From sequence record LN881738.1: a stretch of DNA of 41,318 nucleotides; one strand, written 5' to 3'. The notes beneath the pieces were generated by a model. That model saw only the letters and a program-made list of their open reading frames with translations, did not search any database and had not been told where the DNA came from. The translations under genes and the position numbers were made by a program. This DNA is from Clostridium phage slur17. Positions 1 through 41,318 of the stretch are shown here, piece by piece. Positions within the stretch are counted from its first letter, which is position 1. The number at the start of each line of letters is the position of its first letter.

Positions 1-595
1 TGTCTGTAACTTCTTTAGTTAGAGTATCTTTAGTAGTATTAACATCACTAATCATGCTGTTTTTAGCGTCTGTAACTTCTGTAACTTTAGAGTCGAAAGT
101 TTCTTTTATACTATTAAATTCTTCGACTCTTTTAATTTCTGCTTCTTTTCTTGCTTCTTCTGTTTCTTTTATTTCTTCTATGCCTTCGACGACTTCTTTT
201 ACTTGATTTATTGTAACGCTGATATAATCCCATTTCGGTTCTTCTGTAATACTGTTTTTATCTATACTTTTCTCTATATTAATCTTTAAAGAAAAAGTAG
301 TAACAACTAAATCATCTTTGTAGAAAGTAAACTCTACTATTACATCCCCCGCAACTTCTGTTATGTTATTTTCTATTATAGTTGTTGCAATAGAATTTTC
401 TATAGTACAGCTCTGATAAACTATTTTCCCGTCTGGTCTTTGAAAATTTGCTATAGCTGTATATCCTGTCAAATCTTTTTCTATATTATTTTCTAATAAA
501 TTAATCTTAAATTCTATTGCATTATCATATTGCTTATATTTTGCAACTTGGTAACTTTTAGTGTTAATATCTACTGTATAAATTCTATCTCTCAA
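1..595 (-). CDS. Tail fibre / baseplate upper protein-like, N-terminal part; 3' end runs off the window start
   Basis: Hand translation of the minus strand: SD AAAGGAG (604-610), TTG start at 593-595, open frame to position 1 (LRDRIYTVDINTKSYQVAKYKQYDNAIEFKINLLENN...EEARKEAEIKRVEEFNSIKETFDSKVTEVTDAKNSMISDVNTTKDTLTKEVTD). Globular N-terminus then a coiled-coil-like repeat region. Not in the ORF track, which does not report window-truncated ORFs. Sits directly downstream of Tal in the tail operon. Confidence 0.5.
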   Translation of the reverse strand, partial: MRDRIYTVDINTKSYQVAKYKQYDNAIEFKINLLENNIEKDLTGYTAIANFQRPDGKIVYQSCTIENSIATTIIENNITEVAGDVIVEFTFYKDDLVVTTFSLKINIEKSIDKNSITEEPKWDYISVTINQVKEVVEGIEEIKETEEARKEAEIKRVEEFNSIKETFDSKVTEVTDAKNSMISDVNTTKDTLTKEVTD

Positions 596-609
596 ATTTA
601 TCACTCCTT

Positions 610-852
610 TTACTCTACCATTTTTGGAGTAAATTCTTTTATTATTTCTTTTTCCTTTAATACAAATTTTCCGTTTTCAATTTTATAATCACGAGGATTT
701 AAAATTTCTGGAATATCCTCGACAACTATTTTATCTAATATTTGCCTATAATCCTCTTCCCTATCTGCAAAGCAGGTATAATCCTGCTCCATCTCTGATT
801 TTATGCAATTATATATTTCTCCAGTTCTCTTGCTGTAAAAAATAGTAACCAT
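610..852 (-). CDS. Hypothetical small tail-module protein
   Basis: 80-aa ORF tightly packed between Tal and the fibre gene on the same strand; no recognisable motif. Confidence 0.45.
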   Translation of the reverse strand: MVTIFYSKRTGEIYNCIKSEMEQDYTCFADREEDYRQILDKIVVEDIPEILNPRDYKIENGKFVLKEKEIIKEFTPKMVE

Positions 853-878
853 ACTTCTTCTCCTTTTTTTTGAAAATT

Positions 879-2678
879 TTAAGCATAAACATAGTATTGT
901 ACTGTAATAAATCCTTCTGAAAAAAAATTCATTCCGAGCCAGTAGCCTATTGTTTGGCTTCCTGACATTTCGTAAGACACACCTCGCACAGATGCAGAAA
1001 GTTCCAATTGTGGATTTGTATCACTTTTTTTTGCTGTCGCTGATGTGCTGAAATAACTTAAACAGCTACCATTTGTTGATGTAGACCTTATTGCACAAGT
1101 TGCTTTAAAATTTTTACCTGCAAATTTTTTTGGTAAGTCTATTATGATTTTTGAATCTTTATAATCAAAGTATGTGTATCCACTTTCTTGAAGATAATAT
1201 GACTCTGTTACATCTGAACCGGTGTAGAATTTTGTATATAGCCCCGAGTCGGTCATTTTTGTAAATCCCTTCCCGCTTATAAGTTTCAATCCTTCATCAT
1301 CAATAAGAACATAAGGACTTACACTATTAAAAGCAATTTTAAAAGTATTTGGGTTAAAATGAACATCTCCAAAACTATCAATTTCCATTGTTTTGACTCC
1401 ATTATCATTTACGACTACCATTTCTCTAGCATTTATATACATGCCTTTTAGCTGTCCAAACCAACCTCTATCTAGCTTCAACTCCCCAATTAATGCATCT
1501 GCTATTGCTCCTTTTTCTATCCACATAGTTCCATCGTCGATTTTTGTAGTCTGTGCTTCTACTTGATTAGAGAACTCTGTAACATTTCCATGCGAGTTTA
1601 CTGCTCTTACTCTGAAATACCAAGTTTGAAAAGGTTCAGCTTGATGAACGTAAGCACTTGCTTGCCCTACAAAAATTCGATTTGTAAAATTAATTGTATC
1701 TGGTACAAAGTCTTTAATTTGAGACGCATAAACTTCATATTTGTAATAAGACTTATTTGTAAATGTCCATGTTAGATTGATAAAAGCGAATAACCCCTCT
1801 GCTGTCAAAGCTGGTGTATTCGGTAAAGTGTCTGGAAACTCTGAATCATCTACTTTGACATTATCAATAGCTTTTTTTACTGTTTCTATTTTATTTTCTA
1901 TATTATTAAACTTGTTATTTAAAAAGTCTAAATGATTTATTAAATCGCCAACTTCAATACTATAGTATTTTCGATTTATTGGGCTATAGTCTGTTTTAAC
2001 TACTCTAGCAGTTGCGTTAATGTTTAAATTAAAATCTCGTATTATCACTTCATCACCTAGATTGACTGTTTCTAGCATTTTGTAATCTTTATAATTTATA
2101 GTTGTAGATAAATCTACGAAGTTGACTTTGTATAAAACTTTTGGTAAATCAACTTGATTGTATTTAAAATAGTCTTTGCATTTTTCTCTTAATTCTTCTT
2201 CAACACTGACCTCATCAGAACTAAAATCTATAGCAACAATCTTTTGGGTAGCATATTTATTCATATTAGGACTAACAATGTATTTTTCTGTCAATGTAAT
2301 CATTTCATCTTCGTAGACCGCATAAGGATATATTTTTGTTACAATATCTTGTGTATCATACTCCGCTTCAAGCCCTGTTATATTTTTTTTATATGCAAGT
2401 AGCACATTTTTACTCTCACCTCTTTGATAATTTAAGAAAACATTAAAATTATCAAAGAAAAGTTTCGCAGTTGGTTCAAATTTTTGAATTAGAGAATTTT
2501 CGCCCTCGCAGATTGCGCTGTAAGGGCTTTGCATTTCAATATTAATAGTATTCCTTGCCTTGATGTCTGAATGTCCTCTAAATCTGTTCTGTTCCTCACA
2601 AGCACGAAAGACTCTTTCTAAAGCTTCTTCGCAAGTAATATCGTTCAATTCCAAACTTTCTATGAAATTATTAAGCAA
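879..2678 (-). CDS. Tail tip protein (Tal-like, tail-associated endopeptidase-type) with FN3-like segment
   Basis: 599-aa ORF immediately after Dit and the tape measure; C-terminal stretch YFRVRAVNSHGNVTEFSNQV resembles a fibronectin type III strand pattern. The frame stays open for about 98 codons upstream of the annotated TTG (to 2999), so the true start is probably further upstream (see findings). Confidence 0.6.
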   Translation of the reverse strand: MLNNFIESLELNDITCEEALERVFRACEEQNRFRGHSDIKARNTINIEMQSPYSAICEGENSLIQKFEPTAKLFFDNFNVFLNYQRGESKNVLLAYKKNITGLEAEYDTQDIVTKIYPYAVYEDEMITLTEKYIVSPNMNKYATQKIVAIDFSSDEVSVEEELREKCKDYFKYNQVDLPKVLYKVNFVDLSTTINYKDYKMLETVNLGDEVIIRDFNLNINATARVVKTDYSPINRKYYSIEVGDLINHLDFLNNKFNNIENKIETVKKAIDNVKVDDSEFPDTLPNTPALTAEGLFAFINLTWTFTNKSYYKYEVYASQIKDFVPDTINFTNRIFVGQASAYVHQAEPFQTWYFRVRAVNSHGNVTEFSNQVEAQTTKIDDGTMWIEKGAIADALIGELKLDRGWFGQLKGMYINAREMVVVNDNGVKTMEIDSFGDVHFNPNTFKIAFNSVSPYVLIDDEGLKLISGKGFTKMTDSGLYTKFYTGSDVTESYYLQESGYTYFDYKDSKIIIDLPKKFAGKNFKATCAIRSTSTNGSCLSYFSTSATAKKSDTNPQLELSASVRGVSYEMSGSQTIGYWLGMNFFSEGFITVQYYVYA

Positions 2679-3007
2679 ATCATACTTAATGTGTTGCGCT
2701 TTTACATTAATATACCCACCTAGATTTTTTGATATATAATAAATTCTAAAAAGCTGGTCTTTGTAGTCGGGCGAAGTATCAGCTTTAATTAATCTATCTA
2801 CTTTTATTTCTTTAAATAAAAAAGAGTCTTCGTAGATAGTAAATTCTAACTCGAAAACTCCGCTTTCTTCCTCTCTAACATGGTCATTTATTACATTCGT
2901 AAGAACACCTAAACCTAAATGCCTAAAATCTGTTTCTTTTTCTTCATATAAAACTAATTTTCCTTTTTGAATAATTAATCCCTCCCTCCAAATTTTAATT
3001 TAAAACT

Positions 3008-3763
3008 TTATAAAATATTCCATCTAGGATTTATTTTTATGCTTTTTATATCCCCTTCCCAGCTAATCTGATTTTCTCCTTCTTCAAGTATGGGAAAGTC
3101 ACTAAAAAGCTTATTATTTTCATTTACAATAATGTTATTTTCTTTGTTTATTCTATATACATTCATCTGTTCGCTATCTATTATTAAGTCGCTTAAAATT
3201 CCATTTTCTGCCACCCCTCTTAGCACTATGCTTTGAGTATTTATTTTTATACTTATGTCCCCTGCTCCTTCTATATAGAGAACAGGTTTTGACTCTCTAT
3301 AGAAATTTGTTATAGTAGCACTCTTTAGATTTAATACATTTAAACTTATAATTTCTTCTTCTGCGTATCTAAAAGGGTAGCAGTCGAATGTTAAAAGACA
3401 TGATGCAAAGTTTTTAAAATTTCTAGTTATATCTAGTTTATTGTTACAGCTTGCTAGATAATAAAAGTCACTATTACTTAAAAAAAGTTTTTTATATGAT
3501 ATATCGCCCTGTAGCCATTTTTTTATTTCTGTTGCAACTTCTTCTATATTACTTTGTCTTGCATCTATATCGCATTCTATTGTAAGCGTAAAATTTTCAA
3601 AACCTTTTTTTAGTAGTAAATCTCCATCTTTGCCTGGCACACTCACTCTTTCAACTTCCATCTGTGGAGCTGATAAGTCGTTTATATTGTATATTTTTAA
3701 ACCAAATTCTCTGCTGTCTCGACCGTTATAAACGAAAAACATAGCTTTATGCCCTCCTCTCAT
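3008..3763 (-). CDS. Distal tail protein (Dit-like)
   Basis: 251-aa ORF directly downstream of the tape measure gene, the canonical Dit position in siphovirus tail modules; call by synteny only. Confidence 0.55.
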   Translation of the reverse strand: MRGGHKAMFFVYNGRDSREFGLKIYNINDLSAPQMEVERVSVPGKDGDLLLKKGFENFTLTIECDIDARQSNIEEVATEIKKWLQGDISYKKLFLSNSDFYYLASCNNKLDITRNFKNFASCLLTFDCYPFRYAEEEIISLNVLNLKSATITNFYRESKPVLYIEGAGDISIKINTQSIVLRGVAENGILSDLIIDSEQMNVYRINKENNIIVNENNKLFSDFPILEEGENQISWEGDIKSIKINPRWNIL

Positions 3764-3862
3764 TTATTATTTTTTAGACATAACTCCGTTTTTGTAGTTA
3801 TATTTTTTACTATAGTCTTTTCAAAAAAGATAAAAGGAAATATAAAAAAGAAAAGGAACATT

Positions 3863-6800
3863 TTATAAAGCTCCTTTTCTTTTTGCTAAGAACAATATTT
3901 CATCAAAAAGATTTTCTATATCTTGTTGTCTATTATTTACAAAGTTTTCTATATTAAGTTTAATACCTGCTTGATTTTCATTAGCTTCATCAGCCTTATT
4001 ATTACTCATTATAGCTGTTTCTTTTCCAGCTTTAAAATCTGTACTTGCAACTATATTAGCTTGTATTTTAGACGTTTCAAAATTAACTGTAGCTTTTAAT
4101 TTACCTGTAAGTTCAGATATATTTTTCTCTATTTTTTCTTTCAAGCCTGGCGTTTCTACATCTATTCCAACGCCGACCCCTTTTACAAGATTTCTACCAA
4201 TTAAATCTCGCATGATTATGGAAGGTGAATGCACTCCAAAGCCGTCTCTAAATCCATCTATAACATTACTAGCAAAATCAAGGACTTGGTCTTTTAACCA
4301 GCCACCCATGCCCGTTATACCTTCCCATAAGCCTCTTACAACATCTTTCCCGATACTCATAATTTTACTAGGCAAATCTTTCAAAGCATCCTTAACAGCA
4401 TTTGCCATATTTTTTCCAGCTTCTCCAGCTTGTTTGACTAAGTTAGTCCCCCAGCTTATGACATTTGAAATGATATTGTCTAGCCATTCTCTAAATTTTC
4501 CTGGAAGCTGGCTAACAGTATTGTATATATTGTTAAAAAAGTTTTTCGCTGTTTCTAAAGCTTTTTTAGATAAATTAACTTCCCACTCCATGACTTTTTG
4601 CATTATATTAGTTAATTTTTCCCATATTTTGCCCGGAAGTTCTGAAAAGAATTTCATTATATTTTCTAAGAATTTGCTTCCTGTTTCTAATGCTTTTTGA
4701 ATTAGATTAGAACCCCATTCCGAAACTTTTCCCATGATATCTGTAAACTTTTCCCATAATTTTCCCGGAAGCTCCGAAATTGGAATTAATACATTGTCAA
4801 CAAATTGATTAAAAATATCTGTTGCCAATTGCTTTAAATTTTCGCCCCAGCCACTTATTGTTTCTACTACTGTATTAAACCATTCCGAAATTCTTTCGGG
4901 TAGCTCTGTAAAAAACTGTGTTATATTTTCCCAAATTGCACCAAAAAACTCTGAAACAGAAACCTTGAAATTTTCGCCCCAAGTTTGAATATTTTGCAAT
5001 ATGATACTAAAAAATTCCGAAATTTTTTCCGGAAGGCTTACAAACCATTCGACAATGCTATTTATTATTTCTGGTAATGTTTCTGTTGCCCAGGCGTACA
5101 GATTAGCTCCTAAATCAACGAAAAAACCAGCAATAGACCCGATTACAAAACCAATATTATATGGAATTTGTTTAAACCATTCGACAATATTATTTATTAT
5201 AGCTGGCATTGTCTCATTAAAGAAACTTGATATTTTTTCTCCTATTTTCCCACATTCTTCTTTTATCTTGTCGCCAATACCCGCAAACCATTTTGGTACT
5301 GTGCTAGTAAAAAAGTCTAAACCACTTTTTAATCCGCTTCCAATTGCATCTCCAATTTTTGACCCAGTCTCTTTGAACCAATTGCTAAGACCGCCGAAAA
5401 TCTCTACAGCTTTATCTTTTATACTTGAAAAACCTTGCTGTGCCTTATCTCCAAACTCTGTAAAAAAGTCTCCAGCTCCTGCAAATCCTTCACTTATTTT
5501 ATTTCCAAGACCACCAAAAAATCCACCTATATTTTCAATTCCTTCTTTGAATTTATCTTTTACTTTAGAGAAGAAATCACCAATAGAATTTTTTGCACTA
5601 GCTAGCCACTCATTTATATTTTTGTCTGTATCTCTTAGCCATTTTTCTATTCCACCAAAAAAACCACCAATGCCATTGAACCCTTTTTTTATACTTTCAG
5701 ATAATTTACTAGCTGAATCCCCAACTTTAGGGACTGTTCCTGTTACGAGTTCATCACTGACAAGTTCTAAGCCTTCAACAGAAGTTTTAACATCATCTAT
5801 GCCATCAGCATATTCTTCTAGTTCTCCAGCGTCCAGTTTGGCAGAACCAGAATCCAAAGAGGAACTTTTAGCAGATGAGTCTACATCCCCTCCACTTGCG
5901 CTAGAAGTATTAGCTTTTTCTTTTAGTTTCTCATATTCTTCTAACTTTTTCTTCAATCTATCAAGCTCTTTTTCTTGTGCTGGTATAATCTCTTTTAAGT
6001 TAATAGCTTCCTTTACAGCTTCCTGGATAGATTGCTTTTTAGAGTTAACTCCATTTAACAAACTATCTGCTAAACTCTGCCCTGCATCCTGCCAATGCGG
6101 GTTATATTCACTTAAAAGTTTTATAATTTCTTCTGAATTTTTTTGTAAAAGTAGCCTTCTCGCTTCATTTTGAATATTTGTCTCTTCTAAAAGTTCACTA
6201 AAATATTTTTCAATTTCTTCTTTTTGACTAGCATTAGACTCTTTTATCAATTCAAGTTTTTTACTTTCTGCTTCTTTTTGATTGTCGTACTCTTCTTTGT
6301 ACTGCTCTTTTTTGTTACTAGCTTCTGTTTTTATATTTTCAATCTGTTCTTTTAATCTGTTTTTTTCTTGTTGCCTTTGTTCATCTAATAATTTCTTCTG
6401 TCTATCTGATTGTGCTTCTGATATTTCTTTTTGTATTTTTTCTCGTTCTTTTTGATTTTTAGCTGTTGCTAGTTTCCTGTCAAGGTCGCTTATTTTTTCA
6501 TTGTACGCTTTCTCTTCTTCTGCTTTTTGTTCTTCTTCAATTTGCTTGTCTATGGCGTCAATTTGTTCTTGTATAGCATTAGTTTTCTCATTTGTTTCTG
6601 TATCTAAATACTTTAATTTCTCATTGTATTCTTTTTCATAGACCTTTAATCTATCATTTGATGCCTTTTCCTCAACTTTTAGTCTTTCATCAAGCGCTTT
6701 TATTTGTATATCTTTTTGACTTTCATATTGATTTTTTAATGCTGTAGTTATAGCCTCGCAAATTTTTTCAAATTTACTCTTGTTGGTCTCAAGATTTTTT

Positions 6801-9166
6801 TCCATAGCACTTATTAATTCTTTTGTTGCCTCTACTACATCTTTGCTTGTATTTTTTATACCATTAGCAAATCCAATGCCTGCAAATTCTCCAAGTTCTG
6901 TTGTAACTTTAGACGGTGAATGTATTCTTAGTACTTTTTTAAATGTATTAACTACAGTTAAACCGATATTTTTTACAGTATCTACAACCAAACCGATACC
7001 GCTCGAAAGCCCATTTATTATCCCAGCTATTATGTTTTTTCCAAAGGTAACAAAGCCTTTTACAACACTAGAAAAGAAACTAAAAACCTTATTTTTAAAA
7101 CTTACACAACTATTATAAATAGCTTTAAATCCATTTACAAAAGGGCTTAATAACATACTTCCTATACTTTTCCAGTTATTTTTAATAAAACTTAAAACAT
7201 TTTTAAAGATGCCTACAATTTTGTTAAATATAGAATTTACAGTGTTTCTAAAACCTTCACAATTATCGTAAATTAATTTAAATGCTCCAATGAACGGATT
7301 TACTAAAATTAATAATAAGCCTTGCCAGTTACTCTTAATAAAAGACATTGTTTTGCTTAAAGCATCTTTAATGCTGTTAAATAATTTATTTATAGTATTT
7401 CTAAAACCTTCGCAATTATCATAGATTAATTTAAAACCACCAATGAAGGGATTAACAAGTAATAGAGCCAATCCTTGCCAATTTTCTTTTGCAAAGTCTA
7501 TAAATTTACTCATAGCTTGCGGTATTGTTTCAGTAAAGAATTTAGCAATTTGACCGAATATTTTCTCCCCAACTTCTTTAATATTATTCCAAATATTTAT
7601 AACGGCATCTCTGAAACCCTCATTGTTTTTCCAGAGCGATACGAATCCCGCAATCAAAGCCCCTACTGCTACTATAGTTAAACCAATCGGACCACCAAGC
7701 GCCGTTAATGCACCCTTCCACAAATTAGTTGCTACTTGCGCTAAACTTATTTTTTTTGTAACTAATCCAACTATAGTTTCATACAGCGTTAACGTAGTTC
7801 CTGATTCTGCCATCCCTGTGACGAACAGCCTTACAGCAAGTTGCGCATCTGTAAAGCTTTTTTGTATACCCCTTACAATTCCAGCAATTTTTAATCCAGC
7901 GAAAGCAACTCCAATCCCTGTTATCAAAGGAGCTACAAGGCTACCATGCTGAATCAAGAAGGTTATAACATTGATTAAAGGGGTTAATGCTAAAGATATT
8001 AACTTTACAACTGTTCCAATTAACGCACCAATGCTTTCTGCTGTACTTCTTATAGCATTTTTTGTATTTTCGTTTTGAAAAGCCTTAGCAAATTTATTTG
8101 CCAAATCATTTAAAACAGGAAGCAATCCCTCTGCAATTGGAAGAAGTAAATTAACCTGCATTTGCCTTCCAATTCCTGTTATCGCTTCTCCGAAACTATT
8201 GTATTTTATCTTATTAATTTCTTCTAATTTATCTTTTGAACTGCTTATACTTCCTTCGATATTTGTTAGCGCTGTTACTGCATCCGCTTCCAAATCCTCA
8301 AACTTAGTACCAAAGAGTTGTACACCTATCTGATTTTTTAATACATTATCATCTAAATTATTTAAAGCCGTTGTAACCTCAACAAAAGCCTCTTTTGCAC
8401 TACTTCCACCATTTGCAAATTTCTTAGTTAGTTCGTCAGCATTAAAACCGAGCGCCTCAAAAGCTTCCTTAGTTCCATTCGAACCGTCTTTAGCCCTAAT
8501 ATTAAATTCTTTCAAAGCGTCATTTAGATAGTCTATTTGATAGACTCCACTCTCTGCCCCGTTTTTCATCATATTAAACATTTCTTCTGCTGAAAAACCC
8601 ATCTGTGCGTAATATGTCGAATATTCTGCTAACTGGTCTCCGAGGTCATCATTCTGATTTAATCCTTGTTGTGCTCCCTGTGCAATCAAGTTGTACGACT
8701 CTTTTGCGCTAATACCAAATTGGCGCATCATGGAGTTTACGCCATTTAAACTTTCCCCAACATCCATGTCGAAAGTATCCCGCATCATAATCGCACTTTC
8801 AGTAACTTCTTGAATATTGCTAGCGTCTATCCCATCAAGCTTTTGAGATATTAAACTCATAACTTCGCTTATATCGCCCATGTCCTCGCCAAAATTATTT
8901 GCATAGACCTGCTGTAGCGCTTCTCCAAAGCCTTTTGCCTTAGCTTCCGCATTTCCCGTTGCTGACTCGAAACCATTCATTGCCTTTTGGTATTCATCCC
9001 CAAAGTCAATAGCCTGTTTTCCTATAGCTCCCAGACTTGCGCCAATTCCAGCTATCGCAAGAGCGCTTTTTGCTTTCTTCTTCATAGTATCAGCTAAGTT
9101 ATTAAGTTGTTTCTCTGCATCTTCGGTATTTAAAAGGGTATCTATAATAATAGAACCATCTGCCAT
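3863..9166 (-). CDS. Tail tape measure protein
   Basis: 1767-aa protein with N-terminal helical region, long Glu/Lys-rich coiled coil, several hydrophobic segments and multiple internal tandem repeats (IYDNCEGFRNT units; W..E....LPGK units); lies between tail chaperones and Dit. Confidence 0.9.
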   Translation of the reverse strand: MADGSIIIDTLLNTEDAEKQLNNLADTMKKKAKSALAIAGIGASLGAIGKQAIDFGDEYQKAMNGFESATGNAEAKAKGFGEALQQVYANNFGEDMGDISEVMSLISQKLDGIDASNIQEVTESAIMMRDTFDMDVGESLNGVNSMMRQFGISAKESYNLIAQGAQQGLNQNDDLGDQLAEYSTYYAQMGFSAEEMFNMMKNGAESGVYQIDYLNDALKEFNIRAKDGSNGTKEAFEALGFNADELTKKFANGGSSAKEAFVEVTTALNNLDDNVLKNQIGVQLFGTKFEDLEADAVTALTNIEGSISSSKDKLEEINKIKYNSFGEAITGIGRQMQVNLLLPIAEGLLPVLNDLANKFAKAFQNENTKNAIRSTAESIGALIGTVVKLISLALTPLINVITFLIQHGSLVAPLITGIGVAFAGLKIAGIVRGIQKSFTDAQLAVRLFVTGMAESGTTLTLYETIVGLVTKKISLAQVATNLWKGALTALGGPIGLTIVAVGALIAGFVSLWKNNEGFRDAVINIWNNIKEVGEKIFGQIAKFFTETIPQAMSKFIDFAKENWQGLALLLVNPFIGGFKLIYDNCEGFRNTINKLFNSIKDALSKTMSFIKSNWQGLLLILVNPFIGAFKLIYDNCEGFRNTVNSIFNKIVGIFKNVLSFIKNNWKSIGSMLLSPFVNGFKAIYNSCVSFKNKVFSFFSSVVKGFVTFGKNIIAGIINGLSSGIGLVVDTVKNIGLTVVNTFKKVLRIHSPSKVTTELGEFAGIGFANGIKNTSKDVVEATKELISAMEKNLETNKSKFEKICEAITTALKNQYESQKDIQIKALDERLKVEEKASNDRLKVYEKEYNEKLKYLDTETNEKTNAIQEQIDAIDKQIEEEQKAEEEKAYNEKISDLDRKLATAKNQKEREKIQKEISEAQSDRQKKLLDEQRQQEKNRLKEQIENIKTEASNKKEQYKEEYDNQKEAESKKLELIKESNASQKEEIEKYFSELLEETNIQNEARRLLLQKNSEEIIKLLSEYNPHWQDAGQSLADSLLNGVNSKKQSIQEAVKEAINLKEIIPAQEKELDRLKKKLEEYEKLKEKANTSSASGGDVDSSAKSSSLDSGSAKLDAGELEEYADGIDDVKTSVEGLELVSDELVTGTVPKVGDSASKLSESIKKGFNGIGGFFGGIEKWLRDTDKNINEWLASAKNSIGDFFSKVKDKFKEGIENIGGFFGGLGNKISEGFAGAGDFFTEFGDKAQQGFSSIKDKAVEIFGGLSNWFKETGSKIGDAIGSGLKSGLDFFTSTVPKWFAGIGDKIKEECGKIGEKISSFFNETMPAIINNIVEWFKQIPYNIGFVIGSIAGFFVDLGANLYAWATETLPEIINSIVEWFVSLPEKISEFFSIILQNIQTWGENFKVSVSEFFGAIWENITQFFTELPERISEWFNTVVETISGWGENLKQLATDIFNQFVDNVLIPISELPGKLWEKFTDIMGKVSEWGSNLIQKALETGSKFLENIMKFFSELPGKIWEKLTNIMQKVMEWEVNLSKKALETAKNFFNNIYNTVSQLPGKFREWLDNIISNVISWGTNLVKQAGEAGKNMANAVKDALKDLPSKIMSIGKDVVRGLWEGITGMGGWLKDQVLDFASNVIDGFRDGFGVHSPSIIMRDLIGRNLVKGVGVGIDVETPGLKEKIEKNISELTGKLKATVNFETSKIQANIVASTDFKAGKETAIMSNNKADEANENQAGIKLNIENFVNNRQQDIENLFDEILFLAKRKGAL

Positions 9167-9196
9167 TTATTCACCCCCTTTTTATAAATTTGCATT

Positions 9197-9235
9197 AAAA
9201 AAGCACCTACTTTTTAAAAAAGTAAGTGCTTTTTA
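9197..9235 (-). terminator. Intrinsic terminator-like hairpin between DUF4236-like gene and tape measure gene
   Basis: 10-bp stem (9202-9211 / 9221-9230, one C-A mismatch), 9-nt loop, A-run 9197-9201 and T-run 9231-9235, so it could act in either direction. Confidence 0.45.
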
Positions 9236-9271
9236 TTTAAATCTTCTACTATATTTTTCTCTTTACAAATA

Positions 9272-9913
9272 TTAATCTTGTTTTTTAACATCATTTAATA
9301 GTTGTTTATATAGCCTATTAAGCTTAGTTTTATTATCATTATTTAAATGCTCTTTATAATCTATTGCTAAACTAGAGAATTTATAAGCATTGTTCATGCG
9401 AGCCTTTTCAGTTTTTAGTTCTTTCAATTTACTAGACATTTCATTGTAGTATCTAGTCAAAAAGTCATTTATAGTATCAGTCTTTTTTGCTATTATGCTG
9501 TCTAGCATCTGGCTAGGAGATTGACCAGAAAAGTTTAAGTTATCCTCTATGGCAACTAAGGCATATGATTTATCTAACAACATATTATATCTATAAAAAA
9601 ATGTTTTAGGGTCTTTTGTAGTATTAACTATATTAGCACAATCGTTTATTATTTTTAATAGCTGTTGAGCCTGCCTACTACTCTCCGAGCCTCCTGCACT
9701 CTTACCATTTTTCTTTTTACCTCCACCTAGTTGAGTTGTTTCTTGATAATATAAGCCACTTCCAGGAACTCCCAAAGTCGTCGTAGCTTTCCCTTTAGAA
9801 TTAACTGAAACTCTAGCACCTTTAACGCCACCGCTAACACTAACACTATTTTTATTAATATTTAACTTCAATCCACCGCCTAGATTTATGCTTTTTCTAA
9901 ATTTAAATCCCAT
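9272..9913 (-). CDS. DUF4236-like protein, probable moron inserted in the tail module
   Basis: N-terminus MGFKFRKSINLGGGLKLNINKNSVSVSGGVKGARVSVNSKG matches the Gly-rich repeat pattern I recall for DUF4236; followed by Gly/Lys-rich linker and helical C-terminus; has its own downstream hairpin. Confidence 0.5.
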   Translation of the reverse strand: MGFKFRKSINLGGGLKLNINKNSVSVSGGVKGARVSVNSKGKATTTLGVPGSGLYYQETTQLGGGKKKNGKSAGGSESSRQAQQLLKIINDCANIVNTTKDPKTFFYRYNMLLDKSYALVAIEDNLNFSGQSPSQMLDSIIAKKTDTINDFLTRYYNEMSSKLKELKTEKARMNNAYKFSSLAIDYKEHLNNDNKTKLNRLYKQLLNDVKKQD

Positions 9914-9984
9914 AACAATCCCCCCAAATTAAAATATTTATATAATAATTATATATTAATTCGGAAGGTGTAGAGTATATTATT

Positions 9985-10593
9985 TTATAATAAATTACTA
10001 ATATCTCCACCATTTAGCAAAGCTCTTTCAATTTCATTTATTTTCTCAACCTCATTTTTAGGAAGTGGTATAGCATGTATTTTTTTCATTTTCCTATAAA
10101 AATCTTTTTGCGCTTTTGGCATATCTCCACTTATATCCATTGCCCTGTAACCCATAATTTTAACTATCTCAGTATCTTCTTTCAAGGATTTAAATAGCGC
10201 TTTAAATTTCCACCAGTGTAATTTTTCTATGTCTTGCAAGTCAATCCCATATTGCCCTAGAAAAGCGGAATATATATACTCGTCGTCATGGTCATACGAA
10301 TATATTTGCCCCTTACTAGAACCACCCGCACCACTTTGACAACTATCATTAATATCATTTTCTTTTTTCCCGCACGAATAAAACCATATAATTTTATCTA
10401 TAGCCACCGTAGTATTTATAGGTATTACAGGGTAATATAAAGAAAGTGCATTTTTCCCTTTTTCCTCGTCACTTATAGAATCATCTTGTATCAACATTTC
10501 AAACAGAATTGATATTCTAAAATCTGTATTAATTTTATATTCTTCCCCATCAATTTCAACGTTTTCGGGAAGTACATCTATTAACATATTCAT
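9985..10593 (-). CDS. Tail assembly chaperone (Gp15-like)
   Basis: 202-aa acidic protein between major tail protein and tape measure; overlaps the upstream chaperone gene by 1 nt, as usual for the chaperone pair. Confidence 0.5.
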   Translation of the reverse strand: MNMLIDVLPENVEIDGEEYKINTDFRISILFEMLIQDDSISDEEKGKNALSLYYPVIPINTTVAIDKIIWFYSCGKKENDINDSCQSGAGGSSKGQIYSYDHDDEYIYSAFLGQYGIDLQDIEKLHWWKFKALFKSLKEDTEIVKIMGYRAMDISGDMPKAQKDFYRKMKKIHAIPLPKNEVEKINEIERALLNGGDISNLL

Positions 10594-10955
10594 TATTTTT
10601 TAGCTCTACGTTGCGCTCGGTTTGGCGTATACTTTGATACAGCTGAGGCGAAAAATTCTTCCCCCTCTTGTTTCTGTCTATTAACTTCTTCTATTAATTC
10701 AAAAAAAGCATTTGAGCATACCTTTAAATTTCTCTTATCTCCAAACATTTTATTTGATGTGCCTTCCCCGAAAATATCGTCAAAGCATTTAAAAATTAAA
10801 TTACATATATCTCTAATCATTTCATAACCTTTGGTTGCCTCTTTCTCAACTTTTCCCGTTTCAGTAATAGTCAAGCCTATTGTTTTTTCAATGTTTTCAT
10901 ATTCATCAGCATCATATATATCAAAATCTTTTAATTCTATATTATTAATTAACAT
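10593..10955 (-). CDS. Tail assembly chaperone
   Basis: 120-aa acidic protein immediately downstream of the major tail protein gene; synteny. Confidence 0.5.
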   Translation of the reverse strand: MLINNIELKDFDIYDADEYENIEKTIGLTITETGKVEKEATKGYEMIRDICNLIFKCFDDIFGEGTSNKMFGDKRNLKVCSNAFFELIEEVNRQKQEGEEFFASAVSKYTPNRAQRRAKK

Positions 10956-11012
10956 CTTTTGAATCTCCTTATTTTTAATTATTTATATAAATATTTTAAT
11001 TCAATTATATAG

Positions 11013-11813
11013 CTACTCTTTTACTGTAACAGTAGCTATTCCTGCCTTTTTCGCTTTATTGCCCGAATTAACCTCTACTATCAATATTTTATCCCCTTCA
11101 TTTGCTGTTATATCCTCAGTACCATCCCAAGTAGTATATCCAACTGAACAATCAGCATCTAATGCTGGAACTGAAACACTTGCCCCAGTCTTATATTTAT
11201 AACTATTTCCACTTTCAAGACCTGGAGTAACGGTTACTTTTGTATCCCCTGTGTTAGTACCCGCAATTGAATTTACAGTTAAAATCTTTAAACTTTCAGC
11301 TGGTGGTGCTTCTTCCCCAACCTCCGTGAAAATCTTTGTCTGAGTGTTAAATTCTCCATCTACAAAATTACCAACGCTATTTAAGTTCCCGCTGACAATA
11401 ATTGTTTCTCCTCCTGCTCCTGCAAGCCCAGAGACTTCAACTGACACTCTAAATTTTCTAGCCTTAAAAGTATTATCTTTTCCTTCAACTGGTAAAAATA
11501 ATTCTACTCTTAAATAATCTCTTTCAGCATCTGCGCCAGTTGCCTGGTCTCTACCTATCTTATAAAGTTCCATTATAGCCTTTTCGCTTTTAATTAAATC
11601 CGACTCAAACGGGAATTGTGTTTGGTAAGATTTTATAGCACTAGTACTGTTTCTATCGTTTATATATGTTTTAGAGTCACTTTGCGCGGATGGGTTCTCG
11701 TCTAATGTATTAAATCCTGCCCCCATCAACTCCCAAGAATTTTGTCCATCGTCTCCTAAAATTCCTAAATAATCCGCAATTTTATATCTTTGTATCGTTT
11801 CTATTCCTGCCAT
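11013..11813 (-). CDS. Major tail protein
   Basis: 266-aa protein between the head-tail joining genes and the chaperones; Thr/Gly/Val-rich C-terminal part consistent with an Ig-like decoration domain. Confidence 0.6.
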   Translation of the reverse strand: MAGIETIQRYKIADYLGILGDDGQNSWELMGAGFNTLDENPSAQSDSKTYINDRNSTSAIKSYQTQFPFESDLIKSEKAIMELYKIGRDQATGADAERDYLRVELFLPVEGKDNTFKARKFRVSVEVSGLAGAGGETIIVSGNLNSVGNFVDGEFNTQTKIFTEVGEEAPPAESLKILTVNSIAGTNTGDTKVTVTPGLESGNSYKYKTGASVSVPALDADCSVGYTTWDGTEDITANEGDKILIVEVNSGNKAKKAGIATVTVKE

Positions 11814-11815
11814 TT

Positions 11816-12247
11816 TTATATTTCTCCTTTTTCAAAATATTTTAGTTTTAATTGTATTTGATATTGTGCTGTGTCTATACTTGTTTGAACTGGATAACCT
11901 GTAGTACTTACCTCTAGTGACATAGACTCTTTATTTCCATCTAAAACAGGTAAATTGCCATTTAAATTTTCTCTATATATCCAGTCCGCAAATTGTTCGT
12001 AAAACTGGCTATTTTCTATATTCTGCATAACATCAGACCCATAAGACTCTCTACTTGCAAATATAAAAACAAATTGTTTTATAGAGTCGCCATTTACAAA
12101 TTTTTTTACAATCGTTTCAGCTGGAACAGTCTCAATTGTATAAGAAGTAAATTCCTCCGCTAAAAATTCAACATTTATACTTTTTGCAAATTCATCTAAG
12201 TAGGGGCATTTTTTTATAAACTCTCTAACGCTTTCAACTATAGTCAC
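11816..12247 (-). CDS. Head-tail joining / tail completion protein
   Basis: 143 aa; one of four small overlapping ORFs between capsid and major tail genes. Confidence 0.45.
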   Translation of the reverse strand: MTIVESVREFIKKCPYLDEFAKSINVEFLAEEFTSYTIETVPAETIVKKFVNGDSIKQFVFIFASRESYGSDVMQNIENSQFYEQFADWIYRENLNGNLPVLDGNKESMSLEVSTTGYPVQTSIDTAQYQIQLKLKYFEKGEI

Positions 12248-12591
12248 TCTCTACTACCTCCAATAAACCTAGCAACAGACCCTATCAGCTCATCTTTATT
12301 GTCTGCTAACATTCTTTTATCCCAATACTTGCCTCTTTTGCCTCCTGCCCCCATACCTTCTGAACCACGCCCAGAATTATTATAGTAATGTATTTTAGCG
12401 TAAGGCTGTATATACTTTATCTTGTCAACTTCTTCTCTAGCTGTATTTTTCAACGTTCCACTTTGTTTAGGGACATAAGAGTCTGAAAGCCTTCTAACTT
12501 CATGGGTAAAAAATTTTTGTGCCTTCCCGCCTCTTTCAAGACCCCGCTCTCTCATTATTCTAGCAACGTCAATATCTACGTGTACATTCAT
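12244..12591 (-). CDS. Head-tail joining protein
   Basis: 115 aa; 4-nt overlap with downstream gene; synteny. Confidence 0.45.
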   Translation of the reverse strand: MNVHVDIDVARIMRERGLERGGKAQKFFTHEVRRLSDSYVPKQSGTLKNTAREEVDKIKYIQPYAKIHYYNNSGRGSEGMGAGGKRGKYWDKRMLADNKDELIGSVARFIGGSRE

Positions 12592-12597
12592 CCCATA

Positions 12598-13041
12598 TCA
12601 TTCTGCCTCCAACTCTATATGTCGCATTCTTATGCTCCCAAAATCACATTTAATGACTGATTTTATAATACTGACATCATCAAATTTACTTTGTAATTCT
12701 CTTAATGTATAAGGCTTAACGCTAGTTATTTCAAAGTCTACGACCTCTTTTACAATAATATCGCCAACCTTGAAAGTATAAAATTTTTCCTTTTCGATTT
12801 CATCTAATTCATAATATTTGAAAGGGTCTATATATTTCTTCCCTCTTGCATTTGCAGAAAAGGGAACTATAACCTTAACACTATCAGCACTTAACAACCC
12901 CTTATCTGTAACAGCTATATTTTTAGAACCTTGATAATCTACTCCAATTAAATAAGCCCTCTTGTATAAAGTTTTGTCAGAGTACTTATCATAATATTTA
13001 TTATATAAAGTTATATTATCTTTAAAAAACACGCTAAACAC
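12598..13041 (-). CDS. Head closure / head-tail adaptor protein
   Basis: 147 aa; synteny. Confidence 0.45.
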   Translation of the reverse strand: MFSVFFKDNITLYNKYYDKYSDKTLYKRAYLIGVDYQGSKNIAVTDKGLLSADSVKVIVPFSANARGKKYIDPFKYYELDEIEKEKFYTFKVGDIIVKEVVDFEITSVKPYTLRELQSKFDDVSIIKSVIKCDFGSIRMRHIELEAE

Positions 13042-13366
13042 CTCGATACAACAAATCTGAATCTAAATACATTTTTAAAATATCATATGCCTTTTGCTCT
13101 ATCGTTTTATTGTTAGCTGAATAAGTCACTGAATGACTTCCAATACTTTCAGACTGAATTTCTTTGTCGCCTTCCAGGTTACTTTTATATATGAGGTCAG
13201 CAATCTCACAAGTGGCTATTTTTATTTCTTCTGTAACTTCTTCTATTCTATTAAAAGTATTATAATCTATATACTTAGTTGCTCTTATTGCATATTTATT
13301 AAATTTGTCCTGTGGGATTTCTCCCCCAAGAGTGCTATAAAATTCATAGTCTATATACATATTCAT
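13034..13366 (-). CDS. Head-tail connector protein
   Basis: 110 aa; immediately downstream of the major capsid gene. Confidence 0.45.
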   Translation of the reverse strand: MNMYIDYEFYSTLGGEIPQDKFNKYAIRATKYIDYNTFNRIEEVTEEIKIATCEIADLIYKSNLEGDKEIQSESIGSHSVTYSANNKTIEQKAYDILKMYLDSDLLYRGV

Positions 13367-13369
13367 AGC

Positions 13370-14443
13370 CTACCCTCTCGAAATAATTCTAGCGATAGGT
13401 ATAGCCTTATGGTTTATATAAGTTTTAGACCCATTCGAACTATCATTCACAAGCTCCCAATTTGCTCCGTTTTTCAGTTCTGCATCAGTTGGAGATGCTG
13501 TTGCAACTGCTTTTTTAGTAAAGCTAATACCATATGGCGCAAATACTTTTCTTTGTCTACTATATAAGTAATCTTCTCCACCATTTTTACCTGGAGCCCT
13601 ATCCATTTCATATGGGACTTTTGCACCAACATCCTCGAAGTCAATAGAATTTTCCCCAAGCACATATGTTGTATACTCTGTGTATCCATCATTTGAACCC
13701 TCTGAACTTTCAGCGACCTCTCTAGTTGGCATATTGTCATCAATTAAGACTAATTTGCCACCCCAAGTTCCTAACTTCATCTCCCTTTGAATACCTTGTG
13801 GGTCAGTATATTTTAACCTAGCAACAAGATTTAAATTTTCTAAGTTAGTTGATATAACACTGTGCATTATAACAAGTGCAAATTTTTCTTTATTATCTCC
13901 ACAAGCTTTTTGAGTTGCACTATTAAGAGTTTCGGCTTTAACCTTTTGATTTTCTGTTTCTGCTTCTTTCGTTATATCAAAAGTATGATTGTCAACAAAT
14001 TCTAAATTTTTCGCCCCTGTCATTGCGAAAATACCTTCCAGAACAGCTAACAAAGTTTTTTGGTCTATATTATCCCAATATTTAGCAACTTGATTTCCTA
14101 CATTCTCCATAAAAGGAACTCCGCCGGTTACGTCCTGGCTAAAGTCTTTTTCCACCCACGATTTAGCTCTACCAACAACAATTACAGACTGCGAAAAGGT
14201 CTTTGTTGTAGTTGCTACTATATCCGTTTGTCCGTCGTAATTGACTGGGTCGCCATCAATCAAGCCAAGCATTGGAATAGTTGCATAATTTGCTCCCGAT
14301 TGGGCTGAAAACATAGCCTTTAAATCGTCCCTTCTTCTTATTGCTCCAGACTTTATTAATTCGTCCCTATTTAGATTAGGTACAGTCTCAACGTATTTTC
14401 CAAACACTTCTCCATTAAAAATTTTTGAATCAAATAAACTCAT
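13370..14443 (-). CDS. Major capsid protein
   Basis: 357 aa; follows the coiled-coil scaffold gene and precedes the connector genes. Confidence 0.7.
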   Translation of the reverse strand: MSLFDSKIFNGEVFGKYVETVPNLNRDELIKSGAIRRRDDLKAMFSAQSGANYATIPMLGLIDGDPVNYDGQTDIVATTTKTFSQSVIVVGRAKSWVEKDFSQDVTGGVPFMENVGNQVAKYWDNIDQKTLLAVLEGIFAMTGAKNLEFVDNHTFDITKEAETENQKVKAETLNSATQKACGDNKEKFALVIMHSVISTNLENLNLVARLKYTDPQGIQREMKLGTWGGKLVLIDDNMPTREVAESSEGSNDGYTEYTTYVLGENSIDFEDVGAKVPYEMDRAPGKNGGEDYLYSRQRKVFAPYGISFTKKAVATASPTDAELKNGANWELVNDSSNGSKTYINHKAIPIARIISRG

Positions 14444-14453
14444 TTTCTACCTC

Positions 14454-15026
14454 CTATATGTTCAACATTTCTCTATTTTTTGCTATCATTTGTTCCATTA
14501 AACTTACTTTAGACTCTCCAGCATCTCCACCGCTAGAACTAACAACCTTTGGAACACTATTGCCATTTATAAAAGCCCCTGGGTCATTTGCCTGCAATTC
14601 TTTTATATAATCATCTGCTCCCTCAAAAGCCCCGTTCTTATATTCAAGTCCCTTCTCTTTCATTTTTATTTTTACAGCCTCTTTTGAGAGATTGCTAGAA
14701 AACTTAAAATTACTTAAATAATTATCTAAATTTAAGTTATAAGTTTGCTCTGACATTTGATTTTCAATCAATTCCTTATCTTTTTGAGCCTGTTCGGCTT
14801 TACTCTTCCAGTCATCAACCTCTTTTTTTATACTCTCAACATCTATTTTTTCTAAGTCTTTAATTTTATTATTAGCTGTTTCGAGTTCAGTATTTTTACT
14901 TTCCAATTCTTCTTTTTTCTTTTCTACTTCTTTTTTATACTTTTCTATATCCCTCCCATTTTCGGACATGATTTTTTCTATAACCTCATCCTCTAAATTT
15001 AAATCTTTCAAAAACTCTCTTTTCAT
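14454..15026 (-). CDS. Scaffolding protein
   Basis: 190-aa strongly Glu/Lys-rich coiled-coil protein directly upstream of the capsid gene. Confidence 0.6.
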   Translation of the reverse strand: MKREFLKDLNLEDEVIEKIMSENGRDIEKYKKEVEKKKEELESKNTELETANNKIKDLEKIDVESIKKEVDDWKSKAEQAQKDKELIENQMSEQTYNLNLDNYLSNFKFSSNLSKEAVKIKMKEKGLEYKNGAFEGADDYIKELQANDPGAFINGNSVPKVVSSSGGDAGESKVSLMEQMIAKNREMLNI

Positions 15027-15157
15027 AAAAACCTCCTGTTTTCATTTACAATTACGCTTTTTTACGTGGTAGCATCACATATTGTCTAACTTTTTACGTC
15101 GCTTAGTAGACATCTATATAAATGAATTAAGTATTTTAAGCATAAAAATAAGTCTTA

Positions 15158-15439
15158 TTAATATAAGACTTCCTCATATGTTTCTCTAAATATATCAGCC
15201 TTGCATGGATATAGTTCTCCTTTTATCCCTTGAATAATGTAATCACCTACATTAGCCTCGTGTATACCTTCAAGCGTCTTTATATACATGCGTGGAGATA
15301 ATTCCCCTAGACTCTGTTCAATCCAAACATTGCCACTCTCAATAGCCTTAACTATCCATATTGGTTCTTCCTTTTGTTCTATACTTCCTAGCCATTTAAA
15401 AGCTTCAACAGTAACTGGCTTCTTTCTATATTTCCCCAT
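15158..15439 (-). CDS. Hypothetical protein (moron in head module)
   Basis: 93-aa ORF (MGKYRKKPVTVEAFKW...) between minor head protein and scaffold genes; a 9-bp-stem hairpin (about 15141-15165) overlaps its stop codon. Confidence 0.45.
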   Translation of the reverse strand: MGKYRKKPVTVEAFKWLGSIEQKEEPIWIVKAIESGNVWIEQSLGELSPRMYIKTLEGIHEANVGDYIIQGIKGELYPCKADIFRETYEEVLY

Positions 15440-15454
15440 TTAAAGCACTCCTTT

Positions 15455-15805
15455 TTATAAAGCATCTAATTCCATAAATACTTTTAGCATTTTAGGAAAC
15501 TGTATCGCAAAATAGTCAACCATTTCCTCGTTTCTAGCCCAATCGCTATTACTCTTTAACCCGCTTTCAGATAAAAAAGCATGTATAACTTCATGTCTAA
15601 GAACTTGTTTTTCATAAAAGTTCAAATCCTCTAAACTTTCATCTGAATGCTCCATTTTAGCGATTATAATCTTGTTTACAGTATCATCCATAAAACCATC
15701 AAATTTAACCATTAAAGGCTCTTTTTCTTTGGTACAATTTTTCAATATAGTATATTTAGTCCCTAATATTTCAACATCCATTTTATTTCTCCTTTTTGCC
15801 AGCAT
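15455..15805 (-). CDS. Small HExxH-motif protein (putative Zn metallopeptidase-like)
   Basis: 116 aa containing RHEVIHAF, a HExxH zinc-binding signature; overlaps the 3' end of the minor head protein gene. Confidence 0.45.
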   Translation of the reverse strand: MLAKRRNKMDVEILGTKYTILKNCTKEKEPLMVKFDGFMDDTVNKIIIAKMEHSDESLEDLNFYEKQVLRHEVIHAFLSESGLKSNSDWARNEEMVDYFAIQFPKMLKVFMELDAL

Positions 15806-17006
15806 AAACAGCCTTTTGGCTGATGCTCTTATTATATCCTAACACCTGGTGTCTATCATTCTGCAACCTCAATTTAGCAACCTTACTAAACTCTCTATAT
15901 TCTTGCTTCTGTCTTTGCAACTTTATACTTGCATTTGTAAACTCATCTTTAAGACCAGCAGACTCATAAGCAATTAGTTGTCTCTTAGTCTGCCTCATAG
16001 CTGTTTCAATTTTGCGCTGATACTGCAACGCTTGATAATGCGTATAAGTTCGCCCCTTATATCCAATATCGGGAGGGTCTATATTTTTTAATTGCTCTTT
16101 AGTGTAAGCAGGAACAGAGATACCAGGTACAACTGCATGAAATTGATGCGAACAGTTCCAACCTCCTAATCCATCACCCTGTCCCCAGCCTGTAACAGCC
16201 CTTAAAGAAGGGTATTTCGTACTTTTACCACTTAAACTATACCATTTGCCCTGCCATTTCTTATGATTTTTAATGCCTGCACCCTCGCACCTTGCCCCCG
16301 AGTGAGCTGTAACTTCTACTATATCAGTATCCAAATCCTCTATAACTTTATTATTAATATTCTGTGACATCTGATTAACACCAGTAAGCACAGCCCTTCT
16401 AGTTGCAACATCTATCCTATTAGCCCAGCCAGTTTCATAATCTATAAACCTTAAACCACTATCTGCAAGCCTCTTGACTGCTTTTTTAACTGCTGTCTTA
16501 TAATCCAAGACTCCTGTACTGACTTGAAATTGCGCTAAGTCTAAAGACTCTATATATATGTCTGTAAGTTTCTTACTAATAACTTTACCTTTTTTAATAG
16601 TACAAAATCCTAATGTACCTGTCATATTCTTCAGTTTACCCTTAGTTTGCTCTTTAGCTGAAGAAACATAGTTCTTAAGTTCTTCAGAACTATTCAAGTG
16701 TATTGGTGTTAATTTAGCATGTTCATATAAAGCACTATCACTTTCAATAGATTTTATAGCACTTTCTTCAAATAACTTGTCAACTGCCTCAAAAGAGATA
16801 CCAAGTATTTCAGCAATTTTCATTTTAATTACTTTATCAGCCATCCCAATCTCTTCTGCTCTTATTAACTGCCATTCTGCCATATCTGTAATATTCCCAG
16901 CCTTTGCAATACGTCTTGCAATATCTGCTATTACAAAGTCCTCTAAAGTTTGAAATAAGCCAATAAAATACTTAGGAATTTCTTGTAACTCATTAGGTGT
17001 TAACAT
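15783..17006 (-). CDS. Minor head protein (phage Mu F-like / SPP1 gp7-like)
   Basis: 407 aa immediately after portal; contains GWNCSHQF, consistent with the conserved Cys-containing motif of the Mu F head morphogenesis domain. Confidence 0.65.
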   Translation of the reverse strand: MLTPNELQEIPKYFIGLFQTLEDFVIADIARRIAKAGNITDMAEWQLIRAEEIGMADKVIKMKIAEILGISFEAVDKLFEESAIKSIESDSALYEHAKLTPIHLNSSEELKNYVSSAKEQTKGKLKNMTGTLGFCTIKKGKVISKKLTDIYIESLDLAQFQVSTGVLDYKTAVKKAVKRLADSGLRFIDYETGWANRIDVATRRAVLTGVNQMSQNINNKVIEDLDTDIVEVTAHSGARCEGAGIKNHKKWQGKWYSLSGKSTKYPSLRAVTGWGQGDGLGGWNCSHQFHAVVPGISVPAYTKEQLKNIDPPDIGYKGRTYTHYQALQYQRKIETAMRQTKRQLIAYESAGLKDEFTNASIKLQRQKQEYREFSKVAKLRLQNDRHQVLGYNKSISQKAVYAGKKEK

Positions 17007-18419
17007 CTATATACCATCCTTGTCAAAAGGATTATCCTCTACTAATTCCCCCGTGTCGGGCATCATTTTCAAAGCCTCTTCCTCTGTGACTCCATATTTT
17101 TTCATAATATACAATTCGGGTCTAATTAATCCAGATGCGACATCCTGTTGCATTGCTAAGAGTTCAGAATCTTTGTCTATTATTACGCTATCGTCCCAAT
17201 TAAAAGTCGTTTCATACTTCAAACTAGGAGTAAATCCTGCCAAAATAGACCACTTATCTATAGAATAAATTAATCCCTCTAGGGCATCCTCTAAAGACTT
17301 TTGTATATCCTTAACAGTAGAGTATAAACGTTGCTTACTAGTTTTTATTTCTGTTGCTGTTTTTTCAATCTCTTGTGCATCTGATATAATCCCGTATGAC
17401 AATCCACAATTGAACTCTATTTTTCTTAGTAATTGATTAAGCCCAGCGTAAAGACTCGAATCCCTTATGGCTGGTGAAAACACATTCCATTTATTGTCTC
17501 CATCCTCCATTTCTAACATCCTGTACAGTCGTTTCTTGCCATGCGGAACTTCATATTCTCCATTTGCGTTTCTTCTGAACATACTAGAATCTGCATCAAT
17601 TGCTATCTCTGTAGCCTCATACTCCCACAAAATCCTCGAATATTGTTTATCAGCCTCTTTTATTAAGTCAACTGCTCTTGAAAAAACAGAAACGCCCAGA
17701 GCTGATGAGTTTTCTAAACTATTAGCCTGCGGGATTTTAAAGTATGCAAATAAAGGTCTTTCAATTCCTTCTAATACTAACTCTTCTGAAAGCTCTGCCC
17801 ATTCGGGAACATCACTTAATCTAATTCTCTTCCCTAAGTCATTTGAATAACCAATTAATCTTGCTGTATTACTCTTATATGCGTAATTAGAGATAGTATA
17901 AGAAGTAGAAGTCCAATTATGATATTCTAATCTGGTATATTTAATATCACCTTTAACTTTTATTTCAGAAAAAATAGCTGATGTAATATCACCTGTAGAA
18001 CTATATTCAACAGGGAAAAAATTACTTGCCTGGACATAATCAACTTCTATTTTATTCCTGCCTATATACGGTTTAAATACTAATCCACCAGCCACACACG
18101 CATATTCACAATACTTTCTTATGTCTTTCAATACCTCTTGATATTGTTCATTTAAAAAGTCATTTCCAACTATTTCACTTTCAAGTTCTAGTGTAACAAG
18201 GCGTGCAACTTCACTTGATATTGCACTTGGCAAATTCAAACTCTTAGTTGTTTCATTTAACCACGGGGCTTTGTTTTTGTACATAGCCATCCACGAGTCA
18301 ATTGCTCTTGACATCTTATCACTAACAGCTATATCTACCTTTAATTCATTTTGTATAGAACTCTTATTAAACAACTTGTTAATCACCCCCCTTATAGCAT
18401 TTTTCAATCCTTCAAACAT
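17007..18419 (-). CDS. Portal protein
   Basis: 470 aa; abuts the large terminase stop codon with no gap. Confidence 0.75.
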   Translation of the reverse strand: MFEGLKNAIRGVINKLFNKSSIQNELKVDIAVSDKMSRAIDSWMAMYKNKAPWLNETTKSLNLPSAISSEVARLVTLELESEIVGNDFLNEQYQEVLKDIRKYCEYACVAGGLVFKPYIGRNKIEVDYVQASNFFPVEYSSTGDITSAIFSEIKVKGDIKYTRLEYHNWTSTSYTISNYAYKSNTARLIGYSNDLGKRIRLSDVPEWAELSEELVLEGIERPLFAYFKIPQANSLENSSALGVSVFSRAVDLIKEADKQYSRILWEYEATEIAIDADSSMFRRNANGEYEVPHGKKRLYRMLEMEDGDNKWNVFSPAIRDSSLYAGLNQLLRKIEFNCGLSYGIISDAQEIEKTATEIKTSKQRLYSTVKDIQKSLEDALEGLIYSIDKWSILAGFTPSLKYETTFNWDDSVIIDKDSELLAMQQDVASGLIRPELYIMKKYGVTEEEALKMMPDTGELVEDNPFDKDGI

Positions 18420-19742
18420 TTAGTCACCTCTTATAAATCTTTTTAAATATCTCTCTATTGTATATTCAAAAGCATCTAAACTATCTATATCACTTGACCC
18501 ATCATCAAGTCTTACATCCTCATTAGTTTCTTTACTATCCCAAACAGCACTACATAAAGCATTAACAAGAGTTTCACTATGCTTTGTATACTCAAACCTA
18601 CCTTGACTAATTAATAAGTCTGTAAGTCTTATCCTATCGTTAATAGCACTCTTCAAAGCATTTCTAACACTAACATTTAATTTTTCTTTTTCTACTGCAT
18701 TTTTAATGCCTCGTATTAATACCTGTTCAGCACTATCGCAATAAACATAATCAACTTTACCATACAGATTTATTACCCTTTTTATAAAGTTTATAAGTAA
18801 AGCATTCAACTCGTCTGGACTGGTATCTGCACTAGGTCTTTCACTTGCAAGAGCTATTACTTTTTTATAGTTATAAGTAATTCCAGTTGCGACAAAGGCA
18901 TGATATGATTTGTTACCCCCAAAATCCACTCCAATAATAACGTCCATAAGTGGGTCAACTGTTTCAGTCTTAAATTGCTCTTTATTATTAGCAAAGTATT
19001 CATATATAAGCCCCTCGGCTACACAGCGCTGACCTAGTATATCTCTCTTGTACCAAATACTGCCCTCGTCATATTGAGATATAATTGCCCGTTTTCTCTC
19101 GTCCGAGACTGTTATATTGTCGTGGATGGTAAAGTGCTGATAGTTATACCCACCTAGTAAAGTGCCTTCCCTATCTTTTTTCATATAAGCATCAATATAT
19201 TCTTTGTAAATTGACGAGTTGGGATTATCGGGGTTTAAATCCCAAAAAATTTTACGATTAGTTGATGCTATAATTCTATTAAAAGCCTCTTTGATAGTAT
19301 TGTCATGGTGCAGATTTATCTCTGTTGCTATCCACATGCCATATGAGTTACCCCTTATTTTCTTATAACTATCAGCCTTAGCCCCTCCGGCAAAAATAAC
19401 AATCTTTTGCTTATGCTTAGTTGAAATACCTTTTACATACAAACATTCATTGCCCTTAAATTTACCCCAATGACATTGCCCTCTGAAAATATATTCAAGT
19501 CCAAAACCATTAGCATCTCCAATGTTCAATTTTGCATTTGCACTTGTAGACCCTGTTGCTAGATGTATCTTATCTTTAGATGTCTTTATCTCATGCGCAA
19601 AGGCAAATACATTGTCAACCGTCTTACCCGCTCTTACAGCGCCTTCGGCTATATTGTATGTATTGATAGCGCACTTTTTAATATATTCTTTGTGCTTATC
19701 TCCAAATCGAAAAGGTATAGTTTTCTTCTTAGTTACTGCCAT
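18420..19742 (-). CDS. terL: Terminase large subunit
   Basis: 440 aa; N-terminal P-loop GAVRAGKT, C-terminal nuclease-like acidic region; terminase-portal order. Confidence 0.85.
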   Translation of the reverse strand: MAVTKKKTIPFRFGDKHKEYIKKCAINTYNIAEGAVRAGKTVDNVFAFAHEIKTSKDKIHLATGSTSANAKLNIGDANGFGLEYIFRGQCHWGKFKGNECLYVKGISTKHKQKIVIFAGGAKADSYKKIRGNSYGMWIATEINLHHDNTIKEAFNRIIASTNRKIFWDLNPDNPNSSIYKEYIDAYMKKDREGTLLGGYNYQHFTIHDNITVSDERKRAIISQYDEGSIWYKRDILGQRCVAEGLIYEYFANNKEQFKTETVDPLMDVIIGVDFGGNKSYHAFVATGITYNYKKVIALASERPSADTSPDELNALLINFIKRVINLYGKVDYVYCDSAEQVLIRGIKNAVEKEKLNVSVRNALKSAINDRIRLTDLLISQGRFEYTKHSETLVNALCSAVWDSKETNEDVRLDDGSSDIDSLDAFEYTIERYLKRFIRGD

Positions 19743-20436
19743 AGATTTCTGCCTCTATCTCTTCTATATCCTCTATTTCTAAGTCATTACCAGTCAACTT
19801 ATTTGTTCTCGCTTTTATGTTTTCTATTCTGCTTTTTTGTTCTTCTGTTGCTAAATCCCAATTTTTATGAAGTAGTTCCTCATAGTCTTTTATCATTTTG
19901 GACAAAGCTTTAAATGCTGTCGCCTCTGCCTTCATAGCATTTGTAACTTTATCCCAAGAGTGTTGAATTTCATACTCTTTAATTTTATTACCATTTTTCT
20001 TAATGTCAGTTGTATGGTCTTTTTTATTTTTGACATGGGTAATCTTAAAAGAATCTAATATTTTCGCATACTGAACTACTATACTGTTCCAAAGAATGTC
20101 TAAAGAATTGCCACCATCCTTCTCGATATATTTAACAATCTCGTAAGTTCTAGCAGGCAAAAGCTTAGAGAAAAATCCATGAGTTCTAGCATTTTGATTA
20201 TTCGCTGGTGCGCCTCCTTCATGCCCTAAAGCATTTTGGTTGCCGGCTGGTGCGCCAACTTTCTTATTTATTCCAAGTCTATAATCCCATCTATCAATTT
20301 TTTTCCAACGACTAATATTGCAACTTTTTTCTTCTAACATTTTAGAGATATCAATTAATTTTATTCTCCCATTTTTCTCCTTGTAAATCTCAAACGCTTT
20401 TTCTCGATTGGAATTTTTTATTGAAATACAAATCAA
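19729..20436 (-). CDS. terS: Terminase small subunit
   Basis: 235 aa; N-terminal HTH-like region then GAPAGNQNALGHEGGAPANNQNA repeats; overlaps terL start by 14 nt. Confidence 0.7.
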   Translation of the reverse strand: MICISIKNSNREKAFEIYKEKNGRIKLIDISKMLEEKSCNISRWKKIDRWDYRLGINKKVGAPAGNQNALGHEGGAPANNQNARTHGFFSKLLPARTYEIVKYIEKDGGNSLDILWNSIVVQYAKILDSFKITHVKNKKDHTTDIKKNGNKIKEYEIQHSWDKVTNAMKAEATAFKALSKMIKDYEELLHKNWDLATEEQKSRIENIKARTNKLTGNDLEIEDIEEIEAEIYGSN

Positions 20437-20464
20437 CTCCTTTCAATAAAAAAAGACTAAGTAC

Positions 20465-21061
20465 CTAGTCTTCTTGTTTTCGCTTTGCTCTTTGTAATGT
20501 ACTCTTACTAATCCCTGTCATTCTCTCTACTTGCGTATAAGAATTAGTTTTTAATAACTCTAAAGCATGTTCCATTTGCATCTTAGTATATTTTTTAGGT
20601 CTACCTTCCCGGAAATTAGGATTTTGCTTTGCTATCTCCTTACCTGCAAAAGTTCGTTCTAAAATTAGATTCCTTTCCATTTCTGCAACTGCAAGCAAGG
20701 TTGTTATAAAAAACTTGCCAAGAGTAGTATTTTCTAAAAGCCCAACATTAAGCACATGAACAGAAATACCACTATCAAATAAATTTTGTATAAGATTAAT
20801 ACCTTCTGTTGCATTTCTTGCAAGTCTATCCAATTTAGTTACAACTAATTTATCACCATCACGCATTTGCTTAACCATTTCCTCAAAAATAGGTCTGTGC
20901 GTGGTTGACCCTGTATGTTGTTCCCTAAATATTTTAGCATCACTATAATGTCTTTTTATTTCCTGCTCCTGCTGTTCTAAACTATTATTATCAATTTGTA
21001 CTTTACTACTTACCCGACAATACCCAAATATCATAAAAATACACCCCTTACTTTTGACCAT
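20465..21061 (-). CDS. Serine recombinase (resolvase/invertase family)
   Basis: Motifs IFGYCRVSS (catalytic Ser), [29 protein letters not shown]-terminal HTH. The probable true start is the second Met at about 21034, which has SD AAGGGG nine nt upstream. Confidence 0.85.
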
Positions 21062-21087
21062 TAGTTATGACTACCTTCTATATGTTC

Positions 21088-21116
21088 ATTTTACTACATA
21101 ATCAAATCGTAGTCAA
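21088..21116 (-). promoter_or_regulatory. Sigma-A-type promoter upstream of the serine recombinase gene
   Basis: On the minus strand: -35 TTGACT (21111-21116), 17-nt spacer, -10 TAAAAT (21088-21093). Confidence 0.4.
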
Positions 21117-21498
21117 TACCGTACAGTTATGAATACGAGTGAATTTTTTTAAATGAATCAAAAGTACTTATAAGTATTGTCATTACTCTTGCAAAAGGGC
21201 GTAATTGAATTGTTTGCCTGTGAATTTTGTAGTTTTTATTGCATCAAACTCATTCTCTATTTTTCCATGTCCTTTAAGTTTTGTCCGTATGTCCTTAAGC
21301 TTCGTCATGGCCATTTTAATGTTAAATAGCTTCTATCCCAGTATTTATAATGGCTAACGCCTATTTTAACGAATATGGGGTTTTCTTAGAGAATCAGACA
21401 TTCACTTTTTACTTTTCCTACTTTATATATAGCGAAAAAAATACATTGAATATATAAGCCTTTATTTTTCCCACATTCAAAAAGACAAAATAAAAAAA

Positions 21499-22107
21499 TC
21501 ACCCTATTAGGTCATTTAAAAACATGCTATATTCTTGATATTGTTCTTCATTAAGACCTAGATATACCTTAGTTTCTTCTATACTAGAATGTCCAAGCAT
21601 TTCCTTAACTCTTATAATATCAAATCCACTTTCTTCGTATATGGTGTAAGCGTATGTTTTACGCATGCTATGCGCTGTTATATGCTTAAGTCCAAAGTAT
21701 CTACCTGCTTCTTTCAGTATCACTGTTACTCTCTCAACGCCTATATGCGGAGTAACAGATTTTTGCCTGGATGGGAACATATATTCATAGTCCTTTTTAT
21801 CTCGTATGTAGCTTTTGAGTACTCTTTCTAAATTAGGAACTATTGGAGCTTTTCTAGGCTTTTTATTTTTCTTTCTTATGTTCTTAGTCTTTTCTTTTTT
21901 ACTCTCCATTATTAAGAAATAACCTTCGTCTATTGCATTTCTAACGTCCCTTACCTGTAGTTTAACTAAATCCCCTGCCCTGTAGCCCGTAGCCACCCCT
22001 AAGACAAATAAAACATAATTTCTAACACTCTTTTCTTTTAAGTATTCTTGTATATTTAAGACCATACGTTTGTCTTTGACTGGGTTAGCTGGTTTCTTAC
22101 TACCCAC
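21499..22107 (-). CDS. Tyrosine recombinase, catalytic domain only (integrase remnant or Xer-like)
   Basis: 202 aa with catalytic-domain signatures ATGYRAGDL (Arg), HITAHSMRKTYA (H-x-x-R), LGHSSIEETKVYLGL (His and Tyr); the N-terminal core-binding domain is absent and the 177 bp upstream is non-coding. Confidence 0.75.
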   Translation of the reverse strand: MGSKKPANPVKDKRMVLNIQEYLKEKSVRNYVLFVLGVATGYRAGDLVKLQVRDVRNAIDEGYFLIMESKKEKTKNIRKKNKKPRKAPIVPNLERVLKSYIRDKKDYEYMFPSRQKSVTPHIGVERVTVILKEAGRYFGLKHITAHSMRKTYAYTIYEESGFDIIRVKEMLGHSSIEETKVYLGLNEEQYQEYSMFLNDLIG

Positions 22108-22284
22108 TTCTATTCACCTTCTCAACCCCCTTAAAATATTAATTTGCATTATAAAAAGCCCAACATTCCTGCCAGGCTTCAAATCTATATCTATTTAATT
22201 TTAAACTTCTTGATATTAATATTATACACTATATAAACGTAAAAGAGTGTTCTAACTTTGTCTTAAAAACCGTCTTTTTTTGTT

Positions 22285-22857
22285 CTATAAAAGACTTCCA
22301 CTTTCAAAAAGCATTTCGGCAAGTTCTTTCAATGCTTCCTTGTGTTTATAATGAACATTACTGCGACTACATTTAATCTTTGAGGCAATTTCTTCATTAG
22401 AAAGTTTACTTGCGCCATCATAAAAATACATAAATTTTATAATTTGTTGCTTCTCTTCTGTAAGTTCACTTATGTAAATATCCATTAGTCTCAATCTATA
22501 TTCTATAAAATCAATTTCACTTTCTTTAAATGATATTTTATCCTCATTATTCATAATCATTTCATCTATGCCCTTCGGGCTAGAATGTATTTTAAACCCT
22601 AGTTCATTGAAATTTATCTCTCTATAAAATTCTTTATCTTTTAAAAAATCTATCTCTTTTCTTAGAATATCTACTCTTCTTTTCTTATTTCCAAGTTCAA
22701 TTAAATATTCTTTGGTTTCTTCAACTAAGCAAGAACTTACGTTTTTTTCTTTGTCTTTTTTATACTTTCTTTCGCATGATTTACAGCAAAATCCGTTTTT
22801 TGACTCTGTAAAAAATGACTTACCGCACCATGAACAAATCCTTTTCTTTTTTGCCAT
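22285..22857 (-). CDS. Putative transcriptional regulator with zinc ribbon and sigma-70 region-4-like HTH
   Basis: N-terminal CSWCGK...CCKSCERK zinc ribbon; C-terminal SNEEIASKIKCSRSNVHYKHKEALKEL resembles a sigma region 4 HTH. Confidence 0.5.
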   Translation of the reverse strand: MAKKKRICSWCGKSFFTESKNGFCCKSCERKYKKDKEKNVSSCLVEETKEYLIELGNKKRRVDILRKEIDFLKDKEFYREINFNELGFKIHSSPKGIDEMIMNNEDKISFKESEIDFIEYRLRLMDIYISELTEEKQQIIKFMYFYDGASKLSNEEIASKIKCSRSNVHYKHKEALKELAEMLFESGSLL

Positions 22858-22868
22858 AAATTCACTTC

Positions 22869-23051
22869 CTATACCATCAATTTTTCTATAATTGTCTTTT
22901 TAATAATTTCAACATTTTCATATTCTTTTATCTTTTCATTTTTGCAAACTCTAGCATCTATTAAAGTGCTAAAACTTTCTTTATCCATTCTTAAAGTTCT
23001 TGAATTAAAATATATAACATTGTATTTAATATCTTTCTTCATTGCTAACAT
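22869..23051 (-). CDS. Hypothetical small protein
   Basis: 60-aa ORF co-oriented in the early operon; overlaps the upstream gene by 26 nt. Confidence 0.3.
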   Translation of the reverse strand: MLAMKKDIKYNVIYFNSRTLRMDKESFSTLIDARVCKNEKIKEYENVEIIKKTIIEKLMV

Positions 23052-23391
23052 CCTTTACATACCAGCCAGTTCTTGTAGGTCTTCCTCTCCGAATTACAGG
23101 GTACAAATCTTTAACATTTAAAAAATTTTCTGCTTCATCTATAGCCATTTCTTTTATTTCACCTGTTTTTGCATTTACAAGTCTTACCTTTTTACGTTCT
23201 TTTTTCTGATGCTCTCTAATTTTCAATGCACTACATGCCTTAGTAGAACTAGCCAAAACCTTTTTATTTCCATGAACTTTAACCGGTTTTATGCAACAAT
23301 ATAACGCTAAATAATTTTTAAAAGTTAGGTCATCTTCCATAAAATTCAGATTAACTGAACCACTAAAAATTTTTTCTACTTTTTTAATCAT
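23026..23391 (-). CDS. Hypothetical protein with AT-hook-like RRGRPTR motif
   Basis: 121-aa basic protein; GRP core near the C-terminus. Confidence 0.4.
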   Translation of the reverse strand: MIKKVEKIFSGSVNLNFMEDDLTFKNYLALYCCIKPVKVHGNKKVLASSTKACSALKIREHQKKERKKVRLVNAKTGEIKEMAIDEAENFLNVKDLYPVIRRGRPTRTGWYVKDVSNEERY

Positions 23392-23482
23392 TTAATCACC
23401 TACTTAAAAAGGTATATCGTCGTCTATAGCCTGGAAACCTTGCGGGTCTAAGCCTCCCGGCTCGAACTTACATTCTTTTTCA

Positions 23483-23815
23483 TTATCCTCTTTTTTTATA
23501 ATCTAAAAATTTAATTTTATTAGTATGAACTTTTGTATAAGTTCTTTTCTCGCCATCTTTTTCATAAAGATTAACCCTTATAGACCCTTCAACCGCTACT
23601 AACCTACCTTTATCTAAATTATTAGCACATACTTCTGCTAACTTCCCCATCACCTCAATAGGTATGAAATCAGTTTCCTTAGTTCCATCTTTTTTAACAT
23701 AATCTCTATCTACTGCTATTGTAAAAGTAGATACAGCTGTTCCAGAACCTGGTATATATTTCAATTCGGGGTCTCTTGTTAGTCTACCAATTAGTGTAGT
23801 GTTATTCATTTCCAA
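23483..23815 (-). CDS. ssb: Single-stranded DNA-binding protein
   Basis: 110 aa; N-terminal TLIGRLTRDPELKYIPGSGTAVSTFTIAV is the classic SSB OB-fold signature. Confidence 0.8.
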   Translation of the reverse strand: MEMNNTTLIGRLTRDPELKYIPGSGTAVSTFTIAVDRDYVKKDGTKETDFIPIEVMGKLAEVCANNLDKGRLVAVEGSIRVNLYEKDGEKRTYTKVHTNKIKFLDYKKRG

Positions 23816-24320
23816 CCTCCCCCCTTACAATTCTCACATTCTCTTAAATTAACTCTATATTCATATATACGACCAATAAAAAATGCAAATATAATCAAAA
23901 TTATCATTCCTAAAAAAATCATTATATTTCGTCATTCCTTTCATCTACTATAATGTCAAATCCACATTTACACTTTCTATGAAATGTATACTCATCAACG
24001 ATTAAACTTCCTTCACCTTCTCCAAGTTCATCACTTCCACATTTTGGACAAAAGCAATACATTGCCGATAGTTTTAAAACATTTTTCATTTTCATATTTA
24101 TATACCTCCATTCGTCATTTAAAAATTATTCCATTTCGCTTAATTCATCTACGCAATTTAAGCAGAAATACAGTGTAAAAACTAAACCTAGAGCCTCTTT
24201 TTCATACTGTACATGGTTATTTTCTTCTATATTTATTGTTCTTTCACAGCAACAACACTGCACAAATTCACTCATATTTAAGCACCTCATTTATTCCTAC
24301 AAGGAAATTATTCATTCAAC

Positions 24321-24632
24321 TTAACCCTTTTTTATAGGTATAGAATTAAGACATTTTTGCTTAATTCTAATGCTTTTAGTTCTGTTATAAATCGCTATCG
24401 CTTTCCTTGTTTCTTTATTTAAAATACAATCTATAAACAAGCTATATACATCTAATTCACTTTTATACTCTTTCAACTGTTCTTCTAAAATTTGAATCAA
24501 TTCTTCATTGTTACTCATAATACGCTCATAATACCTTATCTTATCGTCCCTTACTTTGTTTTCTTCTTTCAAACATTCAATATTTCTATCCACCTGCTCC
24601 TGGGAAACGATTAAGTATTTACCTATTTTCAT
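24321..24632 (-). CDS. Hypothetical protein
   Basis: 103-aa coiled-coil-rich ORF in the early operon. Confidence 0.4.
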   Translation of the reverse strand: MKIGKYLIVSQEQVDRNIECLKEENKVRDDKIRYYERIMSNNEELIQILEEQLKEYKSELDVYSLFIDCILNKETRKAIAIYNRTKSIRIKQKCLNSIPIKKG

Positions 24633-24848
24633 TGCCCAGCCTCCTGTTCCTTTTCCTCTCTTATTTTCTTAAGAGCTAACTCAATTAAATCTATTTTACT
24701 AAGATGAGGATTTTCTTCTTTTAATTCAAGAGCAACATTACCAACATATTCCCCACGTTCAATTGCTCCCATTTTCGTTATATCTTTATACAAAATAAAC
24801 ACTCCTTTTTAAAAGAGGCTGGTTATTTAGTCCAGCCTCTTCAATTTT

Positions 24849-25571
24849 TTATGCTATTATATCTATATTTTTAATACCTTCTAATTTCTTCTCTAAGTAC
24901 TCTTTTATATTTTTTATTGCTTCAAGTCTCCATGCTCCACCATCTGCTTCGATTAACTTAAATGCAATGCCCTCTTTTACTCTAAAGATAAATTCACTTT
25001 CGGGCTGGTCTACTTCCGCAAAAGTTCTGTAAGGTTTTAACTTAACTCTGTTAGGCAGGATTACATCCTCTACACTTGCTACACCTGTAGACATTGTGAC
25101 TACTTGTGATACTCCATCATCTTGCACAGTTTTTACACTTGTTTCTTTTACATTTCCGCTTACTTTTAAAAGCAGTTTCTTATCTTCTGTATCTACGAAA
25201 GAGGATTGCAACATAACGTTAAATTGCTCTGCATCAAGCGAACAATCGAAATTAACATGAGGTAATAAAGCTCTACTTTCAATGTAAATATCCCTCTTGC
25301 CACTTTCAAGTAGTTCAGAACACAATATAACACTTTTAGGGCTTTCAACTTGAACCATAAGTTTTCCACTTTTAAGCTTACTATCAATACTTGATTTTAT
25401 ATATCCTATTAAACCATCTAAAGTGCTTAGCCTAACTATTTCAGCTGGTCTAGGATGAACCTCAATCAAGGGGTCAGTCGTATACGTAACCCCATTGATT
25501 TCTCTTGTTTCTATTTTTCTTGCTCCAACTTCCATTACCCTGTTAAATAAATCTGTTAACATATTAAACAC
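24849..25571 (-). CDS. Hypothetical protein (possible replication/recombination function)
   Basis: 240 aa; same operon as SSB; no motif recognised. Confidence 0.45.
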   Translation of the reverse strand: MFNMLTDLFNRVMEVGARKIETREINGVTYTTDPLIEVHPRPAEIVRLSTLDGLIGYIKSSIDSKLKSGKLMVQVESPKSVILCSELLESGKRDIYIESRALLPHVNFDCSLDAEQFNVMLQSSFVDTEDKKLLLKVSGNVKETSVKTVQDDGVSQVVTMSTGVASVEDVILPNRVKLKPYRTFAEVDQPESEFIFRVKEGIAFKLIEADGGAWRLEAIKNIKEYLEKKLEGIKNIDIIA

Positions 25572-25584
25572 TCCTTTTTAGTTT

Positions 25585-25989
25585 TTATAAGTCTTTTAAA
25601 CTCTTAAATTTACGAACATTATCTTCTTCACTTTCTTTTACTTCTGTTTCTTCTGTTACACTTGTTTCTTTACTCTCCAAGTCGCCTAATTTTACTTGCC
25701 CCGGCAACTGGTTTCCATACTCATTTGCATTAACTTCTCCAGTTCTAAAATCCTTTTCAACTATAATGTCCGTTTCAGATGGTAAGACACTTGCGAGTTT
25801 TGGAATAACTTGTATTTGCGTATTAACATGAGAACGATTTTTACCTGGCTTTAGTGTAACCTTTACAGTCAAAGACCTTGTAGATGTCGCTGGTGTATTA
25901 GGGTCTTGTATGTTTTTAAATATCTCCATGAATCCATTTTCAATCTTTTCTTTTGTTTCTCCATTACACAATGTTTCTAAATTAATCAT
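25585..25989 (-). CDS. Hypothetical protein
   Basis: 134 aa with acidic C-terminus; early operon. Confidence 0.45.
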   Translation of the reverse strand: MINLETLCNGETKEKIENGFMEIFKNIQDPNTPATSTRSLTVKVTLKPGKNRSHVNTQIQVIPKLASVLPSETDIIVEKDFRTGEVNANEYGNQLPGQVKLGDLESKETSVTEETEVKESEEDNVRKFKSLKDL

Positions 25990-26063
25990 CTTTTTAAACC
26001 CCCCTTCTTTTTATTGACGGCTTACGCTGTTACTTTTTGTTTCTTTTCAACTAAAACAGGGAA

Positions 26064-26489
26064 TTACAGTAAGTCTGTTATTTCTAGCAAACAATTTGGG
26101 CATACATCTATACTTCCTAGTTGGTCAGAAACGGATTGATTGTTGTTATAATTTTCTAAAACTGGCATTGAGGTCAATTCTTCCGAACTGTCTACGATTG
26201 CCCCGCAATTATCACAATGTATCCTCCTTTTTAGTTTTGAACCCTCTTTTGTACCTTGTTCTATCGCCTTTGAAATTTGATTACCAATACCAAATTTTAA
26301 ACAAGTTTTTTCTGCTTCTGATACAATTCTCGCTTTACTATTTTTTAAAATTTCTAAAGTTTCTATAGCATCAATTTCTGAACATTCGCCACCTATGATA
26401 ACATCCATTAAATAGCTGTCTTTTGCTCCTATTACATCTTCATATTCAATGTACTCGTCGATAGTACTACATAAAATAACTTTTATCAT
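26064..26489 (-). CDS. Hypothetical protein with C-terminal zinc ribbon
   Basis: 141 aa; HCDNCG...CPNC motif. Confidence 0.45.
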   Translation of the reverse strand: MIKVILCSTIDEYIEYEDVIGAKDSYLMDVIIGGECSEIDAIETLEILKNSKARIVSEAEKTCLKFGIGNQISKAIEQGTKEGSKLKRRIHCDNCGAIVDSSEELTSMPVLENYNNNQSVSDQLGSIDVCPNCLLEITDLL

Positions 26490-26555
26490 TTTCCAGCCTC
26501 CTTATTTATTTTTTACTTTTTTTAATTGGTTTAGCGTAGCCGTCAAAGTACGCTT

Positions 26556-26738
26556 TTAACAAATAATTTGTTCTATTTCTTTTACTGCTTCATTTAGTTT
26601 ATTAACATCTAAAATATCATTCTCAACAATGTTTTCTATTGTCTTTGCATTTAAAATACAGTCAACTATTCTTTGCTTTTCCTCACTCATATCTAAGTAC
26701 AAAATTGCATTTCTTAAAATTCTTTCTTCTCTAGTCAT
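26556..26738 (-). CDS. Small early protein divergent from the XRE repressor (possible Cro-like or antirepressor role)
   Basis: 60-aa first ORF of the minus-strand early operon, back-to-back with the plus-strand XRE gene; no clear HTH. Confidence 0.35.
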   Translation of the reverse strand: MTREERILRNAILYLDMSEEKQRIVDCILNAKTIENIVENDILDVNKLNEAVKEIEQIIC

Positions 26739-26910
26739 AGAAACAACCTCCTGACTCCTATTGCGAATATATTTATATTATAGTGCGTAATAAGGGGCAA
26801 GTCAATAACTTTTACTAATTTATTTTCGCAAGACTACGCCCCAATGCGTTTTTTTGCGTTGACTTACGGGCAACTTTACTGTAAAATTAAGCTATGAAAG
26901 GAGTTTTAAA
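26739..26910. promoter_or_regulatory. Divergent promoter/operator region of the lysogeny switch
   Basis: 172-bp gap between divergent genes; GCAAGTCAA (around 26787) and its inverted counterpart TTGACTTAC (around 26863) are candidate operator half-sites; SD AAAGGAG precedes the XRE ATG. Confidence 0.4.
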
Positions 26911-27264
26911 ATGAATACTAGAATTAGAGACTTGCGAATTGCAGAGGGGCTATCTCAAATCGAATTTGGGAACAAGCTAGGAATGACTAGACACGAAATT
27001 TACAATCTTGAAAGTGGAAGAACACGAATAAAAGAAAGTGATTTAAAATTAATAACTTCAACATTTAAGGTAAACGAAAAATGGCTAAAAACAGGCGAAG
27101 GCGATATGTATACTTTTTCAAACAATAACTTAATAACAGCAGAAGTCTTATGCGCAATAGATAAGAATGAACGTCTTGCTAAAGCAATGTTAAAATTTAG
27201 CAAGTTAAATGACAAAGAATTAGAGGCAATGGAAAAGCTACTAGAATTATTTCAAAAAGAATAA
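26911..27264 (+). CDS. XRE-family HTH transcriptional regulator (CI-like repressor candidate)
   Basis: 117 aa; LRIAEGLSQIEFGNKLGMTRHEIYNLESGRT is a typical Cro/C1 HTH; the only plus-strand gene in this region. Confidence 0.85.
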   Translation: MNTRIRDLRIAEGLSQIEFGNKLGMTRHEIYNLESGRTRIKESDLKLITSTFKVNEKWLKTGEGDMYTFSNNNLITAEVLCAIDKNERLAKAMLKFSKLNDKELEAMEKLLELFQKE

Positions 27265-27266
27265 AA

Positions 27267-27296
27267 GGCTATCATCTTAAATTTGATAGTCTTTTC
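27267..27296 (+). terminator. Intrinsic terminator after the XRE gene
   Basis: 8-bp stem (27267-27274 / 27284-27291), 9-nt loop, then TTTT. Confidence 0.5.
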
Positions 27297-27694
27297 ATAT
27301 GTACATATTTATTTTTTAGTTTTTTGCTTTAAATACAGATAAATAATCTCTAATATATCCTTATCCCCTACTTTGTCCAACATTTCTTTTATTTCTTCTT
27401 TCAACCAAATCATCCCCCTATATGCAAGTAGAATAATACATTCTTAAAATTTGTAAAAAAATAACTTACAATTTTAATTATACCCCCTTTTGTTCGATAT
27501 TACAAGAGCACATGTACGATTTTTTGTCGCAATTAAACATTTATACTACAATAATAGTACCTTTTATCAAATTTTGCTAGTGGAAAATAATTCCAATTCA
27601 AAATACATTGAATTTTCTTACATTAGGAAAGTTCAGGGTCAATTTTTTTAACCTTGCGATTTTCCATTTGGTATAAGTTTTATATTTTCACATC

Positions 27695-27760
27695 AAAAAG
27701 TCACGCAAGTAGGAATATATATATATATATATATATTAAATCCTACTTGCGTGACTTTTT
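27695..27760. terminator. Bidirectional hairpin with (AT)n loop, copy 1
   Basis: 15-bp perfect stem GTCACGCAAGTAGGA (27700-27714) / TCCTACTTGCGTGAC (27741-27755) around a 26-nt AT-repeat loop; A5 before and T5 after. Confidence 0.55.
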
Positions 27761-27947
27761 GTTCTTAGATGCAAATTTCTAGTTGCTCTACTAACTCTAT
27801 TTCTTTTTCAATTTTAAATCCTATGTCAAATTCATTGTTTAAAAATGCCTTTTCAATTTCATCTAATTTACTCAATAACCTCTGTTTTCTAGTTTTTATA
27901 GCATTTCTTTAAATATTGTATGCTAATTATGTTTATTTTAATTGATG

Positions 27948-28005
27948 ACTCATTATCAAAAAGTCAGTCGACCTGGAATATATATATATATATATTCCAG
28001 GTCGA
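27948..28005. terminator. Bidirectional hairpin with (AT)n loop, copy 2
   Basis: 15-bp perfect stem GTCAGTCGACCTGGA (27953-27967) / TCCAGGTCGACTGAC (27986-28000) around an 18-nt (AT)9 loop; A5 before and T5 after; 70 bp downstream of the helicase operon's last gene. Confidence 0.55.
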
Positions 28006-28077
28006 CTGACTTTTTGTTTTTAGATGCAAATTTCTAATTGTTCTTTTGATTCTGTTTCTTTTTGATTAAATACAATT

Positions 28078-28425
28078 TTAATCAACTACAATTAATTCTG
28101 CCCCAGCTGGTAAATTAATTTTTATAAGTTCTAGTAAAAGTTGTTTTGAAAGCTCCTCCCTTAAATCCTGTTCTTGATATTGAAGTTCAAAAAAGTACTT
28201 ATCAACTTCTTCATCATAATAAAAATTATACTCATGATATGCCGAATTTTCTTCTAACAATTCTCTGTATCCAAGATTAATGCCTATAGGTATAAATTTA
28301 TCTTTATTTTTTATATCTTTTATGAAATTATCATAGTCATTAAAAGCTCGTATTAAAAGCTCTGAAAACTCATAACTCACACTCACTATATATTTATTTT
28401 TAACTTTAATATCTAATTCAAACAT
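28078..28425 (-). CDS. Hypothetical protein, second gene of the helicase operon
   Basis: 115-aa acidic protein 46 bp downstream of the helicase gene on the same strand. Confidence 0.5.
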   Translation of the reverse strand: MFELDIKVKNKYIVSVSYEFSELLIRAFNDYDNFIKDIKNKDKFIPIGINLGYRELLEENSAYHEYNFYYDEEVDKYFFELQYQEQDLREELSKQLLLELIKINLPAGAELIVVD

Positions 28426-28471
28426 CCTTTTTATCTCCTTATGTAAATATTTTTGAAATTTATTTTTGTCT

Positions 28472-30658
28472 CTACATAAAACCTTTTAATAACAATAGTT
28501 TTTCATCTTCATCTAAAGAGTTCAACATCCTGTCTTTTGTATATTTTATAGCATTTTCTAAACTCTTATCTTTTTCGTCTAATTCTAAATCTTTTTTTAT
28601 GTCATCTACAGTTATATATCTTTTTATATTATTAAGTTGTATTCGTTTTTTTTCAAACTGGCATGATATAGGATTTATATTTTTATAAAAAAACATAGTT
28701 TCTATATCATGCCAGTTACTATATTTTTTCTTTTCTATAATAAAAATTCCATTCAGTGTAACGCTTAGCTTTTTAGTTGTTAAATCCCAGTTTTCCCCTA
28801 AAATTGTTCTTAAGTCGTTACTTAACTCTTGTAAATGCAATTCTTTATAAGATGTTCCAATTCCAAACAATTTATCTATATAATTAAATACTGTAACTTG
28901 AATAAGTTCATCATTTAAAAACTCTGGATATTCCTCTTTTAATTCTCTATATATTAAAGTATTTATTTTATTAAATATTACCCCACGTCTTTTGTTTGCT
29001 GTATTCGCTAGTTTCCAAGCAAGGTCTAAGTCGAACTTATTATCTAGTACATAATTAGAATATAGTTCTAACATGCTATTACTTTTACTTTTCTTTACCA
29101 AATTATGTATGTCATACGCTCTGTAAGCCTCTAAGCACCCTTTTGAACTTAGTTTCATATCATTATGATACTGCATTAGTGAAAAGCTCTTAGAATCGCT
29201 TTTAATCTGTCTATAACCTACTAGAATTTCTTTATGTTCTTTTAAAATTTCTCTTGTTGCATCTTTAATTTCTTTTACAACTTTCTTGTACTCTTTTAAC
29301 TCTTTTTCATTTGTGCCAACTTCTTTAGCATCAGTTATATTAACATTTTCAAAATATTCTTCTAATAACACTTTAAAACTTTGAATTGTTCTTGTATTGT
29401 AATAGTTGCTGTAAACTTGACTTTTTATATATAATTTATCTACTTTATAGCAATTATCTTTTGTACAGTAGTACACATTTGAGTCTATGCGAATTGGCGT
29501 TGCATTTATTCCAACTGTTTCAAACTGTAACATGTGTTTAGATACTTTGTTATAAGCATCTTTTAAGATAGTTGCTTTTTCTATATTTTTGTTAACTAGC
29601 CATTCAATTTTGTATACATTGCACTCTTCTTCATATTTATTGAATATGTGTACATTTACTTTTTTTAAGTTTCTAAACCTTGCAACATACTGTTTTATAG
29701 CTCCAACATCTTTTATATTAACAATAATTATATCTGTGATATCTTTGTTGTTTATATTTACACCAGCTAGGATTGTTGTTGTATTTAAAAGCGTTTCATA
29801 GTCTTTCATGTCTGAATTTTTAACTATTCTATTGTACAATTCATTCTCTTCTTTTCCATCTGCATATACAACTCCAACTTTTTTGTTCACTGAATCTCTT
29901 ATAAATTCTAATGTTGATATATCATTCATCAACATGGCGCTGTTTTTAGATTTATTTATTATGTTAATCATTTCAGTAAAATTTTTATTGTCAAAGTCGT
30001 TGTACAATTTAACTTTATATTCTGTTTTTTGCTTTTGAGTGTACTCTATTATGTAGTCATATATTTCAAATTCAAGTTTTGTTGGTGTTGCTGTAATGTC
30101 TATTCTTCCTTTGCACTTAGACATTATATTATTTAGATTTTTTATTGCTTTTCCTCGATATGCATCTGTATAAGTTTGATGTATTTCATCAACTACAATT
30201 ATGTATTCACTTAAGTCTGTGTTTATAAGTTTTTCAGTTTTATCCCAAGTCATTACAACTAAGTTACCATTTTTAAATGCTTCGCTAACAGGTATTTTGT
30301 CATATGCTCCTGGTATATCATACTCGTGCATTGCCTGCTCCACATTTGAAGCATTTGGAAGTATGAATAACGCTTTTGTTTTTAATTTTTTTAATGTATT
30401 TATAAAGCTATAACTTTTTCCTGCTCCTGTCGGTGCAATAAACAGGGTTTTCCCGCCATTTATCGCGTTGGCTATAGCCGTTTTAATTCCTAGTTTTTTT
30501 TCGTTTATATATTTTTTTATTTCATATGTTTCATGTCTATTGAAATTTGAATAATTTTCTTTTTCATGCTCTGCTCTTTCAGCGCTACATTCTTCTAAAA
30601 ACATCTTATCTATATTATTTTTATTAACATTCTTCATCTTTATCCCTCCAATTTCCAC
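28472..30658 (-). CDS. SF2 (DEAH-type) helicase with uncharacterised C-terminal extension of about 350 aa
   Basis: Walker A FIAPTGAGKSYSF, Walker B/motif II VVDEIH, motif III ITATPT, motif VI-like QYVARFRN in the first ~380 aa; C-terminal half has no motif I recognise. Confidence 0.8.
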   Translation of the reverse strand: MEIGGIKMKNVNKNNIDKMFLEECSAERAEHEKENYSNFNRHETYEIKKYINEKKLGIKTAIANAINGGKTLFIAPTGAGKSYSFINTLKKLKTKALFILPNASNVEQAMHEYDIPGAYDKIPVSEAFKNGNLVVMTWDKTEKLINTDLSEYIIVVDEIHQTYTDAYRGKAIKNLNNIMSKCKGRIDITATPTKLEFEIYDYIIEYTQKQKTEYKVKLYNDFDNKNFTEMINIINKSKNSAMLMNDISTLEFIRDSVNKKVGVVYADGKEENELYNRIVKNSDMKDYETLLNTTTILAGVNINNKDITDIIIVNIKDVGAIKQYVARFRNLKKVNVHIFNKYEEECNVYKIEWLVNKNIEKATILKDAYNKVSKHMLQFETVGINATPIRIDSNVYYCTKDNCYKVDKLYIKSQVYSNYYNTRTIQSFKVLLEEYFENVNITDAKEVGTNEKELKEYKKVVKEIKDATREILKEHKEILVGYRQIKSDSKSFSLMQYHNDMKLSSKGCLEAYRAYDIHNLVKKSKSNSMLELYSNYVLDNKFDLDLAWKLANTANKRRGVIFNKINTLIYRELKEEYPEFLNDELIQVTVFNYIDKLFGIGTSYKELHLQELSNDLRTILGENWDLTTKKLSVTLNGIFIIEKKKYSNWHDIETMFFYKNINPISCQFEKKRIQLNNIKRYITVDDIKKDLELDEKDKSLENAIKYTKDRMLNSLDEDEKLLLLKGFM

Positions 30659-30724
30659 CTGGAGGCTGACGCTCTTTTTTTGATTTTTTGTAATAATTTT
30701 ACTATTAAAATTACCTTAAAACCA

Positions 30725-30753
30725 TTGTGTTTTTCTACACTTTGTCTTATAAT
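30725..30753 (+). promoter_or_regulatory. Sigma-A-type promoter (orphan; upstream of a structured non-coding region)
   Basis: -35 TTGTGT (30725-30730), 17-nt spacer, -10 TATAAT (30748-30753). Confidence 0.4.
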
Positions 30754-30759
30754 ATAAAT

Positions 30760-30866
30760 ATAAGTATAGAAAAACAAGGATATATTATCCTTAAGAGAGG
30801 TCTAACCTCCGGTGTAAGGAACATGGTTTGTTTGACGGCAAGTACATGTTCCTTGTTTATTTTTTT
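30760..30866 (+). ncRNA. Candidate small RNA of about 100 nt
   Basis: Downstream of the promoter above: short hairpins, then a 10-bp stem AAGGAACATG (30816-30825) / CATGTTCCTT (30845-30854) followed by a T-run to 30866; no ORF with a usable SD. Confidence 0.3.
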
Positions 30867-31006
30867 GTAGATTTTTTTAAACCAATTAAAAAAAAGTTTT
30901 CTGTTCGTTGTGATTATAATTATAGCACATTTAAATTATAAAAAAATATACTCTTTTTGAAAATAAATTATATTTTAAAAATATATTTTCTAAAATACTG
31001 CATTTT

Positions 31007-31039
31007 AAAAGACTTAGTATATAAACTAAGTCTTTTTTT
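31007..31039. terminator. Intrinsic terminator-like hairpin
   Basis: Perfect 10-bp stem AAGACTTAGT / ACTAAGTCTT with 6-nt loop, followed by T7; no protein-coding gene upstream on either strand. Confidence 0.45.
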
Positions 31040-31156
31040 ATGTAAATATATGTTATAATAATTTTAGCAAGAGAAAGCAATCTATATTCTAAAAAAAGAG
31101 TGGAGTCTATACACAAAAGATTATCCTCCCAACGCTACAAAGGGAGGTGATGAAGT

Positions 31157-31309
31157 ATGGATAATTTTTTACTTAATGTATTAGCTGGTGTTATAGCTAG
31201 TTTAATATTCTATATAATTAGCAAATTATTTAGACAAGTAAAAAACCACTCTGCGCAAAAGAGTGGTTGGGAATTTGATTTGAGAATCAAATTCAAAAAG
31301 TTTAAATAA
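31157..31309 (+). CDS. Small membrane peptide, type I toxin-like (50 aa)
   Basis: Hand-verified ORF MDNFLLNVLAGVIASLIFYIISKLFRQVKNHSAQKSGWEFDLRIKFKKFK with strong SD AGGGAGGTG 6 nt upstream; one hydrophobic helix then a Lys-rich tail; two hairpins in its 3' part. Absent from the ORF track (shorter than 60 aa). Confidence 0.5.
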   Translation: MDNFLLNVLAGVIASLIFYIISKLFRQVKNHSAQKSGWEFDLRIKFKKFK

Positions 31310-31361
31310 TTTTTTATTTTAGACTAAAACTCTACTCTTATGACTAGAATACAGTTCTCTT
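31238..31361 (-). ncRNA. Candidate antisense sRNA convergent with the toxin-like peptide gene
   Basis: Minus-strand promoter: -35 TTGTAT (plus 31392-31397), 18-nt spacer, extended -10 TGTGATATAAT (plus 31368-31378). Minus-strand terminator: stem 31244-31252 / 31260-31268 followed by T-run (plus A-run 31240-31245). Overlaps the 3' 70 nt of the peptide gene. Confidence 0.4.
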
Positions 31362-31454
31362 GCTTTTATTATATCACATTTTCTTTAAAAGATACAACTT
31401 TACATCATTTTCAGTATTCTATTTTTTTTATTTTTATCAAAGTTTATTTTAAGA

Positions 31455-31566
31455 ACGATAAAATTAAAAAACCACTCAAACGCCAATAAGAGTGGTTTAA
31501 GAAAATAAGTTATTTTTCAAAACATTGGAAATAGCTACTCTTGTGTAAAGTAAATCATTATTTCCT
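31455..31566 (-). ncRNA. Second, paralogous sRNA candidate with no intact partner ORF
   Basis: Near-identical promoter copy (-35 at plus 31599-31604, -10 at plus 31574-31579) and homologous terminator hairpin AACCACTC (31460-31467) / GAGTGGTT (31480-31487) with T-run on the minus strand; no peptide ORF on the plus strand opposite. Confidence 0.35.
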
Positions 31567-31761
31567 TGCTTTTATTATATCACATTTTTTAAAAAAAGAT
31601 ACAATTTTACATCATTTCTAATATACTAAAATCTTTACTTTTTACCAAAATTTGTTTAAAAAATAGGAGAAAACTATTGTTTTTGACGACCCGTCATGGT
31701 ATAATATATTTATAGAGAAGGAGGTGAGAAAGCAAAAAAATAAAAGAAAGGAGGAACGGGA

Positions 31762-31890
31762 ATGGGGAGATTAGAAAGAAGTAAAAAGAAAAGAGAAAAC
31801 AAATTTAACATAGTTAAAAAAGTTTTCTCCTTCATCCTATTATTACTTAACATAATCCTCGCAGTTCTAAGAATTTTGAAAGAACTGTAA
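31762..31890 (+). CDS. Small membrane peptide (42 aa)
   Basis: MGRLERSKKKRENKFNIVKKVFSFILLLLNIILAVLRILKEL; SD AAAGGAGGA 6 nt upstream; promoter-like TTGTTT-17-TATAAT at about 31676-31705; imperfect hairpin after the stop. Confidence 0.4.
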   Translation: MGRLERSKKKRENKFNIVKKVFSFILLLLNIILAVLRILKEL

Positions 31891-31964
31891 GGATAAGCCT
31901 AGAGGGAATAGCCCTTCTCTCTAGGTGACTTCTTTCTAATATTATAACACATTTCTAAAAAAAC

Positions 31965-32126
31965 ATGAGTGATAAATTTTATAAGATTTGCATTGTTTTA
32001 GTTTTGATAACTATAGTCTTAAATATAGTATCTATAGTATTAAACTCTAGTACAAGCAACATGCTCGGTTTAGTTTTTAGTGTTGTATTATTGCTTTTCT
32101 TTGTAATACAGCAAAAAAGGAGCTAA
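31965..32126 (+). CDS. Small two-helix membrane peptide (53 aa)
   Basis: MSDKFYKICIVLVLITIVLNIVSIVLNSSTSNMLGLVFSVVLLLFFVIQQKRS; no clear SD; its stop sits 3 nt before the AbrB-like gene start. Confidence 0.3.
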   Translation: MSDKFYKICIVLVLITIVLNIVSIVLNSSTSNMLGLVFSVVLLLFFVIQQKRS

Positions 32127-32129
32127 TGA

Positions 32130-32312
32130 ATGGAAAAAGAAAAAAGAGATTTAAAGTTTAACTTTCACAAAGGTGGGAGTGGGTCGTTTACTCCTAGAAT
32201 GAGTGTTCCTAAAAAATGGGCTGATGAAATGGGCATAACAAGAGAAAACCCTAATGTTACGGCAACATTCGAGGGCGACAGGATAATAATTGAAAAGGCT
32301 AAGAATGAATGA
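32130..32312 (+). CDS. AbrB/MazE/SpoVT-type DNA-binding domain protein
   Basis: 60 aa; TPRMSVPKKWADEMGITRENPNVTATFEGDRIIIEKA fits the looped-hinge-helix swapped-hairpin fold pattern; good SD AAGGAG. Confidence 0.6.
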   Translation: MEKEKRDLKFNFHKGGSGSFTPRMSVPKKWADEMGITRENPNVTATFEGDRIIIEKAKNE

Positions 32313-32399
32313 CTTTTTCTATAAAAGAAGGTTGCTTTTTTTCTTAGCCTTCTTTTTTTTAAATTTTACTATAATATAAAAATATTACTGTAATATTAT

Positions 32400-32585
32400 A
32401 AAAATATTATTTTAGTATTGTATATACAATATTTTAGTATTTTTAATATAATATATTGGTATTGTAAAAGCAATATGTAAATATTGTATTTATATTATTT
32501 GAATATTGTAATTAACAATATTAATATATTGTTGCAATATTATAAAAACAATACTACAATATTATTATAATATTATAAATATAAT
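32400..32585. repeat. AATATTGT-type repeat array upstream of parA (centromere/operator-like)
   Basis: Many direct and inverted copies of AATATTGTA / TACAATATT, e.g. AGTATTGTATATACAATATT, GAATATTGTAATTAACAATATT. Confidence 0.55.
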
Positions 32586-32591
32586 AATGAG

Positions 32592-33410
32592 GTGGAGAAA
32601 ATGGCTAATACAAAGCTACTTACGTACTTTAACATAAAAGGAGGTATCTATAAGACAACAACGTCTATAATGACAGCGTATGAACTTGCGAAAGATAAAG
32701 ATAAAAAAATACTCTTATGGGACTTAGATGTGCAAGCAAATCTAACACAATATGTTTATGAAATAAATCATAATGATAATACTACATTAGATATTTTAAA
32801 AGGGATTAGTGCTAATGATGCAATAGTCAAGTCACCTAATGAAAATTACATTAATGTAGACTTAATTCCTTCTGACATACAAATGGCTAGATTTGAACAA
32901 GAGCTATCACCTTTACCAGCCAGAGAAAAATTTTTAGCTCGCTGGTACATGCAAAACTTTAATACTTTGAGTGAGTATGATTATATTATCTGTGATTTAT
33001 CTCCACGCTACGATTTGACAGCTAAAAATGTGCTTTTCTTAGCAGATAGTATAATTATTCCAATTCAAGATAAAAACATTTCTTCTTTAAGAGGAGCAGA
33101 ATTATTTAAACAACTCTGGGATGTTGATAGAACCTATTTTGATAAGGAGGATAATATAAAAAGTACTATTTTAGTTGGATTTGAGAAGAAGAAAACTCAA
33201 ATTAGCGATACTTTCGATTCTTATCTGGAAGGGTTTAACGATATGAGAGATATTATGTTAGATACATACATTAGAAAAAATGAGTTTATAGAGAAGGCAC
33301 TATTAAAAAAACTATCTCTAACAGATTATACAAAAATAACTAAAGAGCATTTCAGCAGACAGGAATTTACTAATATGTTAGAAGAATTGAAAAGAAAAGG
33401 AGTGTTATAG
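32592..33410 (+). CDS. parA: ParA/Soj-family partition ATPase
   Basis: 272 aa; deviant Walker A KGGIYKTTT, A' motif LLWDLDVQAN, Walker B YIICDLSP. Confidence 0.85.
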   Translation: MEKMANTKLLTYFNIKGGIYKTTTSIMTAYELAKDKDKKILLWDLDVQANLTQYVYEINHNDNTTLDILKGISANDAIVKSPNENYINVDLIPSDIQMARFEQELSPLPAREKFLARWYMQNFNTLSEYDYIICDLSPRYDLTAKNVLFLADSIIIPIQDKNISSLRGAELFKQLWDVDRTYFDKEDNIKSTILVGFEKKKTQISDTFDSYLEGFNDMRDIMLDTYIRKNEFIEKALLKKLSLTDYTKITKEHFSRQEFTNMLEELKRKGVL

Positions 33411-33743
33411 ATGCCAAGTTTCAACAGAGACCTTTTAGTTGATAAAGAAAAACCGATTTTGAAAAATGGAACAATCGTACAAAATGATTCTACAACTACA
33501 GACAATAAGACATTAAACATATATAATCTAGTTAATAAGAAAAGTAAAAAAGTGACTATGAGTGCAACGCTTGATGAGGAGCTTGTAAACAAATTAAAAT
33601 CTTTTTCTATTGATATGAACAGCGACGTTAGTAAATTATTAAGTGATATACTAACTCAAATTTTATCTGATGTCACTATAAAAGAAGAGAATTTAAATAT
33701 ATACAATGAGAGAAATAGAAGAAATAAGACTAAGAAAAAGTAA
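33411..33743 (+). CDS. Putative centromere-binding partition protein (ribbon-helix-helix-like)
   Basis: 110 aa; start codon directly follows the parA stop; VTMSATLDEELVNKLKSFSIDMNSDVSKLLSDIL is consistent with a beta-strand plus two helices; basic C-terminal tail. Confidence 0.45.
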   Translation: MPSFNRDLLVDKEKPILKNGTIVQNDSTTTDNKTLNIYNLVNKKSKKVTMSATLDEELVNKLKSFSIDMNSDVSKLLSDILTQILSDVTIKEENLNIYNERNRRNKTKKK

Positions 33744-33749
33744 ATAATA

Positions 33750-33860
33750 TTATATTTATATTGTTTAGATATTACTTAAATATTGTATATATAATATTTA
33801 AGTAATATTTTAATATTATTATTACAATATATTAATATTGTTTAAATAATATGTTTTAAC
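33750..33860. repeat. Second AATATTGT-type repeat array, downstream of the partition genes
   Basis: AAATATTGTATATATAATATTT and TACAATATATTAATATTGTTTAAA; same motif family as the array upstream of parA. Confidence 0.5.
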
Positions 33861-33877
33861 TATAATCTAAAAAGGGG

Positions 33878-34168
33878 TTGGAAAAGATGAACGTTTATCT
33901 GCAAATTGGAAAAGAGTTATCTGAAAAAATGACTAAATCGGAGTTGAATAAGTTTTCGCAAGAAGTAACGAATTATCTACGATTCGCTGGACATGATAAT
34001 GATATGAAAATTAAACTATTTCAAACAATTATAGAAGCAATTGCTAGAAAAAGAGTAACATTGCCAGCTGACAATGAATTTACACAAGGAATAATGTTAA
34101 GTAACGAATTAGAGATGACAACGAATGTAGGATTTATAATCGAAGGATTAAGTTATCATAATAACTAA
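33878..34168 (+). CDS. Hypothetical protein
   Basis: 96-aa ORF; the likely true start is the ATG at 33887 (MNVYLQIGKE...); followed by a strong terminator. Confidence 0.45.
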   Translation: MEKMNVYLQIGKELSEKMTKSELNKFSQEVTNYLRFAGHDNDMKIKLFQTIIEAIARKRVTLPADNEFTQGIMLSNELEMTTNVGFIIEGLSYHNN

Positions 34169-34177
34169 ACATTAAAA

Positions 34178-34210
34178 AACAGTGTATTTATTGAATACAC
34201 TGTTTTTATT
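34178..34210 (+). terminator. Intrinsic terminator
   Basis: ACAGTGTATTTATTGAATACACTGT hairpin followed by TTTTTATTT. Confidence 0.55.
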
Positions 34211-34400
34211 TCCGCATAGTTAATCTAAAATTGGATATTATATTATTTCTATATAAATTAAATTGACATTTAAATCCCTCATAGTTAATCTTAAAATTCT
34301 TATTACAATATTATTTCTAAATAAATTAAAAAATATTTTAAATCCCTCGTAGTTAATCTTAAAAGCGATACTATATACATTAATAATAATACTCTTCTAC
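34205..34400. repeat. Three tandem imperfect direct repeats of about 66 bp
   Basis: Core TTTAAATCCCTC(A/G)TAGTTAATCTTAAAA recurs at about 34215, 34280 and 34348 with similar intervening sequence (ATTATTTCTA.ATAAATTAAA). Confidence 0.6.
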
Positions 34401-34871
34401 TTAATTTTCAATTACATTTTGCAATTCTTGTTTACAACTTTCAATGCCTTTTTGTAATTCTTCTAAAAAAACTGATGTGCTATCGTCTATATTTCTTTCA
34501 GCAATTTCTTCGAAATTTTCTTTATTGAATTTTTTATAACTATCCCAATCCAAATTTTCCCACTCATTTTCACACCAATTTTCAAATTCTTCATAATCGT
34601 TTACGTAACAAATTTCTCCAAGCATATCGTTTAAATGAGTTGGCGCTTGATTTAATGTGAAAATATTAATTTCTTTGTCATCACCTAAAAGTTTAGCCCA
34701 AGTTTGAACTGCTATCGCTTCAACTTTTCCTTGTATATCGATATAAATTTTTATATTATTAGTCTCTTTGATTAAACAACTTTCTTTAAAAGCTTTTATA
34801 GCTTCTTCCTCTATTTTATCTATATTCATATCTATAACTCTTAAAAATCTTCTAGCTTTTTGTTTATTCAT
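34401..34871 (-). CDS. Hypothetical acidic protein (third gene of uncharacterised operon)
   Basis: 156 aa, Trp/Glu-rich (ENWCENEWENLDWDSY); no motif recognised. Confidence 0.5.
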   Translation of the reverse strand: MNKQKARRFLRVIDMNIDKIEEEAIKAFKESCLIKETNNIKIYIDIQGKVEAIAVQTWAKLLGDDKEINIFTLNQAPTHLNDMLGEICYVNDYEEFENWCENEWENLDWDSYKKFNKENFEEIAERNIDDSTSVFLEELQKGIESCKQELQNVIEN

Positions 34872-34890
34872 TTTTTATATCCTCCATTTT

Positions 34891-35397
34891 TTAGTTGTTT
34901 TTATACATAACAGTTCTTTCGCTCTTTTCAATTTCTGTAAGATACTCTAAAAATTCTTTAATTTCTTGTTTGTTTATGCCTGTAAATTCGTGTCTAATTT
35001 CGCATTTTTCAACGCGTGTAGAATATTTCTCTTCTAATTTATAAAATCCAGGTCTTACACTAGCTATAAGGTCACTTTCTACATTTTTGCTGCATAAGCT
35101 ATTTACATATATTAAAATGTTTTCTATATTTTCTATGTCTACTTTGTCGCCTTTTGAATAATAAAAATTAAATCTCAATCTTATTCCTATGCTACTGTTA
35201 ATTTCACCATGCCCCCACGTTTCAATGTTTAAACTTTTTCCAACTGTTTCTTTAACGATTCCCACGTGACTGTTTGCACAATCTTTAAGACTTATATCAA
35301 ATATATCATTGTTGATTTTATTAATCTCTTTTTCTATCATTTCAACATTCTCTTTATTAACTTTTAAATTTAATATTGTACTAAAATCTATATTCAT
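34891..35397 (-). CDS. Hypothetical protein (second gene of uncharacterised operon)
   Basis: 168 aa; no motif recognised. Confidence 0.5.
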   Translation of the reverse strand: MNIDFSTILNLKVNKENVEMIEKEINKINNDIFDISLKDCANSHVGIVKETVGKSLNIETWGHGEINSSIGIRLRFNFYYSKGDKVDIENIENILIYVNSLCSKNVESDLIASVRPGFYKLEEKYSTRVEKCEIRHEFTGINKQEIKEFLEYLTEIEKSERTVMYKNN

Positions 35398-35475
35398 ACT
35401 TCAATCCTCCATTTATTTTATATATTAAAATTATAGCATTCGACGGTGAACTATATTTGTACCAATCCAAAATTT

Positions 35476-36306
35476 TTAACACTCTACACCATCTCTAAAT
35501 ATTTGGTATGCAATTTCTATTTTTCTTTCAGCACTTTCTATTTTTCTATAGTTTTCAATCTGCTTCTTTTTAATGTCTGCAAATCCATTTTTATAAAATT
35601 GTGCATTTTTTTGTATTAATGTTTCTATTATGTATTTTTTAGCTTTCTCTATATATTCTGTGCTAGTAGCTTGTTTTACTGCGTCGTCAAATATTTCAAC
35701 TATTTCAAGTACATTTTCTTTTATTTCATTAGACCAATTATCATTAAAATTTATTTCTTTAGCTATTTTTTTAGCTTCTTCATAGCTTATACTACCTTCA
35801 ACTTTTCTAAGTTTATGAGACGCTTGAGTTTCTCCTTTTAAAAATTTTAAATTTCCAATTTCTTCTGTAAATTGAGACTCTCGAAAAATCTGGTTTATTT
35901 GAAACGCTTTTTGATTTAAAGAATTATATTTTAAAACATTTCTAAAATTATCTATAAAGAACTTAGCATCCTCTATGTTGCTTATTGCTTCTCTTATTCT
36001 TTCAAATTTTCTTTTACATCTTTCTGTCATTTCTTCTATACTCATATCTTTGATTTTGTAGTCTTCATTTTTTATTCTTTCTATTTTACTTTTTTCTAGT
36101 TCGTTAGTTAAATTTAAAATGTCTGTTCTTATATCATTAGCCCAAATAATTTGTTTTTCTGACCCTTTTAATTCTTTCATTTTTATATCCCCCTTTTTAT
36201 TTAAGAAGGATAAGCAAAGACTAAATTGTACTTTATAATCTACATCATTATATTTTTCTTTAATTTCTCTTGCTATTTTATGTGCTTCTTTAAATAAAGT
36301 TTTCAT
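35476..36306 (-). CDS. Hypothetical protein (first gene of uncharacterised operon)
   Basis: 276 aa, largely helical and Lys/Glu-rich; N-terminus MKTLFKEAHKIAREIKEKYNDVDYKVQFSLCLSFL; no catalytic motif recognised. Confidence 0.5.
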   Translation of the reverse strand: MKTLFKEAHKIAREIKEKYNDVDYKVQFSLCLSFLNKKGDIKMKELKGSEKQIIWANDIRTDILNLTNELEKSKIERIKNEDYKIKDMSIEEMTERCKRKFERIREAISNIEDAKFFIDNFRNVLKYNSLNQKAFQINQIFRESQFTEEIGNLKFLKGETQASHKLRKVEGSISYEEAKKIAKEINFNDNWSNEIKENVLEIVEIFDDAVKQATSTEYIEKAKKYIIETLIQKNAQFYKNGFADIKKKQIENYRKIESAERKIEIAYQIFRDGVEC

Positions 36307-36484
36307 TCTTTGCTTACCCCCTTGTTTTATTTGTTAATTATATTATAATCTATATGAATATCTAAGTCAACACTTTTTCAAAGTTTTTTCTTTGATTTCC
36401 AAAAATATAACTTTGATTAACATAGATTATTCTTTTACTTTTAATTTTTTTATGTTATTATATAAATAAGAGAGGTGTGAAAAA

Positions 36485-36697
36485 ATGACATGGAAAAATG
36501 AAATCAAAAGTATTCTTGTGAAAGAAAATATCAGCATGAATGAGTTAAATAATTTAATGAATGAATATAATAATAAGAATAATACAGTAGAGAATTTAAG
36601 ACAAAAAATAAATAATGAGACTATGAAGTATAGTGAAATCTTGACTATTGCTAATCTGATAGGATACGAAGTTGTTTGGAAGAAGAAAGAAAAGTAG
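36485..36697 (+). CDS. Small XRE-like HTH regulator divergent from the uncharacterised operon
   Basis: 70 aa; SD GAGAGGTG; ISMNELNNLMN ... YSEILTIANLIGYEV resembles an XRE HTH. The overlapping minus-strand ORF 36427-36720 is rejected. Confidence 0.45.
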   Translation: MTWKNEIKSILVKENISMNELNNLMNEYNNKNNTVENLRQKINNETMKYSEILTIANLIGYEVVWKKKEK

Positions 36698-36699
36698 AC

Positions 36700-36745
36700 A
36701 TAAAAAAAAGAAGGTAACAACTAACTCTAGTTGCTACCTTCTAAT
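36700..36745. terminator. Bidirectional terminator between the HTH gene and the endolysin gene
   Basis: About 15-bp stem AGAAGGTAACAACTA / TAGTTGCTACCTTCT with one mismatch; T-run on the minus strand (plus A8 at 36704-36711). Confidence 0.5.
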
Positions 36746-37552
36746 CTATCTATCAATAAAATCTAGTGCCTTGTAAAGTGTATCAAACCTATCATTACCC
36801 TTTATCATAGTAAATTTTTCTTTAGTCATAGAACCAATCTTTTCACATGCTCCACCCCCAACAACATAAAGATTTTGTGTCTGACCTGGTACATAATCTT
36901 TTATATCACATATTAATATTTTACCATCATTATAGCCCCAGCCAACTACAGTTGCGGGGATTTTGTCAACTTCTCCATCATAAACGATTGTATGTTTATA
37001 CATTTTCTTATCCTCACTATTTTCTTTATTATCTATTGTCTTATTTAAAATACCTTCTGCTATTAACTTAGCGACTATGTCTTTATGTCTAATATAATAG
37101 TCTGTATCTGCTTTACTATCTACGAAACACACTTCTATTAATATCGCTGGAGCTTTTGTATGACTAAGCCAGTAAAGACCTCTTGCGTCCGATTTTGCGC
37201 CTCTATTTTTAAATATTGTTGCTAGTTTCTCGTTGACTCTTTCGGCATATACCTTACCATTATTAGTTTTATATATCGTCTCTGTACCCATGACATTTAA
37301 TGTCGTATGGTCAGCGTTAAAATGTATTTGTACAGCTACATCTACATTTTGCTTATTGGCTATTTGACATTGCTCTGCTAAGTAGTTATTAGACTTATCT
37401 ACCTTACCACTATACACAGTAGCCCCACCCTTTTTAAGCCATTTAACAACCAAATCCATCAATATCCTATTTTCTGTTCCTTCATTTATATACCCTGTTG
37501 CTCCTGTTCCTTTTCCTGTTAGCGTATGCCCTGCTGTTAGTGCTACTCTCAT
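36746..37552 (-). CDS. Endolysin, N-acetylmuramoyl-L-alanine amidase (Amidase_3 type) with C-terminal domain
   Basis: 268 aa; MRVALTAGHTLTGKGTGA...ILIEVCFVDSKADTDYY matches the zinc amidase pattern; directly follows the holin-like gene. Confidence 0.85.
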   Translation of the reverse strand: MRVALTAGHTLTGKGTGATGYINEGTENRILMDLVVKWLKKGGATVYSGKVDKSNNYLAEQCQIANKQNVDVAVQIHFNADHTTLNVMGTETIYKTNNGKVYAERVNEKLATIFKNRGAKSDARGLYWLSHTKAPAILIEVCFVDSKADTDYYIRHKDIVAKLIAEGILNKTIDNKENSEDKKMYKHTIVYDGEVDKIPATVVGWGYNDGKILICDIKDYVPGQTQNLYVVGGGACEKIGSMTKEKFTMIKGNDRFDTLYKALDFIDR

Positions 37553-37816
37553 TTAAAGACCTTCTTTCTGTAACATGTCTTTTATGTCTGTTACATCTTC
37601 TTTGATTTCTTCTACGTCCGTTTTCATTGCTCCCATTTCAACAAGTATATTCTTATTTATCTCTTGTTGCTGTGTAGATAGTTCTATGAAATTTTCTACT
37701 GTTTTTTTATACATATCTCTATCTTCTTTTTTCTCCTGCATAGTGTTTTTGAACAGCAAAGCGCATAATATCCCTACTGCTCCTAGTCCACTTAGTTGTG
37801 TTATTAATTCTTCCAT
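37553..37816 (-). CDS. xhlA: XhlA-like holin/hemolysin-family small membrane protein
   Basis: 87 aa; one N-terminal transmembrane helix (LSGLGAVGILCALLF) followed by a charged coiled coil; abuts the endolysin start. Confidence 0.55.
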   Translation of the reverse strand: MEELITQLSGLGAVGILCALLFKNTMQEKKEDRDMYKKTVENFIELSTQQQEINKNILVEMGAMKTDVEEIKEDVTDIKDMLQKEGL

Positions 37817-37901
37817 AACTTTCCTCCTAATTTTGATTATTTATTTTTTATATAAAAAAAGATTAGACTATTAATCTAATCTTTTAGATGACTTATAAAC
37901 A

Positions 37902-39752
37902 TTAAATTGCTTGATACATTGCGTAAGTAAAATAACCGTCTCCGCTTTGGTCATATCTAGCCCCGCCTAATGTTATAAACTTTTTGGTTTCATCTTTATA
38001 GCCATTTCCTCTGCCTGCTTCTATACTTGTATTGTAGCCATGATACACAATTCCATAATAACTATTACCTTTATATCCATAACAATAAGTTATGCCTACA
38101 TAAGTACTATTAATAGTTTGCGGTGGGTTATCATCAGCATCCGCAAAGCCTGTGATAGTTCTAAAATAAGCAGTACTTCCTTGTATTGTGTTCTGTATAT
38201 TATTTTTGTAAGTTTGTAAAGTTGAATTTTTGCTAATTAATATGCTTTTAGCTGTATTACTTTTAACCATTCTGTTAAGTGCAAGTCCTGTAAGTGTTAT
38301 TTTGGTCATAGCCGTTGAGCTATTTGCAATTATGCCCATTGCTGTTGTATTATTTACAAAAACACTTATAGACGTATCGTTATTTGCAACTGTCGACATA
38401 GCTTGTGCGTTATTTGCAATTATGCCCATTGCTGTTGTATTATTTGCAATAGTAACGTTATTTTCTGAAATAGTGAGCATAGCATTGAAAGCAGTAGAGT
38501 TATTTGCTATCTTAGTAAAAGCAGTAGTTTTATTTACTAAAATATTTATAGCTGTTGTACTTTTCATAAAAGCATTTAATGACACTGTTTTACTGAAAAT
38601 ACTTTCTATAATTCCCACTCGGTCACCAACTTTATTTACTATAATAGAATTATTTGCAAAAGTTGCCATTGCGATTGAACTTTCTAAAATTGCATCCGAA
38701 ATTTTTATTTTTTCCTCAATATCTCGTTGTGATATATTACGTGTGGTTTCCATACCATCATAATTTTTTACTGCATTTTTTAAAATCGGGAATATTTCTT
38801 CATTATAAGTTATTGCCATAATTTGACCTTTACCAGAAGCAATATTTGATTTTATTGTATTTATATAATTTAAAGAAGTTTGTAAATTATACTTCATTTC
38901 TAATAAATTAGGGATTATTTTTTCAACAGTAACATTATTAGTTAATATTTTATTTATGCTATTTTGGTTTTGCACTAATACTTTTGTAGCTTCTAAGTCA
39001 TTAAATATTTCCATTACGGAGTTTTCGTTACTTGAAATTTGTGTCATAGCTTCATCACTATTTATAATCGCATCCCTAATCACATTATTTTTTAAAATTG
39101 CTCTAATGACTGGTGACTCTGTTGTAACTCTTAAAATATATTGACCTAATAAATCCATAGCATTTGAACTTGCTACAACTGCGTCCATGCTTGATTTACA
39201 CATAGTTAAAGCTACTATTGCATTACTATTATTAAGTATTGCATTAGTAGCTTCCACATTTGCTAATATTTCTTCTATAGTTGTAAGATTTTCTAAATCA
39301 GTATTATCTAAGCTAAAAGTAGAATTAAACCATGCTCCTATAGTTGACTTTTCTTGTTCTCTTGTAACATATCTATCATACCCTGCTTTAAATTTTTCCT
39401 CTAATGAATTATAATGCTCTATAGTCATTTCTTTTACTACATTATCAGCATTTCCTAAGCTAAATATATCTGTTCTATAAAAGGCATTTAATTGTTCCCC
39501 TAGCTTAGTGCTTTTATTAAATAAATTATCAATATCAGTTTCTGAAAAAGCTGTGTAAACTGTTTCTCTTATTCCTCTATCAGAAAATAAATATAAACTA
39601 TTTAAATATAATTCTTCCCATATCCTAGCATTTCCAATAAACAGCACATAACTATCTAATCCATTTAGTTTTATGTCTTGCAAATAACTTAAAAAATTTA
39701 GTGGCTCGCCTTGCAAGTCACTATTCACTTTGTATGTCTCCGCCCAACTCAT
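37902..39752 (-). CDS. Tail fibre / receptor-binding protein with tandem 19-20 aa Asn/Thr/Ala repeats
   Basis: 616 aa; repeats such as NNTTAMGIIANNAQAMSTVANNDTSISVF; Gly/Tyr-rich C-terminal globular region; start overlaps the upstream fibre stop by 1 nt. Confidence 0.6.
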   Translation of the reverse strand: MSWAETYKVNSDLQGEPLNFLSYLQDIKLNGLDSYVLFIGNARIWEELYLNSLYLFSDRGIRETVYTAFSETDIDNLFNKSTKLGEQLNAFYRTDIFSLGNADNVVKEMTIEHYNSLEEKFKAGYDRYVTREQEKSTIGAWFNSTFSLDNTDLENLTTIEEILANVEATNAILNNSNAIVALTMCKSSMDAVVASSNAMDLLGQYILRVTTESPVIRAILKNNVIRDAIINSDEAMTQISSNENSVMEIFNDLEATKVLVQNQNSINKILTNNVTVEKIIPNLLEMKYNLQTSLNYINTIKSNIASGKGQIMAITYNEEIFPILKNAVKNYDGMETTRNISQRDIEEKIKISDAILESSIAMATFANNSIIVNKVGDRVGIIESIFSKTVSLNAFMKSTTAINILVNKTTAFTKIANNSTAFNAMLTISENNVTIANNTTAMGIIANNAQAMSTVANNDTSISVFVNNTTAMGIIANSSTAMTKITLTGLALNRMVKSNTAKSILISKNSTLQTYKNNIQNTIQGSTAYFRTITGFADADDNPPQTINSTYVGITYCYGYKGNSYYGIVYHGYNTSIEAGRGNGYKDETKKFITLGGARYDQSGDGYFTYAMYQAI

Positions 39753-41318
39753 TAACTCACCTCTTCTTTTATTTCTTCTATTTGATTACCTTTAAAAGTC
39801 GTTTTTACTTTACTTACTAATACATTATCTATATATTTTTCGTCTACTATAGTCCCATCTGCATTAAATTTAGTTATAGTTTTACTAACCGAGTCTAAAA
39901 TATCTGTTATAGAGCCGTCTGAATTAAAAGTCGTGCTTTTTTTAATGTAATCTAACTCTTTCGGTTTTTCTAATAACTCATTCCATGTAACTTTTCCTTT
40001 TGACGCTTTCCCCGTGTCTTCTCCATTTATAAACCAATTACCGTTTTCGCCGATTGCTGGAGTATAACCTTGTTCCCCTCTAAGCTCTGTATATATATAT
40101 TCCGTTTGTCCTTCTTCTCTAATACCTAGCTGACTTCCATTCCAATTAAATTCTAATTTATTTCCTGTCGCTCCTTTTAGATTTGTATAGCTATAGTCCT
40201 CTTGACCTTCTATTCTAACGCCTAGCTCCGTACCATCCCAACTAAATTCAATGCTATCGCCTTTTTGACCTTTCAAATCTGTATAAGTATAATTCTCCTG
40301 TCCTTCTATCCTTACACCTAGTCGTGTGCCATCCCATGCAAATTCGATATTGTCACCTTTGAGGTCTATATACTTATAATCTAATTCGTATTGTTGCCTA
40401 ACGCCTAACTGTGTGCCATCCCAATTAAATTCTAGGTTCTTGCCGTCCACGCCCGCTAGAGAACCTAAGTCTTCCCATTTAGTTTGATATATATAAATAT
40501 TTCTCCCTATAATCCAGCAATCTCCGATAGTAGGGTCTAATGGTAAGTTATCTATAGAATCTAATTTTCCTAAAATCCTCAAAGATGCCCCTCTAGCTGG
40601 TTTTTGGGTATCTATATTATTAATCCACCAGTTTCCATTTTCTCCTATTGTTGGAGTATAACCCTGCTCCCCTTTCAATTCTGTATAACTATAATTTTCT
40701 TGACCTTCTATCTTTATACCTAATCGTGTGCCATTCCAATTAAATTCAATACTATCACCTTTATCGCCTTTTTGACCTTTTAAATCTGTATAAGTATAAT
40801 TCTCCTGTCCTTCTATCCTTATACCTAGTCGCGTGCCATCCCAATTAAATTCTAAGCCATCTCCATTTTCACCCTTTATTTTTATGTCAGGAACTTTGAC
40901 CCAATTAGTGTTGTCCCAAACATATAAATCAATTTGGTTTTCTATTGTTGCGCTTTTTACAAAGTAAGCATCACTTAAAGTTGGATTGACTGGAAGTGCT
41001 GATATATTATCTAAACTTCCTTTTATTTCTATTCCTACCCCTTTTAACTCTTCTTTTGTGGGGATTGCATTAATAGCGTCTGTAACTTCTGTCTGCATAG
41101 TTTCTTTAGCTGTAGTTACTTCGCTAATCATAGTATTTTTAGCTGTTGTAACTTCCGCTTTAACTGTGTTAACTTCGTCTATTAATGTTGTTTTAGTAGT
41201 ATTAACATCACTAATCATGCTGTTTTTAGCGTCTGTAACTTCTGTAACTTTAGAGTCGAAAGTTTCTTTTATACTATTAAATTCTTCGACCCTTTTACCT
41301 TCTGCGATTTCTAATTCT
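39752..41318 (-). CDS. Tail fibre protein with six ~30-aa tandem repeats; N-terminus lies beyond the window end
   Basis: The frame is open from 41318 down to the stop at 39752; the ORF track starts it at an internal Met (41218). Contains coiled-coil heptad-like units (EVTDAKNSMISDVNTTK) and six copies of (L/I)EFNWDGTRLGIRIEGQENYTYTDLKG. Confidence 0.6.
   Translation of the reverse strand, partial: ELEIAEGKRVEEFNSIKETFDSKVTEVTDAKNSMISDVNTTKTTLIDEVNTVKAEVTTAKNTMISEVTTAKETMQTEVTDAINAIPTKEELKGVGIEIKGSLDNISALPVNPTLSDAYFVKSATIENQIDLYVWDNTNWVKVPDIKIKGENGDGLEFNWDGTRLGIRIEGQENYTYTDLKGQKGDKGDSIEFNWNGTRLGIKIEGQENYSYTELKGEQGYTPTIGENGNWWINNIDTQKPARGASLRILGKLDSIDNLPLDPTIGDCWIIGRNIYIYQTKWEDLGSLAGVDGKNLEFNWDGTQLGVRQQYELDYKYIDLKGDNIEFAWDGTRLGVRIEGQENYTYTDLKGQKGDSIEFSWDGTELGVRIEGQEDYSYTNLKGATGNKLEFNWNGSQLGIREEGQTEYIYTELRGEQGYTPAIGENGNWFINGEDTGKASKGKVTWNELLEKPKELDYIKKSTTFNSDGSITDILDSVSKTITKFNADGTIVDEKYIDNVLVSKVKTTFKGNQIEEIKEEVS

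Follow-up and report, generated by a model that had tools for sequence, protein, structure and literature searches.

The temperate tailed enterobacterial phages P1 and N15 are kept as low- or multi-copy extrachromosomal replicons with ParA-type partition and one or more addiction modules. P1 is a myovirus with RepA/oriR, whose tyrosine recombinase Cre serves dimer resolution and not integration; N15 is linear and uses a protelomerase. Among Clostridioides difficile phages, phiCD38-2 is described as an episomal, multicopy circular plasmid prophage with ParA; the experimental demonstration of the episomal state concerns phiCD38-2 and not CDHS-1. Extrachromosomal elements of the phiCD38-2 class have also been found in genome surveys. 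CDHS-1 itself has been described as a siphovirus (PMC8619979).

Identity and circular map of the window

The window (the whole 41,318-nucleotide stretch analysed) corresponds to a known phage, CDHS-1, whose GenBank record is named Clostridium phage CDSH1 (KU057941.1, 41,619 bp). Once reverse-complemented and rotated, the published genome matches every one of the window's 41,318 bases (100% identity), and its genes follow in the same order; as an exact string, rc(CDSH1 1-20436) followed by rc(CDSH1 20738-41619) is the window. Because the match is exact, the element is not new, but is the already published CDHS-1 genome. The window covers 99.3% of it, lacking 301 nt (CDSH1 20437-20737), so that of the initial annotation's "complete or near-complete" only the second term stands. 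We are highly confident that the window represents temperate siphovirus CDHS-1, a phage-plasmid, whose genome is here linearised in its only long tandem repeat and short of these 301 nt; the earlier reading as a plasmid-like temperate siphovirus is borne out by the match to a siphovirus of the phiCD38-2 type. CDSH1 and phiCD38-2 form one species in the NCBI taxonomy, Leicestervirus CD382, with phiCD38-2 as its type phage.

The phiCD38-2 genome (HM568888 / NC_015568) scores 96.05% against the window (identity × coverage). Its accessory half (lysis, acrIB2, par, toxin-antitoxin, replication, early genes and recombinases) is 99.5% identical, whereas the region from the head to tail assembly is just 89-95% identical, and its tape measure has 1716 aa rather than 1767 aa. 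By the same measure, pCd23_2 (NZ_CP037803) reaches 96.2% and unnamed1 of DSM 104450 (NZ_CP021446) reaches 98.9%; both represent this element too, entered as circular plasmids of closed genomes and annotated as plasmid, not phage. These three records are colinear with the window and circularly permuted, each opening at a different point; the CDSH1 record begins at terS, and the window in the tail-fibre gene. The ~33-kb C. difficile phage-plasmids of the phiCD506, phiCDHM11-14 and JD032 type, also deposited as plasmids, share the block of helicase, toxin-antitoxin, par and acrIB2 genes at 89-97% identity but differ from the window in their structural modules. Between parA and the helicase gene they have an additional gene, for a 3'-5' exonuclease / DNA polymerase, which is absent from the window.

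The tail-fibre gene, which lies on the minus strand, starts at position 604, leaves the window at base 1 and is picked up again from 41318 down to 39752, as expected from the earlier proposal that the late operon continues from the window start into the window end. The missing 301 nt sit in the tandem repeat of this gene (228 nt × 2.5 copies, 99% identical). The ends of four complete records are bridged by the window, and the window ends are bridged by each of those four; the map is therefore circular. It could be argued that the window is a complete closed circle whose tail-fibre gene merely has fewer repeat copies than that of CDSH1, given that copy number varies (pCd23_2 has four core motifs, against three each in phiCD38-2, CDSH1 and the plasmid of DSM 104450) and that pCd23_2 is almost equal in length (41,319 bp). 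However, direct joining of the end to the start yields a fibre gene of 2171 nt (2171 mod 3 = 2), which is out of frame and runs straight into stop codons; a fibre one repeat shorter would still require 73 nt more; and CDSH1, with which the remaining window agrees at 100% identity, carries the 301 nt. Since direct joining breaks the reading frame, the window is near-complete and not a closed circle, and the shorter-fibre explanation is very improbable.

Table 1. Positions of genes and other elements in the window.
Feature	Position	Strand	Evidence or remark
Tail-fibre gene, 5' part, cut by window start	1-604	-	CDSH1 CDS 19833-22304
Tail spike / endopeptidase, 697 aa	879-2972	-	Apparent ATT start; tail-protein profiles from residue 6
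Distal tail protein Dit	3008-3742	-	phrog_33, E=5e-44
Tail tape measure protein, 1767 aa	3863-9166	-	phrog_1272, E=0
Tail assembly region	9272-10955	-	DUF6673, Gp15-like and DUF4236 proteins
Probable major tail protein	11013-11813	-	Operon position; phrog_3099; PF18316
Head-tail connector/completion genes (n=4)	11816-13366 (13034-13366, 12598-13032, 12244-12591, 11816-12247)	-	phrog_541, 3366, 556, 3266
Major head protein	13370-14443	-	phrog_247, E=1.5e-100
Head scaffolding protein	14454-15026	-	phrog_194, E=3e-35
GP20-b RNA motif, upstream of scaffold gene	15053-15112	-	Rfam RF03003, 55 bits (gathering score 36.2)
Minor head protein	15783-17006	-	phrog_581, E=5e-130
Portal protein (SPP1-type)	17007-18419	-	phrog_533, E=6e-148; PF05133
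Terminase large subunit	18420-19742	-	phrog_2, E=2e-35
Terminase small subunit (terS)	19729-20436	-	phrog_509, E=9e-79; CDSH1 CDS 1-708
Small serine recombinase, resolvase/invertase type, 189 aa	20465-21034	-	From SD-preceded ATG; PF00239 + HTH
Short tyrosine recombinase, 202 aa, catalytic domain only	21499-22107	-	PF00589, profile 11-170 of 172
Sigma-70 region-4-like transcriptional regulator	22285-22857	-	phrog_36, E=3.5e-29; PF04545 just under cut-off
Early operon, including many unknowns	22869-26738	-	
SSB, early operon	23483-23809	-	
'Replication terminator-like' protein, early operon	25585-25989	-	
CI-type repressor (HTH_3/HTH_19), divergent from early operon	26911-27264	+	Pfam
Two large palindromic hairpins with (TA)n loops	27694-27761, 27957-28016	both	Terminator-like on either strand
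SF2 (DEAD/ResIII) helicase, 721 aa	28472-30637	-	PF04851, PF00270
Type I toxin, orthologue of phiCD38-2 gp33	31157-31309	+	ORF + RBS; phrog_738; PMC7699646
Small AbrB/MazE/SpoVT-like protein	32130-32312	+	Weak PF04014 match; PGAP name in related plasmids
Upstream centromere-like array, 18 heptamers, 11-nt phase	32371-32586		Inverted relative to downstream array
ParA partition ATPase, 269 aa, without N-terminal HTH	32601-33410	+	PF13614, E=4.5e-33; phrog_164
Candidate centromere-binding ParA partner, 110 aa, possibly ribbon-helix-helix	33411-33743	+	Weak Arc-like match, phrog_3180, E=6e-5
Downstream centromere-like array, 9 RTATTRT heptamers, 11-nt phase	33747-33859		
Bidirectional terminator hairpin, between convergent genes	34175-34207		
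Three degenerate type I-B CRISPR-repeat-like units	34204-34364 (34364-34336, 34296-34268, 34231-34204)	-	
acrIB2, anti-CRISPR against type I-B system	34401-34871	-	Identical to phiCD38-2 gp27
Two genes of unknown function, upstream of acrIB2	34891-36306	-	phrog_6775, phrog_6809; PMC10732046
Endolysin (N-acetylmuramoyl-L-alanine amidase)	36746-37552	-	phrog_435, E=5e-101
Holin	37553-37816	-	phrog_4884, E=4e-56
Second tail fibre / tail protein, 616 aa	37902-39752	-	phrog_7809, E=0; 30-nt repeats (repeat family D3)
Tail-fibre gene, 3' part, cut by window end	39752-41318	-	301 nt of tandem repeat between both parts

Extrachromosomal maintenance

In two closed C. difficile genomes the element is recorded as a circular plasmid of 41–42 kb, and parts of it are common to 44 C. 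difficile plasmid records. Exact copies of the tyrosine recombinase are present in 273 assembly blocks, 178 of which fall in the 20-50 kb bin; none lies on a contig >50 kb (longest 42,150 bp), and phage genes were found in all flanks read, giving no case of host-flanked integration. Together with the phiCD38-2 literature, the plasmid records and contig sizes uphold the episomal lifestyle put forward in the initial annotation, and in a lysogen the genome would persist as a multicopy circular episome, without integrating.

The window might instead be an integrated prophage cut from a bacterial chromosome, with its plasmid-like genes incidental: it encodes two site-specific recombinases, one labelled 'integrase' in GenBank, and in the CDHS-1 paper integrases and integration are mentioned in general terms, with the ability to integrate taken for granted for all C. 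difficile phages (PMC8619979). The tyrosine recombinase aligns to the C-terminal domain of XerA with the R, HxxR, H and Y residues matched; the N-terminal DNA-binding domain is absent, and no remnant of a lost N-terminus was found at the gene. Its earlier designation as a truncated integrase is imprecise, since the 202-aa protein is conserved and catalytically complete. The predicted resolvase proved to be a small serine recombinase of the resolvase/invertase type, aligned end to end with Gin (E=2e-22) and likewise catalytically complete. Neither protein has phage-integrase architecture. Neither window end has host DNA, both lying within one phage gene that is joined in four independent records; moreover, the element is a separate circular replicon in closed genomes, the recombinase gene is confined to the short contigs described above, and phiCD38-2 is described as an episome in the literature. 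Chromosomal origin is therefore very improbable, and we retain the phage-plasmid reading. The surroundings of the recombinase genes yielded no res- or dif-like site, so the resolution of multimers, which one or both small recombinases would perform, is conjecture.

Of the partition genes anticipated earlier, the ParA ATPase was confirmed; it scores under the cut-off for the PrgP, ParA and SopA models. The structure model of its 110-aa candidate partner was uninformative (pLDDT 61.8), and homologues of this protein occur in Clostridioides only, on contigs <=42.8 kb. Two phased clusters on either side of the par operon hold 27 of the 112 RTATTRT heptamers in the window, and the par module is 95-100% conserved among 19 phage-sized C. 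difficile plasmids. ParA and the small downstream DNA-binding protein would act on the two flanking arrays to bring about stable inheritance. An antisense terminator-like hairpin (31268-31244) accompanies the type I toxin gene; as published for phiCD38-2 gp33, a type I toxin-antitoxin module (PMC7699646), it would kill cells that lose the element. The likeness of CDHS-1 to P1 and N15 lies in its way of working, with no sequence relationship expected; it differs from both in its short ParA without an N-terminal HTH and its type I addiction module (RNA antitoxin).

Lysogeny, replication and virion genes

Matches to PHROGs, Pfam and NCBIfam profiles agree with the initial annotation that each functional module is present once and that host genes are absent. 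PHROGs confirmed the genes for packaging, head, connectors, tail, fibre and lysis, while Pfam and NCBIfam did so for the repressor, the SF2 helicase, the SSB, ParA and both recombinases; each protein tested belongs to a phage protein family, and the window contains no tRNA genes. The temperate assignment is supported by the CI-type repressor and by the isolation of CDHS-1 lysogens (PMC8619979). Promoter-like sites lie beside the repressor gene and early operon at 26805-26777 (-) and 26859-26887 (+), and in a lysogen the repressor would shut off the early and late operons. The helicase is the sole evident replication enzyme of the window; no replication initiator or origin was identified, only this helicase, the SSB and the 'replication terminator-like' protein.

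Siphovirus morphology is indicated by the tape measure, Dit and tail spike; among the window's tail proteins, PHROGs gave no match to sheath or baseplate families. The probable major tail protein, so assigned by operon position, carries a C-terminal Ig-like (SbsC_C) domain. The tail-spike frame is open from 2999, with the first ATG/GTG/TTG not before 2678, and its N-terminal extension is conserved. Upon induction, the late operon driven by terS/terL would make a virion with a long non-contractile tail, and the host would be lysed through holin and amidase. That the element is instead a defective phage-like plasmid unable to produce particles, as the non-canonical spike start and unrecognised initiator might suggest, is scarcely credible, because a phage identical to the window has been isolated, lytically propagated and used in infections, with a 20-min latent period (PMC8619979), the window's structural genes are all intact, and the conserved spike extension aligns to tail-protein profiles from residue 6.

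The acrIB2 locus and its repeat-like cassette

The validated anti-CRISPR gene acrIB2 has a 100% tblastn match to phiCD38-2 26681-27148, and is split across gp28 and gp29 in phiCDHM13, in agreement with the published description (PMC10732046). As published, AcrIB2 expression would shield the episome from a host type I-B CRISPR system.

A leaderless, degenerate type I-B repeat cassette follows acrIB2 here and behind every sampled homologue; in the window, its units are separated by two conserved inter-unit sequences. The cassette resembles Racr and solitary repeat units (PMC10651486), which are phage CRISPR-repeat mimics without cas or leader adjoining an acr gene. The Racr catalogue (Camara-Wilpert et al. 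2023, PMC10651486) includes clostridial-type I-B units, and the exact unit was not found in the part of its text that was searched. Unlike Racr and solitary units, the cassette comprises 1-4 tandem units with conserved inter-unit sequences, and it may be new as an observation.

Identity, completeness and circular map of the genome

The window represents an element that is already known, both from an identical GenBank record and from a well-studied type phage. The whole-sequence search proposed in the initial annotation, performed with megablast against 50,697 phage records, returned a match of 100% identity to CDSH1 (KU057941.1, 41,619 bp), the record of phage CDHS-1, and matches of 94.5–99.5% identity to the type phage phiCD38-2. 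String comparison revealed that the window is exactly the reverse complement of CDSH1 1–20436 followed by that of CDSH1 20738–41619. The ICTV species criterion is at least 95% nucleotide identity to a member over the whole genome. Identity is 100% to CDSH1, and identity × coverage, as computed in this analysis, is 96.05% for phiCD38-2, which places the window within Leicestervirus CD382, the one species that holds both records at NCBI. Gene order is colinear with this species (2–4 aligned blocks, without inversions or rearrangements), G+C content is ~30%, the majority of genes lie on the minus strand, and no tRNA genes are present in the window. CDHS-1, isolated in Leicester, is described as a siphovirus able to form lysogens as well and serves as a therapeutic candidate against ribotype 027 (PMC8619979); the plasmid lifestyle of phiCD38-2 has been in print since 2011 and is taken up by many later studies. 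The initial reading of a plasmid-like temperate siphovirus is confirmed as an observation and supported as an interpretation, illustrating that a phage-plasmid can be recognised from raw sequence.

The genome map is circular. Four complete records, all colinear with the window, have four start points: CDSH1 begins at terS, phiCD38-2 28 nt upstream of terS, and the C. difficile plasmids pCd23_2 (NZ_CP037803) and DSM 104450 unnamed1 (NZ_CP021446), which carry the same element, in the tail-protein gene and in the helicase region, respectively. The ends of all four are bridged by the window, and each record in turn bridges the window ends, with 301 nt or, in pCd23_2, with 529 nt (a fourth repeat copy). 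The sole part of CDSH1 absent from the window is a stretch of 301 nt (20437–20737) inside the tail-fibre gene (CDSH1 19833–22304), where a 228-nt unit is tandemly repeated (2.5 copies, 99% matches). The late operon had been expected to wrap round the window ends, and the tail-fibre gene, split across both, bears this out. Direct end-to-end joining yields a 2171-nt fibre gene that is out of frame and interrupted by many stops; the window is therefore near-complete (99.3%) and not closed, so that of the original description 'complete or near-complete' only the latter part stands. Both ends lie in the single long near-perfect repeat, as a short-read contig break would be expected to give. The 228-nt (76-aa) repeat is situated in the N-terminal stalk of the tail fibre (CDSH1 20295–20864), and the number of core motifs varies by isolate: pCd23_2 has four, and CDSH1, phiCD38-2 and the DSM 104450 plasmid have three each. 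The window break falls within this repeat.

Window coordinates of the features discussed
Feature	Coordinates	Strand	Description
Tail-fibre gene, first part	604–1	−	starts at 604, runs off base 1
Tail-fibre gene, second part	41318–39752	−	continues from the other window end
Tail-fibre repeat	1–142 and 41192–41318		228-nt tandem repeat
Tail-spike upstream frame	2679–2999	−	open, conserved
Probable major tail protein	11013–11813	−	C-terminal Ig-like domain
GP20-b RNA motif	15053–15112	−	Rfam RF03003, 55 bits
(TA)n palindrome 1	27694–27761		arms 34 nt at 91%
(TA)n palindrome 2	27957–28016		arms 30 nt at 100%
Segment near palindromes	27840–27917		similar to helicase gene 3′ end
Helicase–toxin gene interval	30659–31156		without credible ORF
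Toxin ORF	31157–31309		orthologue of phiCD38-2 gp33
Duplicated 69-nt segment	31387–31455 and 31594–31662		within region 31157–31926
Second small ORF	31762–31890		42 aa
53-aa ORF	31965–32126	+	strongly hydrophobic
Upstream heptamer array	32371–32586		18 RTATTRT copies
Downstream heptamer array	33747–33859		9 RTATTRT copies
acrIB2	34401–34871	−	anti-CRISPR gene
Unit 1	34364–34336	−	Rfam CRISPR-DR14, 23.8 bits
Unit 2	34296–34268	−	Rfam CRISPR-DR14, 21.3 bits
Unit 3	34231–34204	−	Rfam CRISPR-DR14, 18.2 bits

Extrachromosomal maintenance, recombinases and partition

The exact 202-aa tyrosine recombinase of the window was looked up in public assemblies and found in 273 assembly blocks, for which the longest contig measured <2 kb in 8, 2–5 kb in 16, 5–10 kb in 29, 10–20 kb in 42 and 20–50 kb in 178. 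No contig >50 kb carried it (0/273 blocks; longest 42,150 bp), which argues against integration because an integrated prophage would often occupy much longer chromosomal contigs. Its neighbours were phage genes wherever they were read, and host DNA on both flanks, the observation named at the outset as counting against an episome, appeared in none of these contigs. The att boundaries of an integrative phage were likewise not apparent, with the window ending inside one phage gene and no host flanks in the contigs read. The element is a circular plasmid in two closed C. difficile genomes, and parts of it are common to 44 C. difficile plasmid records. Later papers citing the primary work state that the episomal state of phiCD38-2 was demonstrated experimentally, the literature also mentions 'multiple copies of phage episome', and the element is common in ST1 genomes as an extrachromosomal element (PMC6807378). 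Together with the circular map, the contig survey, plasmid records and literature support the proposed episomal lifestyle as a separate circular replicon.

The description of the tyrosine recombinase as a 'truncated integrase' is imprecise. The protein covers positions 11–170 of the 172 in Pfam Phage_integrase and can be aligned with archaeal XerA/XerC-like proteins over their C-terminal catalytic domain, with R, HxxR, H and Y all retained. The 177 nt upstream of the gene are too few to hold a decayed N-terminal domain, and the sequence is identical across many assemblies. FimB/FimE-type invertases, which are of about the same size, give weak near-full-length matches. The enzyme is accordingly short and intact, with a full catalytic domain and no sign of a lost N-terminus. 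The serine recombinase is of Gin/resolvase type and can be aligned over its full length with Gin invertase as well as the Tn3 and gamma-delta resolvases; it probably begins at an ATG at 21034 that follows an SD sequence and would then comprise 189 aa (189–198 aa depending on the start). An integrase would be expected to possess arm- and core-binding N-terminal domains, or to be a large serine recombinase of ~450–600 aa; with a catalytic domain only in the 202-aa tyrosine enzyme and 189–198 aa in the serine enzyme, neither recombinase has the build of a phage integrase. We infer, from the analogy to P1 Cre and plasmid resolvases, that they would act in multimer resolution. Res/dif-like sites and invertible segments were sought near the recombinase genes, with just weak AT-rich matches, and no inversions were found among the five genomes compared. 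Published work records a shift of the cwpV phase switch in phiCD38-2 lysogens and of the flagellar switch by a regulator of phiNCKUH-21; no window gene could be matched to PtrX (phiNCKUH-21_03890) from the published text available. The so-called integrase has never been seen to integrate the element, a question of relevance because CDHS-1 is a phage-therapy candidate and its literature still speaks of integration.

Of the partition genes initially noted, ParA (269 aa, without an N-terminal HTH) is clear, and phased heptamer arrays flank its operon. The next gene encodes a 110-aa candidate partner with just a weak Arc-like match (phrog_3180, E=6e-5). Homologues of this protein occur in Clostridioides only, on contigs of at most 42.8 kb. 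Its monomer model, one long helix (pLDDT 61.8, pTM 0.24), is too poor to use, and is uninformative because it represents the monomer of a probable obligate dimer. The arrays consist of RTATTRT heptamers in strict 11-nt phase, are mutually inverted, and account for 27 of the 112 such heptamers in the window; they are plausible candidate centromeres. The par block is 95–100% identical in 19 phage-sized C. difficile plasmids. A published idea that the parA region derives from plasmid pCD630 was not reproduced by megablast, in which small plasmids match only ~130–140 nt near 31457–31596.

Upstream of the par operon lies a toxin ORF with a strong RBS. Its orthologue, phiCD38-2 gp33, has been assigned as the toxin of a type I toxin–antitoxin system that aids episome maintenance (PMC7699646). 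Such systems in C. difficile were defined here by a ~50-aa hydrophobic toxin, charged at its C-terminus, and an antisense RNA that overlaps it, and an antisense terminator-like hairpin is predicted inside the window gene. Several further features were observed in this region. A 69-nt segment is duplicated downstream of the toxin gene, and a second small ORF, whose product is basic at the N-terminus and hydrophobic at the C-terminus, has a strong RBS and a terminator to itself and may constitute a second small-toxin module. Another hydrophobic ORF stops 3 nt short of an AbrB/MazE-like gene; it is absent from the CDSH1 annotation, has no obvious ribosome-binding site, and may not be real.

A CRISPR-repeat-like cassette beside acrIB2

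The window gene acrIB2, directed against the host type I-B system, is identical to phiCD38-2 gp27 and matches phiCDHM13 gp28 and gp29 as two pieces, the validated anti-CRISPR being described as split over these two genes (PMC10732046). Three degenerate units of 28–29 nt that resemble the type I-B CRISPR repeat follow on the same strand, beginning approximately 35 nt after the stop codon; they have 65–68-nt spacing and are followed by a terminator. All three alignments to CRISPR-DR14 are full-length but below the gathering score of 45. Compared with the canonical C. difficile repeat, GTTTTATATTAACTATGTGGTATGTAAAT, taken from real prophage arrays in IMG/VR, a window unit has 24 matching positions and one inserted base (units ~80% identical). 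A degenerate pattern fitting both the canonical repeat and the unit occurs three times in the window, here only, versus 0.05 expected; with the canonical repeat match and the DR14 alignments, this characterises the units as repeat mimics.

A genuine adaptive CRISPR array was considered and rejected, since the two inter-unit 'spacers' resemble each other, with ~24 nt in common, and their significant matches in the phage database fall only beside acrIB2 homologues, in ~24 records from C. difficile phages of sipho-, myo- and large phiCD211-like type, across which the 'spacers' are conserved. The cassette lacks the canonical leader that is conserved among C. difficile CRISPR arrays. PAM-flanked targets of the 'spacers' inside the phage were also sought, and the best matches were no better than shuffled controls. 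To sample the association without bias, 20 acrIB2 loci were picked by the Acr protein alone, down to 50% protein identity. In 19/20 a unit follows the gene at ~45 nt, with 1–4 units per locus, and the twentieth contig ends inside a unit, in adapter sequence. The last ~70 nt of the IMG/VR contig IMGVR_UViG_3300045988_079708 are Illumina Nextera adapter (CTGTCTCTTATACACATCT...), an assembly contaminant. As is typical of solitary repeat units, the cassette lies on a mobile element beside an acr gene, without cas genes or leader.

RNA anti-CRISPRs are a known class of repeat mimics adjoining acr genes, and Clostridial I-B units are catalogued in the relevant survey (PMC10651486). The acrIB2 operon is reportedly highly transcribed in lysogens (PMC10732046), which bears only indirectly on the cassette. 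Tentatively, and with somewhat less than even confidence, we suggest that the cassette could be an RNA-based anti-CRISPR, either a repeat decoy or a crRNA-like RNA, co-transcribed with acrIB2 to form a protein-plus-RNA operon. Should the cassette prove functional, the only type I-B anti-CRISPR locus known in an important pathogen would gain an RNA component. In the phiCD211 record, the cassette position is annotated as a CRISPR repeat region, and the locus has been called a 4-spacer array targeting other phages (PMC10732046); these 'targets' could be homologous acrIB2-linked loci, in which case the array would be a cassette matching its own homologues. Repeats beside phiCD38-2 acrIB2 are not reported in PMC10732046 or in the CRISPRfinder analysis of phiCD38-2 by Hargreaves et al. 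2014. The exact window unit was not found in the searchable catalogue text of PMC10651486, and a literature search with the repeat sequence as text returned no match. With no description found for the phiCD38-2 group, the residual novelty of this genome may lie in the cassette, along with smaller annotation points.

Virion, lysis, regulatory and replication genes

Comparison with PHROGs confirmed the head and packaging genes (terS, terL, portal, minor head, scaffold, major head, and adaptor and completion proteins) and the tail and lysis genes (a 1767-aa tape measure, Dit, tail spike, two fibre proteins, holin and endolysin), so that the virion, packaging and lysis set is complete in the window. 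No sheath, baseplate or baseplate-wedge families were found among all tail-region proteins; with tape measure, Dit and Tal present and sheath and baseplate-wedge absent, the genes indicate a siphovirus, a morphology known for CDHS-1 from the literature (PMC8619979). Pfam and NCBIfam identified a CI-type HTH repressor gene divergent from the early operon, together with an SF2 helicase, an SSB, a sigma-70 region-4-like regulator, ParA, and the small serine and short tyrosine recombinases. The reported absence of host genes agrees with these results, as all proteins tested fell in phage protein families and none was host-like. Rep, DnaA-like, primase and initiator families did not appear among the matches of the window to Pfam, NCBIfam and PHROGs; those related to replication were limited to the SF2 helicase, the SSB and a 'replication terminator-like' protein. 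Without a recognised plasmid-type replication initiator and origin, the replicon is therefore the main functional gap. The interval between the helicase and toxin genes has no credible ORF, and related ~33-kb phage-plasmids carry a 3′–5′ exonuclease/DNA polymerase gene between helicase and parA.

Several annotation points were also noted. The 5′ leader of the scaffold gene contains the GP20-b RNA motif, above its gathering score, which neither the CDSH1 nor the phiCD38-2 record annotates; at the gathering threshold, Rfam found nothing else in the window. RefSeq names phiCD38-2 gp02 (NC_015568.1 723–2045) 'portal protein', as does PGAP in pCd23_2; its window orthologue is the terminase large subunit (phrog_2, PHROGs), and the gene after it encodes the true portal. 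The tail-spike frame remains open and conserved for ~100 codons upstream of the first ATG/GTG/TTG, and tail-protein profiles align from residue 6 if the protein starts at ATT (2972), 7 nt past GGAGGGAGGG. The N-terminus of RefSeq phiCD38-2 gp18 (590 aa) therefore seems to be cut short, and AUU may serve as the start codon of the gene. The 800-nt gap from the repressor gene to the helicase operon holds two large palindromes with (TA)n centres, 263 nt apart and bordered by A-runs and T-runs; they resemble bidirectional terminators, and their flanks are duplicated. At its C-terminus, the probable major tail protein has an Ig-like domain of S-layer SbsC type (PF18316, E=2e-13), of some interest because the receptor of these phages is the S-layer protein SlpA.

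Follow-up and report, generated by a model that had tools for sequence, protein, structure and literature searches.

The tail-tip hub gene Tal and its neighbours

The gene for the tail-tip hub protein Tal raises a basic question in Clostridium phage slur17: which codon starts it? In the window, by which we mean the whole 41,318-nt stretch of record LN881738.1 analysed here, the gene as usually annotated opens at TTG 2678-2676 on the minus strand and runs to a stop codon at 881-879 (879..2678). An earlier note, made from the DNA letters, proposed that translation begins about 98 codons further upstream, at an ATT codon behind a strong Shine-Dalgarno (SD) sequence. Our comparative analysis points the same way. 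With a probability of about 0.85, we place the start of Tal at AUU 2972-2970 behind a strong SD, which would make it a tail-tip hub gene of 697 codons (2972-879, minus strand) encoding a protein of about 80 kDa, in place of the 599 or 589 codons that records usually give it.

Public databases disagree on this matter. Tal is present in at least 12 lengths (508, 589, 599, 656, 666, 670, 677, 679, 697, 699, 703, and 706 aa), and between them the annotated forms use ATG, GTG, TTG, ATT, ATC, ATA, and CTG starts. The start codons behind the length variants were inferred by comparing annotated N-termini with the DNA. On this basis, the 670-aa form (467 contigs) appears to start with ATA at codon 28 and the 706-aa form, on window-type sequence, with ATT 2999-2997. 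On phiCD111-type sequence, the 677-aa form appears to start with CTG at codon 21 and the 699-aa form with an ATT two codons upstream. The start proposed here is also in use. In GenBank record KU057941, the coding sequence of CDHS1_19 (also CDSH1_19; ALY06962.1, 697 aa) already starts at ATT 2972-2970, and RefSeq protein WP_413927221.1 (697 aa) starts at the ATC of lineage L138. These two entries share the proposed start, but they are annotations without stated experimental support and are contradicted by other records. The truncated form has also entered family resources: PHROG 8687 (599 positions, ‘tail protein with peptidase activity’) derives from N-terminally truncated Tal. We found no paper that discusses the Tal start, including in the literature on phiCD38-2 and CDHS-1. 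Likewise, no experimental Tal N-terminus was found in the literature searched, which did not include the phiCD38-2 description paper.

The locus belongs to a closely related set of phages. Region 2400-3300 of the window is 100% identical to phiCD38-2, phiCD146, CDSH1 (CDHS1), and AR1075-1, and 87% identical to phiCD111; all five are Clostridioides difficile siphophages of the genus Leicestervirus. The window is itself a Leicestervirus, one of the phiCD38-2/phiCD146/CDHS1 group. Pfam profiles give the minus-strand tail gene order as tape measure protein (TMP; 9166-3863, PF10145), Dit, the distal tail protein (3008..3742, stop TAA 3010-3008; PF05709 Sipho_tail, 30.3 bits), Tal, an 80-aa ORF (852-610), and a BppU_N gene that starts at TTG 595 (PF10651). 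The order typical of Tal hubs, namely tape measure, Dit, Tal, and then baseplate or receptor-binding genes, is thus present in the window. Once Tal begins at ATT 2972, the apparent 329-nt gap between Dit and Tal shrinks to a 35-nt spacer (2973..3007, minus strand) that extends from the Dit stop to the ATT.

Several other features of the window were recorded alongside this analysis. The mechanical ORF of Dit begins at ATG 3763 on the minus strand and lacks an SD, and the length of Dit is inconsistent in public records (735 nt in some, 756 nt in others). Its true start is likely ATG 3742-3740, behind the SD GAGAGGAGGG, in which case the protein would begin MFFVYNGRDS. A perfect 15-bp hairpin (AAAAAGAAAAGGAGC...GUUCCUUUUCUUUUU) lies at 3845-3884 (minus strand), with the TMP stop codon 3865-3863 in its 10-nt loop. 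Its folding energy is -17.4 kcal/mol (z = -4.24; equally stable in 0 of 200 shuffles), and it is followed by a U-rich tract and a gap of approximately 120 nt to Dit. The hairpin may act as a terminator or attenuator that separates TMP from the distal tail genes; a simple terminator scan did not pick it up because its loop is 10 nt long. The window itself starts inside a BppU_N-type baseplate gene (1-595 and 41190-41318, minus strand). Its two ends have alike but not identical sequence (...AGTAGTATTAACATCACTAATCATGCTGT...), and joining them gives no open frame, which suggests either internal repeats in this gene or an assembly break there. In four further ORFs (19729-20436, 23483-23815, 24849-25571, 33878-34168), the first canonical start lies inside or at an SD-like motif, at a spacing of 0 to -2. 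Given this overlap, their true starts are probably a few codons downstream of the mechanical start.

Coding evidence upstream of the annotated start

The earlier note's reading of the DNA around the annotated start is accurate in all its sequence statements. On the minus strand, the Tal frame contains no stop between TTG 2678-2676 and TAA 3002-3000, and no in-frame ATG, GTG, or TTG occurs upstream of that TTG back to the TAA. TTG 2678 has no SD, and its duplex with the anti-SD (+0.1 kcal/mol) is the worst of 39 sites tested. A strong SD does lie just after the Dit stop, at exactly 2989-2980 where the note had given about 2979-2990; its sequence, GGAGGGAGGG, contains a GGAGG core and has a single copy in the whole window. 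ATT codons follow it at 2975-2973 and 2972-2970, and the intervening frame reads as protein (IQKGKLVLYEEKETDFRHLGLGV...).

A frame of this length is not expected by chance. The frame is closed by TAA 3002-3000 and thereafter open down to the stop 881-879. A 107-codon open frame at the upstream stretch was seen in 0 of 20,000 shuffles, and the other five frames contain 5-13 stops each. In no other real gene of the window is the first canonical start preceded by a long open stretch. The absence of canonical starts over 97 codons is another matter: within the genes of this phage, 3.5-7.8% of stretches of equal length also lack ATG, GTG, and TTG, so this property is only mildly unusual and not significant alone. 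We also considered selection against internal canonical starts in the N-terminal domain of Tal. This idea was rejected because the absence is within chance, and it is also contradicted by other lineages, in which codon 19 is ATG or codon 32 is GTG.

The 98 codons upstream of TTG 2678 clearly belong to Tal and are coding in its frame, as judged from sequence conservation, dN/dS, matching domains and folds, and the points at which homologues begin. Among four diverged lineages (the window, phiCD111, L012, and L015), the dN/dS values of codons 2-98 span 0.04-0.18, and pS reaches up to 0.43. This indicates purifying selection, and codons 99-330 have dN/dS in the same range. Codons 2-98 (2679..2969, minus strand) correspond to the N-terminal domain D1, which is absent from the annotation in most records. 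The first 98 residues match PF18994 (Prophage_tailD1, ‘Prophage endopeptidase tail N-terminal domain’) with an E-value of 9.6e-5 and 22.9 bits, just below the cut-off of 23.6. In the full protein, PF06605 (Prophage_tail) scores 73.8 bits against a gathering cut-off of 31.3 and covers residues 97-342 (profile positions 2-237 of 250); the two domain matches adjoin at residue 97. The full protein enters PF06605 at profile position 2, the TTG-truncated ORF not before position 12. The remainder of the protein (codons 99-697; 879..2678) also has a weak Pfam match to fn3.

Homologues extend over the same region. The 98 residues match eight PHROG tail-protein families from positions 2-7 onward (best E = 1.6e-28), and tblastn recovers them in 90 records of phages from Streptococcus, Enterococcus, Clostridium, Bacillus, and Listeria. 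Outside the Leicestervirus clade, the listed matches lie under annotated Tal or endopeptidase genes, whereas those in Leicestervirus records fall where no gene is annotated, CDSH1 excepted. An exhaustive HMMER search gave 6,407 relatives with aligned N-termini. We projected the N-termini of the best 150 of these, together with one earlier-found relative (P0001), onto the Tal query. Residue 1 of the homologue falls at query residues -3 to +10 in 147 of the 151 (mode 4), and none of the 151 starts near residue 98. The extra ~98 residues, which the earlier note had suggested comparing with Tal homologues, are therefore conserved, and all but four of the 151 homologues have their first residue no more than about 10 residues from the ATT. 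This is the opposite of the pattern that the note had set against its own proposal, namely homologues that begin at the position matching 2678 and an upstream frame that lacks conservation as protein. Twelve of the most conserved positions of the family lie in the missing part (Y9, F16, G20, L24, E34, N37, G38, K63, Q73, F75, I77, and H94). Other searches were less productive. Apart from HMMER, a protein homologue search with the first 330 residues gave a single match. A metagenome scan for the conserved 19-mer TTATATGAAGAAAAAGAAA gave 120 loci, none of them a Tal relative by tblastn; the pattern is too low in complexity.

Structure prediction places the upstream residues, with high confidence, in a gp27-like hub. 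An AlphaFold model of residues 1-400 has a mean pLDDT of 88.6, with values of 88-98 across the first 100 residues. A PDB sequence search with the full protein gave no match, and a fold search on the predicted model was used instead. The model matches gp27-like hubs over its full length, namely the monocin tip (9j1k_L), Listeria gp18 (3gs9), 80alpha Tal (6v8i_AE), Mu gp44 (1wru), and T4 gp27 (1k28_D), each with a Foldseek probability of 1.00. Tal is accordingly predicted to have a gp27-like hub fold. Taken with the conservation, dN/dS, domain, and homologue data, this bears out the claim that Tal begins approximately 98 codons above its first canonical start. At the protein level, the predicted tryptic peptides LVLYEEK, HLGLGVLTNVINDHVR, EEESGVFELEFTIYEDSFLFK, ADTSPDYK, and NLGGYINVK lie within residues 1-98, and the calculated mass of the TTG form is 68.6 kDa compared to about 80 kDa for the 697-residue form.

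The start codon and its rivals

The codon itself is best located by comparison with relatives. The closest relative with a canonical start, L017 (P0003, 72% identical), reads AAAGGTGGTGAGAAG GTG CAA AAA GGC AAA ATG GTA TTA TAT GAA, and the window reads GGAGGGATTAATT ATT CAA AAA GGA AAA TTA GTT TTA TAT GAA. The GTG start of L017 thus aligns codon-for-codon with ATT 2972-2970. Two further relatives, phiCD24-1 (TTG) and Hain-Saunders-2022a (ATG), start within a few codons of this ATT. Within the clade, 40 of the 144 members of cluster 1 were read for their start codon. The aligned codon is ATT in five lineages (window type, phiCD111/L140, L012, L015, and L141/142) and ATC in a sixth, L138 (Clostridioides sp. 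ZZV14), which was found through P0167, a sister member of the cluster of P0002. None of the six lineages has a canonical start at this conserved N-terminal codon. In the window and phiCD111 lineages, an in-frame ATG, GTG, or TTG first appears at codon 98; incidental canonical codons are present in a few lineages, at codon 19, 32, or -6. The conservation of ATT/ATC rests on six lineages, too few to demonstrate selection for the weak codon.

Spacing and ribosome-binding strength lead to the same codon. A 1-nt indel lies just upstream of the start (ATTAATTATT compared to ATTAAT-ATT or GTTAAC-ATC). As a result, the lineages share no in-frame codon further 5', which removes ATT 2975 and ATT 2999 as conserved starts. 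The window, L012, and L141/142 have ATT 2975-2973 in frame, whereas phiCD111, L140, L015, and L138 have lost it through the 1-nt deletion. The GGAGG core is conserved in all six lineages and ends 8 nt before the ATT (7 nt in the shorter lineages), compared to a spacing of 6-9 nt, mode 7, at well-supported starts of this genome. The anti-SD used for duplex scoring was the Firmicutes consensus rather than a C. difficile rRNA sequence. The duplex of GGAGGGAGGG (2980..2989, minus strand) with it is -18.2 kcal/mol, ranking first of the 39 sites tested in the window; TTG 2648 reaches -5.5 kcal/mol. Folding of the RNA around the ribosome-binding site gives no significant structure (z = 0.44), and no structural control is therefore proposed. 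The earlier note had left the two ATT codons open. Initiation at AUU behind the strong SD is supported, and the comparative data favour 2972-2970.

Some public records keep the upstream domain and begin Tal at a different non-canonical codon, a reading that we consider improbable. ATT 2975-2973, ATT 2999-2997, and ATA 2891-2889 are all in frame in the window. The NCBI pipeline picked ATA at codon 28, CTG at codon 21, and ATT 2999-2997 for this same gene, and the 706-aa form in RefSeq and the 670-aa form, which is given for window-identical sequence in its set of contigs, both rely on such codons. However, ATT 2999 lies upstream of the SD, has nearly no SD of its own (-3.3 kcal/mol), and is separated from ATT 2972 by a frame that a 1-nt indel breaks in four lineages. 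ATA at codon 28 has no properly spaced SD (-8.4 kcal/mol at poor spacing) and would remove the conserved Y9, F16, G20, and L24; the purifying selection on codons 2-27 also speaks against it. ATT 2975 (2973..2975, minus strand), a possible alternative in the window lineage only, would add one residue. It sits 5 nt from GGAGG, which is short though not impossible, but it is absent or out of frame in four of the six lineages. It is less probable still that the domain is reached through recoding or coupling, either by reinitiation after a mini-ORF over the SD or by frameshifting out of Dit or a short upstream ORF. For example, in phiCD111, L140, and L138 the sequence ATG GAA RGG AGG GRT TAA ends 1 nt before the ATT or ATC (L003 1806-1830; L138 583-600), and an in-frame ATG six codons upstream in L015 (about 1480-1503) is the basis of the 703-aa annotation. 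Such upstream ATG and TTG triplets are nevertheless not conserved (ACG in L012, TTC in L141/142), their frame relative to Tal varies by lineage, and none has an SD. A Dit-Tal fusion by frameshift was rejected, as Dit is read in another frame and TAA 3002-3000 stops the Tal frame downstream of Dit.

The remaining explanations dispense with the upstream domain or with the natural start. If the usual annotation were right, Tal would start at TTG 2678 (or 2648) and the 329 bp upstream would be a non-coding spacer or a decaying remnant. phiCD38-2, phiCD146, phiCD111, and AR1075-1 are annotated with a TTG-type start, and PHROG 8687 is built on that form. We nonetheless find this reading scarcely credible: TTG 2678 has no SD and cuts into PF06605, the upstream frame is under purifying selection and open against all shuffles, none of the 151 homologues starts at the TTG, and in the predicted model the hub fold needs the N-terminal domain. 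The 330-bp non-coding gap in the tail operon that the earlier note gave as the fallback does not materialize, as the 329 bp encode the N-terminal domain of Tal. A sequencing or assembly error that removed a canonical start, or a Tal pseudogene, deserves almost no weight. ATT differs from ATG by a single base, but the identical ATT context is present in at least seven independent sequences (phiCD38-2, phiCD146, CDSH1, AR1075-1, and three IMG/VR prophage contigs), and ATT or ATC occupies the same codon in five further diverged lineages. These seven records and five lineages refute the sequencing error that the earlier note had offered as an alternative. In addition, phiCD38-2 and CDHS1 are propagated, infectious phages (PMC8619979).

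Mechanism, significance, and known systems

In the reading that we prefer, a start at AUU 2972-2970, translation would begin at a near-cognate codon. The 30S subunit would be positioned by the unusually strong SD, the GGAGG core of which ends 8 nt upstream, and initiator fMet-tRNA would pair with AUU despite a third-position mismatch, giving a protein that begins Met-Gln-Lys-Gly-Lys. This use of AUU by the ribosome and fMet-tRNA is inferred from the sequence. A very strong and well-spaced SD would offset the weak codon, and their combination would probably result in modest output. Siphophage tail tips contain Tal at three copies per virion, and a modest output would suit a protein needed at this number. 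A dosage role of the weak start is plausible. It is unproven, since close relatives use GTG, TTG, or ATG and six lineages provide little statistical power. A stronger version, which we regard as rather unlikely, is that selection maintains AUU/AUC with the strongest SD across the phiCD38-2/phiCD111 clade as a dosage or state sensor. If true, the sensor could, within one operon, keep Tal at a lower level than Dit and the tape measure protein. Tail-tip output could also depend on the IF3 and ppGpp status of the host, with assembly throttled in starved cells.

Near-cognate starts of this kind have been described. AUU, AUC, and AUA are rare bacterial start codons that are read by the initiator tRNA and discriminated against by IF3; for one phage gene that was expressed in E. 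coli, the cited measurements come to about 5-7.5% of the efficiency of AUG (PMC5499595). The gene infC starts with AUU or AUC (PMC5499595), and in Clostridium sporogenes and C. butyricum, translation has been shown by experiment to start at an engineered AUU (PMC11040787). The proposed Tal start corrects the annotation and adds an ordinary natural example to the known AUU/AUC class; it is not a new mechanism.

The correction has practical consequences. The reference records of phiCD38-2, phiCD146, phiCD111, and AR1075-1 are without the first 98-108 residues of the tail-tip hub, and the missing N-terminal domain is the part that docks Tal onto Dit and the tape measure. Work to express, model, or engineer the tail tips of these C. 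difficile phages, which are therapeutic candidates, has to use the 697-residue protein. In addition, Tal provides a clean, clade-conserved natural case of AUU/AUC initiation in a Clostridioides phage. As a result, the reason for a weak start on a low-copy structural gene becomes testable.

Among known systems, Tal most closely resembles the Tal hubs of Gram-positive siphophages, with which it shares its gene position after the tape measure and Dit. Listeria gp18 (3gs9), 80alpha Tal (6v8i), and the monocin tip (9j1k) have the same domain order, D1 and then Prophage_tail, although D1 of this Tal stays just short of its Pfam cut-off and draws its strong support from the PHROG matches, the aligned N-termini of relatives, and the confident fold prediction. 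The predicted fold of the phage Tal matches such hubs over about 360-405 aligned columns. An N-terminal motif, LY..(E)T.F.H.GLG.L, is common to the family and this Tal. The differences lie at the very start: relatives begin with ATG, GTG, or TTG, whereas this clade has ATT or ATC at that codon, and its N-terminus is 3-4 residues longer than the family mode. Tal can likewise be compared with infC, the gene for IF3, in which a near-cognate AUU or AUC is also conserved across related genomes at a functional gene start (PMC5499595). Only the codon type is shared, however; the infC codon is the target of IF3 autoregulation, while no regulatory role is shown or needed for Tal. The engineered starts of C. 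sporogenes and C. butyricum (PMC11040787) show that ribosomes of clostridia can begin at an AUU placed behind a normal ribosome-binding site. Those are synthetic constructs in other species, whereas Tal is a natural phage gene in C. difficile.

Follow-up and report, generated by a model that had tools for sequence, protein, structure and literature searches.

A gene for a 213-aa protein stands between the Phage_Gp15 gene and the tail tape measure (TMP) gene of Clostridium phage slur17, and the question raised by this locus is whether the gene belongs to the tail it interrupts or is cargo inserted into the tail operon and, if cargo, what it might do for the phage. The window referred to throughout is the whole stretch of DNA analysed, 41,318 nucleotides of sequence record LN881738.1. 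A 2.2-kb stretch around the gene shares 100% identity with Clostridium phage CDSH1/CDHS1 (KU057941), a phiCD38-2-like Leicestervirus of C. difficile; with four other members of the genus Leicestervirus, phiCD111, phiCD146, phiCD38-2 and AR1075-1, the identity is 88–96%. The gene is CDHS1_16, the counterpart of phiCD38-2 gp15. The genes of this region are read from the minus strand in the order major tail protein, DUF6673, Phage_Gp15, the 213-aa open reading frame (ORF) and TMP, and the features are as follows, with the basis of each assignment in brackets.

11013-11813, minus strand: major tail protein gene (ORF list, Pfam, annotation)
10593-10955, minus strand: DUF6673 gene (Pfam)
9985-10593, minus strand: Phage_Gp15 gene (Pfam)
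9948..9953, minus strand: TATAAT, a perfect −10-like box, 34 nt 5' of the ATG (alignments, shuffle test)
9920..9925, minus strand: Shine-Dalgarno sequence GGGGGG, 6 nt 5' of the ATG (sequence)
9272..9913, minus strand: coding sequence of the 213-aa accessory protein, stop included (ORF list, Pfam, PHROG, GenBank/RefSeq CDS)
9728..9913, minus strand: DUF4236 module, aa 1–62 (N-terminal)
9680..9727, minus strand: Gly/Lys-rich low-complexity linker, aa 63–78 (sequence; lowest pLDDT in the model)
9275..9679, minus strand: C-terminal six-helix domain, aa 79–213 (homologue clusters, pLDDT >90)
9197..9234, minus strand: hairpin of the intrinsic-terminator type (fold, conservation in close phages, covariation)
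9172-9178, minus strand: TMP ribosome-binding site
3863..9166, minus strand: tail tape measure gene, 1767 aa (ORF; annotation of CDHS1 and phiCD38-2)

The DUF6673 and Gp15 genes (9985..10955) occupy the two positions of the tail assembly chaperone genes of phage A118, whose ORF14 carries the annotation tail assembly chaperone and directly precedes Gp15. The similarity of DUF6673 to A118 gp14 is not significant, so that position alone suggests a chaperone role for it.

The 213-aa gene is real and constrained. An earlier note on this DNA had placed a gene for a 213-aa protein here, followed by a hairpin with a T-run, and its coordinates and description are accurate. It had also likened the protein to DUF4236, and a homology search agrees: aa 3–56 match Pfam DUF4236 (PF14020) with an E-value of 1.1e-19 and 71.1 bits against a cut-off of 27, the match spanning model positions 1–54 of 55, and PHROG phrog_7974 is matched over the full length (E 4e-143). 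The GGGGGG Shine-Dalgarno sequence is kept with minor changes in relatives, and every record has an uninterrupted reading frame. Values of dN/dS are 0.07–0.17 among four phages, compared with 0.05–0.07 for the neighbouring Gp15 gene, and by this measure the gene is under purifying selection. Its GC content is 0.312, against 0.308 for the window and 0.30–0.37 for the neighbouring genes, and its GC3 is 0.229, against 0.22–0.25 for the neighbours. A foreign base composition, sought through GC and GC3, is thus not seen in the gene, and because these values are ordinary one of the classical marks of a moron is missing. Between CDHS1 and phiCD111, the gene and TMP lie within one 100%-identical block. 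The full-length protein is found in C. difficile elements only.

Comparison with other phages supports the claim, also made earlier, that the gene interrupts a chaperone-to-TMP junction. Gp15 is joined directly to TMP in four non-clostridial phages that have the same Gp15 protein; the gap is smallest in Lactobacillus JNU_P7 (3 nt), followed by Listeria A118 (10 nt) and by Streptococcus Javan554 and Blautia Montmirail (14 nt each). The same slot is filled in every Clostridium/Clostridioides relative examined, with an occupant that varies, and no empty slot was found among these clostridial relatives. The 213-aa gene is the occupant in all close Leicesterviruses (8 phage records and 3 C. difficile plasmid records), as well as in 7 IMG/VR loci and one genome contig, likewise of Leicesterviruses. 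In L050 and in Hain-Saunders-2022a, a divergent Leicestervirus, its place is taken by a gene of 67–73 aa that encodes DUF4236 only; a family of ~170 aa with a central glycine-zipper fills the slot in five elements (C. perfringens phages/plasmids and C. sporogenes); and C. estertheticum has a 183-aa lipoprotein there, with signal peptide and lipobox. Some relatives carry an extra ORF for a Com-like zinc-ribbon protein and a further hairpin that covers the ribosome-binding site of TMP.

Since the slot holds unrelated genes in sister clostridial phages, the 213-aa gene is dispensable for this tail type, and by comparative sequence evidence it interrupts a junction that was ancestrally direct and is not a conserved part of the tail. 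Of the proposal that related phages should lack the gene, the part that stands is its absence or replacement at greater distance; all Leicestervirus records found have it. The product is also most likely not a tail part, as no tail-family match was obtained for the protein in Pfam, PHROGs or NCBIfam and the slot is empty or otherwise filled in phages with homologous Gp15 and TMP. We regard the gene as very probably the cargo of an accessory cassette.

The 3' boundary of this cassette is a hairpin between the stop codon of the gene and TMP, 30 nt before the TMP ATG. Its 17-bp stem (9198–9234) contains a GC core, GCACTTAC / GTAGGTGC, in which 9222–9229 is paired with 9203–9210, and is flanked by an A-tract (9230–9234) and a U6 tract (9197–9202). 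A 121-nt segment folds at −22.2 kcal/mol (z = −3.57), an energy that 0 of 200 shuffles reach. This is a terminator-type fold, and terminator activity is predicted on that account; being symmetric, the hairpin could in principle act in both directions. A simple consensus terminator scan gave 0 sites, missing the hairpin because the flanking A- and T-runs pair with one another and use up its T-run, and a search of the hairpin against Rfam returned sub-threshold chance matches only (mir-302).

The stem is invariant in close phages, and GCACTTAC...GTAGGTGC and variants of it recur behind the DUF4236, glycine-zipper and lipoprotein genes. When 8 sequences are aligned over 12 pairs, all 95 pair cells (95/95) hold standard pairs, and half of the pairs (6/12) have changes on both sides, which are compensatory; 0 of 500 shuffles reach this, and in slid registers at most 59% of cells pair. 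Conserved with compensatory changes in distant relatives, the hairpin is therefore far beyond chance. The earlier note had given the gene "its own terminator", and a terminator-type hairpin does follow it; since a homologous hairpin stands behind three unrelated types of cargo, however, the terminator is the slot's and not the gene's own. TMP is strongly expressed in infection despite this upstream hairpin and starts 30 nt beyond it, so late transcription must pass through the structure. The hairpin may also tune TMP levels.

Upstream of the gene, the TATAAT box is invariant in five close phages, and a perfect TATAAT stands 5' of the cargo gene in seven of nine slot-bearing relatives, where shuffling leads one to expect it in 8–23% each; the combined P is ~1e-5 if the sequences are independent, and their independence is not full. 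In Hain-Saunders, C. sporogenes and C. estertheticum the sequence TTGTAA/TTGTAG lies over the Gp15 stop, 17–18 nt 5' of TATAAT, and in these three relatives the two elements together would make a respectable sigma-A promoter. An insertion of ~14 nt displaces the TTGTAA/TTGTAG element in the phiCD38-2 group, and the −35 in this phage is poor. A general promoter scan did not rise above background. The conserved ACTCTACA, 5' of TATAAT, was considered as a recurring phage promoter motif and rejected, as the window shows no enrichment for it (44 matches versus 32 ± 5 expected, only 2 of them exact). An independent promoter for the gene is thus suggested and no more, and the −10 box, as its distribution among the cargoes indicates, belongs to the slot and not to this gene. 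At the level of sequence, then, insertion at this junction, exchange of cargo, and conservation of the hairpin and TATAAT are established.

The protein itself has two modules joined by the linker, and its AlphaFold2 model is confident (mean pLDDT 87, and >90 in the C-terminal domain). The DUF4236 module is predicted to form a six-strand antiparallel beta-meander (aa 7–61) of amphipathic strands with alternating hydrophobic and polar residues, and is strongly basic (K+R 9, D+E 1, pI 10.5). The linker has the highest dN of the three parts of the gene when compared with phiCD38-2, though not with phiCD146. At the place equivalent to this linker, most relatives have 1–3 transmembrane helices after DUF4236; the window protein has no transmembrane segment (maximum 19-residue hydropathy 0.55), no signal peptide and no lipobox. 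It also departs in this from its Pfam family, PF14020, a family of no known function, most phage members of which have transmembrane helices and other C-terminal regions.

As an N-terminal module, DUF4236 is coupled to many different C-terminal regions, and its combination with the C-terminal domain seen here is a minority architecture (16 of 196 proteins examined). The C-terminal domain represents a widespread family of 549 representative clusters (E ≤ 1e-3) that has no match in Pfam, NCBIfam or PADLOC. It is found alone or fused to TM2, DnaQ-type exonuclease, SAP, zinc-ribbon and TPR domains, and further fusions join it to MuF/minor-capsid and restriction-endonuclease-like regions. Distant relatives with both modules have either zero or two transmembrane helices between them, which places both modules on the same side of the membrane, and this common side is presumably the cytoplasmic one.

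Searches with the window protein gave little to indicate a biochemical activity. Its best match in PADLOC-DB v2 (E 0.035 over 34 residues) is not significant, NCBIfam gave nothing significant, a profile search against PDB sequences yielded only a marginal match to a hypothetical protein (E 0.003), BFVD returned uncharacterised homologues only, and fold searches produced generic matches only. Neither a DNA-binding nor an enzymatic signature was seen in the protein with Pfam, NCBIfam or the fold searches. The literature on DUF4236 is essentially empty, with one incidental mention.

The genomic positions of the relatives are more informative. A scan of IMG/VR with a tight alignment of the DUF4236 module gave 49 loci, 40 of which have a callable ORF and lie outside the Gp15-to-TMP slot. 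In 14 of these 40, a cI-like repressor gene is followed by the DUF4236 gene and then by an integrase gene, all co-oriented; an integrase alone is present in 5 and a repressor alone in 13. The DUF4236 gene therefore lies beside a cI-like repressor and/or an integrase in at least 32 of the 40 viral loci, a lower bound because the marker panel is crude, and the 40 are not 40 independent events because they form few related groups. FP_Epona, Roseburia Shimadzu and Ruminococcus RG-TP1 are annotated phages with the same arrangement, in which the repressor and integrase genes flank the DUF4236 gene. The C-terminal domain behaves likewise in the one prophage inspected, 315.5 of S. pyogenes, where its gene lies between cI and int, and two relatives with both modules (P0191 and P0122) are integrase-adjacent. 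DUF4236 is thus associated with lysogeny modules. The interval between repressor and integrase in Gram-positive temperate phages holds genes expressed in lysogens, among them ltp and sie2009, both of which lie between these two genes.

Gene 15 of HK97, the first element to be named a moron, lies at the same position as the gene described here (PMC3594210); it is an add-on missing from related phages and flanked by its own expression signals (PMC3594210). The earlier note had called the present gene a moron as well. In favour of the term are the precedent of HK97 gene 15 at this position, the extra DNA, which is absent at the same junction in the four Gp15 phages, and a downstream terminator, predicted as the U6 hairpin and shared by all cargo types; base composition, which is not anomalous, speaks against it. 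The likeness of the window protein to HK97 gp15, a YebO-related superinfection exclusion protein, is positional only, with no relationship in sequence or architecture, and homologue searches returned DUF4236 or C-domain proteins only, with no homology to HK97 gp15/YebO. HK97 gp15 is small and inserts into the inner membrane, whereas the window protein has 213 aa, two modules and no transmembrane helix. HK97 is, moreover, a lambdoid phage of Gram-negative hosts, and expression from the prophage and exclusion, demonstrated for its gp15, are here proposed by analogy.

Known exclusion proteins of Gram-positive phages are described as membrane-associated and as blocking DNA injection, and Ltp is linked to TMP (PMC4737114). 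Ltp of S. thermophilus TP-J34 and Sie2009 of L. lactis Tuc2009 resemble our case in that relatives of both window-protein modules are also found in lysogeny modules, and differ from it in three respects: they have no homology to the window protein; they are membrane-associated, whereas it has no signal peptide, lipobox or transmembrane helix; and their genes are in the lysogeny module, whereas the window gene is in the tail operon. A further point of likeness is the lipoprotein that C. estertheticum has in the slot.

As an arrangement of DNA, the slot recalls the accessory-gene hot spots of temperate phages and satellites, such as those of P2 and P4, which are fixed sites with variable cargo exchanged between conserved flanks. 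Here, too, unrelated cargoes are flanked by conserved elements, the −10 box and the terminator hairpin. Unlike those hot spots, the slot is embedded in an operon for tail morphogenesis in clostridial phage-plasmids, its cargo is a single small gene, and the window protein, the one cargo searched in PADLOC, has no match to a known defence system.

In our reading, a cassette composed of the −10 box, ribosome-binding site, cargo gene and terminator hairpin was inserted between the Gp15 and TMP genes in the clostridial lineage of DUF6673/Gp15 siphophages and phage-plasmids, its cargo has been swapped several times, and the 213-aa protein is the present cargo in the C. difficile Leicesterviruses. 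We propose that expression of the protein would come from the episomal prophage, probably at a low level and from the weak sigma-A-type promoter of the cassette, with additional transcription of gene 16 by read-through in the late phase. DUF4236 would hold it at the inner face of the cell membrane, where it may guard the lysogen by superinfection exclusion or an abortive-infection-like route, in a manner analogous to HK97 gp15. Only the cassette and its cargo are demonstrated in this scheme. Promoter activity, expression in lysogens, localisation by membrane association and a phenotype of exclusion are inferences of ours. The scheme as a whole, a slot cargo expressed from the prophage, held at the membrane and protecting the lysogen against incoming phages, is put forward tentatively, as a little short of evenly balanced. 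Expression in lysogens, judged from the sequence context, could equally be true or false, and a function in exclusion or defence, which we draw by analogy, is possible but rather doubtful. Speaking against the scheme are the position of the gene on the late-operon strand and the lack in the protein of a transmembrane helix or signal peptide, unlike known exclusion proteins; and as the slot is never empty in the clostridial relatives, its occupant could matter for the lytic cycle.

This last point leads to the main rival, which we think possible though on balance unlikely: the protein would be a late-expressed helper of the lytic cycle, co-transcribed with the tail operon, for example a factor associated with TMP or with injection, or an ejected anti-defence protein, and the hairpin, instead of ending a separate transcription unit, would act in attenuation or mRNA stability and so set the amount of TMP relative to the upstream tail proteins. 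The common strand and ordinary composition, the presence of the gene in all Leicestervirus records, the slot that is never empty in the clostridial clade, the 100%-identical block that holds the gene and TMP in CDHS1 and phiCD111, and the fusion of the C-terminal domain to MuF/minor-capsid proteins in relatives are all as such a helper would have them. So is the strong expression of TMP despite the hairpin, and the Com-like zinc-ribbon ORF and the hairpin covering the ribosome-binding site in some relatives suggest that the region regulates TMP. Yet the cargoes have no relationship to one another and four Gp15 phages lack the slot, so that no single assembly function is conserved, and DUF4236 is found overwhelmingly in lysogeny modules, as is the C-terminal domain in prophage 315.5. 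The supplement of an RNA-seq study of lytic infection (PMC8619979), whose lists stop at the 20 genes with the strongest up-regulation at each time point, also tells against it: CDHS1_00016 is in none of these top-20 lists, while its neighbours, genes 13, 14, 15, 17 and 18, do appear. The absence of gene 16 is weakly compatible with a different regulation, and co-transcription with the late genes, at least in part, is likely.

Two other explanations have less to recommend them. The protein might be a lysogenic-conversion factor that alters host physiology, such as toxin expression or cwpV phase variation, and an accessory location of the cassette type would suit this; phiCD38-2 raises transcription of PaLoc, the toxin locus, and turns cwpV ON in ~95% of lysogen cells (PMC6127314), by mechanisms that are unexplained (PMC6127314). 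But toxin and motility effects in a phiCD38-2-like prophage are explained by another phage gene, ptrX (bioRxiv 10.1101/2023.08.24.554564), the protein has no DNA-binding or enzymatic signature, and our search of the DUF4236 literature found nothing that ties DUF4236 to such phenotypes, and we hold this explanation to be quite improbable. More improbable by far is a decaying or selfish remnant that no longer has a function. The absence of a match in curated defence or naming libraries is what one would expect of a remnant, and it is outweighed by a dN/dS (0.07–0.17) like that of the neighbouring Gp15 gene, a reading frame intact in all records and the confident AlphaFold2 model with its mean pLDDT of 87.

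The cassette scheme that we prefer can also be taken further. The Gp15–TMP junction of clostridial siphophages and phage-plasmids would then be a dedicated cassette-exchange site, in which the −10 box and the hairpin, besides directing expression, serve as recombination anchors, and the interchangeable cargoes would be envelope-directed exclusion proteins whose target is the tape measure or the injection apparatus of competing phages; we consider this extended reading unlikely. The kind of element is already familiar, since the gene is annotated as a DUF4236 protein and there is a textbook moron precedent at this position. What appears to be new is a conserved slot whose cargo is exchanged and whose terminator covaries, the strong association of DUF4236 with lysogeny modules, and a large C-terminal domain family, as yet without a name, that is recognised here.

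If the protein were an ordinary late gene product, the locus would be of local interest only. The phiCD38-2-like phages, however, live as episomal prophages in epidemic C. difficile, where they change toxin production and resistance to phages, and CDHS1 is under development for therapy; a gene that is expressed from the prophage and serves exclusion or defence would therefore bear on the choice of phages with which lysogens can be infected in therapy. DUF4236 and the large unnamed helical-domain family (549 sequence clusters), both of which are present in lysogeny operons of many gut Firmicute phages, would thereby also gain a function, and, should the cassette-exchange reading be true, the two modules together would define a new family of proteins for prophage exclusion or abortive infection that is widespread in the lysogeny modules of Firmicutes. 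The slot with its swapped cargo is a compact and testable example of the exchange of accessory genes inside an essential operon.

The DUF4236 module moves between contexts, as judged from the phage-plasmid ES-S-0173-01, in which a DUF4236-only mini-gene lies among genes for predicted secreted or membrane-anchored proteins and far from any tail genes. This was the one phage-plasmid inspected; such a mini-gene, 65% identical to the N-terminus of the window protein, is found in Clostridioides phage-plasmids of 113-132 kb (L012 and L013). A moron-like arrangement also occurs in a phage of Gram-negative bacteria, Klebsiella phage RCIP0034, where a lone DUF4236 gene is reversed relative to the block of genes that encloses it on the other strand. 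The features discussed here are as follows.

Features in relatives and in the window
L026 3001-3318, reverse orientation: lone DUF4236 gene (105 aa), Klebsiella phage RCIP0034
L012 4974-5204: DUF4236-only mini-gene, phage-plasmid ES-S-0173-01; also in L013
L021 3826-3885: enlarged Gp15-to-DUF4236 spacer, Clostridioides sp. GD02377 contig
L018 2883-3434, minus strand: slot cargo gene, 183-aa predicted lipoprotein, C. estertheticum pCM034-48
L018 about 2690-2830, minus strand: Com-like ORF region, C. estertheticum pCM034-48
L003 5240-5372: Com-like ORF region, LPCPA58
L020: Com-like ORF region, C. perfringens pCP-OS1-2
Window 15027-15805: two small ORFs of 93 and 116 aa (CDHS1_6, CDHS1_5), in the interval from the MuF-like minor capsid gene to the scaffold gene

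The unnamed C-terminal helical domain is found in several further architectures (P0069, 684 aa; P0105, 452 aa; P0049; P0051): two copies in a single protein followed by a MuF-like C-terminus, a position after a DnaQ-type exonuclease, and a position before a conserved Cys-rich domain. This variety hints at a modular adaptor role.

CDHS1 and phiCD111 show sharp mosaicism at window positions 9870-10600, where the Gp15 genes are only 78-90% identical (dS about 0.67) between flanks that are 99-100% identical, the DUF6673 gene upstream and the DUF4236-to-tape measure block downstream; the pattern implies that Gp15 alone was recently replaced by recombination. The DUF6673 genes of phiCD38-2 (L001 7798-8160) and CDHS1 (window 10593-10955) are highly diverged (dN 0.33, 48-78% nucleotide identity), whereas the genes flanking them are about 90% identical. 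The minor capsid-to-scaffold interval, with a 131-nt gap just before the scaffold gene, is possibly another variable accessory spot, since phiCD38-2 has one annotated gene there and CDHS1 two.

The GD02377 spacer holds ~108 nt of extra sequence with three ATTGTAA(A/G) repeats adjoining TATAAT-like boxes. An operator is one possible explanation and promoter duplication another; the window has no such insertion. The C. estertheticum cargo, with a predicted signal peptide and lipobox (SFAGC), is of a type that recalls the exclusion lipoprotein Ltp, whose targets are tape-measure proteins.

A small Com-like zinc-ribbon ORF (CPxCNQLL...KCxRCK) lies between the slot terminator and the tape measure gene in LPCPA58, pCM034-48 and pCP-OS1-2. 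After this ORF comes a second hairpin, which uses its 5' arm to pair with the tape measure ribosome-binding site. The arrangement, absent from the window, suggests that these relatives control tape measure translation in the manner of Mu Com/mom.

A C-terminal domain of the major tail protein (window 11013-11813), at aa 184-263, matches that of the S-layer protein SbsC (E 2e-13). Because the receptor used by these phages is SlpA, an S-layer protein, this match may be relevant.

Follow-up and report, generated by a model that had tools for sequence, protein, structure and literature searches.

On balance, we think it probable that the HExxH protein encoded in the head module of this phage is a stand-alone mini-zincin, carried as an optional cassette, with an accessory late function that the virion can do without and that likely consists of host-protein cleavage or counter-defence. 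If this prediction is true, the protein would be among the smallest self-contained zinc proteases and its gene a very common accessory gene in gut Firmicutes phages. Its function would be directly testable, since C. difficile phages offer natural isogenic plus/minus pairs, with the gene in CDSH1 and phiCD111 and without it in phiCD38-2. Should the gene act, for instance, in host range or counter-defence, this may matter to C. difficile phage therapy, and the tempting mis-annotation 'head maturation protease' is now removed.

Gene structure and operon context

When reverse-complemented, positions 13000-19800 of the window (the whole 41,318-nt stretch that was analysed) are 100% identical to the Clostridioides difficile siphophage CDSH1 (KU057941, genus Leicestervirus). 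Both small open reading frames that the original prediction placed in the head module are found there on the minus strand, one of 116 aa at 15455..15805 carrying RHEVIHAF and one of 93 aa at 15158..15439. The minus-strand gene order is TerS, TerL, portal (PF05133 by Pfam, 17007-18419), a 'short' MuF-like minor capsid protein 2 that forms the upstream flank (PF06152, E = 3e-100, 15783..17006), the HExxH gene, the 93-aa gene, a 131-nt gap, the head scaffolding gene that forms the downstream flank (PF06810, 14454..15026) and the major capsid gene of the head module (13370-14443), with all of these coordinates on the minus strand.

The 116-aa frame exists, but its mechanical start at 15805 lies 23 nt inside the upstream MuF-like gene. 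The second ATG, at 15781, is the start used by the GenBank entry CDHS1_5 and by all C. difficile homologues; it has an AAGGAG ribosome-binding site 8 nt upstream (15789..15794, minus strand), within the last MuF-like codons, and the MuF-like stop lies 1 nt before it. Judged from these features, the true HExxH protein has 108 aa (CDHS1_5, PHROG 1233; 15455..15781, minus strand), and the 116-aa call is too long. A ribosome-binding site inside the MuF-like end and a start 1 nt past its stop imply translational coupling of the two genes. We also considered a programmed frameshift from the MuF-like gene into the 116-aa frame, which would require a +1/-2 shift, and rejected it because the homologues favour the internal ATG. 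RNA-seq of CDHS-1 infection found every phage gene expressed and the structural genes expressed mid to late (PMC8619979); that study makes no gene-level statement for CDHS1_5.

An optional cassette in C. difficile phages

The 108-aa gene is optional among close relatives. A four-phage DNA alignment delimits a cassette at 15440..15781 (minus strand) that consists of the mini-zincin ORF and a 15-nt spacer holding the ribosome-binding site of the next gene. The 342-bp indel is exact: CDSH1 and phiCD111 have the segment, phiCD38-2 and phiCD146 lack it, and on both sides its edges show the repeated AAAAAGGAG...AAATGG (ribosome-binding site plus start). In megablast, phiCD38-2, AR1075-1 and phiCD146 match the region as two pieces with a gap, and the flanks of these gene-free phages are 93-95% identical; phiCD38-2, whose flanks are about 95% identical, belongs to the same ICTV species as CDSH1. 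Among C. difficile phages, tblastn recovered the 108-aa protein only in CDSH1 and phiCD111, and no paralogue of it was found in the genomes of phiCD38-2, AR1075-1 and phiCD146. This clean presence/absence polymorphism among near-identical phages bears out the earlier suggestion that the gene could have been acquired as a moron.

The next gene is exchangeable as well. In phiCD38-2, the MuF-like gene is immediately followed by a homologue of the 93-aa gene (88% identical) with the same ribosome-binding site, while in phiCD146 the 93-aa gene is swapped for an unrelated gene of the N4 gp49/Sf6 gp66 family (PF13876). In the four-phage alignment, sequence conservation returns precisely at a hairpin that overlaps the 93-aa stop codon. 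The indel and the phiCD146 replacement together define the stretch from the MuF-like end to this hairpin as a variable slot for one or two exchangeable small genes, with the hairpin marking its right-hand border. Between CDSH1 and phiCD111, dN/dS is 0.15 for the mini-zincin gene (dS 0.25) and 0.11 for the 93-aa gene (dS 0.33), and codon comparison indicates that both cassette genes are under purifying selection. Flanking dS is 0.10 for the MuF-like gene and 0.11 for the scaffold gene; that the cassette genes exceed these values 2-3-fold is as expected if the slot undergoes mosaic exchange.

These comparisons bear most directly on the idea that heads need the protein for their assembly, as a protease that matures the capsid or removes the scaffold; a part in capsid maturation was among the options of the original prediction. 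The location of the gene between the MuF-like and scaffold genes would suit such a role, and the metagenomic relative P0304 fuses a weak S78 prohead-protease fragment to the mini-zincin domain, but the P0304 contig carries no head module. As natural knock-outs, the sister phages phiCD38-2, AR1075-1 and phiCD146 have neither the gene nor a paralogue, yet they are viable and their portal, MuF, scaffold and capsid genes are essentially those of CDSH1, which excludes a required role in capsid maturation. In addition, the position of the gene is not fixed among other phages, no Pfam, PHROG or NCBIfam match to S78/S77/U9/U35-type prohead proteases was obtained for the 108-aa protein, and SPP1-type heads with a PF06810 scaffold are not known to need a protease for their assembly. 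We regard a need for this protease in head assembly as extremely unlikely. The cassette indel and the shifting position instead identify the mini-zincin gene as a dispensable accessory gene of the late operon and not a maturation enzyme.

The gene shares with morons the presence/absence polymorphism among near-identical phages and a compact ORF between essential late genes, and the CDSH1 slot lies between a promoter-like site and a hairpin with a U-run, a putative promoter and a putative terminator. Unlike typical morons, the gene looks translationally coupled to the late operon and not independently expressed, and it is unusually restricted to packaging/head modules.

A conserved HExxH family

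The HEVIH codons CAT GAA GTT ATA CAT (15581..15595, minus strand) encode H63, E64 and H67, the predicted zinc-binding and catalytic residues, in a helix spanning residues 53-73. Among window ORFs of at least 50 aa, HExxH is unique to CDHS1_5; chance alone would give about 0.085 occurrences over the full set of ORFs and 0.0008 in a protein of 108 aa. The protein matches PHROG 1233 at E = 5e-26, and its family proved to be large. A word-indexed search yielded 114 clusters, and when 1.84 billion representatives of 50%-identity clusters were scanned in full with HMMER, 2203 matched at E <= 1e-3, of which 1645 reached E <= 1e-10 and 180 reached E <= 1e-30; relatives are encoded at more than 591 IMG/VR loci. 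Members nearly always stand alone and are 103-125 aa long. Long relatives were examined as possible real N-terminal extensions or fusions and resolved to mis-called starts, tandem duplicates and isolated odd fusions, so that fusion to MuF or to other domains was rejected as a sign of cargo delivery.

Loss of the motif in homologues had been named as the finding that would speak against a peptidase; HExxH is kept in 113/114 and 148/149 homologues (261/263 together), so the prediction is not refuted here. Across 202 aligned members the signature reads R62-H63-E64-x-[IV]-H67-A-F-L-x-E72-S73-G74-L75 ... W81-A-x-N84-E85-E86-x-[VI]-D89-x-x-A92-x-Q94-x-P96-K97, in which H63, E64, H67, S73, G74, L75, D89 and K97 are conserved at about 100%, E85 at 99% and E72 at 98%. 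The segment N84-D89 (NEEMVD; codons at 15515..15532, minus strand) forms the start of the second helix, and E85 within it is the candidate third zinc ligand.

Over 200 diverse members keep H, E, H, E85 and D89 almost without exception, a pattern typical of active-site residues. It argues against a non-catalytic view, in which a small protein with a structural, decoration or regulatory role keeps no more of a zincin than its scaffold. An optional gene, moreover, does not encode a core structural protein. Two members lack a motif histidine, and in the tandem-duplicated members P0235 and P0274 one copy is degenerate and without HExxH, which implies that non-catalytic roles exist within the family and lends this view some support; for the 108-aa protein itself we consider it very unlikely. 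The family is an uncharacterised but widespread and very common phage mini-zincin family, without a Pfam family or a solved structure.

Predicted fold and relation to known zincins

AlphaFold2 modelling from a 42-sequence alignment gave a confident model with pLDDT 92.5 and pTM 0.84. It comprises four strands, the HExxH helix (53-73), a loop and a helix 85-104 that starts with NEEMVD, and this predicted layout is a minimal zincin arrangement. The beta-sheet that precedes the active-site helix in zincins is present in the model, and fold similarity to solved zincins is only weak: Foldseek against the PDB gave no hit below E 0.69, its non-significant top ranks being PprI/IrrE, selecase/jannalysin, anthrax lethal factor and Wss1. 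Neither phmmer nor the family profile, run over all sequences in the PDB, found anything but beta-lactamase noise.

Scans of the 108-aa protein with Pfam, NCBIfam and PADLOC reached no threshold and gave no Pfam match below E = 0.06; the spurious matches were DUF6756, BSP (E = 0.15) and beta-lactamase TLA (18.6 bits against a cut-off of 640). For family members, the sub-threshold Pfam matches are almost all to zincins, namely BSP in 38/90 and SprT-like in 24/90, with M13, DUF4344, DUF2268, M78 and M91 in a few members each. The signature and the predicted fold together support a small zinc metallopeptidase, and the zinc-peptidase-like part of the original prediction stands while its capsid-maturation part falls.

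A similar arrangement is known from the thermolysin-type gluzincins (MEROPS M4). In these enzymes, HExxH is followed by NExxSD, whose Glu serves as the third ligand of the zinc and whose Asp buttresses the first His through a hydrogen bond. Like M4, the 108-aa family has N-E-x-x-x-D about 18-20 residues after HExxH at the start of the next helix. By this analogy we infer H63, H67 and E85 as zinc ligands and E64 as the general base; E72 could be an alternative to E85 as the third ligand, given its conservation. If the predicted zinc binding holds, the protein would be a gluzincin-type metallopeptidase or amidase. Unlike the 108-aa protein, M4 enzymes are secreted, have at least 300 residues and a large C-terminal domain, and neither an HMM match nor a significant fold match links the two. 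The minigluzincins (proabylysin, projannalysin and selecase) are archaeal HExxH+E peptidases of about 105-110 aa. A sequence relationship between them and the 108-aa family is not detectable in the PDB searches, and the family differs from them in being phage-borne, in having its own signature (ESGL...W.xNEExxD..A.Q.PK) and in that a zymogen tail is not evident.

The original prediction also named an ImmA-like protease and proposed HMM searches against M78/ImmA-like and SprT-like families. These searches yielded no match at threshold level, only sub-threshold matches of members, and a likeness to ImmA or SprT stands at the level of the zincin superfamily alone. An ImmA/IrrE-type (M78) anti-repressor or a SprT/Wss1-type DNA-protein-crosslink protease would fit the sub-threshold SprT-like matches in 7/42 members (best E = 4e-5) and in the 24/90 noted above (best E = 8e-4), and the EExxDxFAxQxP of the family presumably resembles the M78 ExEANxFAxxLLxP. 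By comparison, the M78 profile PF06114 matches 0/42 members at E <= 0.1 and 1/90 (E = 0.03), and the window protein has no match to it. ImmA/IrrE/CapP proteins further differ from the 108-aa protein, which is half their size, lies in the late head operon outside the lysogeny module and has no cognate repressor or HTH partner. Family matches to SprT-like/Wss1/Spartan (PF10263) and BSP (PF04450) all fall below gathering scores, and the window protein has none to SprT-like; there is no conserved His downstream of H67 in 202 members, no DNA-binding extension or other domain follows residue 108, the last of the protein, and the family-profile search of all PDB sequences yields nothing for these enzymes either. 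We consider both activities rather improbable, and conclude that the proteins form an unclassified family within the zincin superfamily and are not a demonstrable part of either M78/ImmA or SprT.

Position of the gene in other phages

GenBank records place the mini-zincin gene between portal and MuF in C. perfringens phage HMD-PC1, upstream of the terminase in Blautia phage Montmirail, between TerL and portal in Roseburia phage Jekyll, among head-tail connector genes in Flavonifractor phage Chenonceau and in a nucleotide-metabolism region in Fusobacterium phage phiFN37. We then called ORFs at 80 IMG/VR loci, grouped the neighbouring genes into clusters and used PHROGs to annotate the main ones. 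The gene was called in 69 loci, and 65 of these have a packaging/head gene no more than three genes away on the same strand. It follows the head-tail adaptor in 17 loci, lies between a late regulator and TerS in 8, between TerS and TerL in 7, between TerL and portal in 7, directly before TerL in 6, between MuF and scaffold in 5 and between portal and MuF in 1; the other loci belong to smaller or unannotated slot classes. Across other phages, at least 8 distinct packaging/head-module slots are used. The position of the gene is therefore promiscuous, yet within the late operon it keeps strongly to the packaging/head part, a bias that a generic moron model leaves unexplained and that keeps alive the idea of a protein acting, or being packaged, with head components.

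One form of this idea is that the mini-zincin is loaded into the capsid and leaves it along with the DNA, so that, as an injected effector protease, it would disarm host defences when the next infection begins. Proteins that are packaged or ejected have precedents in the SPP1 gp7/MuF proteins and the T4 internal proteins, and the packaging/head location of the 65 loci, whichever slot is used, is consistent with such a fate, as is the apparent translational coupling of the CDSH1 gene to the MuF-like gene. Some loci combine a long MuF bearing a HELGH domain with a mini-zincin gene, and the finding that 20% of MuF polymorphic toxins bear metallopeptidase C-terminal domains (PMC5576092) counts on the same side. 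Among the best 150 of the 2203 representatives, however, none is fused to MuF, and the family profile (A1) finds no match in the C-terminal HELGH domain of MuF. Many copies of the gene also do not adjoin a MuF gene, and the phiFN37 copy sits in its nucleotide-metabolism region. Overall, an injected effector seems unlikely to us, and we continue to favour an accessory protease that acts in the infected cell.

Proposed function

The following course of events would fit the favoured reading. The 342-bp cassette would enter the variable slot through microhomology between ribosome-binding site and start-codon sequences, and the mini-zincin would be translated alongside the late head genes by translational coupling. 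The product may be a cytoplasmic zinc-dependent mini-peptidase with H63, H67 and E85 on the zinc and E64 as the catalytic base, as the predicted metal binding and catalysis would have it. It would act late in infection by cutting a host protein or, with lower probability, one of the phage's own proteins, and may confer a conditional, non-essential advantage. Counter-defence appears the most plausible such advantage, by inference alone, as signs of it were sought with no PADLOC match, no conserved partner gene and no known target found.

The phiCD38-2 anti-CRISPR AcrIB2 was considered as a possible identity of the mini-zincin and rejected, since the AcrIB2 gene lies after the lysis genes. A literature search on phage HExxH anti-defence proteases, minigluzincins in phages and PGDYG found nothing relevant.

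We give a small chance to a more specific version, in which the mini-zincin is a mobile one-gene counter-defence module of packaging/head operons. Made or packaged with terminase, portal and capsid, it would cleave the host immune sensors or effectors that those late proteins trigger, and its PGDYG-like neighbour may use the same slots as another anti-defence module, one that binds a ligand.

The 93-aa neighbour

The 93-aa gene (CDHS1_6; 15158..15439, minus strand) matches PHROGs 419/4502/1810 and encodes a weakly PGDYG-like protein for which a Pfam scan gave no match at E <= 1 and no solved-fold match was found. At E <= 1e-5 its family comprises at least 7980 clusters at 90% identity, and homologues occur in 848 GenBank phage records, all annotated as hypothetical, among them SPO1-like Bacillus phages, T4-like Acinetobacter phages, mycobacteriophages and phages of streptococci and staphylococci. 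The family signature is KKPV.VEA.K/Q.....P.W...A......I.TLEG...A..GDYII.G..GE.YPCK.DIF..TYE. PGDYG (PF14083) gives weak matches in 14/36 homologues, with a best E of 5e-4, and has in common with the 93-aa protein a C-terminal GDY(I/V)...GE.YPC..D.F..TY; unlike PGDYG family members, the window protein has no PF14083 match at E <= 1. In one relative a Tad2-like (Thoeris anti-defence 2) domain is joined to the protein, and PHROG 4159 stands for a fusion with a MazG-like pyrophosphohydrolase. These fusions hint that the 93-aa family may have a nucleotide- or ligand-related accessory role.

The 93-aa and mini-zincin families stand side by side, in either order, in several phages that are unrelated to one another, namely HMD-PC1, L075, L079 and L083. 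An obligatory functional pair was considered and rejected, as the two genes co-occur within 5 kb in only 5/80 IMG/VR loci. We read their adjacency as shared use of cassette slots and not as an obligate pair, and the 93-aa gene is an independent, equally exchangeable cassette gene of a very large phage family.

Sequence elements at the edges of the slot

The hairpin at which the 93-aa gene was said to end is real. It lies at 15150-15171 (minus strand), overlaps the stop codon of the gene and has a perfect 9-bp stem (AAGUCUUAU/AUAAGACUU), a folding energy of -11.9 kcal/mol (z = -2.85) and extended pairing over 15141-15180; a U-rich tail follows it (AUUUUUAU). It is conserved in 4/4 phages, and the sole stem change, U-A to U-G in phiCD38-2 and phiCD111, keeps the pairing. 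A G+C-based terminator scan did not call this AT-rich hairpin, which could be a weak AT-rich terminator or an attenuator.

At the other end of the slot, the best sigma-70-like site of the region is a putative ATGATA-17-TATAAT with 10/12 positions (15831..15859, minus strand), which lies in the MuF-like 3' end, upstream of the variable slot; promoter-like sites in the region are no commoner than in shuffled sequence.

Beyond the hairpin, the 131-nt intergenic region (15027-15157) is nearly invariant in the four-phage alignment. It contains a full-length match to the Rfam model GP20-b (RF03003; 15053..15112, minus strand) that scores 55 bits (E = 6e-12; gathering score 36.2), with the PF06810 scaffold gene downstream, and it is a candidate cis-regulatory leader of that gene. 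The region from the MuF-like gene to the scaffold gene is thus a cassette slot edged by a conserved hairpin and a GP20-b leader RNA. GP20-b is already listed in Rfam as a candidate cis-regulatory element upstream of GP20-family scaffold genes.

In the window (positions 15158-15781), the two cassette genes of the variable slot, which encode the mini-zincin, a 108-aa HExxH protein, and the 93-aa PGDYG-like protein, differ from those of C. difficile phage phiCD111 (L009) with dS values of 0.25 and 0.33, in that order. These values are 2-3 times those of the flanking genes between CDSH1 and phiCD111 (MuF-like, 0.10; scaffold, 0.11), which is consistent with mosaic exchange and separate histories of the genes. 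In the slot of phiCD146, both window genes are replaced by a single unrelated gene, whose 86-aa product belongs to the N4 gp49/Sf6 gp66 family (L003 2687-2947, (-) strand; PF13876, E = 9e-21). Directly upstream of the slot, the MuF-like gene contains within its 3′ end both the best-scoring putative sigma-70-like site in the region (ATGATA-17-TATAAT, 15831-15859, (-) strand) and a small G+C-rich hairpin (CAGCCAAAAGGCUG, 15809-15822, (-) strand). The putative promoter-like site and the upstream hairpin would, together with the downstream hairpin, form a moron-like promoter/terminator bracket. On the other side of the slot, the 131-nt intergenic region 15027-15157 shows almost no change across CDSH1, phiCD111, phiCD38-2 and phiCD146; the coding sequence on either side of it varies more. 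This region, immediately upstream of the scaffold gene, carries a full-length match to the GP20-b RNA (Rfam RF03003; 15053-15112, (-) strand; 55 bits vs a gathering score of 36.2).

The mini-zincin gene adjoins a PGDYG-like gene in several unrelated phages, namely C. perfringens phage HMD-PC1 (PGDYG-like, L004 3682-3945; mini-zincin, 3986-4324) and the IMG/VR loci L075, L079 and L083. Both gene orders occur among these pairs, and the two genes lie within 5 kb of each other in only 5 of 80 loci. The PGDYG-like domain is also found in fusions. In the 161-aa relative P0233 its fusion partner is a Tad2-like domain (Thoeris anti-defence; PF11195, E = 5e-15), and it forms the N-terminal portion of PHROG 4159, annotated as nucleotide pyrophosphohydrolase. 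These fusions hint at an accessory function tied to a ligand or nucleotide.

Three mini-zincin relatives of 216-252 aa (P0235, P0274 and P0236) are tandem duplications, and two of them, P0235 and P0274, have lost HExxH from the second copy (e.g. RKDIIYCYIWECGL). This architecture suggests that stand-alone mini-zincins may work as dimers. A long MuF protein of 597 aa in L053 (2516-4309, (+) strand) bears a HELGH metallopeptidase-like domain of its own at the C-terminus, and its gene lies two genes upstream of a mini-zincin gene, as in loci L052 and L057. No HMM-level relation was found between this HELGH domain and the mini-zincin HExxH domain. In the 302-aa metagenomic protein P0304 (L090 483-1391), an N-terminal fragment weakly resembling Peptidase_S78, the prohead protease, is joined to a mini-zincin domain; the surrounding 3-kb contig otherwise contains only small ORFs.

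Follow-up and report, generated by a model that had tools for sequence, protein, structure and literature searches.

The plasmid prophage P1 carries the tyrosine recombinase Cre and loxP, a single inverted-repeat site that adjoins the gene and lies near the packaging genes. The loxP site has a 13-8-13 layout, and Cre is composed of 343 aa with an N-terminal DNA-binding domain. TnpI of Tn4430 (284 aa) serves the resolution of transposon cointegrates, and the internal resolution site of Tn4430, located beside the gene, contains four binding motifs, formed by a core inverted repeat and accessory direct repeats. The dif site adjoins the gene for XerS and XerH (PMC2731167). Phages of the phiCD38-2 group are maintained as plasmids and carry ParA (PMC6127314, PMC4009436), and an extrachromosomal plasmid prophage is the state reported for phiCD38-2 in reviews and a comparative paper (PMC6127314, PMC8026635, PMC4009436). 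Both phiCD38-2 recombinases were already listed in PMC8026635, which states that Xer-like enzymes of this kind are "believed" to act as dimer resolvases of plasmid prophages, and the two genes themselves had been annotated before the present analysis.

The window, which is the whole stretch of DNA analysed here (41,318 nucleotides, LN881738.1, Clostridium phage slur17), was 100% identical to the circularly permuted CDSH1 genome and formed a complete circle without host flanks. The phage is of the phiCD38-2 type (Leicestervirus group), from Clostridioides difficile, and PLSDB lists this phage group among C. difficile plasmids. One serine enzyme and one tyrosine enzyme were the only recombinases across the whole genome, and both reading frames (20465..21061 and 21499..22107, minus strand) were located where the preliminary description had placed them. 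A full-length integrase, a frameshifted N-terminal domain, and host junctions (attL/attR) were absent from the window, compared as the whole closed circle with CDSH1. The locus is best explained, with a probability of about one half, by two independent recombination modules, each with a recombinase adjoining its probable target site and with the roles proposed below. This reading draws on the identities, architectures, synteny, gene–site linkage, and co-variation observed here. The features are collected in Table 1.

Table 1. Coordinates of the recombination modules and neighbouring features in the window.
Feature	Position	Strand	Remarks
terS, terminase small subunit, first packaging gene	19729..20436	-	
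Intrinsic-terminator-like hairpin, AAGACTAG-GTAC-TTAGTCTT then T7	20446-20472	-	
Small serine recombinase, resolvase type, 189 aa	20465..21034	-	Pfam, PHROG, start comparison with relative
res-like site of the serine recombinase (putative)	21045..21137	-	Blocks conserved upstream of plasmid homologs (55–59% identical)
Annotated 43-aa ORF, phiCD38-2 gp54, phrog_27502	21183..21314	-	Indels in HS2022a
E2, 35-bp lox/dif-like site, TGAATGTCTGATT-CTCTAAGAA-AACCCCATATTCG	21370..21404	-	Dyad statistics, uniqueness, conservation
Promoter-like stretch between E1 and E2 (putative)	21422..21450	-	Alignment reading
E1, inverted repeat TGAATGT-N19-ATATTCA, first of two sites	21447..21479	-	Right arm overlaps -35-like hexamer
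Short tyrosine recombinase, 202 aa, catalytic domain only	21499..22107	-	GTG start, RBS GAAGGTGA
Non-coding DNA upstream of the tyrosine recombinase, 177 bp	22108..22284	-	
Sigma-70 region-4-like late regulator, N-terminal zinc ribbon, 190 aa	22285..22857	-	Conserved upstream partner
ParA-type partition ATPase	32592..33410	+	Plasmid-lifestyle context; PMC8026635 Table 1

The ORF of the serine recombinase as called (20465..21061) encodes 198 aa, and the protein was taken as 189 aa because the true start is the second ATG (21034). The upstream ATG was lost and frame-shifted in the relative HS2022a, and the second ATG is also where the alignment to Gin and the database annotations start. The protein belongs to the small serine recombinases, with an N-terminal resolvase domain (Pfam Resolvase, E 1.7e-31), a Ser nucleophile (S9 of the 189-aa protein, S18 of the 198-aa ORF, aligned to Gin S9), and a C-terminal helix-turn-helix (HTH_7, HTH_49). 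The nearest solved structures were the Gin invertase (2e-22), followed by the Tn3 and gamma-delta resolvases, in agreement with the resolvase/invertase type assigned earlier. The enzyme was named a DNA invertase by PHROG (E 1.7e-58) and by RefSeq; resolvases and invertases are not separable from sequence alone. A partner crossover site, as expected for a DNA invertase of the Hin/Gin type, did not exceed chance level in the genome, and no invertible segment was found, the region being collinear in all matched relatives, with no inversion between CDSH1 and HS2022a compared in full. The serine recombinase matched 1544 plasmid records (E<1e-30) and 34 phage records (E<1e-20). Its closest relatives were Firmicutes plasmid genes beside partition genes, and plasmid homologs of 55–59% identity adjoined ParA or ParM genes. 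Among phages, the serine resolvase module was found only in the phiCD38-2 group (Leicestervirus).

The DNA upstream of the serine gene was aligned with that of the plasmid homologs and shared the blocks TCATAACT, ATATTGAC, GTCATAAC, and TCAAAAGT. Half-sites of the GTAKTCA(T)AAC type were located at 21125-21136, 21109-21115 (inverted), 21091-21097, and 21063-21074, together with GGTCAAAAGT. They overlapped a promoter-like TTGACT-17-TAAAAT at 21116..21088, which agrees with the own promoter claimed for this gene. The DNA at ~21045-21137 was read here as a res site, and the serine enzyme is most likely the multimer resolvase of the episome; the subsite layout is a putative one, inferred from the conserved blocks. 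The half-site motif, which was defined after viewing this site, was not enriched genome-wide, and a genome scan gave no second res-type partner copy in inverted orientation beyond chance. The 28-bp gap between the serine recombinase and terS was as described previously. The terminator-like hairpin at 20446-20472 overlapped the recombinase stop codon and directly preceded the terS ribosome-binding site, with no room for a promoter between the hairpin and terS. Stem changes of this hairpin in relatives remained wobble-compatible.

The region between the two recombinase genes (21062-21498) had been described as intergenic, 437 bp long, and a candidate for a recombination site. The length and the candidate sites were retained, with a res-like site upstream of the serine gene and two lox/dif-like sites downstream of the tyrosine gene, whereas the term "intergenic" did not hold, as the region contains an annotated 43-aa ORF. 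This ORF is doubtful because HS2022a carries 11- and 12-nt indels in it, and it is unlikely to be a conserved gene. Scans of 20300-22400, AT-rich DNA, for repeats and promoters gave nothing notable without comparative data, and promoter-like sites were fewer than in shuffles.

The tyrosine recombinase matched Pfam Phage_integrase (E 3.8e-21) over residues 19–187. The residues R43, K70/K71, H146-x-x-R149, H173, and Y182 were invariant across 22 homologs, consistent with the catalytic residues reported earlier for this 202-aa enzyme, and were also kept in a subfamily of 32–36% identity. The AlphaFold model was composed of a single domain (pLDDT 85.5) and was matched to the catalytic domains of XerA, XerH, Cre, and IntI with TM-scores of 0.6–0.69 on the query and 0.37–0.51 on the targets. 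With its R-K-H-x-x-R-H-Y residues and catalytic fold, the enzyme belongs to the tyrosine recombinase superfamily. The core-binding domain was absent, as had been proposed, since Xer structures were aligned only from their residue ~110 onward. The enzyme falls outside the Xer family (XerC/D/S/H/A), with no core-binding domain and with all NCBIfam scores far below cut-off (XerA, 82 bits vs 220; XerC, 60 vs 335). It is also distinct from the lambda Int-type integrases, with 202 aa, no space upstream, and no host DNA in the closed genome, and from the FimB/FimE type, with 25 bits vs a cut-off of 221 and a site at a single locus per genome. As noted before, non-coding DNA precedes the gene; it contained a promoter-like CTGGCA-16-TATAAT at 22175..22148 and, with 177 bp, is too short for the missing core-binding domain. 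A missing N-terminal domain or a frameshift was ruled out by this space and by hundreds of homologs of the same length. The enzyme is not "reduced", as the preliminary description had it, because members of a large family natively have ~200 aa; by its sequence, it is a member of that family and not a decayed integrase.

The family was composed of catalytic-domain-only enzymes of roughly 180–230 aa with every catalytic residue kept. The tyrosine recombinase was matched by phrog_216 (E 2.3e-65) and by 608 cluster representatives (50% identity, E<=1e-10), and the length was 170–270 aa in nearly all of the best 150 of these 608. The order of regulator, recombinase, gap, and packaging genes was kept in ~80 loci, and this position is the early/late gene boundary in temperate Firmicutes phages, integrating or not. 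The short tyrosine gene occupied the same position in integrating and plasmid-like phages, and it was also present in records annotated as Streptococcus and Bacillus prophages. An own integrase accompanied the short recombinase in HM T (large serine integrase), L004 (385-aa tyrosine integrase), and L046 (392-aa tyrosine integrase); with 10-kb flanks covered, an integrase was seen in one of 80 loci. Because phages that encode a separate integrase also carry it, the short tyrosine recombinase is no argument for an episome over integration. The earlier proposal of multimer resolution of an episome, an idea already in print, fits the serine enzyme best. In phiMMP04, a ParA-like gene and a short tyrosine recombinase were found, and the examined part of its genome contained no serine recombinase. 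A cassette (PHROG 216 and relatives) was defined here as a recombinase of 180–230 aa located after the late regulator and before the packaging genes, with inverted-repeat sites within about 20–230 nt, and the window locus belongs to it by size, synteny, and inverted-repeat sites. Judged from the sequences compared, the short recombinase and its site are a cassette common to hundreds of Gram-positive (temperate Firmicutes) phages. Literature searches gave no report of a function for the short tyrosine recombinase.

The two inverted-repeat sites, E1 and E2, begin ~20 bp past the stop codon of the tyrosine recombinase; they have unlike centres and are only about 75 bp apart. E2 had a 13-9-13 layout, with inverted 13-bp arms and an asymmetric 9-bp centre, and its right arm was degenerate in the window phage group (8/13 positions in the window phage). 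Arm positions 1–7 and 11–13 of E2 were complementary in 77–100% of 52 loci, a pattern that was absent from shifted controls. E2 occurred once per genome, and no second E-type site was found elsewhere in the genome. The gap element, which always followed the gene, was conserved at the nucleotide level with a fixed offset in ~75 loci, in which the proteins were only 57–68% identical. The promoter-like stretch between E1 and E2 was composed of TTCAAT at 21450..21445, 17 nt, and TATAAA in TATATATAAA (21431..21422); it was weak in the window, below the scan threshold, and better in relatives (e.g. TTGAAG-17-TATATT). A long hairpin followed E2 in many loci, sometimes with a subsequent T-run, as in L055. 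RNAalifold gave no consensus structure for 52 sequences of the gap element, and Rfam gave no match. Support for a structured RNA in the element consisted of one compensatory pair (L033, L072) and a few variants compatible with G.U pairing, which is insufficient. A cos site was ruled out by the annotated SM1 cos, located downstream of the next gene, gp33 (HNH-like sequence), and by the persistence of the element across different terminase types. Module shuffling through a crossover inside E2 was not supported, as the eight informative pairs of close relatives break 15–80 nt downstream of E2.

The site of the sister subfamily (SM1, phiCD6356) was a 28-bp dif-like palindrome with an 11-6-11 layout, and its arms agreed at 10/11 positions with the XerD arm of the E. 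coli dif site (dif from PMC2731167). A dif-type site is present in the sister subfamily; E2 of the window has the 13-9-13 layout and different arms. The phage phiCD6356 combines a regulator of the window type (42% identity) with a recombinase and arms of the SM1 type; therefore, the arms follow the recombinase and not the regulator. A blind scan for the SM1-type site gave at least 120 viral loci, and of the 103 loci that included upstream sequence, 100 had a same-strand recombinase ORF (181–225 aa) whose end lay 92–226 nt before the site.

In the explanation preferred here, the serine resolvase, acting on the res-like site, most likely reduces multimeric forms of the circular plasmid prophage to monomers that ParA can partition. 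It probably also represses its own transcription, as the res-like site overlaps its own promoter. For the tyrosine module, binding of the repeat arms, catalysis at E2, and a biological role are inferred. Since E2 is single per genome, the tyrosine enzyme would act only between copies of the phage genome, and it would convert replicating circles between monomeric and multimeric forms, in the manner of Cre/loxP and XerS/difSL. E1 may be an accessory site, and binding would probably also affect the promoter-like stretch between E1 and E2, which points into the late genes. Several points count against this explanation. Two resolution systems in one 41-kb episome look redundant, and the tyrosine cassette is widespread in phages that encode an integrase as well, for which dimer resolution has no obvious benefit. 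The 9-bp centre of E2 is longer than the usual 6–8 bp, the right arm is degenerate, and the mosaic breakpoints between close relatives fall downstream of E2 and not inside it. The tyrosine module is also broader in distribution than an episome role of multimer resolution.

The short tyrosine recombinase may instead be mainly a regulator of late transcription, which would bind E1 and E2 around the promoter feeding the packaging genes, with cleavage being secondary; this is rather unlikely. Together with the sigma-like protein, it would activate the promoter or permit terminator read-through, comparable to lambda Q just upstream of PR'-tR'. The constant placement of the gene after the sigma-like late regulator and ahead of the late operon, the promoter-like stretch, and the terminator directly before terS, which leaves no space for a promoter in the window, suit such a role equally well. 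The right arm of E1 overlaps the -35-like hexamer with a conserved TATAT block ~17 nt downstream, E2 lies inside the would-be leader and contains a -10-like NAWAAT, and the long hairpins after E2, some with a T-run (L055), are also in keeping with it. The invariance of the catalytic residues across a very large and divergent family would be unexpected if the protein only binds DNA, and the sister subfamily uses a canonical 28-bp dif-like palindrome. The lack of a conserved RNA structure or Rfam match in the element and the weak promoter match in the window also argue against regulation, and no tyrosine recombinase acting as an antiterminator was found in the literature searched.

An exchange of roles, with the tyrosine enzyme as a Xer-like dimer resolvase and the serine enzyme as a DNA invertase flipping a phage segment, is improbable. 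The invertase names in PHROG and RefSeq and the relationship to Gin point in that direction, as do the gene content of phiMMP04 and the dimer resolution believed for Xer-like recombinases of plasmid prophages (PMC8026635), whereas an inverted second copy of the half-sites beyond chance level and an inverted segment between CDSH1 and HS2022a or the other, collinear relatives were not seen. Furthermore, the nearest relatives of the serine enzyme are plasmid genes by partition genes with the same upstream site architecture. An action on the host chromosome, either by flipping RecV-controlled switches or by occasional integration of the phage, is very improbable. In phiCD38-2 lysogens, cwpV is ON in ~95% of cells, up from ~5% (PMC6127314), the flagellar switch ratio is altered by a related phage (bioRxiv 10.1101/2023.08.24.554564), and RecV itself is a tyrosine recombinase. 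However, prophage-carrying recV mutants are locked ON or OFF, which argues against flipping of cwpV by the phage enzymes alone (PMC4737114). The effect of the related phage was traced to the repressor-like protein PtrX (bioRxiv 10.1101/2023.08.24.554564), and the window contained no host junctions.

More tentatively, the short enzymes could be autonomous recombinases of about half the size of Cre with a 28–35-bp site beside the gene, and could represent an unrecognised step common to temperate Firmicutes phages, in which genome multimers are made or resolved before packaging or a recombination site is linked to activation of the late promoter. Should the enzymes prove autonomous, a recombinase of 190–200 aa with a 28–35-bp target would be a very compact tool for genome engineering. 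The likely plasmid-stability function is assigned here to the serine resolvase and its upstream site with exact coordinates, which matters because prophages of the phiCD38-2 type change how epidemic C. difficile produces toxins and expresses surface proteins. The "second integrase" in many Clostridium, Streptococcus, Bacillus, and Listeria phage records, filed under integration in databases, is more aptly called a distinct cassette that has a conserved site of its own. The short tyrosine gene should not serve annotators as evidence of phage integration.

When compared with Sin, the pSM19035 beta recombinase, and the Tn3 and gamma-delta resolvases, the serine enzyme shared the size of ~190 aa, the Ser catalytic domain, and the C-terminal helix-turn-helix. 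As in plasmid and transposon serine resolvases, a putative multi-part site before the gene overlapped the promoter, and the nearest relatives lay by plasmid partition genes. Unlike them, the window enzyme is carried by a tailed phage and squeezed in between terS and the leader of the late genes, the layout of its subsites is putative, and an accessory-protein site was not identified. The tyrosine enzyme resembles Cre as a recombinase of a plasmid prophage whose site has 13-bp arms and an asymmetric centre (13-9-13 in E2, 13-8-13 in loxP). However, it has 202 aa without an N-terminal DNA-binding domain and two tandem sites, its cassette is also found in integrating phages, and the sequences are remote (Foldseek identity 12–16%). 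The best sequence and fold matches were XerS/difSL, XerH/difH, and archaeal XerA. The single-recombinase Xer systems likewise have the site beside the gene, and the 28-bp 11-6-11 site of the sister subfamily has XerD-type arms, whereas the window enzyme is phage-borne and lacks a core-binding domain, and the arms of E2 are unrelated to dif. FimB/FimE are similar in being ~200 aa and essentially a catalytic domain, with a weak collinear match (NF007370 profile positions 30–181 of 200), but the score was 25 bits vs a cut-off of 221, and no inverted-repeat pair flanked an invertible segment. Set side by side from its description, TnpI/Tn4430 also combines a tyrosine recombinase with a compact site adjoining the gene, whereas both E1 and E2 of the window are inverted repeats and the accessory motifs of TnpI are direct.

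Both recombinase genes were present as the preliminary description had stated, and the 3.2 kb around them was 100% identical to Clostridium phage CDSH1 and 97–98.5% identical to phiCD38-2, phiCD111, and AR1075-1. By local BLAST, the window was the whole CDSH1 genome, reverse-complemented and circularly permuted. It was therefore a closed phage genome without host DNA, and the attachment junctions looked for in this source genome were absent. The CDSH1 annotation contained no recombinase besides the serine and tyrosine pair. The related phiCD38-2, which carries parA, is described as the first prophage of C. difficile for which maintenance as an extrachromosomal plasmid was demonstrated (PMC6127314; PMC4009436), and PLSDB lists the same element as C. 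difficile plasmids of 41–42 kb. The window ends (1–142 and 41192–41318) fell in the tandem repeats of the tail-fibre gene (CDSH1 19833–22304), and 301 bp of the CDSH1 repeat (20437–20737) were missing from the window, probably through repeat collapse during assembly.

In the serine recombinase, a Resolvase domain (Pfam, E 1.7e-31) was followed by a C-terminal helix-turn-helix, and the protein aligned over its full length with Gin invertase, Tn3 resolvase, and gamma-delta resolvase, which bore out its resolvase/invertase type. The ORF started at 21061. Its upstream ATG was lost by a 1-nt deletion in phage HS2022a (87% identical), and the second ATG was the start in the Gin alignment and in three database annotations; translation was therefore assigned to the second ATG. 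A translated search matched 1544 plasmid records at E<1e-30. Most came from Enterococcus, Lactiplantibacillus, and Lactococcus, and the nearest relatives were in Clostridium and Terrisporobacter. Matches to phage records numbered only 34 at E<1e-20, seven of them from the phiCD38-2 group, and among the compared loci carrying the short tyrosine recombinase cassette the serine recombinase was confined to this group. Homologs with 55–59% identity adjoined ParA (Terrisporobacter pTG1) and ParM (a C. perfringens plasmid). By these comparisons, the serine recombinase appears to be a resolvase of plasmid type whose site lies upstream of the gene.

The DNA 5' of the serine recombinase gene aligned with the DNA 5' of the plasmid homolog genes, and the blocks common to phage and plasmids were TCATAACT, ATATTGAC (the -35 region), GTCATAAC, and TCAAAAGT. 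The half-site cluster made of these blocks overlapped a promoter-like TTGACT-17-TAAAAT. In Tn3-family elements, the res site is also where the resolvase represses its own gene, and the layout of the cluster is as would be expected for a res site with such autorepression. The subsite layout, whose motif was defined after being seen, is suggestive only. No inverted partner of the res-like site was found in the genome, the recombinase region was collinear across related genomes, and full-genome comparisons with CDSH1 and HS2022a revealed no inverted segment. The database label 'DNA invertase' was therefore unsupported.

Recombinase-associated features in the window
Feature	Position	Strand	Description
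Serine recombinase	20465..21034	-	189 aa, nucleophile Ser9
Res-like site (putative)	21045-21137	-	clustered related half-sites made of blocks common with plasmids
E1	21447-21479	-	inverted repeat
E2	21370-21404	-	inverted repeat; single occurrence in genome

The tyrosine recombinase gene (21499–22107, minus strand) started with GTG, preceded by GAAGGTGA. The product of 202 aa had been described as a catalytic domain with its catalytic residues kept, which agreed with the comparisons. The Pfam catalytic domain spanned residues 19–187, and residues Arg43, Lys70/71, His146, Arg149, His173, and Tyr182 were invariant among 22 homologs. Alignment to Xer structures began only at their residue ~110, and the AlphaFold model (pLDDT 85.5) was a single domain that matched the catalytic domains of XerA, XerH, Cre, and IntI. 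A missing N-terminal domain upstream was rejected, as the 177 bp there cannot encode one. At E<1e-5, a word-indexed search gave 561 proteins, of which the top-scoring 120 were all 198–228 aa, from Clostridia, and 59–68% identical, with one C. difficile cluster at 93% as the exception. Among representatives clustered at 50% identity, an exhaustive search gave 608 at E<=1e-10, and the best 150 were nearly all 170–270 aa, aligning from about residue 5. In phage genomes, a translated search found 193 records with a short recombinase (Streptococcus 124, Bacillus 27, Clostridium and Clostridioides 34, and Listeria 3). The form of ~200 aa is native to the family and no truncation; the earlier term 'reduced' did not hold, since hundreds of relatives are equally short. 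Following the catalytic lysine, the short recombinases shared a strongly basic insertion (KEKTKNIRKKNKKPRK; residues 68–86 of the enzyme in this phage), in which Asn76, Ile77, Arg78, Asn81, Pro84, and Arg85 were invariant and model confidence was low. This insertion may replace the DNA contacts of the missing core-binding domain.

Downstream of the tyrosine recombinase gene, the region 21322–21500 was ~99% identical in HS2022a versus ~87% genome-wide, and the adjoining annotated 43-aa ORF had 11- and 12-nt indels in that phage. A conserved element lay at a fixed offset past the recombinase stop codon in ~75 distinct loci with recombinases only 57–68% identical. It was composed of a T-run, the inverted repeat E1, an A-run, a TATAT block, AAGTAGAAAAA, the inverted repeat E2, and often a long hairpin. 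E1 was TGAATGT-N19-ACATTCA, with arms of only 7–8 bp, and E2 was TGAATGTnTGATT-CTCTAAGAw-AATnnAACATTCA. Across 52 loci, E2 arm positions 1–7 and 11–13 were complementary in 77–100% of sequences, with no complementarity at positions 8–10 or the centre and no symmetry in alignments offset by one base. E2 therefore had inverted arms around an asymmetric centre (13-9-13), a form resembling loxP. The E1/E2 pattern was essentially limited to the position after the gene in 1.3 Mb of related loci. The element gave no sign of a conserved RNA structure, and no recombinant breakpoints were found inside E2 among the close relatives compared.

Recombinases of a distant subfamily, 32–36% identical to the window enzyme, kept the catalytic residues and had a different site. 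The SM1 site (ATTTAACAGAA-TATAAG-ATATGTTAAAT) and the phiCD6356 site (GTTTAACAGAA-TATACC-TTATGTTAAAC) were 28-bp palindromes (11-6-11), whose arms matched the XerD arm of E. coli dif, TTATGTTAAAT (PMC2731167), at 10/11 positions. The regulator of phiCD6356 was 42% identical to that of the window, yet its recombinase and arms were SM1-type; the site arms follow the recombinase, not the regulator. In phiCD6356 (L088), two tandem dif-like sites followed the short recombinase (3035–3206), and two TTGAATG words resembled the window-family arms. A site-only search of the viral collection with the pattern TTAACAGAATATNNNNTATGTTAA gave at least 120 loci. Of these, 103 had enough sequence 5' of the site, and in 100 a recombinase ORF of 181–225 aa lay upstream on the same strand, ending 92–226 nt (median 100) from the site. 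The site-only and gene-first searches agreed, and gene and site were thus tightly linked from either start.

The gene order was constant in a sample of two chromosomal prophages, 80 viral contigs, and three distant phages (SM1, phiCD6356, and phBC6A52). A regulator of sigma-70 region-4-like or ArpU-like type, often accompanied by a small ORF for a zinc ribbon, was followed by the short recombinase, a non-coding gap of ~170–450 bp, and the packaging genes (HNH, terS, terL, and portal). The sigma-like regulator of the window (22285–22857, minus strand) had a zinc ribbon (CxxC...CxxC) at its N-terminus, which was a separate small ORF beside the regulator in related phages (clusters 104, 24, and 48); this suggests that the gene was fused or split. 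The cassette co-occurred with a large serine integrase in phage HM T, annotated gene by gene by host chromosomal locus tags, and with tyrosine integrases of 385 and 392 aa in loci L004 and L046, respectively. Streptococcus and Bacillus members included records annotated as prophages. The cassette is independent of the plasmid lifestyle. L004 (Clostridium sp. BJN0001, CP094971.1) was a chromosomal prophage with full-length integrase, ParA, ParB, and the cassette. phiMMP04 (L094, Sherbrookevirus, NC_019422.1, 19642–20460 and 29933–30436) had a ParA-like gene and the helicase replicon of the window, and the short recombinase was the only recombinase or 'integrase' in the half-genome examined; phiMMP04 may likewise be maintained as a plasmid. 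In the ~10-kb Streptococcus suis satellite phages Javan555, Javan582, and Javan591, the short recombinase was the last gene, within ~40 bp of the record end. Elsewhere in the window, an Rfam GP20-b RNA (RF03003; 15053–15112, minus strand; 55 bits, gathering score 36.2, E 1.3e-9) lay just 5' of the scaffold gene (14454..15026).

Both recombinase genes were annotated in every relative, and both phiCD38-2 recombinases have been listed and the dimer-resolution idea voiced (PMC8026635); the finding in its original form is already known. The literature searched contained neither the assignment of the res-like site to the serine enzyme via plasmid comparison nor the short tyrosine recombinase with E1/E2 or a dif-like site as a widespread, lifestyle-independent cassette.

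The intact catalytic residues and the linked, co-varying dyad site, present once per genome, argue for a self-contained recombination module, which would act only between genome copies. By analogy with Cre/loxP of P1 and with the dif sites that lie beside the XerS and XerH genes, the favoured reading is that the tyrosine recombinase would interconvert monomers and multimers of the circular phage DNA, with E1 as a putative accessory site. Such interconversion would make the inheritance of a plasmid prophage more stable; in integrating phages, any benefit of the cassette may lie in lytic growth, during DNA replication, or in readying the DNA for packaging. The preliminary description had preferred multimer resolution of an episome to integration. 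The absence of integration junctions was in line with this, but the cassette also occurs in integrating phages and so is no episome marker.

The main rival to recombination is a regulatory role of the short recombinase. The right arm of E1 overlapped a -35-like hexamer, with the conserved TATAT block ~17 nt away, and E2 was within the would-be leader. A terminator-like hairpin with T7 (20446–20472) directly preceded the terS ribosome-binding site with no room for a late promoter, which implies that transcription of the packaging genes starts upstream and reads through it. Recombination and regulation could also coexist, as for Tn3 resolvase. In phiCD38-2 lysogens, cwpV shifts to ON (PMC6127314), and recV mutants with the prophage were locked ON or OFF (PMC4737114). 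These locked lysogens indicate that the phage recombinases do not flip the cwpV switch independently.

Follow-up and report, generated by a model that had tools for sequence, protein, structure and literature searches.

The window analyzed here, a 41,318-nucleotide stretch of Clostridium phage slur17 (LN881738.1), is oriented as the reverse complement of the record of the Clostridioides difficile phage phiCD38-2 (HM568888 / NC_015568), and the early genes therefore lie on its minus strand. Within these early genes, the space between gp45 and the ssb gene (gp49) is almost wholly filled by three short genes, gp46, gp47, and gp48 (Table 1). The 2.8 kb around the three open reading frames (ORFs) are 100% identical to phiCD38-2, and likewise to its near-identical relatives CDSH1 and AR1075-1. 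The three-ORF region is also identical in a 41,319-bp C. difficile plasmid (NZ_CP037803), which fits the plasmid-like lifestyle known for the phiCD38-2 prophage (bioRxiv 10.1101/2023.08.24.554564). The genes are tightly packed at their downstream end: the stop codon TAA of gp47 (23924..23922) shares a base with the ATG of gp48 (23922..23920) in a TAATG overlap, and the stop codon TGA of gp48 (23808..23806) overlaps the ATG of ssb (23809..23807) in an ATGA overlap.

Table 1. Features of the gp46-gp48 region and its surroundings, in window coordinates.
Feature	Position	Strand	Description
gp46	24126..24275	-	49 aa, MSEFVQCCCCERT...FCLNCVDELSEME; ends in CLNC; phiCD38-2_gp46; phrog_2569
gp47	23922..24095	-	57 aa, ...YCFCPKCGSDELGEGEG...RKCKCGFD...; DUF3797 (PF12677); phrog_3221
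gp48	23806..23922	-	38 aa, MIFLGMIILIIFAFFIGRIYEYRVNLRECENCKGGGWK; putative single-pass membrane peptide with CENC; phrog_6827
ssb (gp49)	23483..23809	-	next gene; PF00436, E = 2.5e-28
gp46 Shine-Dalgarno	24283..24288	-	GAGGTG, 7 nt before the ATG at 24275; read from the sequence
gp47 Shine-Dalgarno	24104..24109	-	GGAGGT, 8 nt before the ATG at 24095; read from the sequence
ssb Shine-Dalgarno	23820..23815	-	GGAGGT, inside the gp48 coding sequence
Promoter candidate, sigma-70-like	26777..26805	-	TTGACT-17-TATAAT, 11/12 matches in a consensus scan; best in the region; heads the gp40 to gp53 block
Promoter candidate before repressor gene gp39	26859..26887	+	consensus scan; divergent from 26777..26805 (-)
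gp41	26064..26489	-	early small protein with a CxxC mini-domain
gp45	24321..24632	-	phrog_5442
Palindrome	27694..27761		CAAAAAGTCACGCAAGTAGGA ...(AT)n... TCCTACTTGCGTGACTTTTTG, A-run and T-run at the flanks
728-aa ORF	28472..30658	-	past the repressor gene and the palindrome

Of the 515 nt on the sense strand, 455 belong to the three ORFs, all of which start with ATG and are 38 aa or longer. When this stretch was shuffled 2000 times with its dinucleotides preserved, the sense strand held 0.21 such ORFs on average, and no shuffle contained three of them or reached the observed coverage. The three ORFs are genuine genes, far beyond chance. An earlier note on this DNA had proposed three short minus-strand ORFs upstream of ssb, and all of them are present: its membrane peptide of about 38 aa overlapping the ssb start is gp48, and its zinc-ribbon protein of about 56 aa with a GGAGGT Shine-Dalgarno sequence is gp47, a DUF3797 protein one residue longer. 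The same note regarded the ORFs as unannotated and as missed by a 60-aa cutoff. They are indeed absent from the 60-aa ORF list, but the public records carry all three, and the word unannotated has to be withdrawn. In GenBank and RefSeq (HM568888, NC_015568), gp46 is listed as hypothetical and gp48 as a 'putative membrane protein'; gp47 is hypothetical in GenBank and a 'DUF3797 domain-containing protein' in RefSeq, DUF3797 being a Pfam family. The records of phiCD111 and phiCD146 list these genes too, and the PHROG families phrog_2569, phrog_3221, and phrog_6827 are all labeled 'unknown function'. The three ORFs are already known: they are annotated, and the families to which they belong are catalogued with no function assigned. 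Conservation at the amino-acid level in related phages, which the note had suggested as a check, was found for all three, together with an excess of synonymous change that is only marginal for gp48.

The three genes belong to a single-direction block running from gp40 to gp53, which can reasonably be read as a leftward early operon. The best promoter candidate in the region heads this block, and a scan for minus-strand terminator-like sites found none between that candidate and gp46-gp48. Neighbors in the block include an RTP-like 'replication terminator' protein (phrog_997), several unknowns, ssb, and a sigma-like regulator. No Rfam match was obtained in the gp46-gp48 region, and the stretch from 22800 to 25000 holds no meaningful repeat; an explanation of the region by an RNA or a repeat was dropped for these reasons.

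Several observations were made on the genes flanking the three ORFs. The gp45 protein is basic, heptad-rich, and coiled-coil-looking, with a length of 103 to 121 aa across phages. Its gene precedes the gp46 homolog in phiCD38-2, phiCD111, phiCD146, phiCD6356, pCD5401_3, and the syntenic contig L012, and is separated from it by one extra gene in Hain-Saunders-2022a and AR1074-1; gp45 may be a functional partner of gp46. On the other side, the SSB of phiCD38-2 is only 108 aa long and ends in ...FLDYKKRG. Some 26 C-terminal residues are missing from it, among them the acidic DD(x)DIPF tip; all six relatives compared have kept this tail. Partner proteins of SSB usually dock at the acidic tip. The gene after ssb is also missing in phiCD38-2 relative to phiCD111, which together with the short SSB suggests a deletion. 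Farther away, a long, near-perfect palindrome sits between the repressor gene (end 27264, +) and a convergent ORF (28078..28425, -). Folded as DNA, it reached -31.3 kcal/mol (z = -11 versus shuffles), and it gave sub-threshold matches to miRNA-hairpin Rfam families on both strands; it resembles an intrinsic terminator acting in both directions, or is possibly an origin-related hairpin. The 728-aa ORF lies beyond it. At the equivalent position, L012 carries an ORF of 722 aa that matches ResIII/DEAD helicase domains, and the 728-aa product may be the replicative helicase of the plasmid-prophage.

The gp46 protein matched the phrog_2569 profile over its full length (E = 7.2e-26, residues 1-49) and has no Pfam family. 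An alternative start, the ATG at 24290, would give a protein of 54 aa; all homologs start at the second ATG, which yields the 49-aa form. In 12 homologs, the invariant residues are C7, C10, C38, and C41, plus I14 and Y24, and the conserved motif is CxxC-x27-CxxC. The earlier note had described a Cys-rich protein of about 49 aa by its 'CCCC' run. This description holds for the presence of a Cys motif and fails for the run itself, the two middle Cys of which are T/A/N/D and R/N in other members; the run is a local quirk, and only CxxC...CxxC is kept. The family is tiny, with about 5 true relatives found among 1.84 billion cluster representatives in a profile search, and 13 phage records carry gp46. 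Selection on the gene is moderate (pN/pS 0.35 to 0.48; p = 0.004 to 0.04 for the synonymous excess). The AF2 model (pLDDT 86.4) comprises a short strand, a CxxC knuckle, a long hairpin at residues 21-38, and a second CxxC that opens a C-terminal helix; its top Foldseek matches were small ribosomal proteins and the PARP1 zinc finger, none of them significant (E >=0.48). The four invariant Cys most likely hold one structural zinc ion. All 12 members of the family are acidic, with a net charge of -3 to -9 and a pI of 4.05 to 4.8. This consistent acidity argues against nucleic-acid binding and favors a protein partner, and gp46 probably binds a protein rather than a nucleic acid.

A CxxC-(20 to 35)-CxxC mini-domain is also present in other early small proteins, namely gp41 and the products of L013 3443..3631, L052 7761..8033, and L030 3819..3974, the homology of which to gp46 is weak or unproven. 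Homology of gp46 to the gp41 C-terminus (CDNCG...CPNCL) was considered and rejected as evidence, hhalign giving a probability of 8%. In L030, the mini-domain protein (51 aa) is encoded directly upstream of a DUF3797 gene, mirroring the gp46-then-gp47 order.

The gp47 protein scored 64.5 bits against PF12677 (gathering cut-off 25.1), covering model positions 1-48 of 48, and matched phrog_3221 with E = 2e-32. Across 14 sequences down to 42% identity, C16, P17, C19, G20, G25, G29, R40, C42, C44, and G45 are invariant, and C14 is conserved within C. difficile phages only. Homologs with 54 to 94% identity occur in phiCD111, phiCD146, Hain-Saunders-2022a, and phiCD6356, and in the myophages phiCD119, CDMH1, and phiCD418; those with 40 to 50% identity are found in other clostridial prophages and viral contigs. 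The exact gp47 protein was present on 658 contigs. The gene is under purifying selection (pN/pS 0.19 to 0.33; p = 2e-6 to 1e-4), and the pI of the homologs ranges from 4.4 to 8.7. In the AF2 model (pLDDT 87.8), a helix at residues 3-12 is followed by strands at 29-33, 37-42, and 47-51, with Cys knuckles at 16-19, before the first strand, and at 42-44, between the second and third strands. The modeled layout is that of a zinc ribbon with an N-terminal helix, and gp47 is predicted to be a structural zinc mini-protein. A sequence search of the PDB returned RPB9-type 1qyp as the best match, followed by aIF2-beta, Nop10, HypA, eS27, and RPA12, all with E >=0.06 and covering the CPxCG motif only; fold searches gave no significant match for gp47.

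The more distant DUF3797 genes lie in prophage replication/recombination modules, alongside RecT, SSB, DnaB/DnaC-like loaders, and methyltransferases. A methyltransferase was near DUF3797 in 3 of about 16 loci outside C. difficile phages. The neighbors of DUF3797 vary in these loci, and a conserved one was considered and set aside as too weak, an unrelated small membrane protein lying downstream in 2 of the roughly 16. In the viral contigs L032, L035, L036, L038, and L039 (about 3450-4390), DUF3797 forms the N-terminal domain of proteins of 126 to 138 aa, whose extension of about 75 aa is conserved (...GVYEV.IHG..HK.LP..ELKE..G.KR....K.E.WLN..EGR.W...) and had no Pfam or PHROG match. In the literature, mentions of DUF3797 merely list the family, and no function was found. 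A B. cereus DUF3797 protein has been detected by mass spectrometry via its CPxC peptide (PMC8305198), indicating that members of the family are translated. Natural variants of gp47 also occur in C. difficile genomes. A zinc ligand is lost in P0004 (C19R) and in P0007 (C42Y), and P0004, P0006, P0007, P0009, and P0011 jointly include G20E, an internal 12-residue deletion, and a frameshift, P0011 being one that carries a deletion. Most of these variants were on a single contig, and P0006 was on 16; sequencing errors or the decay of prophage copies may account for them.

The gp48 protein matched phrog_6827 over its whole length (E = 2.6e-24), and its first 31 or so residues aligned to the N-terminus of the 111-aa profile phrog_8001 (E = 3.2e-5). 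The mean Kyte-Doolittle value is 3.04 for residues 2-17 and -1.24 for the tail. Since BLAST masked the hydrophobic half, the family was collected by an HMM search of all ORFs in the compared loci, which yielded 16 distinct sequences from two phage lineages. The membrane segments of these proteins vary but stay hydrophobic (FLGMIILIIFAFFIG, ILASVLLIGISFVVG, ILGGLMLLGIGIVVG, MLASVILVIGSFIAG), and the juxtamembrane motif GR[IV]YEYR[LV]NLKECENC is near-invariant in the 16 sequences. A variable hydrophobic segment joined to a fixed juxtamembrane motif is the pattern that a genuine bitopic membrane protein shows. The basic residues come after the membrane segment, and by the positive-inside rule the CxxC tail is predicted to face the cytoplasm. 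With so short a gene, selection reached only marginal significance (p = 0.03 to 0.09 over the first 28 codons). Besides the short forms of 37 to 41 aa, the family includes a 79-aa form and a 111-aa form. In L017/L018 (4174..4535), tandem paralogs of 79 aa (with several CxxC) and then 41 aa follow DUF3797. The 111-aa form is phiCD119 gp59 (L007 2674..3009, phrog_8001), which has a membrane segment, a heptad-rich stretch that is coiled-coil-looking by eye, and a Cys-rich C-terminus.

Alternatively, gp48 might be a T-rich spacer with no protein function, open by accident in an AT-rich genome and serving mainly to carry the ssb ribosome-binding site, or a membrane-damaging peptide resembling the type I toxins of C. 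difficile. Past CENCKG, the residues change from one ssb allele to another and their codons contain the ssb Shine-Dalgarno sequence, the selection statistics are weak, and PGAP made no call in the relative Hain-Saunders-2022a, all of which would suit a spacer; a short hydrophobic peptide with a charged tail would suit a toxin. Both ideas are countered by the 16 distinct homologs from two lineages, with their always-hydrophobic segment and near-invariant GR[IV]YEYRxNLKECENC. Moreover, gp48 behaves as a discrete cassette, with start/stop overlaps in three contexts (gp47/ssb, gp46/YopX, and L013), and is absent as a unit from phiCD6356. As for the toxin, gp48 was rejected as the type I toxin of the phage on the basis of position and operon context: that toxin has been identified as gp33, in the 1.9-kb parA region of phiCD38-2 (bioRxiv 10.1101/2020.03.04.976019). 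In addition, such a toxin would be expected to have its own promoter and an overlapping antisense RNA; a consensus scan found no promoter of its own for gp48, and no Rfam or antisense signal was seen. We consider a spacer or a toxin highly improbable, and a genuine membrane protein remains the preferred reading of gp48.

In 24 C. difficile phage loci, the start of the gp48-family gene is the last base of the DUF3797 stop codon. These coupled loci span phiCD38-2-like siphophages and phiCD119-like myophages, in which the DUF3797 proteins are only 54% identical. The recurrence of this start/stop overlap in 24 loci and two lineages indicates that gp47 and gp48 form a coupled pair; the conserved coupling of DUF3797 with a membrane peptide in C. 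difficile phages is a modest new point of this study. Among the loci compared, no gp48 partner of DUF3797 was found outside C. difficile phages. Nor is the pair obligatory. In phiCD6356, gp46 and gp47 are present without gp48, and gp47 and ssb are 14 nt apart. AR1074-1 and pCD5401_3 have gp46 only. L012 carries gp46, gp48, YopX, and ssb in this order and no DUF3797; L013 has a gp48-family gene and gp46, also with no DUF3797; and phiCD119 has gp47 and a gp48-family gene with no gp46. Since one or two of the three genes are missing from close relatives with the same gene order, gp46, gp47, and gp48 are dispensable accessory cassettes that move independently in an otherwise syntenic early region.

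Profile searches for function against Pfam, PHROGs, NCBIfam, and PADLOC returned only DUF3797 and unknown-function PHROGs. NCBIfam was empty for gp46-gp48, the defence components of PADLOC-DB gave 0 matches for the three proteins at E up to 1, and PDB sequence and fold searches gave nothing pointing to host takeover or anti-defence. These searches bear on the idea, raised in general terms by the earlier note, that at least one of gp46-gp48 is a host-takeover or anti-defence factor, blocking a host protein such as a defence component or one involved in replication or cell division. Such a role would fit their small size, their location in an early operon, and their patchy, accessory-like distribution. 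Acidity is common among phage inhibitors that bind proteins, and the gp46 family is uniformly acidic (pI 4.0 to 4.8), besides being very narrow, with its handful of representatives in the 1.84 billion searched. However, PADLOC, Pfam, NCBIfam, PDB, and fold searches revealed no similarity to any characterized inhibitor, and genes placed among replication genes could equally well serve the phage itself. AcrIB2 was considered as one of the three proteins and rejected, acrIB2 being located elsewhere: the validated anti-CRISPR of phiCD38-2, a fusion homolog of phiCDHM13 gp28-gp29, comes from another gene, which directly follows the lysis genes and adjoins the lysogenic conversion region (PMC10732046). 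A host-takeover role for any of the three genes is, in our judgment, fairly unlikely. A more specific form of the idea, in which gp47-gp48, possibly with gp46, constitute an unrecognized membrane-tethered early module that neutralizes a host membrane-associated function (defence, cell division, or superinfection by other phages), is decidedly unlikely.

The reading we favor, and hold to be somewhat more probable than not, is that gp46-gp48 are real accessory early genes that encode zinc mini-proteins (gp46 and gp47), a coupled gp47-gp48 membrane pair, and a protein-binding gp46. They would belong to the early, replication-proximal operon of phiCD38-2, a temperate plasmid-prophage, and would share with ssb a transcript starting at the promoter opposite the repressor gene. 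Translation of gp48 would be coupled to that of gp47 through the TAATG overlap, and translation of ssb to that of gp48 through the ATGA overlap. Made together, gp47 and gp48 would probably act as a membrane-tethered zinc-ribbon pair. The gp46 protein would fold as a knuckle, a beta-hairpin, and then a helix around one structural zinc, and, being consistently acidic, would bind a protein partner. Gene order and overlap are what suggest an interaction between gp47 and gp48, each of which also occurs without the other (phiCD6356; L012, L013). Whatever is said here of the three proteins' zinc binding, membrane topology, physical contacts, or targets is prediction throughout.

As they stand, gp46-gp48 matter little, being publicly annotated genes of a well-studied phage. 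The practical value of the analysis lies in a cleaner description of them: CxxC-27-CxxC rather than CCCC for gp46, CPxCG...CxCG for gp47, and the acidity of gp46. The conserved pairing of DUF3797 with a membrane peptide also suggests that both should be studied together. Should one of the proteins prove to inhibit a host target, it would join the very few early functions so far characterized in C. difficile phages, which are of interest for phage therapy and for the effects of prophages on toxin production.

Among known systems, phi29 offers an analogy in which gp47-gp48 would organize the DNA replication of the phage or plasmid-prophage at the membrane, as p1 and p16.7 do. The two genes are directly upstream of ssb and translationally coupled to it, and distant DUF3797 genes are likewise found in replication/recombination modules. 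On the other hand, DUF3797 lies several genes from ssb in phiCD119 and L010, the genes are dispensable in close relatives, and the gp48 tail has only 21 residues. The layout of p16.7 consists of a membrane segment, a coiled coil, and a C-terminal DNA-binding domain, and that of phiCD119 gp59, the long relative of gp48, resembles it. As a p16.7 homolog, however, gp59 was rejected, because a PDB sequence search showed no similarity and gave no match at E <0.5; a structure of the p16.7 C-terminal domain is in the PDB. In phi29, p1 and p16.7 are early membrane proteins with anchoring roles for the replication machinery. Like gp48, whose anchor would span residues 2-17, both are small products of early genes that lie with replication functions, are anchored in the membrane by their N-terminus, and come from a phage that infects a Gram-positive bacterium (PMC4974454). 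They differ from gp48 in that there is no sequence similarity and that gp48 has neither a coiled coil nor a DNA-binding domain; furthermore, phiCD38-2 is not a protein-primed replicator, and the likeness is one of analogy only. We regard a replication-organizing role as quite improbable and retain the reading of accessory early genes.

The closest comparison for gp48 is the phiCD119 gp59 family (phrog_8001), with which it shares the N-terminus and the position directly after DUF3797; it differs as a minimal form, in which the membrane segment and short tail stand without the coiled-coil-like stretch and the Cys-rich C-terminus. For gp46, the comparison is with treble-clef zinc fingers, in which an N-terminal CxxC knuckle is followed by a beta-hairpin and by a second CxxC at the start of the C-terminal helix. 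The AF2 layout of knuckle, hairpin, and helix makes the arrangement of gp46 treble-clef-like, although the layout is a predicted one with no significant Foldseek match. The gp47 protein resembles the classical C4 zinc ribbons (TFIIS/RPB9, aIF2-beta, Nop10, eS27, HypA) in its two knuckles about 22 residues apart, the first of them CPxCG, and in its three predicted strands. It differs from them in its second knuckle, which is CxC and not CxxC, and in its N-terminal helix, and, with matches at motif level only, it is not demonstrably homologous to them. Within PF12677 and phrog_3221, some members outside C. difficile phages bear the C-terminal extension of about 75 aa, which gp47 does not have; in its invariant CPxCG...R-x-CxCG, gp47 is a plain member of the family and shows no difference from it.

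Follow-up and report, generated by a model that had tools for sequence, protein, structure and literature searches.

What do two long AT-centred hairpins do between a lysogeny-control gene and a helicase operon, and why do two copies with the same architecture carry different stems? To answer this we first placed the window, that is, the whole 41,318-nt stretch of DNA that was analysed, among its relatives. The 3 kb around the hairpins are 100% identical to CDSH1 (KU057941) and 99.5% identical to phiCD38-2, phiCD146 and AR1075-1, all Leicestervirus siphophages of Clostridioides difficile, and near-identical sequences are also on record as circular C. difficile plasmids. By this match the window is C. 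difficile phage CDHS-1, a plasmid prophage of the phiCD38-2 family, presented here as the reverse complement of the GenBank orientation; in the literature, phiCD38-2 is described as a prophage that exists as a circular plasmid and has a homologue of ParA (10.1101/2023.08.24.554564; PMC7699646). The genes around the hairpins are as follows.

26911-27264, plus strand: cI-like HTH regulator, annotated as CI repressor, reading toward the hairpins and convergent with the helicase operon
27309-27413, minus strand: 34-aa ORF (gp38), beyond hairpin 1 on the helicase strand
28078-28425, minus strand: 115-aa gene, phiCD38-2 gp36, without a Pfam match, between the helicase and relic 2 (described below)
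28472-30658, minus strand: helicase, DEAD/ResIII, 728 aa, with the C-terminus ...LDEDEKLLLLKGFM*

Along the minus strand the order is helicase, 115-aa gene, hairpin 2, a 36-aa ORF, hairpin 1 and the 34-aa ORF. On the phiCD38-2 map, gp34-gp38 form one unit that converges on the oppositely oriented gp39 (cI), and the hairpins therefore occupy a convergent junction, with the divergent switch region on the far side of cI. The proposal that they separate the lysogeny-control gene from the helicase operon thus agrees with the map, since the cI-like gene and the helicase unit converge there. During CDHS-1 infection, RNA-seq places both the Cro/CI-type regulator and the helicase among the early genes (PMC8619979; gene-level timing only), so both converging units would be active together. 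The cI-like gene also has a closer hairpin of its own at 27266-27294.

The two hairpins are built in the same way. Their parts, to which no strand is assigned, are listed here.

27694-27761: hairpin 1, made of C-A5, an arm, an (AT)11+TAAA centre, the complementary arm and T5-G; a proposed terminator for both directions and a palindrome able to form a cruciform
27694-27714: left side of hairpin 1, C-A5-GTCACGCAAGTAGGA, with a 15-nt G+C-rich arm
27715-27736: (AT)11 tract of hairpin 1, followed by TAAA
27741-27761: right side of hairpin 1, TCCTACTTGCGTGAC-T5-G
27957-28016: hairpin 2, a 60-nt perfect palindrome (100%) with an (AT)9 centre
27957-27977: left side of hairpin 2, C-A5-GTCAGTCGACCTGGA
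27978-27995: (AT)9 tract of hairpin 2
27996-28016: right side of hairpin 2, TCCAGGTCGACTGAC-T5-G

With the C/A5...T5/G flanks counted and the AT tract left out, both stems comprise 21 perfect pairs; each 15-nt arm contains 8-9 G/C. The arms of the two hairpins are unlike at seven of the eight central positions (CGCAAGTA versus GTCGACCT). The hairpin pattern occurs twice in the window, as does the 21-nt box pattern that follows it, against 0.00 expected from shuffles in either case, and the two hairpins are the only perfect inverted repeats of at least 20 nt in the window. RNA from either strand has a folding energy of -39 to -45 kcal/mol (z -11 to -13; none of 200 shuffles was as good), and as DNA the two hairpins reach z scores of -14 and -16. 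Two equivalent hairpins with differing stems, AT-repeat centres and A5/T5 flanks, as described in the sequence-only reading, are thus borne out far beyond chance. A search of 26500-28600 against Rfam 15 at E<=10 returned only sub-threshold matches to eukaryotic miRNA precursors (at most 44.6 bits, against thresholds of 76-119), which is what any long AU-rich hairpin gives.

The same type of element is found at the same locus in related genomes, in 0-4 copies; the two copies of the window, first taken for a duplicated module, are members of this locus-specific family. One copy is present in JD033, phiCD111, phiCD08011, CD2301 and L024, and in the Sherbrookevirus phages phiCDHM13, phiCDHM14 and phiMMP04; two are present in the window type and L020, three in Hain-Saunders-2022a (L011) and four in the IMG/VR contig L017, while L034 has one hairpin and a half hairpin. 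We counted 13 distinct stems, of which ten start with GTCA and four with GCC, one pair being near-identical. All GTCA-type members have the same C-A5 and T5-G flanks, and the four GCC-type stems are likewise self-complementary along the G+C-rich arm. The ten GTCA-type stems were compared over the outer 21 nt of each arm, read from the loci after trimming of the centre. Of the cells, 97% are paired, compared to 34-50% with the partner slid by 1-3 columns. Ten stem pairs are variable and nine of them differ on both sides, and none of 500 shuffles matched the observed covariation score. Pairing is therefore either under selection or restored by a mechanism specific to palindromes. These compensatory changes across ten stem variants support the claim that structure was kept while the stem sequence diverged. 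The stems are perfect Watson-Crick helices almost without G-U pairs, and a G-U asymmetry that might indicate the functional strand could be sought in only two imperfect members, both nearly symmetric.

The AT tract, in turn, ranges from 14 to 28 nt across the family. Among phages that are 99.5% identical it measures 18-24 nt in copy 1 and 18-28 nt in copy 2, and the TAAA interruption may be present or absent in either copy among near-identical phages. The comparison of (AT)n lengths suggested by the sequence-only reading thus supports a slippage-prone site. A 'hypervariable stem' was also considered and rejected: in the cI-proximal hairpins arm identity averages 63%, compared to 71% for the next 30 nt and 90% for the upstream block. 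On these values the stems evolve roughly like unconstrained sequence with compensation, and the unusually conserved part is the upstream block.

We consider it likely that the hairpins are bidirectional intrinsic terminators and, at the same time, recombination-prone palindromes. Structure, covariation, position, boxes as relics and recombination footprints are observations, and the stopping of transcription is what we infer. Each hairpin would be a Rho-independent terminator working in both directions, where the minus-strand helicase operon (helicase, 115-aa gene and relics) would meet plus-strand cI-like transcription. In RNA from either strand, the G+C-rich arms and the (AU)n centre would form a helix of ~30 bp followed by a U5-G-U-rich sequence, the A5 tract of one strand being the U5 tract of the other strand's RNA. 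Both hairpins indeed have the G+C-rich stem-loop and U-rich tract of intrinsic terminators. They follow the last genes of the helicase unit, downstream of a stop at the unit's end, and in four loci the true helicase stop stands directly before the hairpin. Their pairing has been kept in evolution, as described above, and, as expected of bidirectional terminators, the flanking units converge and a T5-G-T-rich tail follows the hairpins on both strands. Hairpin 2 was scored as a terminator on both strands (tails TTTTTGTTTT and TTTTTGATAA); hairpin 1, with tails TTTTTGTTCT and TTTTTGATGT, was missed by the terminator scan because its centre is asymmetric. The 3-kb region gave seven terminator-like calls, six of them registers of hairpin 2, against 0.7 expected.

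Several features fit less well. The 14-28-nt (AT)n centre and the row of up to four hairpins (L017) exceed what termination needs, the U-tract has just five U before a G, perfect Watson-Crick stems are equally expected of a palindrome acting at the DNA level, and the closer hairpin of cI would make hairpin 1 a mere backstop for that gene. In the isolated, viable phage JD032 the (AT)n palindrome has been removed by a clean deletion, and a neighbouring 8-bp hairpin, CGTAGGGT-N10-ACCCTACG, flanked by A6/T5, is joined to the same CCTTTTTG-plus-box. By its sequence this is a conventional bidirectional terminator-like hairpin in the same position; the long palindrome is therefore dispensable, while a hairpin at this spot has been kept. 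Other terminator-like sites in the window have stems of 9-15 bp and loops of 4-7 nt, and the AT centre therefore looks like an extra. We suggest that it may be self-perpetuating, being self-complementary, prone to expansion by slippage and costless to the hairpin. The hairpins are quite probably terminators of an ordinary kind; what is unusual is their AT-microsatellite centre and how readily their recombination history can be read.

Plus-strand RNA reaching hairpin 1 may also come from a second source, which lies in the following stretch.

27470-27665, no strand assigned: non-coding block, nearly invariant, with back-to-back promoter-like sites and a putative function
-35 at 27524-27529 and -10 at 27547-27552, plus strand: promoter-like site TTGTCG-17-TACAAT, pointing at hairpin 1
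-35 at 27505-27500 and -10 at 27482-27477, minus strand: promoter-like site TTGTAA-17-TATAAT, pointing at the 34-aa gp38 ORF

This block, immediately left of hairpin 1, is almost invariant in twelve loci from both genera. A plus-strand RNA of ~200 nt that starts at the promoter-like site 27524-27552 and ends at hairpin 1 is conceivable, so that hairpin 1 may serve as the terminator of a non-coding transcript in addition to stopping read-through from cI. One may go further and regard the hairpin as the 3' module of a non-coding RNA started at ~27559 from the plus-strand promoter-like site. The convergent RNAs would then be complementary across a lineage-specific stem, with the helicase mRNA ending in the same palindrome, and the helix or duplex would serve RNase III or antisense control of helicase expression, copy number or incompatibility. 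Such a regulatory RNA is unlikely in our view. It would account for the near-invariance of the block, whose -35 and -10 elements are fully or nearly fully conserved across the 12 loci and two genera, for the lack of any ORF between the promoter-like site and hairpin 1, and for stems that differ between related phage-plasmids while their flanks are conserved; the ~30-bp helix is also longer than RNase III needs for cleavage. However, the promoter is a reading of sequence, there is no match to an Rfam family, consensus folding of 27470-27665 gives weak structure with almost no covariation, two to four different stems in one phage do not suit a single specificity determinant, and JD032 does without the variable stem. 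A stricter version, in which the hairpins form the 3' end that the helicase mRNA has in common with a non-coding RNA and the stem sets the specificity of RNA-RNA or RNase III control, is decidedly improbable. If it were true, the stem would set the helicase level and thereby the copy number or incompatibility of phage-plasmids, and diversification and reassortment of stems would create new specificity groups. In any case, the invariant promoter block is an unstudied candidate regulatory region in a phage-plasmid.

A function of the DNA itself, rather than of RNA, is improbable too. Here the palindromes would be a replication origin, a helicase-loading site or a cruciform site of the plasmid prophage, with the AT centre as the point of melting or extrusion and the array akin to the ori repeats beside a replication gene. 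Dairy phages have their ori in non-coding repeat regions that lie downstream of replication genes. The hairpins do adjoin the helicase gene, they are perfect Watson-Crick palindromes with AT-rich centres and the strong DNA folding given above, relatives hold one to four copies, and C. difficile extrachromosomal elements of this type have no known origin (PMC6807378). Yet a viable isolated phage, JD032, does without the element, the stem sequence is independent of the helicase allele, and 99%-identical replicons differ freely in the number of copies and in which stems they carry. Furthermore, the element always abuts a stop codon and always has A5/T5 tracts. GC skew is uninformative, as it tracks gene orientation in the window, and AT-only repeat clusters near parA (32360-32590 and 33747-33852) are at least equal candidates for an origin or centromere.

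We next consider what follows each hairpin. A ~25-nt conserved box had been reported 3' of both; it is present twice (TTAGATGCAAATTTCTA(G/A)TTG at 27765-27785 and 28020-28040), but the repeat is longer, with 80% identity between the two copies over 86 nt to the right and a shared ATC to the left. On the helicase strand, a stop codon in ...EQLEIC(I/V)* lies 1-5 nt before every hairpin in all members. In L011, L017, L034 and L009 this EQLEICI* is the end of a helicase frame of 715-776 codons, annotated in L011 and L009 as DEAD/DEAH helicase or "type III restriction enzyme". In the window, the corresponding frames are short.

27765-27908, minus strand: relic 1, a 47-codon open frame RNAIKTRKQRLLSKLDEIEKAFLNNEFDIGFKIEKEIELVEQLEICI*, containing box 1 and the 36-aa ORF
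27765-27875, minus strand: 36-aa ORF, phiCD38-2 gp37, with a TTG start; the part of relic 1 downstream of its first TTG
28020-28085, minus strand: relic 2, a 21-codon frame ...NQKETESKEQLEICI*, containing box 2

Relic 1, a truncated copy of another helicase allele's 3' end, shares 89% identity with the L017 helicase over the C-terminus, and a stop codon bounds its frame upstream. Relic 2 is out of frame with the upstream 115-aa gene and, judged by its sequence, is the displaced end of a helicase gene. The helicase of the window, ending in ...LDEDEKLLLLKGFM, aligns with ...LDEIEKAFLNN... of the long ...EQLEICI type and then stops short; the original gene end therefore appears to have been displaced by the 115-aa gene, which is missing wherever the helicase itself terminates in EQLEICI*. 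Relic frames in other phages have 5, 16, 20-24, 29 or 59 codons, often without a start codon. Because the same frame ends full helicases in some loci and truncated relics elsewhere, the box is the hitch-hiking coding 3' end of a helicase gene, with no role of its own as a regulatory motif. An independent conserved motif, as first supposed, is therefore not what the box represents: in four relatives it is the coding end (...EQLEICI*) of the helicase gene, and annotations should not treat the "conserved box" as a regulatory element.

The same comparison bears on the 36-aa minus-strand ORF that had been noted to end in box 1. The ORF exists, at 27765-27875, but it is most probably a truncated relic of the helicase gene end and not a gene. 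That it encodes a real small protein, with the two copies as a duplicated gene-plus-terminator module, is very improbable. In favour of a protein, phiCD38-2 lists the ORF as gp37 and phiCD146 has it as an annotated CDS, and its TTG start has GAGG four bases upstream. Against this, the frame continues upstream of the start as RNAIKTRKQRLL..., like the interior of helicase C-termini, the equivalent frames of relatives are cut at the varying lengths just given and are often startless, the ORF was not called in CDSH1, AR1075-1 or the RefSeq plasmids, and it is lost from JD033 and phiCD111. For annotation, phiCD38-2 gp37 and the equivalent CDS of phiCD146 would thus be a pseudogene fragment of a helicase 3' end.

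How, then, did a helicase gene end come to lie beside hairpins with different stems? In JD033 and phiCD111, the stem of hairpin 1 and its left flank are followed by the sequence that flanks hairpin 2 on the right; the joint precedes the box in JD033 and falls within it in phiCD111. Because these joints lie at different points in the repeat, the two sequences are read as two independent homologous deletions between repeats, and the suggestion of a recombination-prone site is upheld by them. Other loci show exchange of parts. The relic and box KIEKEIELVEQLEICI* are linked to stem W1 in the window and to the ACGGGTCTGA stem in L011, whose hairpin 1 (GTCGAGTAGGA) is chimera-like, with W2 and W1 arms. 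The arms of hairpin 2 in L017 do not match each other, the half hairpin of L034 is a left arm only, and identity to phiCDHM13 goes from 72% on one side of the hairpin to 84% on the other. The phiCD08011 hairpin has a left arm with exactly the W2 sequence, in spite of a helicase identity of just 68%; a helicase-specific site was ruled out on the same finding. In the four-hairpin array the short spacers all start with the helicase segment ...D-I-G/E-F-K-I-E-K-E, and no array contains the same stem twice. We infer that unequal crossing-over took place between lineages with different stems, which fits the spacers and would explain why no stem is repeated.

A history of the following kind may be proposed. 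In the ancestral state, a hairpin would have stood directly after the helicase stop codon (...EQLEICI*). Its length, its AT centre, its perfect palindromic symmetry and its conserved edges would make it a hot spot of slippage, of deletion and of unequal recombination between phage lineages, a process that would have left tandem units, each a relic of the helicase 3' end plus a hairpin. The window would consist of two such units with stems from different lineages. The locus clearly illustrates how a probable palindromic terminator can act as a mosaic joint, the stems, the relics of gene ends and the neighbouring modules of two phage genera having been reassorted. That the units are instead cassettes with integron attC-like, structure-specific sites, moved by gp53 integrase or gp55 resolvase homologues, is extremely improbable: the arrays of short ORF-like segments with imperfectly conserved palindromes, the conserved outer ends and variable interiors of these palindromes, their copy number of 0 to 4 and the recombinase genes in the genome would suit it, but all 'cassettes' are relics of one gene end truncated at differing points, GTTCTTA and GTTTTTA do not fit GTTRRRY and no RYYYAAC stands on the left, the stems are perfect and lack extrahelical bases, and the crossovers of JD033 and phiCD111 lie at different positions in ordinary homology, as homologous recombination predicts.

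The region is accordingly a hypervariable, slippage-prone spot that matters for the assembly, typing and engineering of these phages. CDHS-1 is among the phages under development for C. difficile therapy, and phiCD38-2 affects toxin expression. The family itself is narrow. We scanned metagenomes and genomes with the pattern CTTTTTG-N6-12-CAAATTTCTARTTG, which requires the box; with this pattern, which box-less copies would escape, the metagenome scan gave 24 loci and the genome scan ten, and the hairpin was present only in C. difficile CD160, the others being chance matches. A scan of IMG/VR with the hairpin ends gave 17 loci, eight of them real, and a scan of IMG/VR with the helicase C-terminal peptide gained one new stem variant. 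Taking the phage, plasmid, IMG/VR, metagenome and genome collections together, all true members found come from C. difficile: they are phages, phage-plasmids and a single genome contig of this species.

How do the hairpins compare with known palindromic elements? Integron attC sites resemble them in a structure that is kept while the sequence varies, in conserved outer ends and in variable-length arrays after short coding segments. The hairpins differ in lacking core sites, extrahelical bases and an integron integrase, and their segments are the relics of one gene end. An attC site had been tried as a candidate and rejected, since the flanks ATCAAAAAG and CTTTTTGTT(C/T)TTA match neither the core R'' (RYYYAAC) nor R' (GTTRRRY). 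REP/BIME palindromes, thought to affect termination and mRNA stability, also lie at gene 3' ends and sometimes in tandem. However, REPs are dispersed over many loci with one consensus, whereas the hairpins occupy one locus in one phage group; no such dispersal was seen, with two copies in the window and all true matches elsewhere at the same locus. The lambda sib / tI retroregulator is a long hairpin distal to a gene 3' end that acts as terminator and RNase III substrate. The hairpins here likewise lie past a gene 3' end and are long enough to be a potential terminator and RNase III substrate, which we take as a lead only; antitermination-dependent read-through and RNase III cleavage are features of lambda.

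Two likenesses are closer to the reading of the hairpins as terminators that recombine. Bidirectional Rho-independent terminators between convergent genes have been described genome-wide in E. coli and other bacteria. They share with the hairpins the G+C-rich stem, the A-tract and T-tract flanks that give a hairpin followed by a U-tract on each strand, the position between convergent units, and Watson-Crick-only pairs that keep the stem valid on both strands. The hairpins differ in their ~30-bp helix, compared to the 9-15-bp stems and 4-7-nt loops elsewhere in the window, in a centre that is a length-polymorphic microsatellite, and in the tandem arrays of up to four in relatives. Long AT-centred perfect palindromes, on the other hand, are fragile, recombinogenic DNA, as known from the instability of bacterial palindromes, template-switch repair of quasipalindromes and human palindromic AT-rich repeats. 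The elements at this locus are only 58-72 bp long, with G+C-rich arms and a plausible selected function as terminators, but they have the AT-rich centre, length polymorphism and perfect palindrome of such DNA, and their breakpoints fall at or in the palindrome, as in the half hairpin of L034, the loss in JD032 and the deletions in JD033 and phiCD111.

The AT-centred palindromes of hairpin 1 (copy 1, 27694-27761) and hairpin 2 (copy 2, 27957-28016) vary even between near-identical genomes. Clostridium phage CDSH1 (KU057941) and the plasmid CP021446, both 41,619 bp in total, carry AT tracts of 22/18 nt and 20/20 nt, respectively. The position of a TAAA interruption also differs: the window has it in copy 1, phiCD146 in copy 2, and a further relative, L013, in both. 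These differences in AT tract and TAAA position represent either real slippage, conversion between the copies or assembly ambiguity. Elsewhere, all or part of the palindrome has been lost. JD032 (L079, 2655-2700) is without an AT-centred palindrome, a clean deletion joining a small hairpin, CGTAGGGT-N10-ACCCTACG, to CCTTTTTG and the box, the conserved ~21-25 nt found beside each hairpin. A half hairpin is present in L034 (about 2812-2831), which lies on the same contig of C. difficile CD160 as L073; here a deletion has removed the AT centre and the right arm, leaving the left arm, CAAAAAGTCAACGGGTCTGA, directly against the flank normally found downstream (gagccgtaggg...).

To the left of hairpin 1 lies a non-coding block (27470-27665) that is near-invariant across 12 loci of Leicestervirus and Sherbrookevirus. 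It contains two back-to-back promoter-like sites and two conserved inverted repeats:

27505-27500 (-35) and 27482-27477 (-10), minus strand, promoter-like site
27524-27529 (-35) and 27547-27552 (-10), plus strand, promoter-like site
about 27596-27616, conserved inverted repeat AATTCAA-N7-TTGAATT
27636-27658, conserved inverted repeat CAGGGT-N11-ACCTTG

This block is a candidate for a second regulatory region, or for the place from which a non-coding RNA is transcribed as far as hairpin 1. The last of these repeats is a degenerate version of a second hairpin, CTGTAGGGT-N11-ACCCTACAG, seen immediately left of the AT hairpin in three Sherbrookevirus loci (L007, L008 and L012). There it is followed by T5 on the helicase strand, and thus helicase-sense transcription in these phages runs through two successive hairpins that resemble terminators.

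The HTH gene adjacent to the hairpins (26911-27264, cI-like) probably encodes PtrX. In a preprint, PtrX is described as a 'putative CI repressor' from a prophage resembling phiCD38-2 and is reported to increase the expression of toxin and flagellar genes (10.1101/2023.08.24.554564). Directly past its stop codon, the cI-like gene has a hairpin of its own (27266-27294; AAGGCTATCA-N9-TGATAGTCTT, then TTC), which is better on the plus strand because of one G-T pair. In Rfam this hairpin matched the Enterococcus sRNA A9 only weakly, below threshold (31.6 bits).

Other repeats were also observed in the window. A large, imperfect inverted repeat (28656-28717; 29-nt arms, 86% complementary, 4-nt spacer) lies inside the helicase coding sequence, in its 3' part. 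In the parA-side region, inverted and overlapping repeats composed of A+T only cluster at 32360-32590 and 33747-33852, possibly as centromere or origin sequences of the plasmid prophage; part of the latter cluster, ATATTACTTAAATAT-N10-ATATTTAAGTAATAT (33769-33808), is kept in two relatives (L017 and L019).
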